A stretch of 64,000 bases of DNA, from contig CM082594.2 of NCBI GenBank assembly GCA_040954595.2, forward strand, positions 1,382,247-1,446,246, given 5' to 3'. Origin of the DNA: Balanoglossus misakiensis (lineage: Eukaryota > Animalia > Hemichordata). The position numbers were made by a program, and so were the translations under genes. Every line of letters starts with the position of its first letter. Positions within the stretch are counted from its first letter, which is position 1. This document shows, piece by piece, positions 1 through 64,000 of the stretch. The notes beneath the pieces are model-generated. The model had not been told where the DNA came from. It ran no database searches and was given only the letters and a program-made list of their open reading frames with translations.

Positions 1-142
1 TACAAAAGAATCTTGTAAATATGCGTGACAACTGATATGTGCCAACCTCAAACTACCAGACCATAATTATTTGTACATCTCCTTTGCAACTACAGACTAC
101 TTTTGAACTGTCAGCAGAAATTCTGATCCTCAAAGAATTTCG

Positions 143-338
143 TACTGTAAAACAGGAAATTTTCGCGAGCTATAAATATTTCGCGAACTATGCGAGAGCC
201 AAAAAACACGAAAATAAACAAGTTGTGTAAAAATGTTTTTCGAAGATAACAATGCAGTGAAAAATGAGAATTTGAAAATTAATCATCGCATAAAAGTTGT
301 CACTTTTGATATCACGAAAAATTTCCTGTTTTACAGTA
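143..338. mobile_element. TA-flanked MITE family (TACTGTAAAA...TTTTACAGTA), Tc1/mariner-like
   Basis: Other copies near 5381-5549, 5591-5800, 7387-7806, 11630-11836, 13165-13358, 16480-16620, 37254-37462, 39510-39708, 40300-40467, 51924-52132, 54920-55115, 59093-59286 and 63541-63645. Confidence 0.8.
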
Positions 339-648
339 TTTCATAATTATAAATCAGAAACAAAACTGGGTCAAGTATTTTAAGAATCTGGCATCTTTCA
401 CACTGATAGTTTGAGCTTAGAGAATAATAATATGCTGTTCTTGGAATTTTCGGGTGTGATAAATGTCGTTTCAAAATTTTACATTTGATTTATACTAATA
501 TAAAATTTGTTTTATACATGTACATTGGATACTCACTGTTGGTGAAGTAATTTTATCATCAATGAAATTTCTTCAACTTGAAGAGCTGAAGCTTTATGAC
601 CATTCATCTCACAAATAAACCCTTTCTTTTTATTTTGATGATGTTCAG

Positions 649-1530
649 GAACATGTGGTGGTTTGGAAACTGGTGTCTCAGGGACCTTTCACAGCACTGG
701 ATACCCAGATGATAATTATTACATTCTACAAGAATGTATTTGGACAATCCAGGGACCTGCAACATCCAGAATAAATTTTGAGGTACAGTAAAACTTGTCT
801 AATCTGGAAACCTGCCTATACAGAACACCTTTTCCCATCCATTCGTCGTACAAACACAATTTTAAAGGAACCTCTATGAAATAAACTGGACACCTGTATT
901 AAAAAGTTTCTTCCTTATAACAAACTATCTATAACTTCAGGCTAGTTTATCAGTATTTTTGTTTTGTGTATAAAACACATTTCCTGTCCTTATGAGTAAC
1001 CCATCACACCCCTGCAGCTCTCTGCTTGTCAACAAGTCATGTGTATGTACTGACCATTGTTATTATTTACAAATGTTTTCAAACAACAACAATGCCGATT
1101 GTGCACTCATAGATTTCAATGAGAAGATTAAGACTATGGATTTAACTCTGCCCTGGGGAGCTGAACAAGAAACTATGGTTGATACACAGAATAGAAATAC
1201 TGAAAAATGCAAGAAGTTACAGCTAATGGGGCTTAAGTCATGAATCTGTGTTTATTTCATGTATATTGGCTTGAGACAGCTCACTATGTATGATGTGTGT
1301 TGTAACATTTTGTTTTTATTCTTTTCAGTTTCCGTATTTTGACAGTGAACTTTATCATGATACTGTTGTCATTGTCGATGGGTCTGTGTTTGACCAATCC
1401 AAAGTTCTTGCAACATATAGTGGACCGGACCAGCCTGATGAAGTTATTAGCAGTGGTAATGCAATGTTGGTGAAATTTCTCTCAGATAGTTCGCATACTG
1501 CTACTGGCTTTGAAGCATCTTGGCAAGCAG
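649..1530 (+). CDS. CUB domain, exons 649-782 and 1329-1530
   Basis: TCGGLETGVSGTFHSTGYPDDNYYILQECIWTI...VKFLSDSSHTATGFEASW; splice phases 1-0-1. Confidence 0.9.
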
Positions 1531-1757
1531 GTAATACTAAGTTTTGTACATGTACATACTTTAAAACGAGAAATTAATGCTCTGTGTTTACCTTAGGCAA
1601 ATACTGTCTCTGAAACGTTTCAAATTTTACCCTGTGTGAACCAGGTATAACATTATAGATTGCACGTGTAGGCAATATTGGCCCTACCTTGACTGTGATC
1701 TTGCTGATGTTCTGTTTGTGAGGTGTGTATGTTAAGATGACTTTTTCTTTCTTCCAG

Positions 1758-2915
1758 TATATTCTTTGTGTGGTGGGAATTTCATAGCACAGTCATATAA
1801 ACAGAATCTCAGCAGTACAGAATATTTTGAAGGCAAGAATTATCTCAACAATGAAGATTGTAACTGGCAGCTAGCATCATTCACAACACAATTTGTTGTC
1901 ACCTTACAGGTAAATAGGAGACTACATGTAGATGAACTCATTTTTTTACTCTTTTTAACAATTCATTTCATGTTATTAGTGGATTCAGATGCAATTAATC
2001 GTGTGAGTTGTTTGACAGCATGACAAAAATTAGTAATTGTATTTTTAAAAATACATTTTATTTTTGTCATTTCTGGTCAATTCTCAGTAGCCACTTTTCT
2101 GATTTCTTAAAATTTGGTTTACAAGGACCTACAAGTATTTTTATTATGGTGTACATAAACATGTGTCAAATATCAATACTGGGGAGGAGGGGGGTGGGTA
2201 GTTTTAGACATTTTTGGTCCAAAAGTCCACTTATGTCAGAAACTGCTCTTCCAGTTGTTTTGGATGTTGGTTTATTGGGATGTGAAAATATTCTTCATCA
2301 GATTTATTCTTATATTACCTCATCAATGCTAAAGGTGCCCTTATAGGGACAAAGTCTCTCTCTCTCGCTGCCCTTTTCCCGTTTATTATGATTGATACAA
2401 GACACTGTTTATGTTGTTCTACATGAGGATATATAGTGAATCAACATTCGACCATTTTTAGGATATGAGAGTAAAAATCTCGCCCAAAATGAAGCGGGAT
2501 GGAATGTTGATTCACTATATATCCACATGTAGAATAACATAAACGATAATCAAACGATAATTAATGGAAAAGGGGCAGCGAGAGAGAGACTTTGCCCCTT
2601 AATGGTTTTGCGTAGGAAATTGTGATCACTATGATTGTACGGTATGTCACATTTAAATGTACATATCAAATGGGAGCACAGTGTCTTTGATGCTATTTTT
2701 TATATCTTTTCAGTTTATCTCCTTTGCAACAGAAGATGGGGCTGATCAAGTGTCTGTATACGATGGCGCTGAACTGAATCCCGTCCTCCGACTTGCTTTA
2801 TTTTCTGGGATGGAGTTACCCAATGTCATCATATCTTCCAAAAGTGTGATGAGAGTTGACTTTAAGAGTTATGATGCAGTTACAATGAGAGGTTTTCATG
2901 CACATTACTGGGCAG
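1758..2915 (+). CDS. CUB domain, exons 1758-1909 and 2714-2915
   Basis: CGGNF...NYLNNEDCNWQL / FISFATEDGADQVSVYDG...RGFHAHYWA; canonical splice sites. Confidence 0.9.
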
Positions 2916-3000
2916 GTAGGTAACGCATTCAAATTGATCAAGATATTGTTTGAATGAAGAGGCAATCAAGGATTCATGATACAAGAGAACAATGTTTTAT

Positions 3001-3350
3001 AGGGACAAAGTCTCTCTCTCTCTACCCTTTTTCCAGGAATTATGATGATACAATACAGCATTTATGTTATTCTACATGTGGATATATAGTGAATGAACAT
3101 TCAACCACACACAACTTCCATCCCACTTGTAGACATAAGAGTGAAAAAACTCGCCAAAATGAAAAATCGGTCTCTACCGTTTATTCATTTTGGCAAGATT
3201 TTTACTCTCATATCCTACAAACGGGATGGAAGTTGTGCGTGGTTGAATGTTCATTCACTATATATCCACATGTAGAATAACATAAACAGTGTCTTGTATC
3301 AAACATAGTTAATGGAAAAAGGGCAGCGAGAGAGAGAAACTTTGTCCCTT
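3001..3350. mobile_element. Palindromic TTAA-flanked MITE family (AGGGACAAAG...CTTTGTCCCT), Kolobok-like
   Basis: Long TIRs. Copies near 2345-2598, 3485-4399, 4899-5258, 6905-7264, 10930-11258, 15440-15558 and 46144-46450. Confidence 0.8.
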
Positions 3351-3764
3351 TAAATCACTTAAAATCCTTCCCAAAGAATTTCAACCCAGTGGGAATTGTA
3401 AGGATCACAAATATATCTTCCTTTGCCATTCTTTCTGAAGGTTTATAAGCTAATCTGATACTGGGTCATTATGGAACTTTTTAAAGGGACAAAGTCTCTC
3501 TCTCGCTGCATTTTTTTCCATTAATTATATTTGATACAAGACACCGTTTGTTATTCTACATGTGGATATATAGTGAATGAACGTTCAACCACACACAACT
3601 TCCATCCCTCTTATAGACAGGAGAGTGAAAAAACTCGCCAAAATGAATAATCGTTCTTTACCATTTATTCATTTTGGGCGAGTTTTTACTCTCATATCAT
3701 ACAAGTGGGATGGAAGTTTTGTGTGGTTGATCATTGATTAACTATATATCCACATTTACATTAA

Positions 3765-4347
3765 AGCCTCAGTATTTCTCGTAGGGGCAAAATTTTGTTT
3801 GAAACGGCATCTATAATTTCTAAAAGTAGATGATAATTGATACTGAATCGAACAGTCATCATCCCCAGCTCTGCTAATAAACTCATACAATTTACAATAT
3901 AACGAGTGAAGAATGACTTTCTGTCCGGACAGAAAGTCAGGCTCTGTTGACACACGTGACTACTGCGCATGCGCACTCAAATGTGAATCTATGCGGAAGA
4001 GGTTTGGTCGCCCCAAATCAAGCGACTCAGCGAAGAAATGCGCACTAATTCGGCGAAATTTTGGGAAGATAACTTTATGGGAGAAATCAGTCGATGGAAC
4101 CAGATCAAATCCGAAAATGGTCTGACCATCAAATGTCAAAGTGGCACGTTTGCTGATCGACATGTACAACATTTCCGTTGTAAACAAACCCGCGCATCAT
4201 TTCAAGTGTTACGGGCAATATTTACAGCTTGCACGTAGCCCAAACCTTTCTTCTATCTTCATTATGTAGTATTCCATGATGAATGTACGGGAAAAACGGG
4301 CATTTTTCGATGATGAAAAATGGATACACACGAGAAATACTGGGGCT
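3765..4347. mobile_element. Non-autonomous TIR element with TTAA TSD nested in a MITE (Kolobok-like)
   Basis: TTAA-AGCCTCAGTATTTCTCGT...ACGAGAAATACTGGGGCT-TTAA. Confidence 0.8.
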
Positions 4348-4676
4348 TTAACATAACCAGTGTCTTGTATCAAACATAATTAATGGAAAAGGGGCAGCTG
4401 GAGAGAGACTTTGTCCCTTTAACAGAAAAAATAACAAAATGTGAAAAAAGTTAAATGAGTTTAATTTGCTAACTACATGTATAACGACAGAAATGTTTGA
4501 CCTAAGGAAGTCATAAAATACAGTTAACAGTCATTTCTTCTATCGCTTACGACTTTTTATCCAGAAGGCAATTATTATGTGATTTGATCCCCTAGCACGA
4601 AATAAAAGGCAGCCAGGATTACACCAAACCAGTGTATTGAATTAATTATTTCTTGTTTGGTATTTTTTCTTCAAAG

Positions 4677-6021
4677 GTTGCCAGGGAATTGAAATTCTGC
4701 GTAGTTTTGGTACGATTCAGTCACCAGGCTATGATGTTAGCACTTACCCTGATGATGTTATGTGTAGCTGGGTAATCAAGGAACCCACTGGAAGACCATT
4801 AACTCTTATCTTTGATGACAACTTTGGATTAGAGAGGAACACAGATGTTGATTACATCATTGTAAGTATCAGATATGATCAGGAGTCAGCCATGTTAAAG
4901 GGACAAAGTCTCTCTCCCGCTGCCCTTTTTCCATTAATTATGTTGATACAAGACACCGTTTGTGTTATTCTACATGTGGATATGTAGTGAATGAACGTTC
5001 AACCACATACAACTTCCATCCCACTTGTAGACACAAGAGTGAAAAACTCGCCAAAATGAATAATCGGTGATTACTGTTTATTCATTTTGGGCGAGTTTTT
5101 ACTCTCATACCCTACAAATGGGATGGAAGTTGTTTGTGGTCGAAGGTTGATTACAAATGTATCTATATAACCACAGGTAGAATAACATAAACAGTGTCTT
5201 GTATCAAACATAATTAATGGAAAAAGGGCAGAGAGAGAGAGAGAGAGACTTTGAACCTTTAATGCTGACAAAATTTTGTCATATTATTTTGCAGTGATTT
5301 TAGTTTGACAATTTTGGCAGACATTACTTCAAACTATACAACTTTGGAACACAATTTTGAAATTCAATTAAACACATATATACTGTAAAACGGTAAACTT
5401 TTGCAACATGAAATGTTTGCGTTCTTGTATTTCACTGCATCATTATCCCTGAAAAACATTTTTATGCGACTTTTTATTTTTTACGTTTTGATGGCTCTCG
5501 CATAGTTCACGAAAATTTATCATTTGCGAAAATTTCCCGTTTTACAGTATTTGAGTAGCTGTTACAGCAGGAAATGCAACAAGGATTGAATACTGTAAAA
5601 CGGGACATTTTCGTGAATGATAATTTTTCCCAAACTACGCGAGAGCCAATAAACATGAAAATAAAAAGTCGCATAAAATGTTTTTTTCGGAGATAACTAT
5701 GCAGTAAAATATGACAATGTGAAAATTAATTGTCGTGTAACAGTAGCCACCTTTGATATCGCGAAAATTTCCTGTTGTGAAGATTTCCCGTTTTACGGTA
5801 TTTACAATGCATGCTTAATTTGTCTTTGTTTCTGAAGGTATACAATGGTACTGAGAGTGATGATGATGTCATTATTGGTCCATGGAGTGGCAATTCTGAT
5901 GAAGTCATTGATGGCACATTGCCACCACCCGATTGCCGTACAGACATTGGACACTTTTCGGTTGTGTTCAGGAGTAGTAGAACACGGCCAGCTAAAGGAT
6001 TCAGGGCGTCATTTTCACCAG
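4677..6021 (+). CDS. CUB domain, exons 4677-4861 and 5838-6021 (copy 1)
   Basis: GCQGIEILRSFGTIQSPGY...MCSWVI / VYNG...KGFRASFS. Confidence 0.9.
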
Positions 6022-6682
6022 GTATACATAACTTACTAACATTTCAGAAAAGGATGTTACAGAATTCTTAGAAACACGCACTCCCTTTATTCCTTATGAT
6101 TTAGAGTCATTAAGTGAAAGGTGGAAAGATTTTTGAATATGCTTCGTTCATTCTAAGAATGATCGACATGTACAACATTTCCGTTGTAAACAAACCCGCG
6201 CATCATTTCAAGTGTTACGGGCAATATTTACAGCTTGCACGTAGCCCAAACCTTTCTTCTATCTTCATTATGTAGTATTCCATGATGAATGTACGGGAAA
6301 AACAGGCATTTTTCGATGATGAAAAATGGATACACACGAGAAATACTGGGGCTTTAACATAACCAGTGTCTTGTATCAAACATAATTAATGGAAAAGGGG
6401 CAGCTGGAGAGAGACTTTGTCCCTTTAACAGAAAAAATAACAAAATGTGAAAAAAGTTAAATGAGTTTAATTTGCTAACTACATGTATAACGACAGAAAT
6501 GTTTGACCTAAGGAAGTCATAAAATACAGTTAACAGTCATTTCTTCTATCGCTTACGACTTTTTATCCAGAAGGCAATTATTATGTGATTTGATCCCCTA
6601 GCACGAAATAAAAGGCAGCCAGGATTACACCAAACCAGTGTATTGAATTAATTATTTCTTGTTTGGTATTTTTTCTTCAAAG

Positions 6683-8027
6683 GTTGCCAGGGAATTGAAA
6701 TTCTGCGTAGTTTTGGTACGATTCAGTCACCAGGCTATGATGTTAGCACTTACCCTGATGATGTTATGTGTAGCTGGGTAATCAAGGAACCCACTGGAAG
6801 ACCATTAACTCTTATCTTTGATGACAACTTTGGATTAGAGAGGAACACAGATGTTGATTACATCATTGTAAGTATCAGATATGATCAGGAGTCAGCCATG
6901 TTAAAGGGACAAAGTCTCTCTCCCGCTGCCCTTTTTCCATTAATTATGTTGATACAAGACACCGTTTGTGTTATTCTACATGTGGATATGTAGTGAATGA
7001 ACGTTCAACCACATACAACTTCCATCCCACTTGTAGACACAAGAGTGAAAAACTCGCCAAAATGAATAATCGGTGATTACTGTTTATTCATTTTGGGCGA
7101 GTTTTTACTCTCATACCCTACAAATGGGATGGAAGTTGTTTGTGGTCGAAGGTTGATTACAAATGTATCTATATAACCACAGGTAGAATAACATAAACAG
7201 TGTCTTGTATCAAACATAATTAATGGAAAAAGGGCAGAGAGAGAGAGAGAGAGACTTTGAACCTTTAATGCTGACAAAATTTTGTCATATTATTTTGCAG
7301 TGATTTTAGTTTGACAATTTTGGCAGACATTACTTCAAACTATACAACTTTGGAACACAATTTTGAAATTCAATTAAACACATATATACTGTAAAACGGT
7401 AAACTTTTGCAACATGAAATGTTTGCGTTCTTGTATTTCACTGCATCATTATCCCTGAAAAACATTTTTATGCGACTTTTTATTTTTTACGTTTTGATGG
7501 CTCTCGCATAGTTCACGAAAATTTATCATTTGCGAAAATTTCCCGTTTTACAGTATTTGAGTAGCTGTTACAGCAGGAAATGCAACAAGGATTGAATACT
7601 GTAAAACGGGACATTTTCGTGAATGATAATTTTTCCCAAACTACGCGAGAGCCAATAAACATGAAAATAAAAAGTCGCATAAAATGTTTTTTTCGGAGAT
7701 AACTATGCAGTAAAATATGACAATGTGAAAATTAATTGTCGTGTAACAGTAGCCACCTTTGATATCGCGAAAATTTCCTGTTGTGAAGATTTCCCGTTTT
7801 ACGGTATTTACAATGCATGCTTAATTTGTCTTTGTTTCTGAAGGTATACAATGGTACTGAGAGTGATGATGATGTCATTATTGGTCCATGGAGTGGCAAT
7901 TCTGATGAAGTCATTGATGGCACATTGCCACCACCCGATTGCCGTACAGACATTGGACACTTTTCGGTTGTGTTCAGGAGTAGTAGAACACGGCCAGCTA
8001 AAGGATTCAGGGCGTCATTTTCACCAG
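6683..8027 (+). CDS. CUB domain, exons 6683-6867 and 7844-8027 (duplicate copy)
   Basis: Same sequence as 4677-6021 shifted by 2006 bp. Confidence 0.85.
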
Positions 8028-8205
8028 GTATACATAACTTACTAACATTTCAGAAAAGGATGTTACAGAATTCTTAGAAACACGCACTCCCTTTATTCCT
8101 TATGATTTAGAGTCATTAAGTGAAAGGTGGAAAGATTTTTGAATATGCTTCGTTCATTCTAAGAATGATCTAATTTCAGGGACTTGTGGATGAATTGTAA
8201 TGTTT

Positions 8206-8340
8206 ATAATCTTTACGGCCCTGATACGGGTTTTGTGGCCCGAGGTCGTACGGCGGAAGCGCCCGACCGCAGGGAGGGCGGGAATCGTCGTACGACCGAT
8301 GGCCGCAAAACCCGTATCAGGGCCGTAAAGGTTTTATCAT
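8206..8340. mobile_element. Terminal hairpin of a Crypton-like non-autonomous element (the body probably extends to ~9300)
   Basis: CTTTACGGCCCTGATACGGGTTTTG...CAAAACCCGTATCAGGGCCGTAAAG inverted repeat followed by CpG-rich sequence. Similar hairpin elements at ~18549-18675, 49867-50012, 50083-50205 and 53675-53795. Confidence 0.55.
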
Positions 8341-10118
8341 ATGCCTTATTGAACGATAATCTACAAGAAACTAATAAAATACACATTCTGTAATATTTTG
8401 GAATGTAAATATTATGTGTTTATCTATCGTTTTGGAATGATCTATACCGTAGCATAGAGGCGCATTCCTCCAGTTCTTGCGGATTGATATGCACGATATC
8501 ATTTGTTTATATTCTATTGCACGTGAGATATAGACGCGCTCGAACTCACAGAGCCGAGCGCGAGCAAAACATTTTTTCTTCGCGACGATCGACGTCGACA
8601 GTCACACATTAATCAAATCAAATCATCAATTTTACTATTCATATTTCCAAATAAAGCTCTACAACATGCAGCGATTACGGAAGATGATGGGATTCGGTAG
8701 CGGCATAGGACATACACACACTGCAAGTGCACTAGTCACTGACACCGCACCAGAAAAATTTAATTCCGAACGTAGCAATGACAATTTTCGAATCTCGCGC
8801 AATAAACACAAAACTAGATCCGGATATTGAACGCGTCTTCCAAATATGGTCACCGGGCCGGGGCGTGATAAGCAAAAAAACTGCACGGATGTGAGGGCGC
8901 TTTTCCCCATAGACTTTACGTGGGCACGTGAATATAGGCATATGATAATCAGTGTTTCCGCTACCCGCTCGCCAAATCGCAAATGCGAGTAAAAAATTGT
9001 GTTTGCCAAGACGATTTTCATACAAATTAGCCAAACTTGCGAAGCACTGCTATCTAACATCGTCGTTTCTTGTGCCATGATCAGCGCGAGTTCACTGCAC
9101 TACAACGCGTGAAAGTGGACCGTTGTTCTGTTCATTGATCATCACCCCCTGTATATCATGAACATCGTAAGGCAATGCATTGAATTCAGCTCTTCCAGCT
9201 AGTGGTCGCACTCGCTTGATTTCCTGTGTGTGTCTCTGGGAACGCAAAGAATGCATGTGCGTCTTTTCCTAATTTGCATATTTTGAATGGGTTATGCTTA
9301 CAAATTGATACATTTTAGGTCTGCCTTGACTGGAACGCGTCCAGTGTACAGGTTGTTATGGAAGTTTCTCTGTTTAGAAACGCTAGTGTAGTGGCTTGCC
9401 CGTCAAAAGCTGGCCGTGCATAGTGGAGTACGTAATTTTTTGGCTGCCCAAACGTGCAAGTTAGGTTGACAATTTACATGCCCTGCATCAATATTTTTTT
9501 TAAAGTTTTTTTTTTTATATTGTTTTATTGAAAATCAACCAGCAACAGTATCCACAATATCTCTTGTCTCAATTATGAGCGTATATATCAAGTTCATCTC
9601 TCAATATAAAGAGAAGGAAAAAAATAAATACACTTCAATATTCACTATCAAACTCAGACATTCTCTATTTGCCTGTTGGGTCAATTTTCAAAAAAACAAA
9701 ACAAACAAAAACATGAAGACGAACAAGGACCAACAGCAGGCAAACACCCTAAGTCTCCTTACAAAATACTTGTGAACTTGTCATCAAGAACCACCAACAT
9801 AAGTTAAACATACAGTGCATCAATATTTAGTTGCCCAAGGCAATCAGTCAAAGCTTAATTTGAAGCCCTGATTCTGTTCATTTTGTGACACCCCCCCCCC
9901 CTCCGAATCAGCTGTTGCGGCAGCATTGGTTTGGCTAATGCAAAGTCAAGTTTGGCTAGTAAATTTTCATGTCTTTTAGCCAAATTGCTAGAAGATTTTG
10001 AAACCCAGAGGAAACACTGGATAATAAACATACAAATGCGGCACGACGACCCCTCACATTTATGAGTCAAAGTATTTGTCTGCATGCATTCTTATCATTG
10101 TGATCCTTGTTCTGACAG

Positions 10119-12633
10119 ACTGTCCCGAAATTGTGATTGGTGAGGGCGTGGTGACCAGTACAGATGATAGAAGCTATGATGTCACTGTCTCATTCCAATG
10201 CTTGGATGGTTATCAGAAAGTGTCTGGTACTGTCTCTTCTCTCACTTGTCTCTTTGGTGGAAACTGGAATGAAGAGGATCCTCTCAAGTTACCAGCATGT
10301 CAAAGTAAGGCAATAGTGCACTATTCTTCGATATCAAATAACGTCAGACGCAGTTCCGTTGGCATTCAAATTTCCAGATGACGGGCAACATCAACAACTT
10401 GGTGCAGACAAAGACAGTGCAGATGAAACACCATGAGGCTGATGAGGCACCATACCTGACACATGTTACGTGTCTGGTAGTTCTAAAGTAAAAACATACT
10501 CGGAAAAACTTTTACTGGATGCCGAAATATTGTTTGCCCGTCATCTGGAAATGACAACACCGTGGGTCACATGGCCAGATCACGTGATTGATAGTAAAGA
10601 ATTGGTAGGACCGAATCCAGTAGAAGGGGTCCAGCTAATTTCTACATAATTTGGTAGCTTTGAGGTCACTCTTTCAGAAGAAAAAAAAAACATTTTTAGA
10701 AACCCATTGCCTGTTGATTTCCAGTGCGTAAACAAGCCTACATTTCCTGTTCCACAGTTCAGTCAAGTTTAGGAGAAAACTAAAGTCGTCTCAATGTGAA
10801 CTGTAACTCATGTAGGAATTAATGACTTCTCGTACAGGTGTCATGTTGTGTGTAGCTGTAAAATTTCTGTGATGGGAATTATTAATGTGAAGATATGATT
10901 CAATCTAACTTATATTTTATGAACATTTAAAGGGACAAAGTCTCACTCACTGCCCTTTTCCATGAATTATGTTTGATACAAGACACTGTTTATGTTATTC
11001 TACATGTGGGTATACATTTATAGTGAATCAACGTTCGACCACACACAACTTCCATACTGTTGAGTAATGAGAGTAAAAATCTCGCCAAAATGAGTAAATG
11101 GTAGAGACCGATTATTCATTTTGGCGAGTTTTTCACTCTTGTGTCTATAAATGGGATGGAATTTGTGTGTGGTTGAATGTTGTTTCACTATACCATGGTG
11201 TCTTGTATCAAAGATGATTAATGAAAAAGGGGCAGCGAGATAGACTTAATTTGTCCCTTGAATCTATTGTTAGTAACAACTTGAATGACACTAATTTGTT
11301 GTTTATTTTTTAGGAATAACATGTGGTGGACCCGCTGAGTGCAGCAGTGGAATTCTTACCAATGTTACCAGTACAGTGTATGGTGGAATTGCTTATTATC
11401 AATGCATTGAGGGCCATCAGTTTATAAATAATGTGACTTCATTGGAATGCCAAGCAGATGGTGTCTGGGGTCCGCTTGTGCCCCAATGCGAGCGTAAGTT
11501 GATATTTTTGAAAACAATTAAACTGTCATTGTAGTGCACACGTAGGAGACGGATTTTACAGGGTATATTGGCCTACTGTTTGGAGTAGAACAAAACATTG
11601 CATTTGGTACAGAGAACAAAAAATACTCTAAAACAGGTTATTTTCGCAACAGGAAATTTTCGCAATATCGAAAGAGGCAACTGTTATGCGAGGATTAATT
11701 TTCGCGTTTTCATATATCACTAACTGCATTGTTATCTCTGAAAAACATTTTACGCGACTTTTTATTTTCATGTTCTTTGGCTCTCGCGTATTTCGCTGAA
11801 ATGTTTTGCTCGCGAAAAATAGCCCATTTTGCAGTACTTAAAATAAAGCCAATTACAAGTTACTGTAGCTACATGTAATGTCCCTTTAAACTTTTTTCCT
11901 AGTAGTAACACGCTTGTGATGTTATCTGTTCATCTTACCCAAACAGCTCGTGAGTGTCCACCACCGAATGTAGACAACTACTTATCTTATGAAATTGTTA
12001 ATGGTGATTCATTGGTTTTTGGAACAACCATTGCCTACTCATGTCCATCTGGCTACAGTCTGACTGGCTACACTGTCTCTACATGTGGTGAAGATGGATC
12101 TTGGATTGGAGATCCAGGATACTGTCAACGTAAGTCATTTAAGGACATGTACGTTCACTAAAATTGAAAGTATGGTCATTTCTTTTAATTGTTGATTTTT
12201 GGATTCGCCTTTGTATATATAATGAAAATCAGTAATAAAATATACGGGTCACCGTGCTTGTTTTTGAAATACAGAGCCATGAATTCAGTCGATAATAGGA
12301 GTCTATGGTATCTGGACTTTTATAGTGGGAACTTGGGGTGAAAAGGTTAAAGTTGTTTCACAATACAGGTACCTGATACATACCGGTATACCACAACCAA
12401 GTCTGAATCCACATAATCCATAAAGATGTTTTATTTTTTTTTCCTTGCAGGATTAAACTGCAGTGACATACTCATAACAGACCAACATTTACAAGCTGTC
12501 CCAGATAGTGGACCATATTATATGGGCAGCAACATCACATTCTATTGCGATGCTGGCTATGAATTAAATGGTGCTGATTACCTGACTTGTCAATCAGATT
12601 TACAGTGGAATGATGCAATACCATCATGCATTG
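10119..12633 (+). CDS. Four CCP/sushi exons: 10119-10304, 11314-11493, 11947-12129, 12451-12633
   Basis: Each has the C...C..G(Y/H)...C...W...C pattern, phase 1-1, and a length divisible by 3. Confidence 0.9.
10321..10605. mobile_element. MITE; second copy in opposite orientation from ~63775 to the window end
   Basis: Imperfect TIR CTATTCTT..TATCAA; 10460-10600 is the reverse complement of 63775-63920. Confidence 0.65.
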
Positions 12634-13445
12634 GTAAGTTCACATCATGATTGGTCTTCATGTGGTTGTCTGCTTATTAGGCCAAAAAAGGAAATGTTTC
12701 TGGTCAGACCCTTCTTTAAAAACTGGTGGGGGGACGCAAATTTAAAAATAAAAATTTCCCTCAAGGGAGGAAGGCCGTCAGTTTTATAGTTTTTATCAAT
12801 ATAGTCACATGTACACTGTTCATGCAGTCATTGATTACACGCCCCAAAGTGTCCTGTGATTTATATCTAGTTGAAGCAGTTTGAGTTTGCCGTGGCCGCC
12901 ACCACAAACCAGGAAAAAAATGGGGGTGACGCGCTGTTATTCAAGTGACCCGCGCGCTGACCAGAAACATTTCATTTTTTGGCCTGAGTTATTGTAATCA
13001 CTCCAGTAATTCGACTGCTCCATTAGTTTGACCACCCACTAATCTTTGGATAATTAATTATTCTAAAACCTCCAATTGTTCGACCAGTGCGTGACTGCAT
13101 AATTCCCCCACCCCTCACCCCCACCCCCTGAGTTTTAATATCCTCATATAAGTGCCCTTTATCGCTACAGGAAATTTTTGCGACCGGAAATTTTCGCGAT
13201 ATAAAAAGCAGAAACTGTTACGAGACGATTAAGTTTCATGTTCTCGTATTTCACTGCATTGTCATCACTGAAAAACATTTTTAAGCGAATTTTTATTTTC
13301 ACTACGTCTTTTTTGGCTCTCTAGCGTAAAAATTTACTGTTTGCGAAAATTTCCCGTTGGTCTAATACCCAGCTAAACTTGTTGGTCCGAATTTTCCCCT
13401 TGGACCTCTGGGATTTTGATCATATCTTGATGAATAGCATTTCAG

Positions 13446-14215
13446 ATATCAATGAATGTATTACATTGGTGGCACCATGTGGAATCAATCAAGTCTGTGA
13501 AAATAGAGATGGTGACTATCAGTGTGCATGTCTGGTGGGATTTGAACCGGATGTGAATGGAACAGCATGCAAAGGTGAGACATAACCAGTCACATACAAC
13601 ATAACTTCAAGTCACTATTCACATTTAACACATTCCAAACTATCTGGATAAATTTTCAGAATTTCCTTGTAATTTTAAATTTTCTTCAACAGACATAAGT
13701 GTTGCCATCACCTTGACACAACTTTATCATAATTTATCTTTTAAGTTCATTCACAACCTAAAAACAGTCATTTCCTGGAAATGTTCATCTGTTTTCTCTA
13801 AAATATCAGCTGAACTGTTTTGTAGAAGGAAATGTTCAACTAATTATTTCACAGATTTTTTTTCTCCCAAAAATTGCTGAATTTTTCACTGATTTCCCCC
13901 CCCCCCCTAAATTCAGCTGAATTTTACACTGATCAGACACTTTTGGAAAGGTGTGGCACAAATTACTGAACGTACATCCTTAATGCAATTTTTTAATCCA
14001 ACCCATGTTCCTTCTTTACTACTTTGTAGATATAAATGAATGTGCTTCACATTCTTGTGATCAACTTTGTAAAAACACTGCAGGTGGTTTTCAATGTTCC
14101 TGTGAAGAAGGCTATCTCTTATATGCAAATAACGGCACAGGTGGATTCTATCTGCCACCTGGAGAAACTGGTCTCTCAATGTATGATGTCTACACTTTTA
14201 ACCAATCATGTGTTC
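13446..14215 (+). CDS. Two Ca-binding EGF exons: 13446-13574, 14030-14215
   Basis: DINEC...C...C.N..G.(Y/F).C.C..G motifs. Confidence 0.9.
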
Positions 14216-14244
14216 GTAAGTATCATGTTAAACTATAGAGTTAA

Positions 14245-14431
14245 AGGTATATGATCACCCATGGAAAATTAGCTATAATAGTAACCATGGAAAATTGAAA
14301 TCTAGCCAATCACAGACTTTCAGTGGGAGGTACACGTGAAAAAAGAGCGCCACGATATGTTCTTTAGAAGGCTCTAATACGCCATTTCAGCCATATATGG
14401 GCATATATAAATTGGAGGTGACTGTATACCT
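14245..14431. mobile_element. TTAA-type MITE (AGGTATA...TATACCT); second copy ~53339-53517
   Basis: Terminal inverted repeats and shared internal AATACGCCATTTCAGCCATATATG. Confidence 0.65.
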
Positions 14432-15139
14432 TTTACCAATATTTGTCATATTATTGACCTTTATACCGCAATGAATTTGCAGCGACAAAAATTGGACAAA
14501 TGGCTGAATTTCATAATTGGATTTCATAATTTTGCCGTAATTCAGTTATGAAATGTGGAGAAACTCAGCAGACCAACTTTGCACCGTTATTATTCATTTT
14601 GGATTTGTTTCTCTCCTGCTAACAAAAGTGTGCTCTCACCTTATGGCATGAACATGCATTGAATTCTGAGGAAAAGGGGATTAATACTTGAGTGTATTTA
14701 CAAAGACAAACAAGCTCACTGGTAGCATTTAAAGGGGAAGTCCGGTTCAGCTACATAATTGGGTAGCTTTGAGGTCATTCTTTCAGAAAAAAACATTGTG
14801 TAGAAATTATGCATAAACCAGCTGAACAGTACTACCCTTTTAATATTTCCAAGCAAGGCAATTGGTTTACTGCAACAATTATTACTTTGAAAACACAGTG
14901 TAAAACAACAATCATGATATACCGGTAAATGTTACTTTAATAGATAGTCATACTTATATAAGCATGACTGTCTATGTTGGTCTGTAAGTTGTATTTGAAA
15001 GAAAAGTTTCATGTACGAATAGTACGAAGATTGACATTTAGTGTTCTATGTAATGGCTATAGTTTGTCATTCTATAAAAACATATATTAATTTGTGTGTA
15101 CTTCACCAATATTCTCTTCTTATTCCTAATCTTGTACAG

Positions 15140-16375
15140 CCGTGACGTGTATTGTACCCAACATTTCCAACCCAATCCCTATTCCAAATCCACGTGAAGG
15201 ATCCCTAGTCTGGAACATAGAGGAAACTGGTGATATTCTGGTGGAGTTCAATAGCACCATTACATTCTATTGTTTGGAGGGTTTTCAACTGAATGGACAG
15301 TCCACCCTGTTGTGTACAGTGGAAGGCCAGTATGATGCGGACTTTCCAACTTGCACACGTAAGTCAATATTTTTTTTTTAATCAGAAAACCTTGATATTA
15401 TTATACATCTGACATCGAGAACAATAGAATTTGGCGTATGGAAGTTGTGTGTGGTTGAACGTTGATTCACTACATATCCACATGTAGAATAACACAAACG
15501 GTGTCTTGTATTAAATATAATTAATGGAAAAAGGGCAGCGAGAGAGAGACTTTGTCCCTTAAAAAGTGATTACAGATTTATCCCAGGCTCTTCCTTCAAC
15601 TCAACTCTACGTGTATTTTCTACAGCTGCTGTCTGCAGTGAACCAGAGAGTATTGATCATGGCAGCTACGAGGTCAATGATCCCAACTACAACTATCAGA
15701 GTGAAGTGACCTATAGTTGTGACATTGGATACAACTTATATGGTAGCCATGTCAGAGTGTGTACCTACAGCAGTCAAGATGGTGATTACCGATGGAATTC
15801 CTCTCCTCCTGTCTGTCAACGTAAGTAACAGGAATGAATAATGCTATACCTTATATTCCTTAGAATTCTTTTGCATTCTATAGATTGCAATACGCATTAA
15901 AGTTATGTAACACTCTTTGATCAACAGTTGAAACTACAGCATGAGCTTTCGGGAACATGTAGTCCCCTTCTTCAGATGAACTCGTGGAAGATTCCAAGCT
16001 CATGCTGTAATTTCAACTGTTGATCAAAGAGTGCTACATAACTTTAATGCATATTGTACCGAAGATCACCACGGCAAAACTCTGAATTGTCATTCTATAG
16101 ATTCTATCATTTCTATAGAATTCAATAGAAACAGGCTTCAATACTTCAAAGAAAATATGTGCGCTATATAAGAACTCACTATTATTATTTCTAGGTGTTG
16201 ACTGTGGTTTGTTGACTGCGATTGAAGATGGCTCATGGGAATAGTGATGGCACTTGGTATGATAGTGTTGCTACACTCCAGTGTAACATGGCATATGAAG
16301 CACTTGGTAACACCAGGAGATATTGCACTGAAGATGGAACATGGAATGGCACCAGACCAAGATGTGTTGCTCAGG
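15140..16375 (+). CDS. Three CCP exons: 15140-15358, 15626-15820, 16195-16375 (last frameshifted)
   Basis: CCP motifs. The third exon is 181 nt and reads RVDCGLLTAIEDGSWE* with SDGTWYDSVATLQC in another frame (likely a 2-nt deletion near 16243). Confidence 0.85.
15890..16056 (-). mobile_element. Penelope-like retroelement remnant (inverted terminal segments)
   Basis: A ~55-bp inverted repeat (15890-15947 / 15996-16056) flanks a hammerhead-like core, as in truncated Penelope insertions. Confidence 0.55.
15941..15978 (-). ncRNA. Minimal type I hammerhead ribozyme motif (Penelope type)
   Basis: Minus strand CAU-CUGAAGA-A-GGGGAC(UACAU)GUUCCC-GAAA-GCUC/AUG: core boxes, 6-bp stem II, palindromic AGCU stem III, CUC cleavage triplet, 3-bp stem I. 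Confidence 0.55.
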
Positions 16376-16791
16376 GTAACGTAGAAAAGAATATTTCTTT
16401 CAGAGAAGCAATCACTTCTGTTTGATAATAGTTATACTCTGATGAAATTCATGACATTCACACACAATGTGTTGTTTGAATACAGTGTAAAATGGGGAAT
16501 TTTTGGGCCAGACATTTTCGCAATATCAAAAAAGGCGACTGTTACACTGCGACTACTACTTTTTCACTTTCTTGTATTTCACTGCATCGTTATTTCCGAA
16601 AAACATTTTAAGCAACTTCGAAAACTACATACAAATATATAGATGTCCATAGAAATTATTTAAACTTATATAGAAATTCAAAAGGCTAATGAATTCTGTA
16701 GAATGATGTATATAGAATGTTTTTGTAAGGAATGACTTCTGTCTGAGTTGATGATTTAATATTGATAAGATACTTTGCTTCTTGACCTCAG

Positions 16792-16971
16792 GAGAATGTC
16801 AAGATCCTGGTACACCAGTCAACGGTCAGAGACATGGCAATGATTTCGACATTGGTTCTATAGTGTCATTCAGTTGTGACTATGGATTCACACCAAGCCA
16901 TCCAAACCCTTTGATGTGTGAAGGAGATGTTGTGACTGTGTTGCCAACAACACCTTCTACTACAACTACTG
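16792..16971 (+). CDS. N-terminal three quarters of a split CCP domain
   Basis: ECQDPGTPVNGQRHGNDFDIGSIVSFSCDYGFTPSHPNPLMC then Thr-rich sequence; the W...P.C ending is absent. Confidence 0.85.
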
Positions 16972-17180
16972 GTGTGTATATACTGTTGTTATAAACATCG
17001 TGGTGTGCTGAAACAGTACCGTGATAACTTCTATGTTCATGTAGTGTGATATATGGAGAAATGGTTCAGAATGCCCGCTTCCAAAACAACAGAGAGGCTT
17101 TAAAAGCTATTTGAATGTTGAAGTGAAACTTGACAAACAGAATTCAATCAGCATAACCTCTATTGCCTCCATTGTCATAG

Positions 17181-18240
17181 AAACGGAAACGGTCACAGAC
17201 ATGTCAACTGCAGAGCTTGGGACGACAGAAATGGATGGAACTGATAGAGCGGCAACAGAAGAGGAAGAAGTGACCACATTGCGGATGAAAATCTCCACAG
17301 CAGCTGCAGACACAGATGTTATGAGAACCACCAAGAGAGCACAGACAGATGGCATGGTAACCACAACGGCAAAAGTACACACAGATGATGTGGCAACCAC
17401 GGCGACAAAAGTACACACAGATGATTTGGTAACCACGACGGCAAGAGTACACACTGATGCTCAAACAAGAGATGCAACAGGTACGTCAAGTACAAACATC
17501 CACTGAATATCTGAAAACAATATGACAAGTTTACTTTACAGATGTCCTCTCAGTGGAAGTGAAAGTATCTCATTTCTTTTAATTGTGGATTTTTGGTTTC
17601 TCATTTGTTAGCATAATGAAAAGCTGTATAATACAGGGGTCACCATGCTTGAATTTAGTCATGGCCTTGTGTAGTTGAAAAACAAACAAACAGCTGAGTC
17701 AGCATTTCTTCACCCAAAAACATTTAACGATATTTATCTCTGAATAGACTGTGGTGACCATACAATTTTATTTGACCAATGAATTTATTTTCATTTAACT
17801 GAGCTAAATTGTCATGAAAATGACAATAGTAGTGAGTTTATATCAATCTAATCCCATGCGAAGAGACAAATGTGCACGAATTTGCGCAGTTTACAAGTTT
17901 ACGTTCTGTGTGTACATCAGTAATAGGTTGTGTAGCAAAATGTAGCAATAAAATCCAAATTCCATTCCAGTCAAGTTATTTATCATATAGTTATATTAAA
18001 TAATTGATATTAAATAATCATTAGTGAGATCTATGGAATCTCACATATTTTAATGCAGAATGACTTGATTTCCATATGCAGGTTATGAGGCGCCATCAAC
18101 GCAGGCAATCACTGTGACTGAAAGAAAACCAACGACAGATTCAGATAAAGAATTTACAACATCTGAAACTACTAGTGCACCACTTTCAACTAAAATATCA
18201 ACAACAAAACCAGTGACACCTTCTCATGATGTATCAACAG
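17181..18240 (+). CDS. Thr-rich mucin-like exons 17181-17480 and 18082-18240
   Basis: Phase 1-1, 300 and 159 nt; TTTAKVHTDD-type repeats. Confidence 0.8.
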
Positions 18241-18940
18241 GTAATTATACTGTGTATTCGTATAATTCGTATTCATATCAGTATTTGTCCTTTTATTGCC
18301 ACAATTTAAGAAAGGAATATATTTTGTGGCAGAGAAATGGTAAATACTTAATACCGTATACCAGTATATCTAATTTTTTACATTGGCAATATGGAGCAAG
18401 AAACATAGCATAGCGCTAGTCAAGTCTTGCCCCATTGTCACATATATAGTAAAAAATATACATTGCAATTACTGAACAATATTATGGCTTCTGCTGAATG
18501 TGTGTGTGTACCGATAAACTGTGCATATTGACTGGCAGTGAGGGCAACAGCATACATTTGTTTCCCTAAGGGACTGTGAGTCAACCCAGAACAGTCTGTT
18601 TCTAGAGGCTGAAGGCCGATGGAAACAGATTGTTTTGGGGGTAATTTGCATTCCCGAGGGGACACAAACGTATGCTGTTATCCGAACATGGCTAGTCGAT
18701 ATGTGTTTCAGTATCAGAAAGCAGCACAAATCAGGAAATTTCTCTTCTGTACATCATCAATTGGTCTTCATTGTAGATGGTATATCACCACTGTACAAGG
18801 TCCCATACCTGTAAATAAATGATAAAAGCTTACACACAAACACATTTCACCAGATTAGAAAATGTACCACACAAACCCATTTTAGGATATTAACTCTTCT
18901 TGCAGCAAAGAATATCTTGCTTGTGTTGTTGATTTTGCAG

Positions 18941-20274
18941 TCAGTAGGGATTGTGGAACCTTTGAGACTTTTGTAAACGCAACTTGTGAGAAGTACATTG
19001 AGACACCAACTGATGGTACCTGTTCATTTGGAACATTCTACACAAGTATGGTTGCTGGTATGGCCAATTTTCAAGATTCACATGTAAGTATAAAGTTAGT
19101 TCTTGAAAGTCTATGTACCGGTAAATGTTTTGCTCCAGTGTCAATACTGACCAGATTGTCTCCAATTTCTCATTGTGATTTGTAACATTGTTATGAATGA
19201 TTTTATTTTGTCTTGTTTTATGTGTTGCACTGTATTTTTTTAAATTTCTCACCCAAGATTGATTTAATCACTAAATGTACTTGAAAAAAACTGCATACTG
19301 TAGTTTTTCCAGTGTTGTCTAAAGGAGTTTTTTGGTTTGTGTAATTGCAGGTTTGCGGGCAATGCCTGAACGTGATTGGTTCAAATGATGTATCTGTAGT
19401 TGTCCGGGTAACAGACATGTGCATGTACCCGTACTGCATGAGTGATGAAGATGGTCTGGTTCTAAGTCAGGATGCTTACAACATCTTGTCAGATGGTGAA
19501 AGTCCTTCATCTCTTCTTGTATCCTACTCAGTTGTTGCCTGTCCTGAGGATGTCTCTATCAAGTTCAAGGTTTTTGAAACAACACAATTATTCACTAATT
19601 TAGATACCCTTTTCTTTAATTGCTACTTAAAAGTAAATATTTCCTGTAGTTGTCACATCACTGCAAAATTGTTTGAAACCTCACTAGCCACATTTTAAAT
19701 AGTATTTGTAAGATTGAAGTTAAAATTGTCAGGAGTGGTCCATCTGTTTCTTTACTGGAAGTTTAGATCTCTTGGAAATCAAACCAGTCTCAACTGATTT
19801 GGACTAGGGCAGATCCAGTGGGGACTAGGACATTGACAATAATGTGTTGCTCTAATTTCAAAATATTATGACCGACTAGGGACTGTCATTCATTTTTTGA
19901 GTGTACCACATTTTGATTGATTGATTTGTTGATTTAGTTTGCAGAGAGCATTTCTGCATCATTCAGCTTATTAATATTGGATCATCGTTACCCTGTCACC
20001 ACTGTGGAAGTCCACACAACTGGTCTCTGGATTACTCTAGACAGACTCAGTGATAACTTATTTGAACCACCCATTGGTTCTGGTGATATACAAGCCCCTC
20101 TCAATGTCAAGGTCTATTCGGTGTCTGGTAAAATTAACTACAGGGTTAGAGAGTTTCATTTTGGTGGGATTATTGACACCTCCAAGCAATTTCAACATTG
20201 TGAGGATGATGAGCTTGAAGTTACTACACTTCCAGACTTTGGAATAGTTACAACAATCGAGAGTACGCTTGAAG
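18941..20274 (+). CDS. Expansin-like module 1 (intact), exons 18941-19083, 19351-19569, 19938-20274
   Basis: DGTCSFG...VCGQCLNVIG...VRVTDMC..PYC...GLVLS.DAY...VACP...LDHRYPVTTVEV...W.TLDR..DNLF...PLNVKV...IIDTSKQF. Confidence 0.8.
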
Positions 20275-20512
20275 GTAAGATTGTGTTTCAGTTTCATAGT
20301 TTAGGTCCCGTTTGGTATATACCAGTATACATGTATACTATACCATGGGACCTTATGGGATCAGTTTAGTCTGTCTGTATGTATGTACTGTAAAACGGGT
20401 TATTTTCGTGATGGGAAATTTGTTTGCGATATCAATGGAGGCAATTGTTATTATGCGAGGATTAATTTTTGCATTTGCTTATTTTCTTCATGTTTCATTT
20501 CTGCCAAAACAG

Positions 20513-21459
20513 ATGAGATGCAATCTACTCAGGAGGGTCCAACAACATTGCCTGGGTACATTACAACCCGGGGGCCTGAGACTGATTCCTTCACCAGTCG
20601 GTCTACAAGAACTGAAGTGACAAGTGGTACAACAGTTTCATCTGAAGAGATCACAACTGGTCTCCACTCGACCACCCATGTTATAGTCACAGATCAGGAT
20701 GAAGTCAGCTCAGCAATATCTGAGACTTTCACAACGTCAACTCTGTCAACAACAAGCGTCAATCCAACCATATACTTTCAACAGTTGAAGATGAAGAAGA
20801 CACAACCACAGAAACAACATCAAGAACTGATATAGGCCCAACTGCAACAGATGTAACAAGTGCTGAAAGAGCAACTACTGATATCAAGCCTAACCCAACA
20901 ACAGTCGAGCCTGAAGTCACGCCTGATGTTACAGAATATGAAATCAGGTCAACAGAATCAAAGACAAGAATAGTAACAGATGTAGATACAAGTACATCCC
21001 TGCCTACAACTAGTGTCCAAGAACTGACCACCAAACGCACCGAATTTCAATCGAAATCTTCAGAACCACTTTCATCTAAAATATCAACAACAGAGTCTGC
21101 AAGTGTCAATCCAACCATACTTTCAACAGTTGAAGATGAAGAAGACACAACCACAGAGAGAACAGATATAGGCCCAACTGCAACAGATGTAACAAAAGTG
21201 CTCAAAGAGGAACAACTGACATCAAGCCTAACCCTACAACAGCTGAGCCAGTCACACCTGATGTTACAAAGTCTTTGACAACAGAATATGAAATCAGGTC
21301 AACAGAATCCAAAACAAGTACATCCCTGCCTACAACTAGTGTCAAAGAACTGACCACCGAACGCACTGAATTTCAATCGAAATCTTCAGAACCACTTTCA
21401 ACAACTAAAATATCAACAACAAAACCAGTGACACCTTCTCATGATGTAACAATTAACAG
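20513..21459 (+). CDS. Thr/Ser-rich mucin exon, frameshifted, with internal duplication
   Basis: 947 nt. Extra 2, 2 and 4 nt at ~20770, ~21195 and ~21452 relative to the intact paralogous exon 37630-38241. Confidence 0.75.
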
Positions 21460-21799
21460 GTAATTATACTACTTGTAAAAACTACGCATGTAAACTCATC
21501 TTGGGCAGCTAATGGTTGCCACAAAGAAAAAGGTCTTGTACACGTTGGTTGCAATTGCCAGCAACTGTCCAAATGCACACTATTTGGCTGAAATTCAGCA
21601 GAAGTATACAAGTCATGGAGGTGAAGAAAAATACACCTGTTTTTCAAAAATCAGTATTGTTTATGACATATAACATGAAACCATCAATTTTTGTGCATAA
21701 ATTAAGTTTTATGGTTGTGTGATTTTGATTGAACCCAAGATTACATATTGATTGAATATTAAATAATTTATCTTAATACTGGTGTTGTTGTTTTTGCAG

Positions 21800-24700
21800 T
21801 CAGTAAAGATTGTGATACCTTTGAGACTTTTGTAAACGCAACTTGTGAGAAGTACCGTGAGACACCAACTGATGGTACCTGTTCATTTGGAACATTTTAC
21901 ACAAGTATGGTTGCTGGTATGGCCAATTTTCAAGATTTACATGTAAGTATAGATAACGTTAGTTCTGAAAGTCCTTGTACATGATTGGCTGTGATGTCAA
22001 TACTGACCAGATAGTCTCTCATTTTGAGTCATTGTGATTTGTAACAACTTTTGTTATGAATAATTTTATTTCATCGTGTTTGTCTAAGTTTGTGTGTTGC
22101 ACTGTTTTTCTTTGAAATTTCCTCAGCTTAATTTGATTAAGCACTTAAACCAAAACCTGCAGTGTTGTCTAAAGAAGGAGTTAGTTGGTTTGTTGAAATA
22201 GTATACATGCATTTTGATACCTTCATGTGTGATTGCAGGTTTGTGGGCAATGCCTGAACGTGATTGGTTCAAATGATGCATCTGTAGTTGTCCGGGTAAC
22301 AGACATGTGCATGTACCCATACTGCATGATTGATGAAGATGGTCTGGTTCTAAGTGGGGATGCTTACAACATCTTGTCAGATGGTGAAAGTCCTTCATCT
22401 CTTCTTGTATCCTACTCAGTTGTTGCCTGTCCTGAGGATGTCTCTATCAAGTTCAAGGTTTGTGAAACAACACAAGTATTAACTAATTTAGATACCCTTG
22501 TCTTAAATTGCTACTTAAAAGTAAATATTCACTTGTAGTTGTCTTATCACTGCAAAATTGTTTGAAACCTCACAAGCCATCTTCTTAACAGTATTTTTAA
22601 CTCATGATTGTCTATGGGGCCGAGCCTCAACGCATATACACAAACTTTGTGTGTGTGGACACAATGCTCTGAGTTTATCATAGGCAAATAGTGTCTCACA
22701 TTTTTCTCTGTGTGAACCTGGTATGTGTCATTCATTTTGTGAGTGTATCACATATTGATTGATTGATTTGTTTATTTAGTTTGCAGAGAGCATTTCTGCA
22801 TCATTCAGCTTATTAACCCTCTTGCTACCGGGGGTCAAAACCCGTTGGGCCGCCGACTCGTTACGAGACCGCCTCTACACCCGCTGGATTACCAGGCTTT
22901 TTGCCTGAAAATTGGGTTTTTGGAGGGTCATTTTAGCTGCTTTTGAACGTGCTAGACTTCAAGTTTGGCACAGTCCCGTGTCGGCGGGACCTCAAACAAC
23001 AATTAACCGGGTAAAAGTTGTGGGGTCATCGGGTTCGTTCCCCTGGGAGGGGAGCGTCTGTAAACGTCGTTTCGAGGCTTACTTTTACGAAAATAAAGTT
23101 AGTGTGTTAGTACACGCCACATCACGTCACAACAACGACACCATCAGTTATTAGTAGGGTACCCAGGGTGTACCGCCAGGGGTGTTCGGGCACCCCTTCC
23201 CCTGCCACTTTCCTGTAGGGTACGAGTTAGTTCGACACGTAATGCGAACGACTGGACACTGGCGCACAGTGTTCCGCTCTACAGCCGCCTGACAACGACT
23301 CATTCTCGCACACAAGACACACACGGACGTTGTGATAACGACACGTTGGTTAGTTACGCACAGTAGACAGACGTTCATTACGGTGTTAATACGCTATAGT
23401 TTTTTATGGTACAGGGTTGTACCGACACGGTCACAGGTAACCCGCAAGTTCTGCAGGCCCCATTGCACCATTTCGGCCAGGGGCGAGTGTCGAACCGGAC
23501 GACTATTTACACAAGACCCCCGTTACTGTGCGTCATATTAGAGGGATTAACACCACCACAGGTTGCCTCATAAATAGCACTTTATTTCCTAAAAAAGAGT
23601 GATTCGTGCACCGTTACAGTAACATCATACAATCCGTGTTTCAGTGTTTGCAAGTAACCTGTCCGTTTCTCACAGTCTGTGTTTCATTGTCCGTAAATGA
23701 GGCTCAGTCACCTCGTAGCCCTACTCAAGGGCATAATTTAGTGGGGGTCCACAGAAAAAAATGACTAAAGTCCGCGCAACGGGGCTCGTTCAAGACAAGC
23801 CCATGTCACAATCCGTGTTTCAGTGTCCGCAAGTAACCTGTCCGTTTCTCACAGTCCGTGTTTCATTGTCCGTAAATGAGGCTCGGTCACCTCGTAGCCC
23901 TACTCAAGGGCATAATTTAGTGGGGGTCCACAGAAAAAAATGACTAAAGTCCGCGCAAACGGGGCTCGTTCAAGACGAGCCCATGTCACAATCCGTGTTT
24001 CAGTGTCCGCAAGTAACCTGTCCGTTTCTCACAGTCCGTGTTTCATTGTCCGTAAATGAGGCTCGGTCACCTCGTAGCCCTACTCAAGGGCATAATTTAG
24101 TGGGGGTCCACAGAAAAAAATGACTAAAGTCCGCACAAATGCCAGGGCTGGTTCACCGGAAGCCCGTGTCACCCTCTCGGGAGGGGAATAATTTAGGAAT
24201 GGTCCGTGTTTCTGGAACTTCGCCGGAGCGGTTTGTCCCGTCTCGGCTGCCGAACTCGCACATCTCCTTCTGGAAACTGTGTCCCGATGCTCTTCTTTCC
24301 TCGTAGCATCATATGGTGGTGGAACGAGGCGAAGCATTCTCCTTGATGCAAATGCACTTGGCAGAGCGCACATCCCATGACAGTCTCCGAACGCCGTCCA
24401 GAAAGGGTCCTCTTGCCTTCCCTACTGCATAGCTTGCAGGTTTTCTGCCGTCCAGGTAATCTACTTTCGACGTGTTGGGGTATGTTTCCAGGGAAAATGA
24501 AAGAGCTGTCAGTAACTGTGCGCTCTATTTCCCGTACGTTGCCTTGACCACGACTGGTGAATCCGCCAATGAGTTGCTTCCCAACACGTAGGTTGAAGAA
24601 CTTGTGCTTCACCTTGGTCTGGGGGTTAAGGTCTTTGAAACATACGTAAGCATTCGTCAATGCTACATCCATCAGGTACCAGGCCATGTATACCCACCAG

Positions 24701-27700
24701 CGGTTGTTCTTTCGCCCACAGTGGTAGTATTTTCGCTTCTGGTTAGCGCGGTCAACGCCTCCCATGAAGACGCGGTACTTCGACAAACTCAGGGGCACAT
24801 TTCTCTCTTCCTCACCACTGCCAACTGTCTCCGTGTCAATTAGTGGATAAACGTTGTTCAGGATCAACACCTGTGCATTGCTATCCTGATAAGCTGCCAG
24901 GTTGATTCGGCAATCGACTCGGGTGGCTGCCTTCATTTCACCGACCTTCAGTGGAAGCTTCTTCTTTTTCCCGGGGGGAATAAGCATGGGCGGCATACTC
25001 CGATGGTTACGTCGGTTGAAGCTTCCAACCATATACATGCCCATCTCCATCAGTTCTCTCGCAGTTAACACAGTTGTGAAGAGGCTGTCACAGAAGAGGA
25101 TGTGGTTGTACCCGCAGAACGGCTGAACAAGTTCAATCGTTATTCTTTTCACCACTCCCCTCTCCTGTTTTTTCCCGTCATTCCTGTCAAGGTACTTCAC
25201 CCCCAGGTAGGGAGCAAAGTTTGCCACATAGGATGTGACAGAGTCCGCCAACTGCCATACCTTAAAGCCGTCTCTGTCTGGCTTGTGGGGAAGCCTCTGT
25301 TTGAATTTCGAACGTCCTTTGAACTTCACCATGCCTTCATCGATGGAGATTTCCTGTCCCATCTGATAGCTGTGTACGCAACTGTTTACAAGGGGCTCCA
25401 TCCATGGGTTTACTTTATACATTGGGTCGTCCTGACAACGGCGTGACCGTCTGTTCGGGTCAGGGTCTCGTCTTGGATCCTTCTGGGGGTCAGCCAAGTG
25501 GAAATACCGCATCAACCTGTGGTAGCGTTGACGGGTCATGACTGACGAAATGCCAACATTATGCAGGAAAATGTCGCTGGACCAATGGTCGCCCACAGCA
25601 GGCTTGCGGTCAATGCCCATGATGATGACAACGCCCAGGAAGGCTTGCATCTCTCTGTAATTGGTCGCTCGCCACTCAGAGTCGATTTTCTTTGCGATGT
25701 AATGCTGGTGATACGACGCATATTTGTTCGTTTCCTTCACCGCCAGAGATATCATGTCCGGTGATACAAATTTCAGGAAGTATTCCAACTCCCGTGCATG
25801 TGTTGCCATAGTAAACGTGGGTCCACGCTCTTTCTCGAACAGGGGTTCGGAAAATATCTCAGTGTCCTCATGCTGCGAAAGACGCCACTCGTCCCCATCC
25901 TTGGAGGCCTGCCGTATGGCCTCTTCTATTACGGCTTCATTCTCGGAGTCGGACTCCTCAGATGGAGTACCAGGAAATGACAGCTCGTAAAAGTTATCGT
26001 CCTCTGCCGCATCCTCATCAATGTCCGTCACGTTTCCCTCATCCTCCTCAAGGTCATCATCAGGCCGTCTATATCGGAACAAGCCTGTTTTGGCGTCCAA
26101 AATCTTTTCGGGCTCAAACTCAGGTGGACTGTAGCGCACCTTTTTTTTACTGCTTTCTTGGATGATCCCACCTTCCCAGTGGAAGTCGAGGCGACTGCCT
26201 GATGAGGGCTCATCTGAGCAGCAGATGGCACTTCTGGGGAGGTCTCGTGACTATCATCTGTCGTACATGGGGTCACTGGCGGGGAACTGGCTGGTTCGCC
26301 CGCCTCTGGGGTCGTCTGATCGCTCCCGCGTGGAACTTCTGTCGGGGTACTGGCTGGTTCGCCCGCCTTCGCAGTCACCTCATCACTCCTGGGTGGAGCT
26401 TCTGTCTCACCGTCCGAGTCGACAACGGGTCGATCGGACTTGCGCTTACGTTTCCCGCCAGACTTCTGCTGCTTACTGGATTGTAAGTCAGCCTCTGAAG
26501 TCACCTCGTCACTCCTGGGTGGAGCTTCTGTCGGGGTACTGGCTGGTTCGCCCGCTTCCGCAGTCACCTCATCACTCCGGGGTGGAGCTTCTGTCTCATC
26601 GGCCGAGTCGACAACGGGTCGACTGGACTTGCGCTTACGTTTCCCGCCAGGCTTCTCCGTCTCCTCAAATCTGACGCTCAAAAGGCGTTTCTTTGCCTTC
26701 TTTTTCTTGGCCTTTCCCTTCCTAACAGGGGAGTCTACATCATAGCGATCGCTGCCCGTTCCACTGGATTCCGGGTTCCGAATCTTTCGGGTTGCCTTCA
26801 AAAAACTCTTTCGGTCCGTCAAACTCATGGTCTGTAGTGGTACTGACAAAACTGTCCACGAAACACCCCTTTTATTAGCAGTCGCACATGAACCTGTGAC
26901 AGGCGTTCTCCCATCTAATTGGACGCCTAATATATAGGTACGCAAACACGTGACACAAAAATATGTCCGCAGGCAATCGGACCTATGGGGCTCCTCAAAA
27001 TTCCCGCCAGAAATGGAAATCTGGAACGGCAATTTGCGTAACAATACAGAAAGTATTGATCGACCATGACGTTAAAATTTCGCATCTGTGCGGCCTAAGC
27101 AGAACTCATGTCCCCTATGTTACGCAAATGCAAGGCACGCCTTTCGCCCGTGTCTGTACATACCCCTCGGTAACACGCAGCACCGAGGAACCGTTACGGC
27201 ACACACCCGTCCAATTCACCAGCCTGAGTTACAGGCATCCGCACACTGTGTCGTTCTCTAATGGTGAGTAACGCAAAACCCACCGGACCGAGAGCGTATT
27301 CGTCGGCTTTGTTTACGTCAAAATGCACACCCAGTTGCTTTTTACACACTCGTGCCGCTGGCTACGCAAAGCCAAGTCCCGTCAAAACCTGTCCGATCCA
27401 ATGTGTCGCGAACCGGGGTGTAAACGACGAGTTGGTCTACATCGTCGGCCGTTACGTCAAAATGCACACCCAGTCGCTTTTTACACACTTGTGCCGCTGG
27501 CTACGCAAAGCCGAGGTCCCGTCAAAACCTGTCCGATCCAATGTGTCGCGAACCGGGGTGTAAACGACGAGTCGGTCTACATCGTCGGCCGTTACGTCAA
27601 AATGCACACCCAGTCGCTTTTTACACACTCGTGCCGCTGGCTACGCAAAGCCAAGTCCCGTCAAAACCTGTCCGATCCAATGTGTCGCGAACCGGGGTGT

Positions 27701-28692
27701 AAACGACGAGTCGGTCTACATCGTCGGCCGTTACGTCAAAATGCACACCCAGTCGTTTTTACACACTTGTGCCGCTGGCTACGCAAGCCAAGTCCCGTCA
27801 AAGCCTGTCCGTACCAAGTTTTCTTTCACGAGTAATTGTAGGCTACGAGTCGGTCGCGAAAGATATGGCCTGCGACGCACGCACGCCAAGACGTCGGTCA
27901 TCGGTTCGCACCATCGGCAAAAATCGTCATGTTTTCCCGAGTCGATCCCAAAACGCACTCTCCTAAACAGGCACCCACGAGTGCGTCCGACACGTCTGGC
28001 CATCGAAAAGGTTGATACCCTATGTCGTTGTGGAATCGTCTGCTATGGAAAACTATGCATCGCTGTCAATTACGTTTTTGCGGACACATAAAAAACGGTC
28101 TCCCCAGGGTCGGAATGACCGGCGGAATTTGCCTCTAAGGATAGTGTGCTATTTGTAGTTCAAGGCAAATAACCCTGTCGAGACTTTCCTGTCCTAACAG
28201 ATTTTGCCCTCAAAACGGTAGTTCAAAGACAACCCGTTATAGCGAAGCGCACGCAAACGCCTAGAGACTCCAGCGGGTCGGTGAATCATATCGATTCATA
28301 CCGATTAGGTCATTCATCACTCGCCAACGTTCGACTTCTACCCACACCGGAAATCGGGCGGTCTGCTACGGACTCGACAGCGTTAGGGTTAATATTGGAT
28401 CATCGTTACCCTGTCACCACTGTGGAAGTCCACACAACTGGTCCCTGGATTACTCTAGACAGACTCAGTGATAACTTATTTGAACCACCCATTGGTTCTG
28501 GTGATATACAAGCCCCTCTCAATGTCAAGGTCTATTCGGTGTCTGGTAAAATTAACTACAGGGTTAGAGAGTTTCAGTTTGGTGAGATTATTGACACCTC
28601 CAAGCAATTTCGACATTGTGAGGATGATGAGCTTGAAGTTACTACACTTCCAGACTTTGGAATAGTTACAACAATCGAGAGTACGCTTGAAG
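21800..28692 (+). CDS. Expansin-like module 2, exons 21800-21942, 22239-22457, 22780-22816/28393-28692 (third exon interrupted by piggyBac)
   Basis: Homologous to module 1; the exon is split at TTAA in the TTA-TTA-ATA codons. Confidence 0.8.
23581..23586 (-). promoter_or_regulatory. Candidate polyadenylation signal of the transposase transcript
   Basis: AATAAA on the minus strand ~600 nt after the stop codon. Confidence 0.4.
23629..24135. repeat. ~180-bp tandem repeat (~2.8 units) downstream of the transposase
   Basis: CAATCCGTGTTTCAGTG...TGACTAAAGTCCGC units; same array at 32047-32553. Confidence 0.9.
24193..26139 (-). CDS. piggyBac transposase ORF2 (PGBD4-like DDD domain + C-terminal Cys-rich finger); no ATG until about residue 111
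   Basis: SIDEGM, FCDSLF, MGGVDRANQ; CKLC...CALCQVHLHQGECF..FH; acidic N-terminal segment. Confidence 0.95.
   Translation of the reverse strand: MRYSPPEFEPEKILDAKTGLFRYRRPDDDLEEDEGNVTDIDEDAAEDDNFYELSFPGTPSEESDSENEAVIEEAIRQASKDGDEWRLSQHEDTEIFSEPLFEKERGPTFTMATHARELEYFLKFVSPDMISLAVKETNKYASYHQHYIAKKIDSEWRATNYREMQAFLGVVIIMGIDRKPAVGDHWSSDIFLHNVGISSVMTRQRYHRLMRYFHLADPQKDPRRDPDPNRRSRRCQDDPMYKVNPWMEPLVNSCVHSYQMGQEISIDEGMVKFKGRSKFKQRLPHKPDRDGFKVWQLADSVTSYVANFAPYLGVKYLDRNDGKKQERGVVKRITIELVQPFCGYNHILFCDSLFTTVLTARELMEMGMYMVGSFNRRNHRSMPPMLIPPGKKKKLPLKVGEMKAATRVDCRINLAAYQDSNAQVLILNNVYPLIDTETVGSGEEERNVPLSLSKYRVFMGGVDRANQKRKYYHCGRKNNRWWVYMAWYLMDVALTNAYVCFKDLNPQTKVKHKFFNLRVGKQLIGGFTSRGQGNVREIERTVTDSSFIFPGNIPQHVESRLPGRQKTCKLCSREGKRTLSGRRSETVMGCALCQVHLHQGECFASFHHHMMLRGKKSIGTQFPEGDVRVRQPRRDKPLRRSSRNTDHS
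26028..26828 (-). CDS. piggyBac ORF1, basic/acidic repetitive protein (266 aa from ATG 26828), probable transposase N-terminus
   Basis: ACCATGA Kozak context, TATATA ~100 nt upstream, NLS-like KAKKKKAKKR and KRKRK; overlaps ORF2 in the -1 frame. Confidence 0.7.
   Translation of the reverse strand: MSLTDRKSFLKATRKIRNPESSGTGSDRYDVDSPVRKGKAKKKKAKKRLLSVRFEETEKPGGKRKRKSSRPVVDSADETEAPPRSDEVTAEAGEPASTPTEAPPRSDEVTSEADLQSSKQQKSGGKRKRKSDRPVVDSDGETEAPPRSDEVTAKAGEPASTPTEVPRGSDQTTPEAGEPASSPPVTPCTTDDSHETSPEVPSAAQMSPHQAVASTSTGKVGSSKKAVKKRCATVHLSLSPKRFWTPKQACSDIDGLMMTLRRMRET
27313..27815. repeat. ~139-bp tandem repeat (~3.6 units) upstream of ORF1
   Basis: TTACGTCAAAATGCACACCCAG at 27313, 27452, 27592 and 27731; same array at 35731-36233. 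Confidence 0.9.
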
Positions 28693-28930
28693 GTAAGATT
28701 GTGTTTCAGTTTCATAGTTTAGGTCCCGTTTGGTATATACCAGTATACATGTATACTATACCATGGGACCTTATGGGATCAGTTTAGTCTGTCTGTATGT
28801 ATGTACTGTAAAACGGGTTATTTTCGTGATGGGAAATTTGTTTGCGATATCAATGGAGGCAATTGTTATTATGCGAGGATTAATTTTTGCATTTGCTTAT
28901 TTTCTTCATGTTTCATTTCTGCCAAAACAG

Positions 28931-29877
28931 ATGAGATGCAATCTACTCAGGAGGGTCCAACAACATTGCCTGGGTACATTACAACCCGGGGGCCTGAGAC
29001 TGATTCCTTCACCAGTCGGTCTACAAGAACTGAAGTGACAAGTGGTACAACAGTTTCATCTGAAGAGATCACAACTGGTCTCCACTCGACCACCCATGTT
29101 ATAGTCACAGATCAGGATGAAGTCAGCTCAGCAATATCTGAGACTTTCACAACGTCAACTCTGTCAACAACAAGCGTCAATCCAACCATATACTTTCAAC
29201 AGTTGAAGATGAAGAAGACACAACCACAGAAACAACATCAAGAACTGATATAGGCCCAACTGCAACAGATGTAACAAGTGCTGAAAGAGCAACTACTGAT
29301 ATCAAGCCTAACCCAACAACAGTCGAGCCTGAAGTCACGCCTGATGTTACAGAATATGAAATCAGGTCAACAGAATCAAAGACAAGAATAGTAACAGATG
29401 TAGATACAAGTACATCCCTGCCTACAACTAGTGTCCAAGAACTGACCACCAAACGCACCGAATTTCAATCGAAATCTTCAGAACCACTTTCATCTAAAAT
29501 ATCAACAACAGAGTCTGCAAGTGTCAATCCAACCATACTTTCAACAGTTGAAGATGAAGAAGACACAACCACAGAGAGAACAGATATAGGCCCAACTGCA
29601 ACAGATGTAACAAAAGTGCTCAAAGAGGAACAACTGACATCAAGCCTAACCCTACAACAGCTGAGCCAGTCACACCTGATGTTACAAAGTCTTTGACAAC
29701 AGAATATGAAATCAGGTCAACAGAATCCAAAACAAGTACATCCCTGCCTACAACTAGTGTCAAAGAACTGACCACCGAACGCACTGAATTTCAATCGAAA
29801 TCTTCAGAACCACTTTCAACAACTAAAATATCAACAACAAAACCAGTGACACCTTCTCATGATGTAACAATTAACAG
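28931..29877 (+). CDS. Mucin exon duplicate (frameshifted)
   Basis: Copy of 20513-21459 at +8418. Confidence 0.75.
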
Positions 29878-30217
29878 GTAATTATACTACTTGTAAAAAC
29901 TACGCATGTAAACTCATCTTGGGCAGCTAATGGTTGCCACAAAGAAAAAGGTCTTGTACACGTTGGTTGCAATTGCCAGCAACTGTCCAAATGCACACTA
30001 TTTGGCTGAAATTCAGCAGAAGTATACAAGTCATGGAGGTGAAGAAAAATACACCTGTTTTTCAAAAATCAGTATTGTTTATGACATATAACATGAAACC
30101 ATCAATTTTTGTGCATAAATTAAGTTTTATGGTTGTGTGATTTTGATTGAACCCAAGATTACATATTGATTGAATATTAAATAATTTATCTTAATACTGG
30201 TGTTGTTGTTTTTGCAG

Positions 30218-33200
30218 TCAGTAAAGATTGTGATACCTTTGAGACTTTTGTAAACGCAACTTGTGAGAAGTACCGTGAGACACCAACTGATGGTACCTGT
30301 TCATTTGGAACATTTTACACAAGTATGGTTGCTGGTATGGCCAATTTTCAAGATTTACATGTAAGTATAGATAACGTTAGTTCTGAAAGTCCTTGTACAT
30401 GATTGGCTGTGATGTCAATACTGACCAGATAGTCTCTCATTTTGAGTCATTGTGATTTGTAACAACTTTTGTTATGAATAATTTTATTTCATCGTGTTTG
30501 TCTAAGTTTGTGTGTTGCACTGTTTTTCTTTGAAATTTCCTCAGCTTAATTTGATTAAGCACTTAAACCAAAACCTGCAGTGTTGTCTAAAGAAGGAGTT
30601 AGTTGGTTTGTTGAAATAGTATACATGCATTTTGATACCTTCATGTGTGATTGCAGGTTTGTGGGCAATGCCTGAACGTGATTGGTTCAAATGATGCATC
30701 TGTAGTTGTCCGGGTAACAGACATGTGCATGTACCCATACTGCATGATTGATGAAGATGGTCTGGTTCTAAGTGGGGATGCTTACAACATCTTGTCAGAT
30801 GGTGAAAGTCCTTCATCTCTTCTTGTATCCTACTCAGTTGTTGCCTGTCCTGAGGATGTCTCTATCAAGTTCAAGGTTTGTGAAACAACACAAGTATTAA
30901 CTAATTTAGATACCCTTGTCTTAAATTGCTACTTAAAAGTAAATATTCACTTGTAGTTGTCTCATCACTGCAAAATTGTTTGAAACCTCACAAGCCATCT
31001 TCTTAACAGTATTTTTAACTCATGATTGTCTATGGGGCCGAGCCTCAACGCATATACACAAACTTTGTGTGTGTGGACACAATGCTCTGAGTTTATCATA
31101 GGCAAATAGTGTCTCACATTTTTCTCTGTGTGAACCTGGTATGTGTCATTCATTTTGTGAGTGTATCACATATTGATTGATTGATTTGTTTATTTAGTTT
31201 GCAGAGAGCATTTCTGCATCATTCAGCTTATTAACCCTCTTGCTACCGGGGGTCAAAACCCGTTGGGCCGCCGACTCGTTACGAGACCGCCTCTACACCC
31301 GCTGGATTACCAGGCTTTTTGCCTGAAAATTGGGTTTTTGGAGGGTCATTTTAGCTGCTTTTGAACGTGCTAGACTTCAAGTTTGGCACAGTCCCGTGTC
31401 GGCGGGACCTCAAACAACAATTAACCGGGTAAAAGTTGTGGGGTCATCGGGTTCGTTCCCCTGGGAGGGGAGCGTCTGTAAACGTCGTTTCGAGGCTTAC
31501 TTTTACGAAAATAAAGTTAGTGTGTTAGTACACGCCACATCACGTCACAACAACGACACCATCAGTTATTAGTAGGGTACCCAGGGTGTACCGCCAGGGG
31601 TGTTCGGGCACCCCTTCCCCTGCCACTTTCCTGTAGGGTACGAGTTAGTTCGACACGTAATGCGAACGACTGGACACTGGCGCACAGTGTTCCGCTCTAC
31701 AGCCGCCTGACAACGACTCATTCTCGCACACAAGACACACACGGACGTTGTGATAACGACACGTTGGTTAGTTACGCACAGTAGACAGACGTTCATTACG
31801 GTGTTAATACGCTATAGTTTTTTATGGTACAGGGTTGTACCGACACGGTCACAGGTAACCCGCAAGTTCTGCAGGCCCCATTGCACCATTTCGGCCAGGG
31901 GCGAGTGTCGAACCGGACGACTATTTACACAAGACCCCCGTTACTGTGCGTCATATTAGAGGGATTAACACCACCACAGGTTGCCTCATAAATAGCACTT
32001 TATTTCCTAAAAAAGAGTGATTCGTGCACCGTTACAGTAACATCATACAATCCGTGTTTCAGTGTTTGCAAGTAACCTGTCCGTTTCTCACAGTCTGTGT
32101 TTCATTGTCCGTAAATGAGGCTCAGTCACCTCGTAGCCCTACTCAAGGGCATAATTTAGTGGGGGTCCACAGAAAAAAATGACTAAAGTCCGCGCAACGG
32201 GGCTCGTTCAAGACAAGCCCATGTCACAATCCGTGTTTCAGTGTCCGCAAGTAACCTGTCCGTTTCTCACAGTCCGTGTTTCATTGTCCGTAAATGAGGC
32301 TCGGTCACCTCGTAGCCCTACTCAAGGGCATAATTTAGTGGGGGTCCACAGAAAAAAATGACTAAAGTCCGCGCAAACGGGGCTCGTTCAAGACGAGCCC
32401 ATGTCACAATCCGTGTTTCAGTGTCCGCAAGTAACCTGTCCGTTTCTCACAGTCCGTGTTTCATTGTCCGTAAATGAGGCTCGGTCACCTCGTAGCCCTA
32501 CTCAAGGGCATAATTTAGTGGGGGTCCACAGAAAAAAATGACTAAAGTCCGCACAAATGCCAGGGCTGGTTCACCGGAAGCCCGTGTCACCCTCTCGGGA
32601 GGGGAATAATTTAGGAATGGTCCGTGTTTCTGGAACTTCGCCGGAGCGGTTTGTCCCGTCTCGGCTGCCGAACTCGCACATCTCCTTCTGGAAACTGTGT
32701 CCCGATGCTCTTCTTTCCTCGTAGCATCATATGGTGGTGGAACGAGGCGAAGCATTCTCCTTGATGCAAATGCACTTGGCAGAGCGCACATCCCATGACA
32801 GTCTCCGAACGCCGTCCAGAAAGGGTCCTCTTGCCTTCCCTACTGCATAGCTTGCAGGTTTTCTGCCGTCCAGGTAATCTACTTTCGACGTGTTGGGGTA
32901 TGTTTCCAGGGAAAATGAAAGAGCTGTCAGTAACTGTGCGCTCTATTTCCCGTACGTTGCCTTGACCACGACTGGTGAATCCGCCAATGAGTTGCTTCCC
33001 AACACGTAGGTTGAAGAACTTGTGCTTCACCTTGGTCTGGGGGTTAAGGTCTTTGAAACATACGTAAGCATTCGTCAATGCTACATCCATCAGGTACCAG
33101 GCCATGTATACCCACCAGCGGTTGTTCTTTCGCCCACAGTGGTAGTATTTTCGCTTCTGGTTAGCGCGGTCAACGCCTCCCATGAAGACGCGGTACTTCG

Positions 33201-36200
33201 ACAAACTCAGGGGCACATTTCTCTCTTCCTCACCACTGCCAACTGTCTCCGTGTCAATTAGTGGATAAACGTTGTTCAGGATCAACACCTGTGCATTGCT
33301 ATCCTGATAAGCTGCCAGGTTGATTCGGCAATCGACTCGGGTGGCTGCCTTCATTTCACCGACCTTCAGTGGAAGCTTCTTCTTTTTCCCGGGGGGAATA
33401 AGCATGGGCGGCATACTCCGATGGTTACGTCGGTTGAAGCTTCCAACCATATACATGCCCATCTCCATCAGTTCTCTCGCAGTTAACACAGTTGTGAAGA
33501 GGCTGTCACAGAAGAGGATGTGGTTGTACCCGCAGAACGGCTGAACAAGTTCAATCGTTATTCTTTTCACCACTCCCCTCTCCTGTTTTTTCCCGTCATT
33601 CCTGTCAAGGTACTTCACCCCCAGGTAGGGAGCAAAGTTTGCCACATAGGATGTGACAGAGTCCGCCAACTGCCATACCTTAAAGCCGTCTCTGTCTGGC
33701 TTGTGGGGAAGCCTCTGTTTGAATTTCGAACGTCCTTTGAACTTCACCATGCCTTCATCGATGGAGATTTCCTGTCCCATCTGATAGCTGTGTACGCAAC
33801 TGTTTACAAGGGGCTCCATCCATGGGTTTACTTTATACATTGGGTCGTCCTGACAACGGCGTGACCGTCTGTTCGGGTCAGGGTCTCGTCTTGGATCCTT
33901 CTGGGGGTCAGCCAAGTGGAAATACCGCATCAACCTGTGGTAGCGTTGACGGGTCATGACTGACGAAATGCCAACATTATGCAGGAAAATGTCGCTGGAC
34001 CAATGGTCGCCCACAGCAGGCTTGCGGTCAATGCCCATGATGATGACAACGCCCAGGAAGGCTTGCATCTCTCTGTAATTGGTCGCTCGCCACTCAGAGT
34101 CGATTTTCTTTGCGATGTAATGCTGGTGATACGACGCATATTTGTTCGTTTCCTTCACCGCCAGAGATATCATGTCCGGTGATACAAATTTCAGGAAGTA
34201 TTCCAACTCCCGTGCATGTGTTGCCATAGTAAACGTGGGTCCACGCTCTTTCTCGAACAGGGGTTCGGAAAATATCTCAGTGTCCTCATGCTGCGAAAGA
34301 CGCCACTCGTCCCCATCCTTGGAGGCCTGCCGTATGGCCTCTTCTATTACGGCTTCATTCTCGGAGTCGGACTCCTCAGATGGAGTACCAGGAAATGACA
34401 GCTCGTAAAAGTTATCGTCCTCTGCCGCATCCTCATCAATGTCCGTCACGTTTCCCTCATCCTCCTCAAGGTCATCATCAGGCCGTCTATATCGGAACAA
34501 GCCTGTTTTGGCGTCCAAAATCTTTTCGGGCTCAAACTCAGGTGGACTGTAGCGCACCTTTTTTTTACTGCTTTCTTGGATGATCCCACCTTCCCAGTGG
34601 AAGTCGAGGCGACTGCCTGATGAGGGCTCATCTGAGCAGCAGATGGCACTTCTGGGGAGGTCTCGTGACTATCATCTGTCGTACATGGGGTCACTGGCGG
34701 GGAACTGGCTGGTTCGCCCGCCTCTGGGGTCGTCTGATCGCTCCCGCGTGGAACTTCTGTCGGGGTACTGGCTGGTTCGCCCGCCTTCGCAGTCACCTCA
34801 TCACTCCTGGGTGGAGCTTCTGTCTCACCGTCCGAGTCGACAACGGGTCGATCGGACTTGCGCTTACGTTTCCCGCCAGACTTCTGCTGCTTACTGGATT
34901 GTAAGTCAGCCTCTGAAGTCACCTCGTCACTCCTGGGTGGAGCTTCTGTCGGGGTACTGGCTGGTTCGCCCGCTTCCGCAGTCACCTCATCACTCCGGGG
35001 TGGAGCTTCTGTCTCATCGGCCGAGTCGACAACGGGTCGACTGGACTTGCGCTTACGTTTCCCGCCAGGCTTCTCCGTCTCCTCAAATCTGACGCTCAAA
35101 AGGCGTTTCTTTGCCTTCTTTTTCTTGGCCTTTCCCTTCCTAACAGGGGAGTCTACATCATAGCGATCGCTGCCCGTTCCACTGGATTCCGGGTTCCGAA
35201 TCTTTCGGGTTGCCTTCAAAAAACTCTTTCGGTCCGTCAAACTCATGGTCTGTAGTGGTACTGACAAAACTGTCCACGAAACACCCCTTTTATTAGCAGT
35301 CGCACATGAACCTGTGACAGGCGTTCTCCCATCTAATTGGACGCCTAATATATAGGTACGCAAACACGTGACACAAAAATATGTCCGCAGGCAATCGGAC
35401 CTATGGGGCTCCTCAAAATTCCCGCCAGAAATGGAAATCTGGAACGGCAATTTGCGTAACAATACAGAAAGTATTGATCGACCATGACGTTAAAATTTCG
35501 CATCTGTGCGGCCTAAGCAGAACTCATGTCCCCTATGTTACGCAAATGCAAGGCACGCCTTTCGCCCGTGTCTGTACATACCCCTCGGTAACACGCAGCA
35601 CCGAGGAACCGTTACGGCACACACCCGTCCAATTCACCAGCCTGAGTTACAGGCATCCGCACACTGTGTCGTTCTCTAATGGTGAGTAACGCAAAACCCA
35701 CCGGACCGAGAGCGTATTCGTCGGCTTTGTTTACGTCAAAATGCACACCCAGTTGCTTTTTACACACTCGTGCCGCTGGCTACGCAAAGCCAAGTCCCGT
35801 CAAAACCTGTCCGATCCAATGTGTCGCGAACCGGGGTGTAAACGACGAGTTGGTCTACATCGTCGGCCGTTACGTCAAAATGCACACCCAGTCGCTTTTT
35901 ACACACTTGTGCCGCTGGCTACGCAAAGCCGAGGTCCCGTCAAAACCTGTCCGATCCAATGTGTCGCGAACCGGGGTGTAAACGACGAGTCGGTCTACAT
36001 CGTCGGCCGTTACGTCAAAATGCACACCCAGTCGCTTTTTACACACTCGTGCCGCTGGCTACGCAAAGCCAAGTCCCGTCAAAACCTGTCCGATCCAATG
36101 TGTCGCGAACCGGGGTGTAAACGACGAGTCGGTCTACATCGTCGGCCGTTACGTCAAAATGCACACCCAGTCGTTTTTACACACTTGTGCCGCTGGCTAC

Positions 36201-37110
36201 GCAAGCCAAGTCCCGTCAAAGCCTGTCCGTACCAAGTTTTCTTTCACGAGTAATTGTAGGCTACGAGTCGGTCGCGAAAGATATGGCCTGCGACGCACGC
36301 ACGCCAAGACGTCGGTCATCGGTTCGCACCATCGGCAAAAATCGTCATGTTTTCCCGAGTCGATCCCAAAACGCACTCTCCTAAACAGGCACCCACGAGT
36401 GCGTCCGACACGTCTGGCCATCGAAAAGGTTGATACCCTATGTCGTTGTGGAATCGTCTGCTATGGAAAACTATGCATCGCTGTCAATTACGTTTTTGCG
36501 GACACATAAAAAACGGTCTCCCCAGGGTCGGAATGACCGGCGGAATTTGCCTCTAAGGATAGTGTGCTATTTGTAGTTCAAGGCAAATAACCCTGTCGAG
36601 ACTTTCCTGTCCTAACAGATTTTGCCCTCAAAACGGTAGTTCAAAGACAACCCGTTATAGCGAAGCGCACGCAAACGCCTAGAGACTCCAGCGGGTCGGT
36701 GAATCATATCGATTCATACCGATTAGGTCATTCATCACTCGCCAACGTTCGACTTCTACCCACACCGGAAATCGGGCGGTCTGCTACGGACTCGACAGCG
36801 TTAGGGTTAATATTGGATCATCGTTACCCTGTCACCACTGTGGAAGTCCACACAACTGGTCCCTGGATTACTCTAGACAGACTCAGTGATAACTTATTTG
36901 AACCACCCATTGGTTCTGGTGATATACAAGCCCCTCTCAATGTCAAGGTCTATTCGGTGTCTGGTAAAATTAACTACAGGGTTAGAGAGTTTCAGTTTGG
37001 TGAGATTATTGACACCTCCAAGCAATTTCGACATTGTGAGGATGATGAGCTTGAAGTTACTACACTTCCAGACTTTGGAATAGTTACAACAATCGAGAGT
37101 ACGCTTGAAG
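30218..37110 (+). CDS. Expansin-like module 3, exons 30218-30360, 30657-30875, 31198-31234/36811-37110 (piggyBac-interrupted)
   Basis: Copy of module 2 at +8418. Confidence 0.8.
32611..34557 (-). CDS. piggyBac transposase ORF2, copy 2
   Basis: Identical translation to 24193-26139. Confidence 0.95.
   Translation of the reverse strand: MRYSPPEFEPEKILDAKTGLFRYRRPDDDLEEDEGNVTDIDEDAAEDDNFYELSFPGTPSEESDSENEAVIEEAIRQASKDGDEWRLSQHEDTEIFSEPLFEKERGPTFTMATHARELEYFLKFVSPDMISLAVKETNKYASYHQHYIAKKIDSEWRATNYREMQAFLGVVIIMGIDRKPAVGDHWSSDIFLHNVGISSVMTRQRYHRLMRYFHLADPQKDPRRDPDPNRRSRRCQDDPMYKVNPWMEPLVNSCVHSYQMGQEISIDEGMVKFKGRSKFKQRLPHKPDRDGFKVWQLADSVTSYVANFAPYLGVKYLDRNDGKKQERGVVKRITIELVQPFCGYNHILFCDSLFTTVLTARELMEMGMYMVGSFNRRNHRSMPPMLIPPGKKKKLPLKVGEMKAATRVDCRINLAAYQDSNAQVLILNNVYPLIDTETVGSGEEERNVPLSLSKYRVFMGGVDRANQKRKYYHCGRKNNRWWVYMAWYLMDVALTNAYVCFKDLNPQTKVKHKFFNLRVGKQLIGGFTSRGQGNVREIERTVTDSSFIFPGNIPQHVESRLPGRQKTCKLCSREGKRTLSGRRSETVMGCALCQVHLHQGECFASFHHHMMLRGKKSIGTQFPEGDVRVRQPRRDKPLRRSSRNTDHS
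34446..35246 (-). CDS. piggyBac ORF1, copy 2
   Basis: Identical translation to 26028-26828. Confidence 0.7.
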   Translation of the reverse strand: MSLTDRKSFLKATRKIRNPESSGTGSDRYDVDSPVRKGKAKKKKAKKRLLSVRFEETEKPGGKRKRKSSRPVVDSADETEAPPRSDEVTAEAGEPASTPTEAPPRSDEVTSEADLQSSKQQKSGGKRKRKSDRPVVDSDGETEAPPRSDEVTAKAGEPASTPTEVPRGSDQTTPEAGEPASSPPVTPCTTDDSHETSPEVPSAAQMSPHQAVASTSTGKVGSSKKAVKKRCATVHLSLSPKRFWTPKQACSDIDGLMMTLRRMRET

Positions 37111-37629
37111 GTAAGATTGTGTTTCAGTTTCATAGTTTAGGTCCAATTTGGTATATACCAGTATACATATATACTATACTATGGGACCTTATGGGATCAA
37201 GGTAGTCTGTCTGTCTGTATGTCTGTATGCCTGTCTGTCTATCTGTATGTATGTACTGTTAAACGGGTCATTTTCGTGACGAAATTGTTCATGATATCAA
37301 TGGAGGCAAATGTCTCGCGAGGATTAATTTTCATGATCTCTTACTTTTACTGGATAGTTATTTCTGAAAAATATTTTATGTGACTTATTATTTTCATGTA
37401 TTTTGGCTATCGCATATTTCACGAAAAATTTAATGCTCGCGAAAATAACCCGTTTTACAGTATGTTTGTATGTATGGATGGATGGATGCATGGATGCATG
37501 CATGTATGTATGTATGAATGTAGGTATGAATGTAGGTATGAATGTATATTAAATGCAAGTAGTGGACATTCTATGGTTTGTGAGAAATCAGAAGCGCTTA
37601 TTCTTCATGTATCCTTCCTGCCAAAACAG

Positions 37630-38241
37630 ACGAGATGCAATCTACTCAGGAGGGTCCAACAACATTGCCTGGGTACATTACAACCCGGGGGCCTGAGACT
37701 GATTCCTTCACCAGTCGGTCTACAAGAACTGAAGTGACAAGTGGAACAACAGTTTCATCTGAAGAGATCACAACTGGTATCCACTCGACCACCCATGTTA
37801 AAGTCACAGATCAGGATGAAGTCAGCTCAGCAATATCCGAGACTGTCACAACTGCAACTCTATCAACAACAAGCGTCAATCCTACGATACTTTCAACGAT
37901 GGAAGATGAAGAAGACACCACAGAAACAGCAACAAGAACTGATATAGGCCCAACTGCAACAGATGTAACAAGTGCTCAAAGAGCAACTACTGATATCAAG
38001 CCTAACCCAACAACAGCTGAGCCAGTCACACAAAAGTCTTTGACAACAGAATATGAAATCAGGTCAACAGAATCCAAAACAAGAATAGTAACAGATGTAG
38101 ATACAAGTACATCCCTGCCTACAACTAGTGTCCAAGAACTGACCACCGAACGCACTGAATTTCAATCGAAATCTTCGGAACCACTTTCAACTAAAATATC
38201 AACAACAAAACCAGTGACACCTTCTCATGATGTAACAACAG
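37630..38241 (+). CDS. Thr/Ser-rich mucin exon (intact, 612 nt)
   Basis: Open frame DEMQSTQEGPTT...SHDVTT; phase 1-1. Confidence 0.85.
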
Positions 38242-38620
38242 GTAATTATACTACGTATAAAGACTACACATGTAAACTCATCTTGGGCAGCTAATGGTTG
38301 CCACTCAGAATAAAAATAGCTAAAAGATACAAAAATGGACCTTTCAGACATTATGAAAAAAAGTCTTGTACATTGTTTGCAATTGCCAGCAACTGTCCAA
38401 ATGCACACTATTTGGCTGAAATTCAGCAGAAGTGTACAAGTCATGGAGCCTTGGAGGCGAAGAAAAATACGCCTGTTTTTCAAAAATCAGTATCGTTTAT
38501 GACATATAACATTACACCCTCAATTTTTGTGCATAAATTATTTTTTATAGTTGTGTGATTCTGATTGAAACCAAGATTACATATTGATTGAATATATGTT
38601 AACATATGTTGTTGTTGCAG

Positions 38621-40143
38621 TCAGTAGAGATTGTGGAACCTTTGAGACTTTTGTAAATGCAACTTGTGAGAAGTACAGTGAGACACCAACTGATGGTACC
38701 TGTTCATTTGGAACATTTTACACAAGTATGGTTGCTGGTATGGCCAATTTTCAAGATTCACATGTAAGTATAGATAACGTTAGTTCTTGAAAGACTATGT
38801 ACATGATTGGCTGTGATGTCAATACTGACCGGATGGTCTGTCATTTCGAGTCATTGTGATTTGTAACAATTTTTGTTATGAATAATTTTATTTCATCTTG
38901 TTCGTTTTTGTGTGTTGCGCTGTTTTTTTAATTTTCTCAGCTAAGATTGATATAATCGCTTTGTATTTGAAGAAACCCTGCTGGCTTTAGTACTTCCAGT
39001 GTTGTCTAAAGAAGGAGATTTTGGTTTCTGTGATTGCAGGTTTGTGGGCAATGCCTGAACGTGATTGGTTCAAATGATGTATCTGTAGTTGTCCGGGTAA
39101 CAGACATGTGCATGTACCCGTACTGCATGATTGATGAAGATGGTCTGGTTCTAAGTGAGGATGCTTACAACATCTTGTCAGATGGTGAAAGTCCTTCATC
39201 TCTTTTTGTATCCTACTCTGTTATTGCCTGTCCTGAAGATGTCTCCATCAAGTTCAAGGTTTGTGAAACAAAACAATTATTAACTAATTAATATACCCTT
39301 GTCTTTAATTTTCACATCTTGGCGAACTTGTTTGAAACCTCCCTAGCCATTTTTTTAAGTATTTGTAAGATTGAAGTTTAAATTGTCAAGAGTATTCATC
39401 TGTTTCTTTACTGGAAGTTTAGATCTCCTGGAAATCAAACCAGTCTCAACTGATTTGGACAAGGGAAGATCCAGTGGGGACTAGGTCATTGACAATGATT
39501 TGTTGCAAATACTGTAAAACGGGAAATTTTCACGCCAGGAAATTTTCGCAATATCAAAAGAGGCAACTGTTACGCGAGGATTAATTTTGGCGTTCTTGTA
39601 TTTCACTAACTGCATCGTTAAATCACACGACATTTATTTTCACTTCTCTTTTAGATCTTGCGTATTTTGCGAAAATTTATGCTCGCGAAAATAACCCATT
39701 TTACAGTAAGTCTTGCTCTAAATTTCAAAGTATTAGGACCAACCAGGGACTGTGTTGTTCATCTTTTTAGTGTACTGCATATTGATTGATTGATTTGTTT
39801 ATTTAGTTTGCAGAGAGCATTTCTGCATCATTCAGCTTATTAATATTGGATCATCGTTACCCTGTCACCACTGTGGAAGTCCACACAACTGGTCCCTGGA
39901 TTACTCTAGACAGACTCAGTGATAACTTATTTGAACAACCCATTGGTTCTGGTGATATACAAGCCCCTCTCAATGTCAAGGTCTATTCGGTGTGTGGTAA
40001 AATTAACTACAGGGTTACAGACTTTGAGTTTGATGAGATTATTGACACCTCCAAGCAATTTCGACATTGTGAGGATGATGAGCTTGAAGTTACTACACTT
40101 CCAGACTTTGGAATAGTTACAACAATTGAGAGTACGCTTGAAG
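38621..40143 (+). CDS. Expansin-like module 4 (intact), exons 38621-38763, 39040-39258, 39807-40143
   Basis: Same exon lengths (143/219/337 nt) and motifs as module 1. Confidence 0.8.
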
Positions 40144-40690
40144 GTAAGATGGTTTCATTTTATACAATATGTAATTAGTTTACTGTATAACATAGGTCGA
40201 TGTTGCTGATGATTTCAATGGAGTGTAGCTGAATTTGTTACATTAGTTGTGATATCAGATATTGTGTTTTGCACACCAATATCTGGTACACTCTTATGCA
40301 AAATTTTCGCAAGAGGAAATGTTCATGATATCAAATGTGGCAACTGTTACGTGGCGATTAATTTTCACGTTCTGGTATTTCACTGCATCGTTATCTCTGA
40401 AAACCATAAGCGACTTTTTTTTTCACCAGTAAATTTATCGTTCGTGAAAATTTCCTATTTTACTGTATTTTGAATAAGAAATCTCAACACCCTCATAAAC
40501 AATTGCATTAAAGAAAGCAATAGAATAATAACACAATATCATTTGAATCACACACCGGGATGAGAATACCTTGAAATTGTCTCCTGCCAGGAACATTGAT
40601 TCAATACTGTTCATGTTAGTGGAGAACAATATAACATTAGATTTCCTTGTTCTAGATTATTCAAATTGTAATGTTCATTTTTATCAACAG

Positions 40691-41913
40691 ATGAAACAAC
40701 GCTGGAATATTTAACTAGTCCCTACACCGAAGGCACAGAAAAAAGCATCTCAACTGATGGATATGCCATAACTTCGCCCAGAATGACAACTGTGTTGGAC
40801 ACAGACAATATACCGGCTGTGACAACTGGAAAAAGCAAGTCAACCACAACAGTTACTATGGTTACAGTAACCATGCCTGTTGTCGTGACAACAGTAGAGG
40901 CAAGTTCTGAAAAGCCTGATCAGCAGTCAAGCACAGAAGGTGAGGGTACATACAAGACAACATCTGCTCCGATCTCAAAAACAGAAATGATGTCAACAGC
41001 AGAATCTGTGGATATTACTCCTGCAGACCAGACTTCAGAGTATGACGATGCAAGTGATGTGATGCCAACAGAGTCATGGACCACACCAGAGAAATTGTTG
41101 ACAACAAACAAAATGGACGCCACCACACCAGAGACACTTTTGACAACAAATAAAATGGACGGCACCACAGAATATTGGCAAACGGTAGAAGGCACCACAG
41201 AATGGCAAACACAAATGATAACTGATGATACTGCCACTTCCCAAAGAAGAACAACAAGAAAACATACAACTGAGGCACCGATGATCTGTTAACATCAAAA
41301 GGTGAATGTATACGAATTTCTACACTTTTCAGCATTATGAGCTCCAAAGTAAGGATGAATCTTGTTTACTTAGTTGACACGACTCTAGCTCCTGGATGAC
41401 ACCATTATTTTTAGGGGGTGAGGGGTGGAAGAAAGGAGAAAACATATTCACTCCTCACTTTTTTTTCAAAGAAATGTAGGTTTACTTCCTATTATGATAA
41501 AGTAAACTATGAATAATAAAACATTGAAAATTTGGCTTTATTGATAGAAACTTCATGTACGGGTACAGTGAAAATTTCAATTGAAAAAAAAAAATCATAA
41601 TACCTGCAATGTAAACAGTTAAACAGTTATACATTGTTAGTTACCATCATCATCGTTGTTTGAATCAGACTCTATGTCACAAATGAGGCAATAACAATGC
41701 TCAGTGCAATTGATCTGTATACGGTTGGTCAAATAACTCTTCCACTCTTATCATATAGACACCCATGTCCAGTGTGTAATATAAAGTATTCATTCAATTT
41801 CATTTATACAGTATATCATGATGTCAGTACTAAACCAACTACGAAACCAGCAACAACTCTGAAAGCCACAACAGGTGGTCTTACGACCCTACCAACTCCA
41901 ACTCAACTACCAG
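40691..41913 (+). CDS. Thr-rich exons 40691-41301 (1 nt short, frameshift near 41277) and 41812-41913
   Basis: The 611-nt exon hits TAA at 41290-41292 just before the donor; TDDLLTSK lies in the shifted frame. Confidence 0.75.
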
Positions 41914-42336
41914 GTAAGAGATATTACCCTTAGTTTGGTTGATAACGTGTTGTACTTGAGTGATGTCTCAAAGTGTTAAAACAAAACATCCAGAAAACTT
42001 GTTTTTGGAAGTTAATTTAAATTGCTTGTCACATGACAGTTGTGTAAACAATGGTCACACCAAAATGTTCTCCTATATTTACTTTCAGAAAATATATACT
42101 TTTAGGGGATTCTCGATAATTAACAGAACTTGATAATTAACAGAGAAATGTTTATTTCAAAAAGTGATTTTTTTTCTTGTATCTTTCATACACACCATGA
42201 AGTAATAATACAGTTAAATTTAAAATCAGAATAAACCACAAAGAGTTGAACCCATTTATGCTTTGAACAAATTGACCTGAAGAGAATAGGAGTTGTATGG
42301 GTCTGTATTTACAATTATTCGATAATTACTTTGCAG

Positions 42337-43339
42337 ACCGTGACGTTCCTGACTACTGTGCACAGCTTAGTGTGTCATATAATGGTAGTGGGCAGATTAC
42401 AGACCAGCAATCCTGTGGCAACTACTATGGTACAGAAATAACAACACAACTTGTTAATGGTTTAACTCAACTCCTGTCTCAAGATCCATCAGGAGCATGT
42501 GTTCCTCTTGCTGGTCTGGTTACAATCAATATCGCATTATCCATAAGTCTCACCTCGCTATCGGATAATTCGGTGGGTACTCTAACTGTCTCTTTCAGTC
42601 TTGCAGAAAATCTTGTAGACTCTTTCTGGTGTCTAGAATATTACACTCAACAAATTGTTCACTTCATAGCATTTTATCTCACATGCTCTTCAGATTGCAT
42701 ATCCAAAGAAAAAATGCATATTGGGAGAATATTTTCATGCAAATGTGACAACCATGCGATGTTTAATTTTGTCGATACAATCGATCGTAAACTGCTCAGC
42801 TGAAACAGTGAGCAGTCATCTTTCTTTTTTGTTTACGTGCGTTGGAGTGGGGGTGTCTTGAAACCGTCCGCATAACAGTACATACCTGTACACGGTGAGT
42901 TGGGGCGCCTTGAAACTTAAGGCGTATTTAACACGCGTTCCGTACGTACCGTTCCGTATGGCTTTTTAGTACACGCTAAATTCTATTGTTCTTGGTGCCA
43001 GATGCATAATAATAAAGCATATTAAACATAACATCTTTTAAAACAAATGCTTATGACTGTATATTCATTACCTGCAGCTTTTAATGGATGTGGGGCTGAA
43101 CTTACTGATTGAACCCATAGACCCATTGAGCCCTGGATACGACAATGCAGAATTGTCGGGATGTGGTCTTCAACTAATCTTTTATCTGACCAACCATCCA
43201 AGTGTATTTCCAGTTTTGGTTGCCATTGACAGTTCAGACAATTGTCCAGAACTATCATCTTCTGCAAACCCAATTCAAGAAGATGATGCAACATTCTGTT
43301 GTCCTGAAGGATATGAGCTCTTCCAGAGTGTCAGATGCA
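42337..43339 (+). CDS. Extra copy of SEA-like Cys-containing domain, exons 42337-42572 and 43078-43339
   Basis: DVPDYC...SCGNYY...GCG...NCPELS...FCCPEGY..C parallels EVPDYC...QCISYY...TCG...ACPELN...CCCPSGK..C at 45757-47078. Confidence 0.7.
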
Positions 43340-43808
43340 GTATGTATAAAATCATTATTTTTATTCACACTAAAGTGGCGCTTATATCTCTTCTTTTCTT
43401 TTAAGGATGTACGCGCAGAACATAAACCGGAAAACTGCACGCACCCGTCTTTTTCCCATAGGATTACATTGATAATTGCTAGAAAACTAACTTCTTCTAT
43501 TGTCATTGTCACAAAATTTTCTACATAGCTCAGTCCAGTAAATATAAATTCATTGGTCACTTAAAATATAAGGGTCACCTTGCTCTATTTTGAGATAAAT
43601 TGCATTAAAAAAAAATTTGCCCATAGACAAACCATTGATGAAAAATGCTGAATCAGCAGTTTTCTTCTATTATCGACTAAATTCGTGACTCTGTAATGTG
43701 TATTTCATAAACAGGCACGGTCATCAGGTAAATGCATGCTATGAGCGGTGTGTTACAAGCATGAATTAAGTATTACTTACAGAAAAAAAATTCTTCTTAT
43801 TTCAACAG

Positions 43809-43907
43809 CAGCCGCAGTGGAAGTTGTGAGGAAAAGAAGGGATGCATCTGAACAGTCATCATTTCTCACTAATGCTAAATGGAATGGCACTGCACCTGTT
43901 TGTATTG
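43809..43907 (+). CDS. Furin site + C-terminal end of the split CCP
   Basis: VVRKRRDASEQSSFLTNAKWNGTAPVCI. Confidence 0.85.
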
Positions 43908-44586
43908 GTATGTTCATTAGGTCAAAATAAAAAAATATGTGCTGTTCCAATTACCCGACCTACCCTAATTATAACCCGCTGACCCTAAACGTTTTAGAGC
44001 TTCCTAAACTGGAAGTATAAAAAACAATGTCAAATATACAAAATTTATGAAAATTGCAAGAATCACGTAAGAATTATGACGTTATTCTTATACACTACGG
44101 CGGCCAGAGTAATAAAAAAAATGCAACATAAAAAAACATTCCCTACCTACCTACCCTATTTTTGAAAACCATGTAATCAGAACAGCACAATTTAGCAATT
44201 TATCCGCCAGATTGAGTTCTTGAATGAAATCACCAATGTTGGAATTGGATTTTAATGTTTGTTTGTGTTTCATTCTAATTTGATTCTGATTGTGTTTCAT
44301 TCTGATTTGATTTGATTTGATTTCATGCATTGTCTGCCTGCTTTCATTTGTGGAAATCACAAAGCTTATAAATGGTCCATCATTGGAGTGGTTGTCAACA
44401 TCACTGGGAAAAAGGACGATGTTCAACTGGTTTTGCAATTGGGGTTGTCATGGAGCCACCTACAGAACAGTTCTTCTCCCAGCTGAATTCAAGATTACTA
44501 TGTCGCTTTAATGGCTGGCAAGTATTGTGGTTACAAACTTGGCAGATTACAGTCTCATATCTTATGAAATATATTTTGGCTTGCAG

Positions 44587-47078
44587 ATACCATGCCACTA
44601 GACTGTCCAGACACGTACGTAATTCTTGTTGATGAAGTGGAACACAATGTGTCATATCCAGCAGTCTCTGTTGTAGACAACCACGGAATCAGTGACGTCA
44701 TATATGAACCACCAAATGGAACTGCAGTTGAAACCAGGAACTACATCACAGTGACTGTTACTGCAACCGATTACAGTGGCAACCAGGCTCAGTGTCAATT
44801 TGATGTTTCTGTTCAACGTAAGTGTTCAGCTAAACTAGCCCACTAGTCGCTTGGTGAATTTTGAATCTCAATACTTTTGTGTGTTTGTGGTGATTTTTTG
44901 TCTTTATAATACTTTTTGTGTGCATGCTGCTTTGAGCGTTTTTCTGGTACTGAGTTGAGTTTCGAAAATAATGCAAAAAGTGGTGGCAGAGACTTTAAAC
45001 ATTTAGAAGTTAATATGGCATTGTTTTGAGACATTAGACATTTCCCCTTTTAACATCTCATTTTGTTATTCAGCTGATACATGTCCAGAGTGGTCACTAC
45101 CTACACCAGAAGGTGGACAGAAGACTTGCACCCGTGTCATTGGAGGACCACTGGGTTCAGGATTCTCATGTGCATTGTCCTGTCAAGCTGGTTATGATTT
45201 CATTCAAGAAATTGATTCACCTGGAGGAATGTACACCTGCATAATTGGTGGAACATGGCTACCCCATAATTACGTACCTGATTGTGTTGGTGTGTATGGG
45301 CTTCTACTGATCTATTTTTGCGTAATTGAAATTCAACTGATATCATATCAATATTCATTAGGCCCCCAAAATAATATGTGAATGCTGATGCAAATAATAA
45401 ACTTGAAGAACCAAAATAACCAACTAATTCAGTGTTACTGTTGGTTCAAATTTTCTCTGTATATTGCTGATATGTGAGGGAATTTGTGTTTTCCAGTTTG
45501 CTATGTGTGCCCTTATATAAACTGATCATTTTATAATCAGTCAATACCTACATTTTTATAATCAGTCAATACCTACATTTTTATAATCCGTCAATACCTA
45601 CATTACCGCATGGAAGATGGCACTAGTCCAGATTTGAGTGGATTAGCAAAAATGGGATTTTTTCACCAGCTTTGTAAAGCGAAAACTGGATTGACGATTG
45701 ACAATTCAACTAGTTGGCCTGAAGTTAAATTATCTTCCATATTGATCTTTCCACAGAGAAGGAAGTTCCAGATTATTGCCTGACTGTGGGAGGTGTATAC
45801 AACTCTGTGATAACCATTCCAAGTGATACCAACCAATGTATCTCATATTACGAGTCGAGTCTGCTTGGAATTGTGCAGTCTGTTGAACCACTGTTGTCGG
45901 TCCTGTGTAACTCGATTGAAGACAGTGTTGAAGTTCAAAGTGACTATTCAACAATGGCCATAGTAGACTCCAATCAGGTATAATTATCTGTCCTGCTGGA
46001 AAATTTTACAGTTTTATGCTGAAGAAGAAGGTTGATGTAATCCTTTATTTGATTTCTGTCGTTACATTATTGTACAATGTGTTACCCTAAGGTTGGGTTC
46101 TCCAAGGTGTGTCATTTTTAAGAAGCATTATCTTGTTATTGGAGGGACAAAGTCTCTCGCTCGCTGCCGTTTTCCCATTAATTATGTTTGATACAAGACA
46201 CAGTTTATGTTATTCTACATGTGGATATATAGTGAATCATCATTTGACCACACACAACTTCCATCTTGTTTGTAGGATATGAGAGTAAAAACTCGCCCAA
46301 AATGAATGAATGGTATTCATTTTTCGCGTGTTTTTTCACTGTCGCGTCTACAAGAGGATGGAAGTTGTGTGTGGTCAAACATTGATTCTCTATATATCCA
46401 CATGTAGAATAACATAAACAGTGTCTTGTAATTGTATCAAACATAATCCCTTTAAATGCTCCATAATAGCTTTATCTTTTTGCTACGTTTTCAGTGTGTT
46501 TGTTTTGTGTATCTACTGCAGTTTCTTGTTCAAATACCTGAAGAATCATAAAATGTTGAGCATTTGGCTTAATATCAACACAACATATATGTGAATGGTC
46601 AGCATTGTTATTGTGCAAAATTTAATTTCAGACTAGAATTCATTTGTCAACAATAACAATGGCTGTTACACGCATACATGATAAGTACTGGGTATAGTAA
46701 CATGCTGTTTGGAGTAGAACAAGAAATAGCGTTTGATACACGGAAGAAAATACTGAAAAAAAGCCAAAAGTTACAGCTACTGTGTCCTTTTAACCCATTA
46801 AACCAAACTTTCTATTTGGTGTTTTTCATACCGGTAGGTGAATGCAACAGTTGCCATGAAATTACTTGCAAAGACAGACAACGCAACAAGTTTAGATCTC
46901 CAAACCTGCGGTGATAGTATAATGAGTGAAATTACAACTCAGTTCAGTCAATTCAACAGTCTCATCAAAATCGAGGCAAATGGTGCTTGTCCAGAATTGA
47001 ATCTGTCAGGAGCCCCAACTAATGAGTTCTCAGGATGTTGCTGTCCATCTGGAAAGATTCTCAGTGGCTGTTATTGTT
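44587..47078 (+). CDS. HYR (44587-44817), CCP-like (45074-45289) and SEA-like (45757-45977, 46838-47078) exons
   Basis: VTVTATDYSGNQAQCQFDV (HYR); phases compatible throughout. The SEA-like label is tentative. Confidence 0.85.
45528..45603. repeat. 25-bp tandem repeat x3
   Basis: CATTTTTATAATCAGTCAATACCTA units. Confidence 0.9.
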
Positions 47079-47335
47079 GTAAGTATCATCAATCCAATAT
47101 ACCTTGAACCAAGAGTCTAAGTTTATGGTGTCAATTACTTGTCAACTTATAAATATTTTCATCCCAACCCACTAGTGACTTATACTGGTGTACCATATGC
47201 TTCGACATCTCTCCAAGGCTTACATGCATATACACCTTACACAACAGCTTATAAACAGCATCATTATCATCACAATTTATCCTGATATAATTGTTCATAG
47301 ACAGTTGCTCCGAAAAAATGCATAATTTAATTAGT

Positions 47336-47523
47336 ACAGTAAAACCTGTCTAAACTGAACCCTGTCGAATCTGGAAACCTGTCTAAACCAAACGCATTGT
47401 CCTGTCTCTTCGACATACATGTAGAACACCATGTTAAAAGAACGTCTATAAAACCAAACACCTCTGCAAACTGAACAGTTTCTTCAGTCCATTTGGTGTT
47501 CAGTTAAGACAATTTTTACTGTA
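47336..47523. mobile_element. Tigger/pogo-like MITE (TA-CAGTAAAA...TTTTACTG-TA); partial copies near 785-900 and 59365-59450
   Basis: TIRs with TA flanks. Confidence 0.65.
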
Positions 47524-47835
47524 CTGGTATATGTGTCACTTCTGTGCCTTGATGAGTTAAAGGGAAGAGGTTGTCCCACCGCGTGGGTGTCCTCCTTGAT
47601 GAGAATATGTCCTCCAATACAAGCACAAACCCCACTGCAGTCGTCAAGACCTACTAGGATCTTCAGTTTCTGTCATGCCCAGTCTATGCTGCGGTTGGCT
47701 GCTTTGTTATTCATCCTAAGAATTATTTATTTTCAGAGATTTGTGGATGCATTATAATGTTTATAAACAAACAAATGTGTCGCGATGACCCCTTCACTTT
47801 AAACATCTTTGTCTTTTTAATCTGTTACATTGTAG

Positions 47836-49099
47836 TGACGTGTACAGCTGGAACTTATGATACAGGAGATGAATGTGCTAGCTGTCCTGTTGGATCTTAT
47901 CAAAATTCCGCTGGTCAAACATCATGCATTACCTGTCCATCAGGTTATAGTACACACGATAAACACAGCAAGAGTCAAGATGACTGTATTGGTAAGAGAA
48001 ATAGTCTATAACAAATACCACATCATCTCTGATGAGCTAGCACTGTGATTGACAGACTCGTTTATTTTATTCCACATACGGTTTTGGTAACACGTACAAA
48101 CGAGATTTTAAAAAAAGCCATTACATGAATACTTTGCATGAATACTTTGAATTTTACAGATCGCACATCATGCAAACAAGGTGCTTCTGTTGGATGTAAT
48201 TGTAAAAAGACTGTGTTGCTATTGACATCTCTAGATTTCAATCTTTGTATGACGTGATGATTCAAAACTAAATAGTACATGCAGTTTATGAATATATAGT
48301 GTTTAAGGTCAAATTGTGATCTTTTTTTAACTTTTAGAGTTGTGCAAACCTGGCTATTACTCAGATGATGGTAAAGCTCCATGTACACAATGTGTGCAAG
48401 GATCTTATCAACCAGATTATGGTTCTACTGATTGTCATCTGTGCCCAAATGACACGTCAACACACGGGGTAGCAGTTGCAGTAGAGAGTTGCAAAGGTAG
48501 GAAGATTATTTTACAATGCCAAGTTTTTATTGGGCCAAAAAAATAGTATATGCTGTTCCGATTACATGGTTTTCAGAAATAGGGTAGGTAGGTAGGTAAG
48601 GATTTTTTTTTATTTTGCGATTTTTTTTAGCTCTCAATGTGCATTTCACATCAGAAAAAACTATAGTGTAGAAGAATGACATCATAGTCCTGCGTGATGT
48701 GCGCGATTTCGTCATAGTTCTCGCATGATTTGCGCAATTTTCATAAATTTTGTATGTTTGACAACAATGTTTTTTTTTACTTCTGGGTTTACGAAGCTCT
48801 AAAAAGTTTAGGGTCAGCAGGTTATAATTAGGGTAGGTCGGGTAATCGGAACAGCACATATTTTTTATTTTGGCCTCATTTCATCTTTTCCAGGATACAA
48901 CATCATATTAAAATTTCAATTTGTATTTAACTTCCAGAAAAATGCACAGTTGGCTCATATTCCAACACTGGTCTTGAGCCATGTGTACTTTGTCCCCATC
49001 ACTATTACCAGAATGAGAGTGGTTCCAGAGAATGCAACCCATGTCCAACAGGACTGCGTACAACCCATGAAGGTGCCAATAGTTTGGATGACTGTATAG
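47836..49099 (+). CDS. Three ephrin-receptor-like (GCC2/GCC3) Cys-rich exons: 47836-47991, 48338-48496, 48938-49099
   Basis: C..G.Y....C..CP.G.YQ...G...C..CP pattern. Confidence 0.9.
48531..48877. mobile_element. MITE with GGCCAAAA...TTTTGGCC ends; related copies 43918-44190 (inverted) and 12679-12986
   Basis: TIRs and cross-matching internal sequence. Confidence 0.65.
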
Positions 49100-49243
49100 G
49101 TAGGTACATTTGGCATAAAAATTGAAGGGATTACTTATATATTGATTACATATTCTTTTCCTATTTCTTGAGTTTCTTGCAAAAAAAAAACATATTGACC
49201 AAATTTGATCATTATGGTTTTATGTTTACATCGTTTATTTCAG

Positions 49244-54867
<5,624 letters not shown>

Positions 54868-55787
54868 GTAACTGTGTGCTGACCATTTGTGATCCTATTC
54901 TTGGTTTCTTTAGTAATGTTTACTGTAAAATGGGAAATTTTTGCCGCAAACTACGCGAGAGCCAAAATAACATGCAAATAAAACGTCGCGTAAAAAAAAT
55001 TTCGGAGATAACAATGCAGTGAAATACACGAACACGAAACTTAATCGTTGTGTAACAGTTGCCCCTTTTGATATCGCGAAAATTCCCTGTCGCGAAAATT
55101 TCCCATTTTCCAGTATTTATTTCCATGCTATACCATGCATATTACTTTTTACAGCCTGAATTTCATTTACCTGTATTCTTCTTTCTCAGAAATCTGTCGA
55201 TCAATTTACCAATCATTGAATGTATTATATAAATAAGCAAGCAGGCTTGCTGCACAATCAGATGTATAGAGGCTTGGATCTTTCATTACATTTGCTGGTT
55301 CTTTGCTGTTCTGTTCTCGGATGTACGCCTCACTACATGTACATCTGAATCTACTCCATTGAAAATGTTGAATGTGTTTTTTCAAAAGTAACCAATCTAA
55401 AAGCAGCTAACTTAACGCTTTTTGCTATGTGTTCTGACAGGTGCATTATGTCTTCTGTAACGAGTGCTTAGATTGGCTTGAGAAAGGACATGATTTTCTA
55501 TGTGCATATGAGGTGAATATTTGAGAATAGGAAAGCAAAGAACTAGCGAATGTAAATATCAATCAAACACTACACCAGTTAGCCAGCAAGCCATCCAGGA
55601 AACAAACTCATATGTTAGTATTTTCATTTTAGCTTGAAGTACAGTTTTATAGAACTGATAATATTCTATAGATGAAAGTACATAGTACATACCATTCCAG
55701 TACAAACAAGTAATAATAAGCTGCACATGTTTTGGTTGTAAAGCTTAGTCTAATGTTCTGTTATGTTTGCTTTTATATTTCTAACAG

Positions 55788-57318
55788 AAAAGTCATCCAA
55801 TTATGATCTCTTCTTCGATGGAGCTGACTCAATGGTTGTCTCACCAACATTTAATTGCAGTCAAGACTTCAGTGTATCACTGTGGGTCAGATATAGCACC
55901 ACTGATAAATCAACACCAGGTGTCTATCTTACCATAGCATTGCAAGGATCAAGGTACTCTTTATGTTATTCTTTCTAGTCTGCAACCAATCTGATTAAAA
56001 TCAGAAGTTCAACCTCCCGTTGTGGCCAGGCCAATCAGTACAGTTGAAAGTTCCTGCACTAAAAAAATAAATATTACAATGAAATGAAATATAATGTCTC
56101 GGGAGTTCATTTACTTCCATGTGTTCTAGTGGATGAGATAATGCTTTGTTTAGGAATTTCAAAGTGGGAAATGCAACGTTTTCTCATTGTATTTTGCATT
56201 TTCTCACGGTGGCGACCATATTCCTTTGCGGCAAAGATTTATTATTTGTCTGGTTTAAACTTGCATATGCACTCATACTTAGGGTTCATAATACTTGTAC
56301 ATAGTTCAGTGCATACTTCTGTATGGGCTAAAGGTGGTGCAGTTTGAAAAAAGTGTGATAATTTCCCAAAAGTAACAGCTGATGCACCGACTTATGTCTA
56401 ATCTCTGTTTTGAATTTCTTGGCAGCTTAACCCAAGTTGATAGTACCCTTCTTGTCCTGGACAGAAGTCTATCTGTCAGTACAAATGGTGTAACCGTATC
56501 AGTTGATGACAACTCGTGGCATAATGTTGTCATGGTAATTGAAGAAGGCATTGTGGCAGTTTACTTGAATGGTGTTGCAGTAACATCACCCCTTCCATCC
56601 TGGACAGGTATCGCTGACTCAGAAAAGTATTGTAAGTTGCTAGTGGAACTCCGAACATTTTTAACTCCTACAAAGCCATTGAAAATTGTCATCATCACAT
56701 GTTAAAATTCTATATTTTCCTATACTGTCAAGTTTTCCCAAGCCTCAAGAGAAGTGAACCATTTATTTGTGAAGCAGTTATCTTGTTTATAACTTATCTG
56801 CTAGGTAGCTTGTCTTACTCCTACATGACAATACAATATCATCATAACATGTTGCGACTTACAACAAAACAGGCCAAAAAATTCAAGGGAGCAAACTATG
56901 GACATCAGCAAAGCTATCTTCGTGGCACTTTCAAATTCAAACTTATGCAGAACGATACTGATTTTCACAGTTTATTTTTGACAACTTCTTACCAGCACTT
57001 TTAATGAATTCATTATTCTCTTGTTTTTCAACAGCTGTATGGTAATTCTTGGTCAAAGCTATGACGAAAATGGACTCCTTGACAACTACTTTAGCTTCCA
57101 TGGTGATGTTACACAGATGAATGTATACGATTATGTATTGACTCCTGTTGAAATCCAGAGTCTGGCTTTGAACTGTTCACAAAATCCACTTGGCAATCAT
57201 GTCATGTGGGTTGAAATGGATCAAGAGTTATTGGGTAGTGTGGTCAAAATCCAGCCATCAGCTTGTGGAAGTACCAGGTGCCCAATTGGTTACTCTGGTT
57301 CACCATGCACACCTGTTG
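55788..57318 (+). CDS. LamG/pentraxin-like domain, exons 55788-55953, 56426-~56631, 57035-57318
   Basis: FSVSLWVRY, DDNSWHNVV, VILGQ...SFHGDVTQMNVYDYVL. The donor of the middle exon is uncertain (phase conflict). Confidence 0.8.
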
Positions 57319-57656
57319 GTAAATAGCCTTATTCATTACTATCAAACAATTTTATGCATAATCTGACGAGGAGAAATTGGGTCATATTCACAGAGTTGAT
57401 TAATCCTAAATCCTTACTTTAACACAGCTCTCCTTGTAATGTTGTGTCTGTCCAGGGAAAACTGTGTGAAATTTTGAGTAGTTTTTCCTGTGTACATTCA
57501 CCAGCCCCTAGCTGCTGTGTGTTGTACTCCAATCACACAGCCTGCAATCTCCCTACTTTAGGAAGTATAGGGAATCATCATCTGCCCATGCCTGTATCGC
57601 TCACTCTTTTTGTTTCTACCGTAGATGTATTTAACACTGAATGTAATGATACTATT

Positions 57657-57756
57657 CACAACCACCATCACCATCATCATCATCATAATCATCATCACCA
57701 CCACCACCACCACCACCATCATCATCATCGTCATCATCATCACCATCATCATCATC
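57657..57756. repeat. (CAT/CAC)n trinucleotide microsatellite, intronic
   Basis: Direct reading. Confidence 0.95.
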
Positions 57757-58056
57757 AGTTTCTGCTGTTCCAAGAACTAGGCTTATCATGAGTGTAATTG
57801 ATCATATCAGTTATTATGCCTATGGATACCATCTCATGACTCCTGTCCTATCTTGTAGTGTTTCTTGACAGTGATCTAGTCTATTCACATGTATCAGAAA
57901 ACAAGCACTTAACAATATCTGGATTTCTCATGAATATGTGACAGATATTAACATCTAGTAGTGCATTTACCTAAATGTACCAGTGTATGCATAGGGGGTG
58001 TGGACCAGTTGTTTAATTTACAAACATTTGTTATTCTTTCACTTTTTTTTCTTCAG

Positions 58057-58997
58057 ATAAACACGCTCCTGAAGTCATTTACTGTCCCAATACGACCCGT
58101 ATAATTAGTCCTAATAGCTTGACAACAGGAGTATGGCAGGAGCCTATATTTACAGATGATGTCGCCATTGCCAATGTGACACAAACCTACACAATGGGTA
58201 AGTTTCCTATAAAATATCATTTCTGATTATAGATAATATATAACATTCACACTAACTAAGTTTTTTTTATCGGGGTGGGGTGGGGAGTTGATCTAAACAG
58301 AAACCAACAAGCTGAGACAACTTTCCTAAGATTATGGTCAGTATGAAGCATACTGGTACAGTTTATTCTTGTGGCCGTTACTCATATATGGCTAGCACAT
58401 CCTATGTGCGACAGATGATCTTGCTTCCAAGTATTAAAGCCTCAATTGCTGATACTATTACCATATGTTTATAGGCCCTTTCCTCGATCCCAAGGCAGTA
58501 CAATGAAGTTAAAACTCGAAAGCATTTGTGTTTGCACGTAATTGTTTATTGGAAACAAAAGATTTGACCAACTGTTGAGCAAGGCCTTTAATCAGTAAAG
58601 TACTTAATATTCTCCACTACTACTGGGGATACCCATACCACAAATGTTGTGTTCTCTTACAATGGGCAGTTGAATAAACGTGTGCGGCACCATATCTGTT
58701 TAGTATACATATCTTGTTCATGTTTATATGTACAGTCACAATCAGGAGTTGATAATATGCCTGTGTATACCCACCAGATAGCTCACTTAAATGGACCATT
58801 CTAAGTTTGAAAAGAAAATCATGAAAAACATTCAAGAAACGGAAGCTATTTTGGCTTTAGCACCCATGCCTGTAATGATGTGCATAATTTTGTTCTTACA
58901 GGTGACACCTTTTCCTGGGGAACTTACCAGATCAGCTATGTTGCTTCAGATACAGCTGGCAACAATGCACAGTGCAACTTTTTACTCTATGTACTGC
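58057..58997 (+). CDS. HYR domain, exons 58057-58197 and 58902-58997
   Basis: DKHAPEVIYCP...WQEPIFTDD / GTYQISYVASDTAGNNAQCNF. Confidence 0.9.
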
Positions 58998-59992
58998 GTG
59001 AGTGAATTTTTTTATCATTCATACATAAACTTTACAAATTAATTAATATCTTGACAAATTGTCATCTCTACCCCTTGTTATGTCTTGTCACATACTGTAA
59101 AACGGGACATTTTCGTGACAGAAAATATTTTGCAATATATCAAAAGAGGCAACTGTGACACGAGAATTAAATTTCCGCATTCTAGTATTTTACTAACTAC
59201 TCTGGTATCTCTGAAAAACATTTTATGCGACTTTATTTACTTCTTCTTTTTTGCCGAAGTTTGGGAAAATTTGCCGTTTTACAGTAATATGATTGCATCA
59301 TTATCACTTTTGTCCCTATGTAACTATCAAAAATTATAACAACATCATTCAGAACATACAAGGACACTCAAACCCGTCTAAAACAAACCCTGTCTAATCG
59401 GGAAACCTCTCTTCAACCAACAGCTTTTCCTAGTCCCTTTTACATAGAAACATGTTAATGTGTTGGTGTTCTGTTTAAAAGATTTGACTGTGTAATAAAT
59501 ATGGGTGTCACACATACACCATTAAGACAGTTCTGAAGCATCTCAGAATTGATACTGTCTTAAAAAAACATGTGTGGACGGTGTAAGTGGTCCTGAAACG
59601 TCTCAGATTTGAGACGGCTCTGCCAGCCAGACCTGAGCCGGTGTAAGGATTAACACCTCTCCGCAACCCATTGTCTATGGGGCCGAGCCTCAGCGCCCAT
59701 ACATAAACTTTGTGTGTGTGGACACAACATGACTCAAAGGATTAATGCTCTGTGGTTAGCACTGGCAAATAGTGTCTCAAATTTTACCCTGTGTGAACCT
59801 GGTAAAAGAGGCATTGTGCCCTAGTGGCTAGGGTTGTGGGTTCGTTACCTAGACCTGGACATTTGGGTAGTATTTGCCTGTTGGATGATATATGAGACAC
59901 AGACATTTGGGTAGTATTTGCCTGTTGGATGATAGATGAAATAAAATTAAAAATATATAGACAAATAAACTGTGTTCTCCTTTCTTTTACAG

Positions 59993-62620
59993 CATTTGAT
60001 TGTGAAAAGCCAGCACCACCAGTTAAAGGTATTTCCATCTGTAATGAGTTTGAGTCGGGTGTGTTCTGTCAGGTGGATTGTTTACCAGGATACAAGTTTG
60101 CAAGCCTGCCAGCACCTTACTATCTCTGCCATAGTGAAGGATATTTTATTCTCACGTTCTACGCACGCTGGGAGTGTGAGAACAGAGTGTGAGAACAAAT
60201 TGTTCTCACACTCTGTATTATTGCGCGAACAAAGAATCTTTTAATAGGGCGAGCGCTGATTGGTCAATTTGGACACGCTTCTAATACATATGTGTAATAT
60301 TTGACGAATAGAATGTCGCGTAATATACAACCGGAACTACAACAGGCAGACGACTGTATCGCAAAGTGATAAGGTTTTTGGATTTCCGGGTTCCGAGTAT
60401 GGTTAGCGTCGGCGACAAATACTTGAAGAATAACCGCATATTTGTTGTAACGGGCGAATTTAGACCTTTAGGAACATATCGGCTGTTTACGCTCGTCGAT
60501 AATATTTCCGGTGAAGAACTGACACTATCGTCAATTCAGATAACGAAAGATTTCGACATCGTCATGACCGAACCAGCTGCAGCCGTCAACAGTGACGCGA
60601 ATAATGACCGCCAGAGCCGTTTCGTTACGTTATCCAACGTCGACCTGGAGAAGTTTGTTGCCGAACAACAAAATCAAGAGACCGTCCGAAAAACAAACAG
60701 TCACATCGCTCTGTTGAAGCAGTTTCTGGTAGAAAATGGTGAACACAGAGACGTTTGTGATATACCACCTATCGAACTGGACCCGTTAGTTGGGAAGTTT
60801 CTTTGCGTCGTACGTAAGGAAGATGGATCTGAATATGAGCCATCCTACTTGCGAGGTTTGTTCAGTAGTGTTGAGCGACATCTGCGCTGGAAGAAATATG
60901 GTGTATCTCTAACCAACGGCCCTGAATTTTTCTCGGCGCGGGAGCAACTGAAGGCCAAACAGAAAGACTTGCGGAAACAAGGTAAAGGCAACCTCCCTAA
61001 CAAGGCAGAAACCCTGAGTGATGACAACGTCAATCATTTGTATGCGACGAGACAGCTTGGAAGCCATAGCCCACGGTCCATTATTAACACTCTATGGTTT
61101 AATAATATGCTGCATTTTGGCATGCGAGCCATAAAAGAACACCGGTCCCTCTGCTGGGGTGATATTCAGCTGAAACGTGATGACCATGGGCGAGAATACC
61201 TGGAAATGTCTCGGGAACACTAAACAAAAACAAGAACTGGTGAAAATGTCAACGATGTACGTCCCGTCAAACCGCAGATGTACGCGTTTCCGTCAAACAC
61301 AGAGCGATGTCCAGTAACATTGTATAAATTATACAAATCTCTGCGACCCACTGATTTCAATGATCCAGAAACCCCTTTCTATTTGGGCATCAAGGATGCC
61401 AACCCAAAACCATCTGAAAAGACATGGTTCAAACGCTATCCCATGGGTCCAAATACTATTGCAAACATCATGAAAAACATGTCAACAGAGAGTGGCCTAA
61501 CTGAACTAGGCAAGAAACTCACTAATACCAGTGCTAGAAAGTACTTGTTGCAAAAGTTGAATGATAACATGGTCCCACCAACACATACAATGCAAAAGAG
61601 TGCACATAAAAATGTCCAGTCCATAAATAACTATTGCAAACTCTCAGATAACCAACAGTATGCTATGTCGCACATTTTGAGTGAGACAACGAAAACAGAT
61701 GTGACACAAAACTACTTTCCTACTGCTGTTGCTGGCTCATCTAATAACTATATGACACAGCAATATCAGGAAACAAAGCACACACAGAAATTGGAAGCAT
61801 CCCATGTTCTGGGGTCATCTGCAATCTTCCAAAATTGTCATGTCTCAGGTGGTAATTTTAATGTGCAAGTGCACTTCCAAAGTGATACTGGGCCACCTTC
61901 CAAAAAACGACCAAGGGTGATATATTCAGATTCTGAAAGCAGTCAGGAAAATATTTAAATGTTTTGACCAGGTGTATCAAAACATGTGAACATAACATTC
62001 ATCACTACTAGAATTTTAATGACAAATTTTATAAAATGGCTTGTTTTATTTGATAAACTTTGAATTGAAAGTCAAACTTCGTTTATTCAAATGTGTTTGA
62101 AAGACAATTGCACCTTGTCAAACGGGTACACATCTACTTGTTCTGATTTTTAAAAACAATTTGTTGTTTATGTGGTTGCTGTTTTGAATTGTAACTCACT
62201 ATGATGCAGATTTATATGAGAAATCTGTGTAAATAAATCTTTGCAATGTTACAGTCACAAATGTCTTGGTGTATAAAAACGTATGGATGTGTATGGTAGG
62301 AACTACATTTTCTGGGCGGAATGATACTGATCGAAGGTGGTTGATGCTGATGGGTTTTGATTATTGTATAATAATGTTCATAAAAAGACAAATTTCTGCA
62401 ATTATCGGAGGAACGTGAGAAAAAGAATCCCACACACCAATGGTCTGAGATGAAATGTCTCACACTCGTTGGAGAATTTCTGTCTCACACTCGCCTTCGG
62501 CTCGTGTGAGACAGAAATTCTCCAACTCGTGTGAGACATTTCATCTCAGACCATTGGGGGTGTGGGATTCTATTAATCCTGAGAATCCAGACGAGGAATT
62601 CACCTTCCCTGGATGTTCAG
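59993..62620 (+). CDS. CCP-like exon interrupted by Crypton (59993-60148 + 62576-62620)
   Basis: Removing 60149-62575 restores the frame YYLCHSEGYF-NPENPDEEFTFPGCS followed by the gtgaga donor. Confidence 0.85.
60149..62575 (+). mobile_element. Crypton-type tyrosine-recombinase DNA transposon, ~2.4 kb
   Basis: DUF3504-like ORF, no TIRs, TTA at both junctions, long hairpin at the right end. Confidence 0.85.
60366..61958 (+). pseudogene. Crypton tyrosine recombinase (DUF3504/KCTD1/ZMYM-related) with an in-frame TAA at 61221-61223
   Basis: VRKEDGSEYEP, HFGMRA..EH, *TKTRTG, RCPV, TNTSAR, SAHKNVQSINNY; the two ORF-track pieces are in the same frame. Confidence 0.9.
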
Positions 62621-62999
62621 GTGAGAAAAAAATGATTTGGTATCAGTAAAGAAATATAATCAGGTTGCACATGCACATTCAGAAAATTCTCCAAAGAGAG
62701 AGAGTTGTGAAAGGGGGTATTCCAGCATTGAGACAATTTTCTTTTAGTTATAAATGAAAAGAGAAATATGAGTAATGCAAATTCTTGCTTTACAGTATGT
62801 CAAGGTTGTGATTACAGGTAGATAATTTGTTAACATCATATCTGCTTACCCCAATATAAAGCTCCAGTACATTTGAGCTATTTTCTTAATATTTTGTTCT
62901 GGGTAAGCAGCTGTAACTTTCCTGATTGGCTAAGCGGTTTCGCAGTCTAAGTCAATACATCGTTCGCTAGATTTGTTTGTTTGTATTGTTCTACTGCAG

Positions 63000-63754
63000 C
63001 TCCTGGGAAGACTCAACGTGGAGTGAATTGTGGCGTGTCATACAATTCACAGGCTGGTACATGTAACAATGGTGTCATCCAGCAATTGAGGATCAGTTTT
63101 ATGAACACTATCAACTATCTGAATGATTTGTTTGGTATTTGTGGCGGTGAATGCAACTTTGATGACCTTCAAATAACCTGCGGCGCCTCAAACCGAAGAA
63201 AGAGACAGGCTGATACTCAGCTTGTGGTTCAGTTCAGTTTCACAACCAATGCGTGAGTAGTAATTGTTATTTTTCGAGTATTTTATTCCCCTTCTGTTCT
63301 ATTGAAATGACTTTGGTGACATGTCTAGGGTACTGATCCCAGGCTGTGTGAGGACCAGCTCTGTATTCCCTATACAGCTGGTGTTTGCATTATTGCAAAA
63401 TATTCCATTCATGCAAGTGAAAACAAATTATTTTGTGTCTTAACACTCAAACATTTTCAGTTTTTGGCAACCCCATCATTTCTGCCCACCTTCCTTCATG
63501 TTGCGGCATCCTGTATTCTAAAGATTCATGCATTCGAAATATACTGCAAAACATGTTATTTTCGCGAGCAGTAAATTTCTGCAAAACATGCGCTGGTCAA
63601 AAAAACGTTAAAATAAAAAGTTGTGTAAAATGTTTTTGGAGATAATGCCCCATTGGATTCTGGCAATCAGAAGAAGGAAAGTTTGTGTGTAATACTTGCC
63701 CAAAGGGAATGCTTACATTAGTTGAAGGAGCTACTGATGAGTCACAATGTCAGG
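63000..63754 (+). CDS. Exon 63000-63252 (with RRKR furin site) and a 5'-truncated GCC exon remnant 63646-63754
   Basis: CGASNRRKRQAD; CPIGFWQSEEGKFVCNTCPKGMLT...SQCQ abuts a truncated MITE with no acceptor. Confidence 0.8.
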
Positions 63755-64000
63755 GTAGGTACTTGTGTTATTTGCTATTCTTGACTATCAATCACATGAT
63801 CTGGCCATGTGACGTACCCATGGCGTTATCATTTGTAAGTGACAGGCAAGCAATATTTCGGCATCCAGTAAACTTTTTTCCGAGTAGGTTTTTACTTTAG
63901 AACCGCCAGATATGTAACATATTCAACAGTTTAACAAATTCACGTGAGTGAAAAGCAGATAATCGTGAATATCAAAAAATTAATCTTCTCAATTACAGAG

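Follow-up and report, generated by a model that had tools for sequence, protein, structure and literature searches.

The Uninflatable (Uif) protein of Drosophila is portrayed, in the relevant passages of three sources (PMC3340373, PMC12867482, PMC13178913), as a large single-pass apical protein with a CLECT domain, three CUB domains, about eight CCP domains, an HYR domain and EGF repeats. An excerpt of the first (PMC3340373) gives it two FA58C domains of unstated position, an excerpt of the second (PMC12867482) a presumed cleavage site, and the parts of all three that deal with Uif contain no description of a split CCP. Homologues from hemichordates and molluscs share this set of modules and add LamG/pentraxin and Ephrin_rec_like repeats. 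Unlike Drosophila Uif, the homologues scanned have no FA58C domain (PF00754; none in P0004, P0005, P0091, P0101, P0105 and P0112), and we therefore call them uif-like rather than Uif proper; they also carry a mucin/SEA-like/expansin loop of 1,100-2,300 residues inside a CCP. SVEP1/polydom-like proteins resemble them in their CCP-HYR junction and their Ephrin_rec_like, EGF and pentraxin modules, but in the SVEP1-like control P0087 the CCP before HYR is intact.

Furin sites placed in a loop inside one domain are known from complement C3 (MG6), the insulin receptor (insert domain in FnIII-2), integrin alpha (calf-2 loop) and Notch (S1, within its SEA-like HD domain). The chains of these four proteins are held together by a shared fold, a disulfide or both. 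The locus described here differs from them in that the host is a CCP of about 60 residues whose insert, built from swappable exon modules, can reach about 2,300 residues, and in that a cut would give a long side arm, not a simple two-chain domain.

The window analysed is a stretch of 64,000 nucleotides from the hemichordate Balanoglossus misakiensis. The encoded protein has the module order of the Uninflatable family (CLECT/LDLa, three CUB, CCPs, EGF, HYR, Ephrin_rec_like, EGF array, LamG, transmembrane helix), and between CUB1 and the late Ephrin_rec_like repeats the exons of the window are colinear with Ptychodera P0091, the N- and C-termini of the protein lying outside the window.

One CCP on two exons 27 kb apart

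A single CCP is split over two exons 27 kb apart (Table 1). The upstream exon, bounded by AG and GT, encodes Cys1, Cys2 and Cys3 and then a Thr-rich run, as the sequence-only reading of this DNA had it, and matches Pfam Sushi by itself over positions 1-46 of 56 (E 6.9e-6). The downstream exon encodes RKRR and then WNGTAPVC. The earlier claim that the Trp and Cys4 appear only there, after RKRR, holds, the forward frames from 16972 to 43808 being free of any further W-x(3,6)-P-x-C. Only when both exons are joined do four Cys and the conserved Trp stand at CCP consensus spacing; joined in silico, the halves match a CCP profile of 54 positions over its full length (1-54) with 57.0 bits, compared with 46.4 bits for the N-terminal half alone. 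This score, and the same split in each of the 13 homologue models covering the site, agree with the proposal of one CCP interrupted by an exon cassette.

It is likely, judging from profile and spacing, that the two halves close into one CCP, a domain whose standard disulfides are C1-C3 and C2-C4. The predicted complex of the two window halves scores 0.34 against 0.16 for a control, a difference that speaks neither for nor against closure, and an AlphaFold2 model of the short Saccoglossus split-CCP form is of low confidence (mean pLDDT 41.6, below 50 across the CCP).

Table 1. Features of the split CCP, its loop and the following HYR exon (window positions)
Feature	Positions	Strand	Remarks
CCP N-half exon; Cys1 16797, Cys2 16875, Cys3 16917, Thr-rich loop start	16792..16971	+	phase 1-1
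Mucin-like exon A1, 31% S+T	17181..17480	+	acceptor is the best among several candidates
Mucin-like exon A2, 42% S+T	18082..18240	+	
Expansin-like unit 1, intact; exons 18941-19083, 19351-19569, 19938-20274; 233 codons	18941..20274	+	overall phase 1-1
Mucin exon B2, decayed, frameshifted	20513..21459	+	
Expansin-like unit 2, broken; exons 21800-21942, 22239-22457; third exon 22780-22816 + 28393-28692	21800..28692	+	piggyBac interruption
piggyBac element, 5,572 bp; TTAA duplications 22813-16, 28389-92	22817..28388	-	transposase frame 26250-24196
Tandem duplicate, 8,418 bp, of 19971-28388; dead unit 3 and mucin exon 28931-29877	28389..36806	.	
Second piggyBac copy, identical, in unit 3 third exon (exon remainder 36811-37110)	31235..36806	-	
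Mucin exon B4, intact, 41% S+T, 612 nt	37630..38241	+	
Expansin-like unit 4, intact; exons 38621-38763, 39040-39258, 39807-40143	38621..40143	+	
Mucin exon C, 611 nt, frame off by one base in this assembly	40691..41301	+	
Mucin exon D, short	41812..41913	+	
SEA-like loop domain; exons 42337-42572, 43078-43339	42337..43339	+	old paralogue of 45758-47078 post-HYR domain
CCP C-half and furin motif exon; RKRR 43829-43840, Trp 43880, Cys4 43901	43809..43907	+	phase 1-1
HYR domain exon, directly after split CCP	44587..44817	+	HYR match, E 1.7e-7

Contents of the loop

The 26,837 bp between the halves contain mucin exons, four units of expansin type and a second, internal version of the SEA-like domain that follows HYR; transposon accounts for 11,144 bp. 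All the parts listed by the sequence-only reading are present, but expansin units 2 and 3 are broken in their third exon, which leaves just units 1 and 4 intact. Four functional expansins are ruled out, units 2 and 3 being disrupted by piggyBac and preceded by frameshifted mucin exons. Because just two of the four units are intact, the loop from C3 to the Trp comes to about 1,270 residues on the intact path (3,680 exonic nt, with an odd Cys count of 27), and not to the roughly 2000 codons first estimated, a figure reached only if the dead units are counted.

The piggyBac element has a TTAA target duplication, CCC...GGG ends and a DDD transposase (DDE_Tnp_1_7, E 8e-67; a second ORF spans 27071-26031), and is inserted at a TTAA within the third expansin exon of units 2 and 3. 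These units differ by 1 mismatch across 20195-28726, and the duplicate is either recent or an assembly artefact. The mucin exons preceding them (947 nt) carry indels of +2, +326 and +4 nt relative to the intact copy, and further frameshifts in the assembly fall in mucin exon C and in a CCP exon at about 16196-16377. Contigs of one other animal, which cross introns at about 3x, show one extra base at 41281 that leaves mucin exon C open; the piggyBac body (23072-24000) is uncovered in them, which is uninformative at that depth. Given two frameshifts in otherwise conserved exons and two dead units, either the allele assembled here is damaged, or about 17 kb of look-alike exons must be passed over to yield an intact mRNA.

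The SEA-like loop domain and its post-HYR paralogue have identical intron phases. A low-confidence AlphaFold2 model of SEA-like domain, C-terminal half and HYR (pLDDT 49.0) gives the former a strand-helix-strand-strand-helix order; SEA domains have a ferredoxin-like beta-alpha-beta-beta-alpha-beta fold. Pfam SEA does not match the loop domain, fold searches with the model returned matches confined to the Ig-like HYR part, a PDB profile search with its alignment gave nothing credible, and its profile had zero matches to proteins outside the family.

The expansin-like units consist of a DPBB followed by a CBM63 domain (about 210 aa), the order of EXLX expansins, Atlas matches serving as leads only, and profile comparison (E 3e-17 to 7wvr) identifies them as true expansin homologues with both domains. 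With microbial EXLX (7wvr, Clavibacter 4jcw, BsEXLX1 2bh0; E 3e-17 to 6e-8) they share this order and the motifs CGxC, VxD and HRYPV; unlike these, the acorn-worm modules are intron-split animal exons within a receptor, lack D82 and the aromatic triad, and have extra cysteines. PMC5072189 reports D82 and the triad W125/W126/Y157 as required for loosening and binding. The Asp equivalent to D71 is retained, but the D82 equivalent (in H/A-L-D-L-S, its position set by the 4jcw/4js7 D-to-N pair) is absent from all seven modules checked, being Val in six and Ala in one. Y157 is replaced by Asp or Asn in 7/7, and Trp is missing around W125/W126 in six and single in the seventh, in a register uncertain by one residue where Phe adjoins. 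The expansin-like domains are likely to be non-loosening recognition or spacer modules.

Contamination was rejected as the origin of these expansins; they bear introns, and the introns are common to acorn-worm species. This bears on a question that Chase et al. (bioRxiv 10.1101/637728), in the portion of the preprint concerned, left unconfirmed: whether the expansin genes reported from metazoans are genuine or stem from contamination. One expansin exon used as query found no homologue among 42 candidates. In the text of the open-licence literature we found neither a description of hemichordate expansins nor an earlier one of a split CCP.

The same site in homologues

A comparison of homologues around the last CCP, the check that the sequence-only reading had proposed, finds the same split in acorn worms and molluscs. 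Every model that covers the site has it (13/13, from eight species comprising acorn worms, a gastropod, mussels and oysters), although the models are not independent, four representing one oyster gene and two one Saccoglossus gene, and the homologue evidence consists of annotated gene models throughout. In every one of the 13 the three-Cys half directly follows the last intact CCP, and the loops measure 35-2,259 residues. The orphan W..P-x-C precedes HYR in 17/17 models, and R-x-[KR]-R lies within 50 residues of the orphan Trp strand in all of these but the crinoid P0016 (16/17; the background rate is 0.022 per 50 residues). Joining the halves gains 9-15 bits on the CCP profile in 9/9 homologues, a gain matched by none of 200 random loop peptides in each of the eight with a loop >60 aa. 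Four CCP-HYR junctions were found in a control set of 11 non-family proteins, all intact.

The contents differ between lineages: three expansins and one SEA-like domain in Saccoglossus, two and one in Ptychodera, four SEA-like domains and mucin in molluscs, with a Ly6/uPAR domain in the loop of one Mytilus model. In Saccoglossus the exon borders coincide with those of the window, both at the two halves and within each of its three expansins, and an older model from this species (P0004) splices directly across the cassette. The cassette exons show 55-68% protein identity to those of Ptychodera with conserved intron positions, which argues that the cassette is under selection. Full-length cluster members (Ptychodera 3/3; oyster, the 15 listed of 34) indicate that the loop is kept, a 90% cluster being unable to reveal short forms. 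Two separate genes are excluded, as individual gene models in Saccoglossus, Ptychodera and molluscs extend across the entire region.

Scallop and mussel models have several polybasic sites each. Loop Cys counts are odd in P0005 (31) and in P0105, P0106 and P0112 (33 each), so that Cys2 or Cys4 might pair with a different Cys instead. In the Glandiceps paralogue P0048 the loop is 35 aa long, contains two polybasic sites and is split by a single phase-1 intron of about 380 bp, in which neither SEA-like nor expansin sequence is found; its gene model shows an empty slot in a near-ordinary CCP.

A proposed furin-opened side arm and its alternatives

Uif-like genes have a split CCP, phase-1 cassettes, a conserved furin motif, lineage-specific cargo and a paralogue with an empty slot. 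From these we infer furin cleavage at RKRR and a C2-C4 tether, and consider it probable that in the last CCP the halves close, furin cuts, and the insert becomes a free glycosylated arm on Cys2-Cys4. A phase-1 intron position in the last CCP before HYR would have been filled with exon modules. In the ER the Cys1-3 half would have to wait until its last strand arrives about 1,300 residues later, whereupon C1-C3 and C2-C4 would form; the Thr-rich parts would be O-glycosylated and stiffen, and furin would open the loop in the Golgi, so that a long rigid insert need no longer return to a 60-residue domain. The outcome would be a branched receptor with one disulfide fastening the arm to the membrane-bound chain, and the arm would bear adhesion or recognition modules into mucus or the apical matrix. 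A second polybasic site, RRKR, is encoded nearer the membrane (window exon at about 62984-63250) and would cut the chain again.

The sequence-only reading took the loop for a cargo slot for swappable carbohydrate-binding modules, and the contents are indeed lineage-specific, but the recurring cargo is mucin and SEA-like sequence. We think it unlikely that the slot is specialised for such modules (expansin here, discoidin in insects), with the arm attaching to algal or sediment polysaccharide. True expansin homology and the kept D71-equivalent Asp favour this, as do the two FA58C domains of Drosophila Uif, one of which may lie at the split-CCP site; against it stand the replaced D82, Y157 and W125/W126 positions and the mollusc models scanned, in whose loops no known sugar-binding module was found. 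With expansins that lack D82 and the triad, and molluscs that carry SEA-like, mucin and Ly6 sequence, a carbohydrate-binding slot is unsupported.

Little chance can be given to the possibility that the halves part, furin at RKRR shedding the N-terminal one (lectin, CUBs, CCPs, mucin and expansins) as a secreted mucus protein with spare Cys linking molecules. The odd Cys counts of several loops would suit it, and the multiple polybasic sites of scallop and mussel suggest thorough processing, but Trp, Pro and Cys4 keep CCP spacing in 17/17 models and the N-terminal half keeps Cys1-3 in 13/13, which suggests selection for a joint fold, and P0048 with its short loop is a near-ordinary CCP.

Alternative splicing might make a short form (16971 to 43809, with a furin loop of about 40 aa) the main product and the long form a minor one, the inner units being decaying passengers. 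Skipping of the cassette preserves the frame, since the exons on either side are both phase 1, P0004 has that form, and units 2-3 are dead; yet the chance seems slim, given the conservation of the cassette exons relative to Ptychodera and its inclusion in current Saccoglossus, Ptychodera and mollusc models. That the Trp and Cys4 complete a local pseudo-CCP with the Cys-rich SEA-like tail, the upstream half being a degenerate orphan, is hardly credible and was rejected: the tail (CPEL...CCPEGYEL...VRC, exon 43078-43339) resembles C-x-x-G-Y-x-L-x(n)-C, but covers only profile positions 21-54 and scores 18.0 bits where the true join reaches 57 (in seven homologues the local match scores 3-17 bits), the same tail closes the post-HYR copy with no Trp/Cys4 after it, and P0048 has both halves without such a tail.

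A split CCP explains why domain scans miscount CCPs in Uif-family proteins. A 60-residue domain that tolerates inserts of 35 to >2,200 residues, and would fold by awaiting its last strand, represents an extreme domain insertion, and the proposed furin-opened arm offers a directly testable route to branched surface proteins that predicts how the Uif family is processed. It is quite possible, though we stop short of calling it probable, that since the protostome-deuterostome ancestor the split, furin-opened CCP of uif-like proteins has been a one-disulfide socket with lineage-specific arms, which molluscs would have built from Ly6 and arrays of SEA-like domains and mucin, acorn worms from domesticated expansins of microbial type, and insects from discoidin. 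If so, the socket would be a general means by which one gene encodes a branched protein, and the animal glycocalyx would have acquired a foreign expansin there.

The split CCP domain and its conservation

The whole window is occupied by a single intron-rich gene on the + strand, whose product is a large extracellular mosaic protein. Starting with the first CUB domain and reaching the late Ephrin_rec_like repeats, the window exons are colinear with the Ptychodera flava gene model P0091 (4,527 aa), with identities mostly of 55-77%. A pentraxin exon, used alone as a query, finds its top matches in Glandiceps and Saccoglossus proteins, so that the window probably comes from an acorn worm. The module set shared by the window and its homologues is that reported for Drosophila Uninflatable, FA58C excepted, of which the fly protein has two (PMC3340373); the gene can therefore be named uif-like.

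The sequence-only reading had proposed that one CCP domain is split by a large cassette ending in a furin site, and both parts of this proposal are borne out, the second as a furin motif. The N-half exon matches positions 1-46 of 56 of Pfam Sushi, and no W-x(3,6)-P-x-C pattern besides WNGTAPVC of the C-half exon was found between the two half-exons in a scan of all + frames; the next exon encodes the HYR domain. On a CCP profile made from 150 intact CCPs (from unrelated SVEP1/CSMD/CR1-like matches), the N-half by itself scores 46.4 bits and the joined halves 57.0 bits, filling all 54 positions. The C-half might instead complete a local CCP with the Cys-rich tail of the second SEA-like exon, which resembles half a CCP, but that join reaches 18.0 bits and covers positions 21-54 only.

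The split across both exons is also found in homologues. From search lists of 81, 37 and 6 matches, 17 models were kept on the basis of family architecture and a pre-HYR W..P-x-C-x-D motif, leaving out SVEP1, CSMD, hyalin-like proteins and fragments; 13 of them, from 8 species (Saccoglossus, Ptychodera, Glandiceps, Gigantopelta, two Mytilus, Saccostrea and Magallana, with some genes represented by several models), span the whole site. Each of the latter (13/13) has a three-Cys half after its last intact CCP, and the Trp strand is orphaned in 17/17 models. R-x-[KR]-R occurs within 50 residues of this strand in all models except the crinoid P0016 (16/17), against 0.022 per 50 residues elsewhere. 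Among 11 control proteins the CCP-HYR junction was detectable in four, and was intact in each of them. Joining the halves gains 9-15 bits in 9/9 proteins, across loops of 35 to 2,259 residues (nine proteins measured), and random loop peptides never equalled the true join (0/200 in each of 8 proteins tested). Taken by itself, the split-domain anatomy is very probably correct.

P0016 (Anneissia), a model without its N-terminus, carries EGF modules, candidate loop cargo, and a long acidic Thr repeat in residues 1-800 before the orphan C-half, with a polybasic site ~615 residues upstream. In P0032 (residues ~540-720) and P0028 (residues 1-183) the stretch ahead of the C-half is a long spacer, rich in Arg and with numerous polybasic sites.

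Features of the window
Feature	Position	Details
Tandem duplication	4154-6164 / 6160-8170	2,006 bp, 1 mismatch; doubles both exons of third CUB domain
CCP exon	~16196-16377	just 5' of split CCP; frame changes relative to Ptychodera
N-half exon	16792-16971	Cys1, Cys2, Cys3, then Thr-rich stretch
Expansin unit 1	18941-20274	intact
Expansin unit 2	21800-28692	broken by piggyBac
piggyBac copies	22817-28388 and 31235-36806	open transposase frame, 685 codons; second ORF, Lys/Arg-rich, 347 codons, overlapping transposase start; imperfect terminal repeats; subterminal arrays of ~180-bp and ~139-bp repeats
Duplicate containing unit 3	28389-36806	copy of unit 2
Expansin unit 4	38621-40143	intact
Mucin exon	40691-41301	frameshift
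SEA-like loop domain	42337-42572, 43078-43339	two exons
C-half exon	43809-43907	RKRR and WNGTAPVC
HYR exon	44587-44817
Trinucleotide repeat	57657-57745	intronic; poly-His in one frame
DUF3504/tyrosine-recombinase (Crypton-like) reading frame	60324-61955 (+)	intronic; one stop codon inside
RRKR	~62984-63250	second furin-type motif, membrane-proximal domain; similar motif in Saccoglossus, Ptychodera and mollusc homologues
MITE-like repeats	2341-2605, 2993-3357, 4895-5242, 10925-11192, 46143-46451, others	short, palindromic, intronic; several families

A slot with lineage-specific cargo

All cassettes in the loop are phase 1-1, whether single mucin exons, three-exon expansin units (233 codons) or the two-exon SEA-like domain, an old paralogue of the post-HYR domain with identical intron phases. 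The label SEA-like is a low-confidence one, taken from the strand-helix order in a model; neither Pfam nor fold searches confirmed a SEA identity for the loop domain. By the logic of exon shuffling, modules of this kind would naturally land in a phase-1 intron within the loop. The Glandiceps paralogue P0048 has the empty form, its split CCP being encoded by two exons that flank one ~380-bp phase-1 intron, with a 35-residue loop and two polybasic sites; no match to SEA-like or expansin sequence was found in this intron. At 8265-8721 of L002, 5' of the annotated start of the Glandiceps paralogue, lie tandem half-CCP matches (profile positions ~12-44, three frames).

The proposed slot with swappable contents is likewise upheld, the cargo being three expansins and one SEA-like domain in Saccoglossus and two expansins and one SEA-like domain in Ptychodera; every full-length mollusc model has mucin and four detected SEA-like domains, and a Ly6/uPAR domain occurs in one model of Mytilus. 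In Saccoglossus the exon borders at the two CCP halves, and at the two introns within each of its three expansins, are placed as in the window. The older Saccoglossus model P0004 omits the cassette exactly and is a candidate isoform. In Drosophila Uif, one FA58C may come after a three-Cys CCP half.

The expansin modules are true two-domain homologues (one Ptychodera module matches 7wvr with E 6e-11; profile E 3e-17), and contamination is excluded by introns common to different species; no expansin was detected in the non-hemichordate proteins among the homologues scanned. In BsEXLX1, D82, W125, W126 and Y157 are reported as important residues (PMC5072189). In the seven modules the D82 equivalent is always Val or Ala and that of Y157 always Asp or Asn, a Trp lies near the 125/126 position in one only, and the D71 equivalent is retained. 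Judged by these residues, the loop expansins are unlikely to loosen cellulose or to grip it in the usual manner, and may possibly have some other ligand.

Decay and duplication in the loop

Four expansin modules and a loop of ~2000 codons had been read from the window. Four units are indeed present, but units 1 and 4 alone are intact, and the path through them comprises 3,680 exonic nt, a loop of ~1,270 residues; transposons account for 11,144 bp of the span. A possibly active piggyBac of 5,572 bp sits inside the third exon of unit 2; it is flanked by TTAA duplications and its transposase frame is open. The mucin exon ahead of this unit carries a frameshift. Unit 3 repeats unit 2 in tandem over 8,418 bp (1 mismatch over 8.5 kb), which reflects either a very recent event or an assembly artefact, a doubt reinforced by the near-perfect third-CUB duplication, itself either a recent copy-number change or an artefact. 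Two further conserved exons, one CCP and one mucin (see table), carry frameshifts. A contig of another individual has one extra base in the mucin exon, whose frameshift could therefore be an assembly error or a damaged allele; that individual's contigs do not cover the CCP exon.

Proposed mechanism and comparison with known systems

We propose that the halves would close in the ER, forming C1-C3 and C2-C4, the standard CCP disulfide pattern; that the Thr-rich parts of the loop would be glycosylated; and that furin would then open the loop, with the N-terminal chain and its new arm held on by C2-C4 and the shared sheet. That the halves still meet is argued chiefly from Trp, Pro and Cys4, which retain CCP spacing across molluscs and hemichordates. 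The split, the phases, the furin motif, the variable cargo and the empty-slot paralogue are the observed basis. Odd Cys counts in several loops, the derivation of the support from gene models alone and the damaged state of the window assembly speak against the mechanism, which as a whole we consider fairly probable.

Complement C3, the insulin receptor, integrin alpha chains and Notch are cut by furin inside a domain that a disulfide holds together. The uif-like proteins differ in that the host would be a CCP, the inserts reach up to 40x its own size and the cargo is lineage-specific; no description of a CCP hosting such large, lineage-specific inserts was found in the open-licence literature. 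The split CCP is real and conserved; furin-cut, disulfide-held domains were already known, and a CCP would be a new host for such a cut.

Follow-up and report, generated by a model that had tools for sequence, protein, structure and literature searches.

The uninflatable-like gene of the acorn worm Balanoglossus misakiensis carries intron-split expansin modules spaced by mucin-like exons, as judged from a 64,000-nucleotide stretch of contig CM082594.2 (the window). Expansins are known as a plant-wall-loosening fold. With moderate confidence, we favour an explanation in which the module is likely of bacterial origin, likely came from a stand-alone acorn-worm gene, and now sits in a loop of a Sushi domain. 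There it is predicted to form an acidic bead, stabilised by disulfides and carried on a mucin stalk, that likely neither grips nor loosens cellulose, and the gene copy in the window is probably dead. The fold, the introns, the symmetric phases, the same position in the Saccoglossus ortholog and the multiple lesions in the window are observed parts of this explanation.

The module consists of exons of 143, 219 and 337 nt with AG/GT ends and phases 1-0-0-1, found at four places in the window sequence (exon starts 18941/19351/19938, 21800/22239/22780, 30218/30657/31198 and 38621/39040/39807), with Thr/Ser-rich exons of the host gene on either side. Two sets on the forward strand are intact: copy 1 (18941..20274; exons 18941-19083, 19351-19569 and 19938-20274; 54 bits against the EXLX profile) and copy 4 (38621..40143; exons 38621-38763, 39040-39258 and 39807-40143), supported by a profile match and X1/X2 contigs. 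Copy 4 scores 56.2 bits over positions 21-206 of a profile built from 76 bacterial EXLX proteins; the best of 1000 shuffled sequences scores 5.6 bits. Exon 2 matches Pfam DPBB_1 at E 0.002, under the gathering score, and the Saccoglossus ortholog lies above it (31 against 28.8). Exon 3 on its own has no Pfam match; it matches YoaJ in phmmer (E 0.005) and Expansin_C in the Atlas (0.91), and Foldseek ranks expansins and Phl p 2 highest for its model (best E 2.5e-3). The model of Saccoglossus module 3 (pLDDT 82.7) aligns to BsEXLX1 (2bh0) with Foldseek E 6e-12, TM 0.81 and Z 20, and its residues 2-108 align to DPBB proteins, corresponding to an N-terminal D1. From the sequence profiles and this model, the three-exon module is a two-domain expansin of ~200 residues, DPBB (D1) followed by CBM63 (D2). 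The same order and a length of ~205 residues are common to bacterial EXLX (BsEXLX1/YoaJ 2bh0 and 3d30; Streptomyces 9ms5) and Talaromyces 7wvr, which match the Saccoglossus model with TM 0.79-0.81 and Z 20 and share its Asp71 column. The embedded modules, however, are only 20-25% identical to the solved EXLX structures, are split into three exons and lie inside a giant animal protein. The original prediction of an intronised three-exon expansin therefore stands: the exon ends and symmetric 1-1 phases were verified in a real intron-bearing animal gene, and the profile and structure comparisons both recover DPBB and CBM63.

The host gene (649..63750, forward strand) is colinear with a Saccoglossus protein and bears several lesions. 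Within the window it encodes CUB, Sushi, EGF, HYR, ephrin-receptor-like and LamG/pentraxin domains; the CLECT, signal and transmembrane parts fall outside the window and were judged by eye from the Saccoglossus ortholog. Taken together, window and ortholog give a single-pass CLECT-CUBx3-Sushi-HYR-EGF-LamG architecture. Drosophila Uninflatable (Uif), an apical protein that crosses the membrane once, likewise combines CLECT, Sushi, HYR and EGF domains with three CUB domains (PMC3340373, PMC12867482). It differs in having two FA58C domains and, in the parts of these sources that describe it, no reported mucin-expansin array, and the likeness is judged by domain content alone. Both domain content and the colinear ortholog agree with the predicted uninflatable-like, cell-surface type of host.

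The array is inserted after an exon (16792..16971, forward strand) encoding the N-terminal part of a Sushi domain (Pfam Sushi positions 1-46 of 56), with three Cys and no Trp-x-Cys end, which runs into Thr-rich sequence and is colinear with ortholog residues 1128-1178. Beyond the array, two forward-strand exons (42337..43339) encode a Cys-containing domain conserved in the ortholog, with no match in Pfam or the Atlas. They are followed by an exon (43809..43907, forward strand; 50% identical to ortholog residues 2973-2998) with a furin-type RKRR site and then a Trp...Pro-x-Cys end. This end likely completes the split Sushi domain, an assignment that we infer because the C-terminal part alone scores only 0.9 bits.

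Tracing the module in relatives, as the original prediction had proposed, gave 2,831 matches (150 listed, 22 of these named), with Saccoglossus kowalevskii XP_077862127.1 at the top. This protein, annotated 'uncharacterized protein LOC100378937', is an uninterrupted 4,825-residue RefSeq model with three expansin modules 42-45% identical to those of the window. It is colinear over the window (33 host blocks averaging 54% identity) and has a hydrophobic, transmembrane-like stretch at its C-terminal end. Mucin-spaced modules at the same site, equal residue losses and the RKRR and split-Sushi end are common to both genes, whereas the Saccoglossus gene differs in having three separately amplified modules and an unbroken model. 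Intron positions of the modules come from the window gene only. Stand-alone two-module expansins were found in three acorn-worm genera: Saccoglossus (APU50764.1, XP_006812919.2), Ptychodera (XP_070533744.1) and Glandiceps (LOC144434331). They are small, have a signal-like N-terminus and, in two cases, a hydrophobic tail.

Functional residues of expansins were taken from the parts of PMC11040781 and PMC5072189 that treat them. None of the six embedded modules aligned has Thr12, Asp82 or the W125/W126/Y157 platform, whereas each of these residues is kept in 43-51 of the 52 non-acorn-worm rows. Asp82 is replaced by Val and the Thr12 column by Glu in six of six; the Thr12 assignment is tentative because model confidence is low over the first 40 residues (pLDDT 50-60 in the Saccoglossus module). 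The platform columns hold Ser/gap/Asp in the window modules and Ser-Pro/Ala/Asn in Saccoglossus, and a one-residue register shift restores one Phe at most. At the Tyr73 column the modules have Cys, a residue shared with 46 of the 52 other rows. The stand-alone module 1 shares the Asp82 loss, and module 2 retains both Thr12 and the aromatic triad as well as Asp82, the last being Asn in two Saccoglossus entries and Asp in a third. The absence of Asp82 and the aromatic triad from all six embedded modules makes cellulose binding doubtful. This suggests that they likely no longer grip or loosen cellulose, which weakens the predicted multivalent polysaccharide-binding arm.

The embedded modules might nevertheless still be multivalent glycan binders, with a surface remodelled to catch wall polymers of algae or bacteria in the feeding mucus; we regard this as possible, though on the unlikely side. 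Asp71 and all core cysteines are retained in six of six, and the two lineages share 62 invariant columns, among them derived ones: Glu at the Thr12 column, Val replacing Asp82, Asp instead of Asn ahead of HRYP, and two new Tyr. According to the relevant section of PMC5072189, a hydrogen bond links the neighbouring Thr12 and Asp82, and it may be enough for the site to be electronegative, so that Glu could stand in for Asp. Uif also bears FA58C domains described as putatively carbohydrate-binding in the corresponding part of PMC3340373, although none appears among the 14 Pfam families of the Saccoglossus ortholog at E 0.01. However, the aromatic platform that binds in BsEXLX1 is missing, the module's single Trp occupies a core position, and the module has a pI of 4.3-4.5.

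The origin of the module was examined in a 44-row tree, whose non-acorn-worm rows were top matches and motif-scan hits, so that it covers other expansins of eukaryotes, animals included, only very sparsely. All acorn-worm domains form one clade (99/98) nested among bacterial EXLX rows, with a weakly supported sister group. The embedded modules group with stand-alone module 1 (95/97) on a long branch (stem 1.93), and the window and Saccoglossus copies are reciprocally monophyletic. The indel pattern agrees with the tree. A one-residue insertion is present in 12 of 12 acorn-worm domains and in 10 of 159 scorable other domains; a second is found in all three module-1 domains, five of six embedded modules (one via the alignment) and one of 40 scorable others, and is absent from stand-alone module 2. 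The nearest named relatives among the matches listed are bacterial, at 41-45% identity (Bacteroidota, Hyalangium and Deltaproteobacteria). This suggests that the acorn-worm expansin was likely acquired horizontally from bacteria. The predicted old acquisition from a microbe is thus supported by the best tree as regards bacterial EXLX ancestry, but the AU test rejects no tested alternative, neither a clade of stand-alone modules that leaves out the embedded modules (p 0.27) nor a separate acquisition of the latter (p 0.13). The direct source of the embedded module, moreover, was likely a stand-alone acorn-worm expansin gene and not a microbe.

A vertical history, in which acorn-worm expansins descend from an early eukaryote or animal and were lost in most animals, would need no horizontal transfer; we consider it improbable. 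Expansins are reported from amoebozoa, stramenopiles, bivalves and Oikopleura (10.1101/637728), and amoebozoan proteins are among our matches. The sea anemone Exaiptasia has, according to a table row in PMC6626399, an 'Expansin-YoaJ' fused to an animal module, a chitin-binding domain. The bacterial identity of the nearest named relatives argues against vertical descent, as does the amoebozoan row, which falls outside the acorn-worm clade; animals account for three of 46 named matches, all of them acorn worms. The same records correct the view that animal expansins are known mainly from plant-parasitic nematodes, whose expansin-like proteins carry the domains in reversed order (10.1101/637728), and GenBank already names Saccoglossus APU50764.1 'expansin-yoaj protein-like protein 170'.

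Under the favoured bacterial origin, the tree would imply that the acorn-worm lineage acquired the expansin once, and that it was initially a secreted protein of two modules with the canonical site kept in module 2. An already degenerate module 1 may then have been recruited into the host gene, and the copies would have multiplied separately in each lineage. By analogy with Uif, which is described as apical in Drosophila (PMC12867482, localisation passages), the host may be an apical single-pass glycocalyx protein. Cleavage at RKRR would free its N-terminal, array-bearing arm into the surface mucus or leave it loosely tethered, and the beads would most likely serve as spacers and as adhesion or recognition units with a ligand other than crystalline cellulose. 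A far-reaching version, which we offer as speculation and think unlikely to hold in full, sees a domesticated bacterial expansin as a new class of animal surface lectin within the split Sushi of Uninflatable. Its charge-swapped site would use the Glu at the Thr12 position for the lost Asp82. The lectin would be displayed on a cleavable mucin arm, in copy numbers that differ between lineages, to sort microbes or algae in feeding mucus. The stand-alone twin, possibly GPI-anchored, would loosen ingested cell walls, making this the first true animal D1-D2 expansin system.

A 2019 survey of expansins across life described few animal expansins, unconfirmed, and left open whether they were real genes or contamination (10.1101/637728). 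Same-site modules in orthologous genes of two acorn-worm species, together with stand-alone genes in three genera, answer that question for acorn worms. Our literature search found no published description of expansin modules within an acorn-worm uninflatable-like protein. At this locus a likely foreign domain can readily be followed through intron gain, phase-1 flanks, exon shuffling and loss of its original active surface, with a conserved developmental membrane protein as recipient. Canonical stand-alone and degenerate embedded modules can be expressed side by side, and origin and change of function are therefore directly testable. Interest is tempered by the probable death of the window copy, by the predicted nature of the function and by the expansin name that the Saccoglossus stand-alone protein already bears.

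The original prediction counted four phase-compatible copies in an amplified array. Four exon sets with phases 1-0-0-1 are indeed present, but only copies 1 and 4 are intact. Upstream of copy 1 lie two intact phase 1-1 mucin-like exons (17181-17480 and 18082-18240, forward strand). A frameshifted mucin exon with 18 stops (20513..21459, forward strand) precedes copy 2 (21800..28692, forward strand), whose exon 3 is split at a TTAA site by a piggyBac-family transposon (22817..28392, reverse strand) with a 685-codon DDE ORF (24196-26250; DDE_Tnp_1_7, E 8e-67). The duplicate of this mucin exon, also with 18 stops (28931..29877, forward strand), precedes copy 3 (30218..37110, forward strand), which is protein-identical to copy 2, lies in an 8,418-nt tandem duplication and carries a second piggyBac in exon 3 (31235-36810). 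The two TTAA-flanked, 5.6-kb transposons show no differences in 5,580 nt, and identity between 19971-28810 and 28389-37227 is 99.84%, which makes copy 3 a duplicate of copy 2, either very recent or artefactual. Further forward-strand mucin exons flank copy 4, one intact, phase 1-1 and matched by X1/X2 contigs (37630..38241) and one with a one-base frameshift and a stop near its end (40691..41301). The dN/dS between module copies is 0.57-0.92, not significantly below 1.

Nine of the 61 exons checked are broken. Six host lesions lie outside the repeat units: a frameshift in a Sushi exon (16195-16375), the frameshift and stop at 40691-41301, a phase gap (49343/50723), a lost acceptor plus stop (52810-52826), a DUF3504 element within an exon (59993-62620) and ~120 ortholog residues without a match after 63252. 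Two of the frameshifts fall within short homopolymer runs and may stem from faulty assembly. With these further lesions, the window probably contains a pseudogene or dead allele of the host gene, which together with the intactness of only two modules weakens the original interpretation. It is rather improbable that the gene is functional, its indels being assembly errors and its broken exons skipped to give a two-module protein. Most broken exons are phase 1-1 and hence skippable, copy 1 could be spliced in frame to the mucin exon at 37630 and on to copy 4, two near-perfect tandem duplications hint at assembly faults, and an X1/X2 contig differs from the window at the 41281 lesion, being in frame there. 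However, homopolymer errors do not account for the two transposons inserted in coding exons, the exon with both a substituted acceptor and an in-frame stop, or the two exon blocks that are missing. Microbial contamination or a mis-join, a stated worry for animal expansins (10.1101/637728), is extremely improbable, being refuted by the same architecture in Saccoglossus unless both assemblies are wrong alike, and the module has spliceosomal introns with host repeats inside, a GC3 of 0.35-0.37 against 0.35 in host exons, and contigs of the separate runs X1/X2 that bridge it to the host mucin exon (39207-40126 and 40097-41543).

The exon structure given in the original prediction, which placed an expansin-like module in three exons of 143, 219 and 337 nt, is borne out by our analysis. 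The exons have canonical AG/GT ends and phases 1-0-0-1, are present four times within 18941..40143 of the window, and are flanked by Thr/Ser-rich exons within the uninflatable-like host gene (649..63750, plus strand). The claim that all four copies are phase-compatible stands for copies 1 and 4, the only intact ones in the window, and fails for copies 2 and 3, in which exon 3 is split at TTAA by a 5.6-kb element encoding a transposase (DDE_Tnp_1_7, E 8e-67). These two piggyBac-family elements lie on the minus strand at 22817-28392 and 31235-36810 and show no differences over 5,580 positions. The element comprises a 685-codon DDE ORF and, overlapping it upstream, a repetitive ORF of 347 codons to which Pfam has no match. 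Its terminal repeats are imperfect, and tandem arrays inside it lie at 23629-24139 (~180 nt) and 27313-27811 (~140 nt). A tandem duplication of 8,418 nt, its halves 99.84% identical, contains both elements and is either a very recent event or an assembly fault; the mucin exon within the duplicated unit is frameshifted. Module copies 1, 2 and 4 differ less at synonymous sites (2.8-5.0%) than in their introns (11-19%), which may reflect gene conversion restricted to exons. For dN/dS among the copies (0.57-0.92), a comparison of low power, the values do not fall significantly below 1.

The predicted two-domain expansin identity of the module was confirmed by profile and structure comparisons. A profile of bacterial expansins (EXLX) was built from a motif scan yielding 120 loci and 76 usable domains. 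The spliced window module matches nearly the full length of this profile with 51-56 bits, and the best of 1000 shuffles reaches 5.6 bits; the choice of motif slightly inflates the match of the CBM63 domain (D2), while that of the DPBB domain (D1) is independent of it. In separate searches of PDB sequences with exon 2 (E 0.4) and exon 3 (E 0.005), an EXLX ranked first each time. In the Atlas, exon 3 grouped with Expansin_C clusters at 0.91, a placement of low recognition value. The model of exon 3 (pLDDT 77.5) retrieved expansins and Phl p 2 as top Foldseek rows, none with E < 0.001. The match of the full module to the fold of BsEXLX1 (YoaJ, 2bh0) rests on the model of an orthologous Saccoglossus module (pLDDT 82.7; E 6e-12, TM 0.81, Z 20 over 194 residues), exon 3 being the part modelled for the window. 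Word-based searches of proteins of up to 2,000 residues gave no match for exon 3 (48 candidates) or exon 2 (42 candidates), a ceiling that places the 4,825-residue Saccoglossus ortholog outside their reach. Zero loci were recovered with exon 3 in genome_contigs and with exon 2 in plasmids.

The exons of the host gene encode CUB, Sushi, EGF, HYR, ephrin-receptor-like, LamG and pentraxin domains, with Pfam matches in 22 of the 30 stretches scanned. A profile run against 1.84 billion representatives clustered at 50% produced 2,831 matches, the best 150 of which were considered. The top match is XP_077862127.1 of Saccoglossus kowalevskii, a protein of 4,825 residues named 'uncharacterized'; given the clustering, it may mask further orthologs. 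It is colinear with the window exons (host blocks average 54% identity, n=33), has a hydrophobic, transmembrane-like C-terminus, and carries at the same position three expansin modules among mucin stretches, 42-45% identical to those of the window. In both species the array begins after a Sushi domain ending past its third cysteine, and is followed by a further domain, an RKRR site and a Trp...Pro-x-Cys end. The truncated Sushi domain before the array and the end piece after it suggest that the array likely occupies a loop of a single Sushi domain; the end piece alone scores below 1 bit, and we infer its assignment to the split domain. An Atlas search with the domain after the array returned no usable match. 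Cysteine-containing domains at 42337-43339, 45757-47078 and 63000-63252 are conserved in the ortholog and have no Pfam match. Furin-type basic sites follow two of them, near 43830 and 63190, so the host protein may be cut into pieces.

The next-ranked matches after the ortholog are stand-alone expansins of two modules from Ptychodera and Saccoglossus. A third search, in which named animals account for 3 of 46 matches, added a Glandiceps protein. From these relatives, the animal of the window is likely an acorn worm or a near relation of one. Two of these twin expansins (P0153 and P0159) end in a hydrophobic tail that by eye resembles a GPI-anchor signal; the Ptychodera protein has an acidic linker in place of the tail.

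For phylogenetic analysis, 64 domains were picked from 225, namely every acorn-worm row, the neighbours scoring best against these, a number of named bacteria and rows drawn at random, and 20 were removed for long branches, near-duplication or odd composition. In the resulting careful tree of 44, all 11 acorn-worm domains form one clade (99/98) among bacterial EXLX. The modules embedded in the host gene join module 1 of the stand-alone expansins (95/97) through a long stem, and window and Saccoglossus copies separate (99/95 and 98/87). Two indel characters agree with this tree, as does a quick tree of all 64 rows, except that a long amoebozoan row there joins the acorn-worm domains. The AU test did not reject two alternatives, a clade of stand-alone expansins only (p 0.27) and a separate acquisition of the embedded modules (p 0.13). 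Most neighbours are unnamed; those with names belong to Bacteroidota, myxobacteria and deltaproteobacteria. The best reading of these sequences would be a horizontal, bacterial origin; because cnidarian, bivalve and tunicate expansins lie outside the sample, we regard it as a reading rather than as proven.

A 2019 survey describes few annotated animal expansins, with contamination not excluded, and names bivalves and Oikopleura (10.1101/637728); PMC6626399 has a table row for a sea-anemone 'Expansin-YoaJ' that also bears a chitin-binding domain. One Saccoglossus stand-alone entry already carries an expansin-yoaj-like name in GenBank. The literature searched on expansin distribution, which took in few subscription papers, yielded no account of acorn-worm expansins or their fusion to an uninflatable-like protein. 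The hemichordate genome paper (PMC4729200) does not use the word 'expansin' in its main text or in two of its four supplementary files; its list of transfer candidates may contain it. The EXLX fold, the domesticated foreign domain and the uninflatable-like mosaic protein are known kinds, of which the present case is a variation.

In BsEXLX1, D1 requires D71, Y73 and D82, and the binding surface of D2 is formed by W125, W126 and Y157 (PMC11040781, PMC5072189). Among the 52 rows from outside acorn worms, Thr12 and Asp82 are each present in 48, and an aromatic residue occupies positions 125, 126 and 157 in 46, 52 and 47 rows. The six embedded modules aligned, three from the window and three from Saccoglossus, all keep D71; in each, the residue is Val at 82 and Glu in the Thr12 column, and the aromatic triad is missing. 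Module 2 of the stand-alone expansins has canonical or near-canonical residues; module 1 has lost D82 in all three. In structure the embedded module behaves as an expansin; by its residues it does not qualify as a wall-loosening one. It is acidic (pI 4.3-4.5), contains nine or ten cysteines, and has 62 alignment columns invariant across the window and Saccoglossus lineages. This invariance speaks for long-standing constraint on the module, and gripping cellulose is an unlikely reason for it. In Drosophila, the apical single-pass protein Uif carries CLECT and FA58C domains, both putatively carbohydrate-binding (PMC3340373, PMC12867482); a Pfam scan of the Saccoglossus ortholog detected no FA58C. 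Taken with the acidity, the invariant columns and the comparison with Uif, the lost residues point, with moderate confidence on our part, to modules that would serve as stable beads, their ligand changed or lost, along the mucin arm of what is likely a glycocalyx protein of the apical surface. Retention of a glycan-binding role is less likely.

The gene copy in the window is damaged: 9 of the 61 exons checked are broken, and beyond 63252 the window offers no counterpart to some 120 ortholog residues. Six lesions lie beyond the repeat units. At one of them an acceptor is lost and a stop occurs in the same exon; another is a Crypton-like element at about 60145-62557, situated within a Sushi exon, with DUF3504 and phage-integrase-like matches, one stop between two ORFs and a hairpin at each end. 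In another sample, two sequencing runs (one study, low depth) gave contigs that span copy 4, link it to the following mucin exon, and are in frame at 41281, where the window has a frameshift with a stop. A functional allele or paralog is therefore probable. The same low-depth contigs give no cover across the piggyBac element, a gap that is uninformative.

A second near-perfect tandem duplication (4154-6164 and 6160-8170; 99.95%, 2,006 nt) doubles the third CUB domain in frame by repeating both of its exons; CUB domains number three in the Saccoglossus ortholog. At least two palindromic MITE-like families are abundant in the introns of the window (e.g. 143-330, 2997-3353, 5428-5804 and 63539-63645), and one copy adjoins the point of missing exons before 63646. 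A long intronic trinucleotide repeat of CAT/CAC type at 57625-57780 gives rise to a spurious poly-His ORF.
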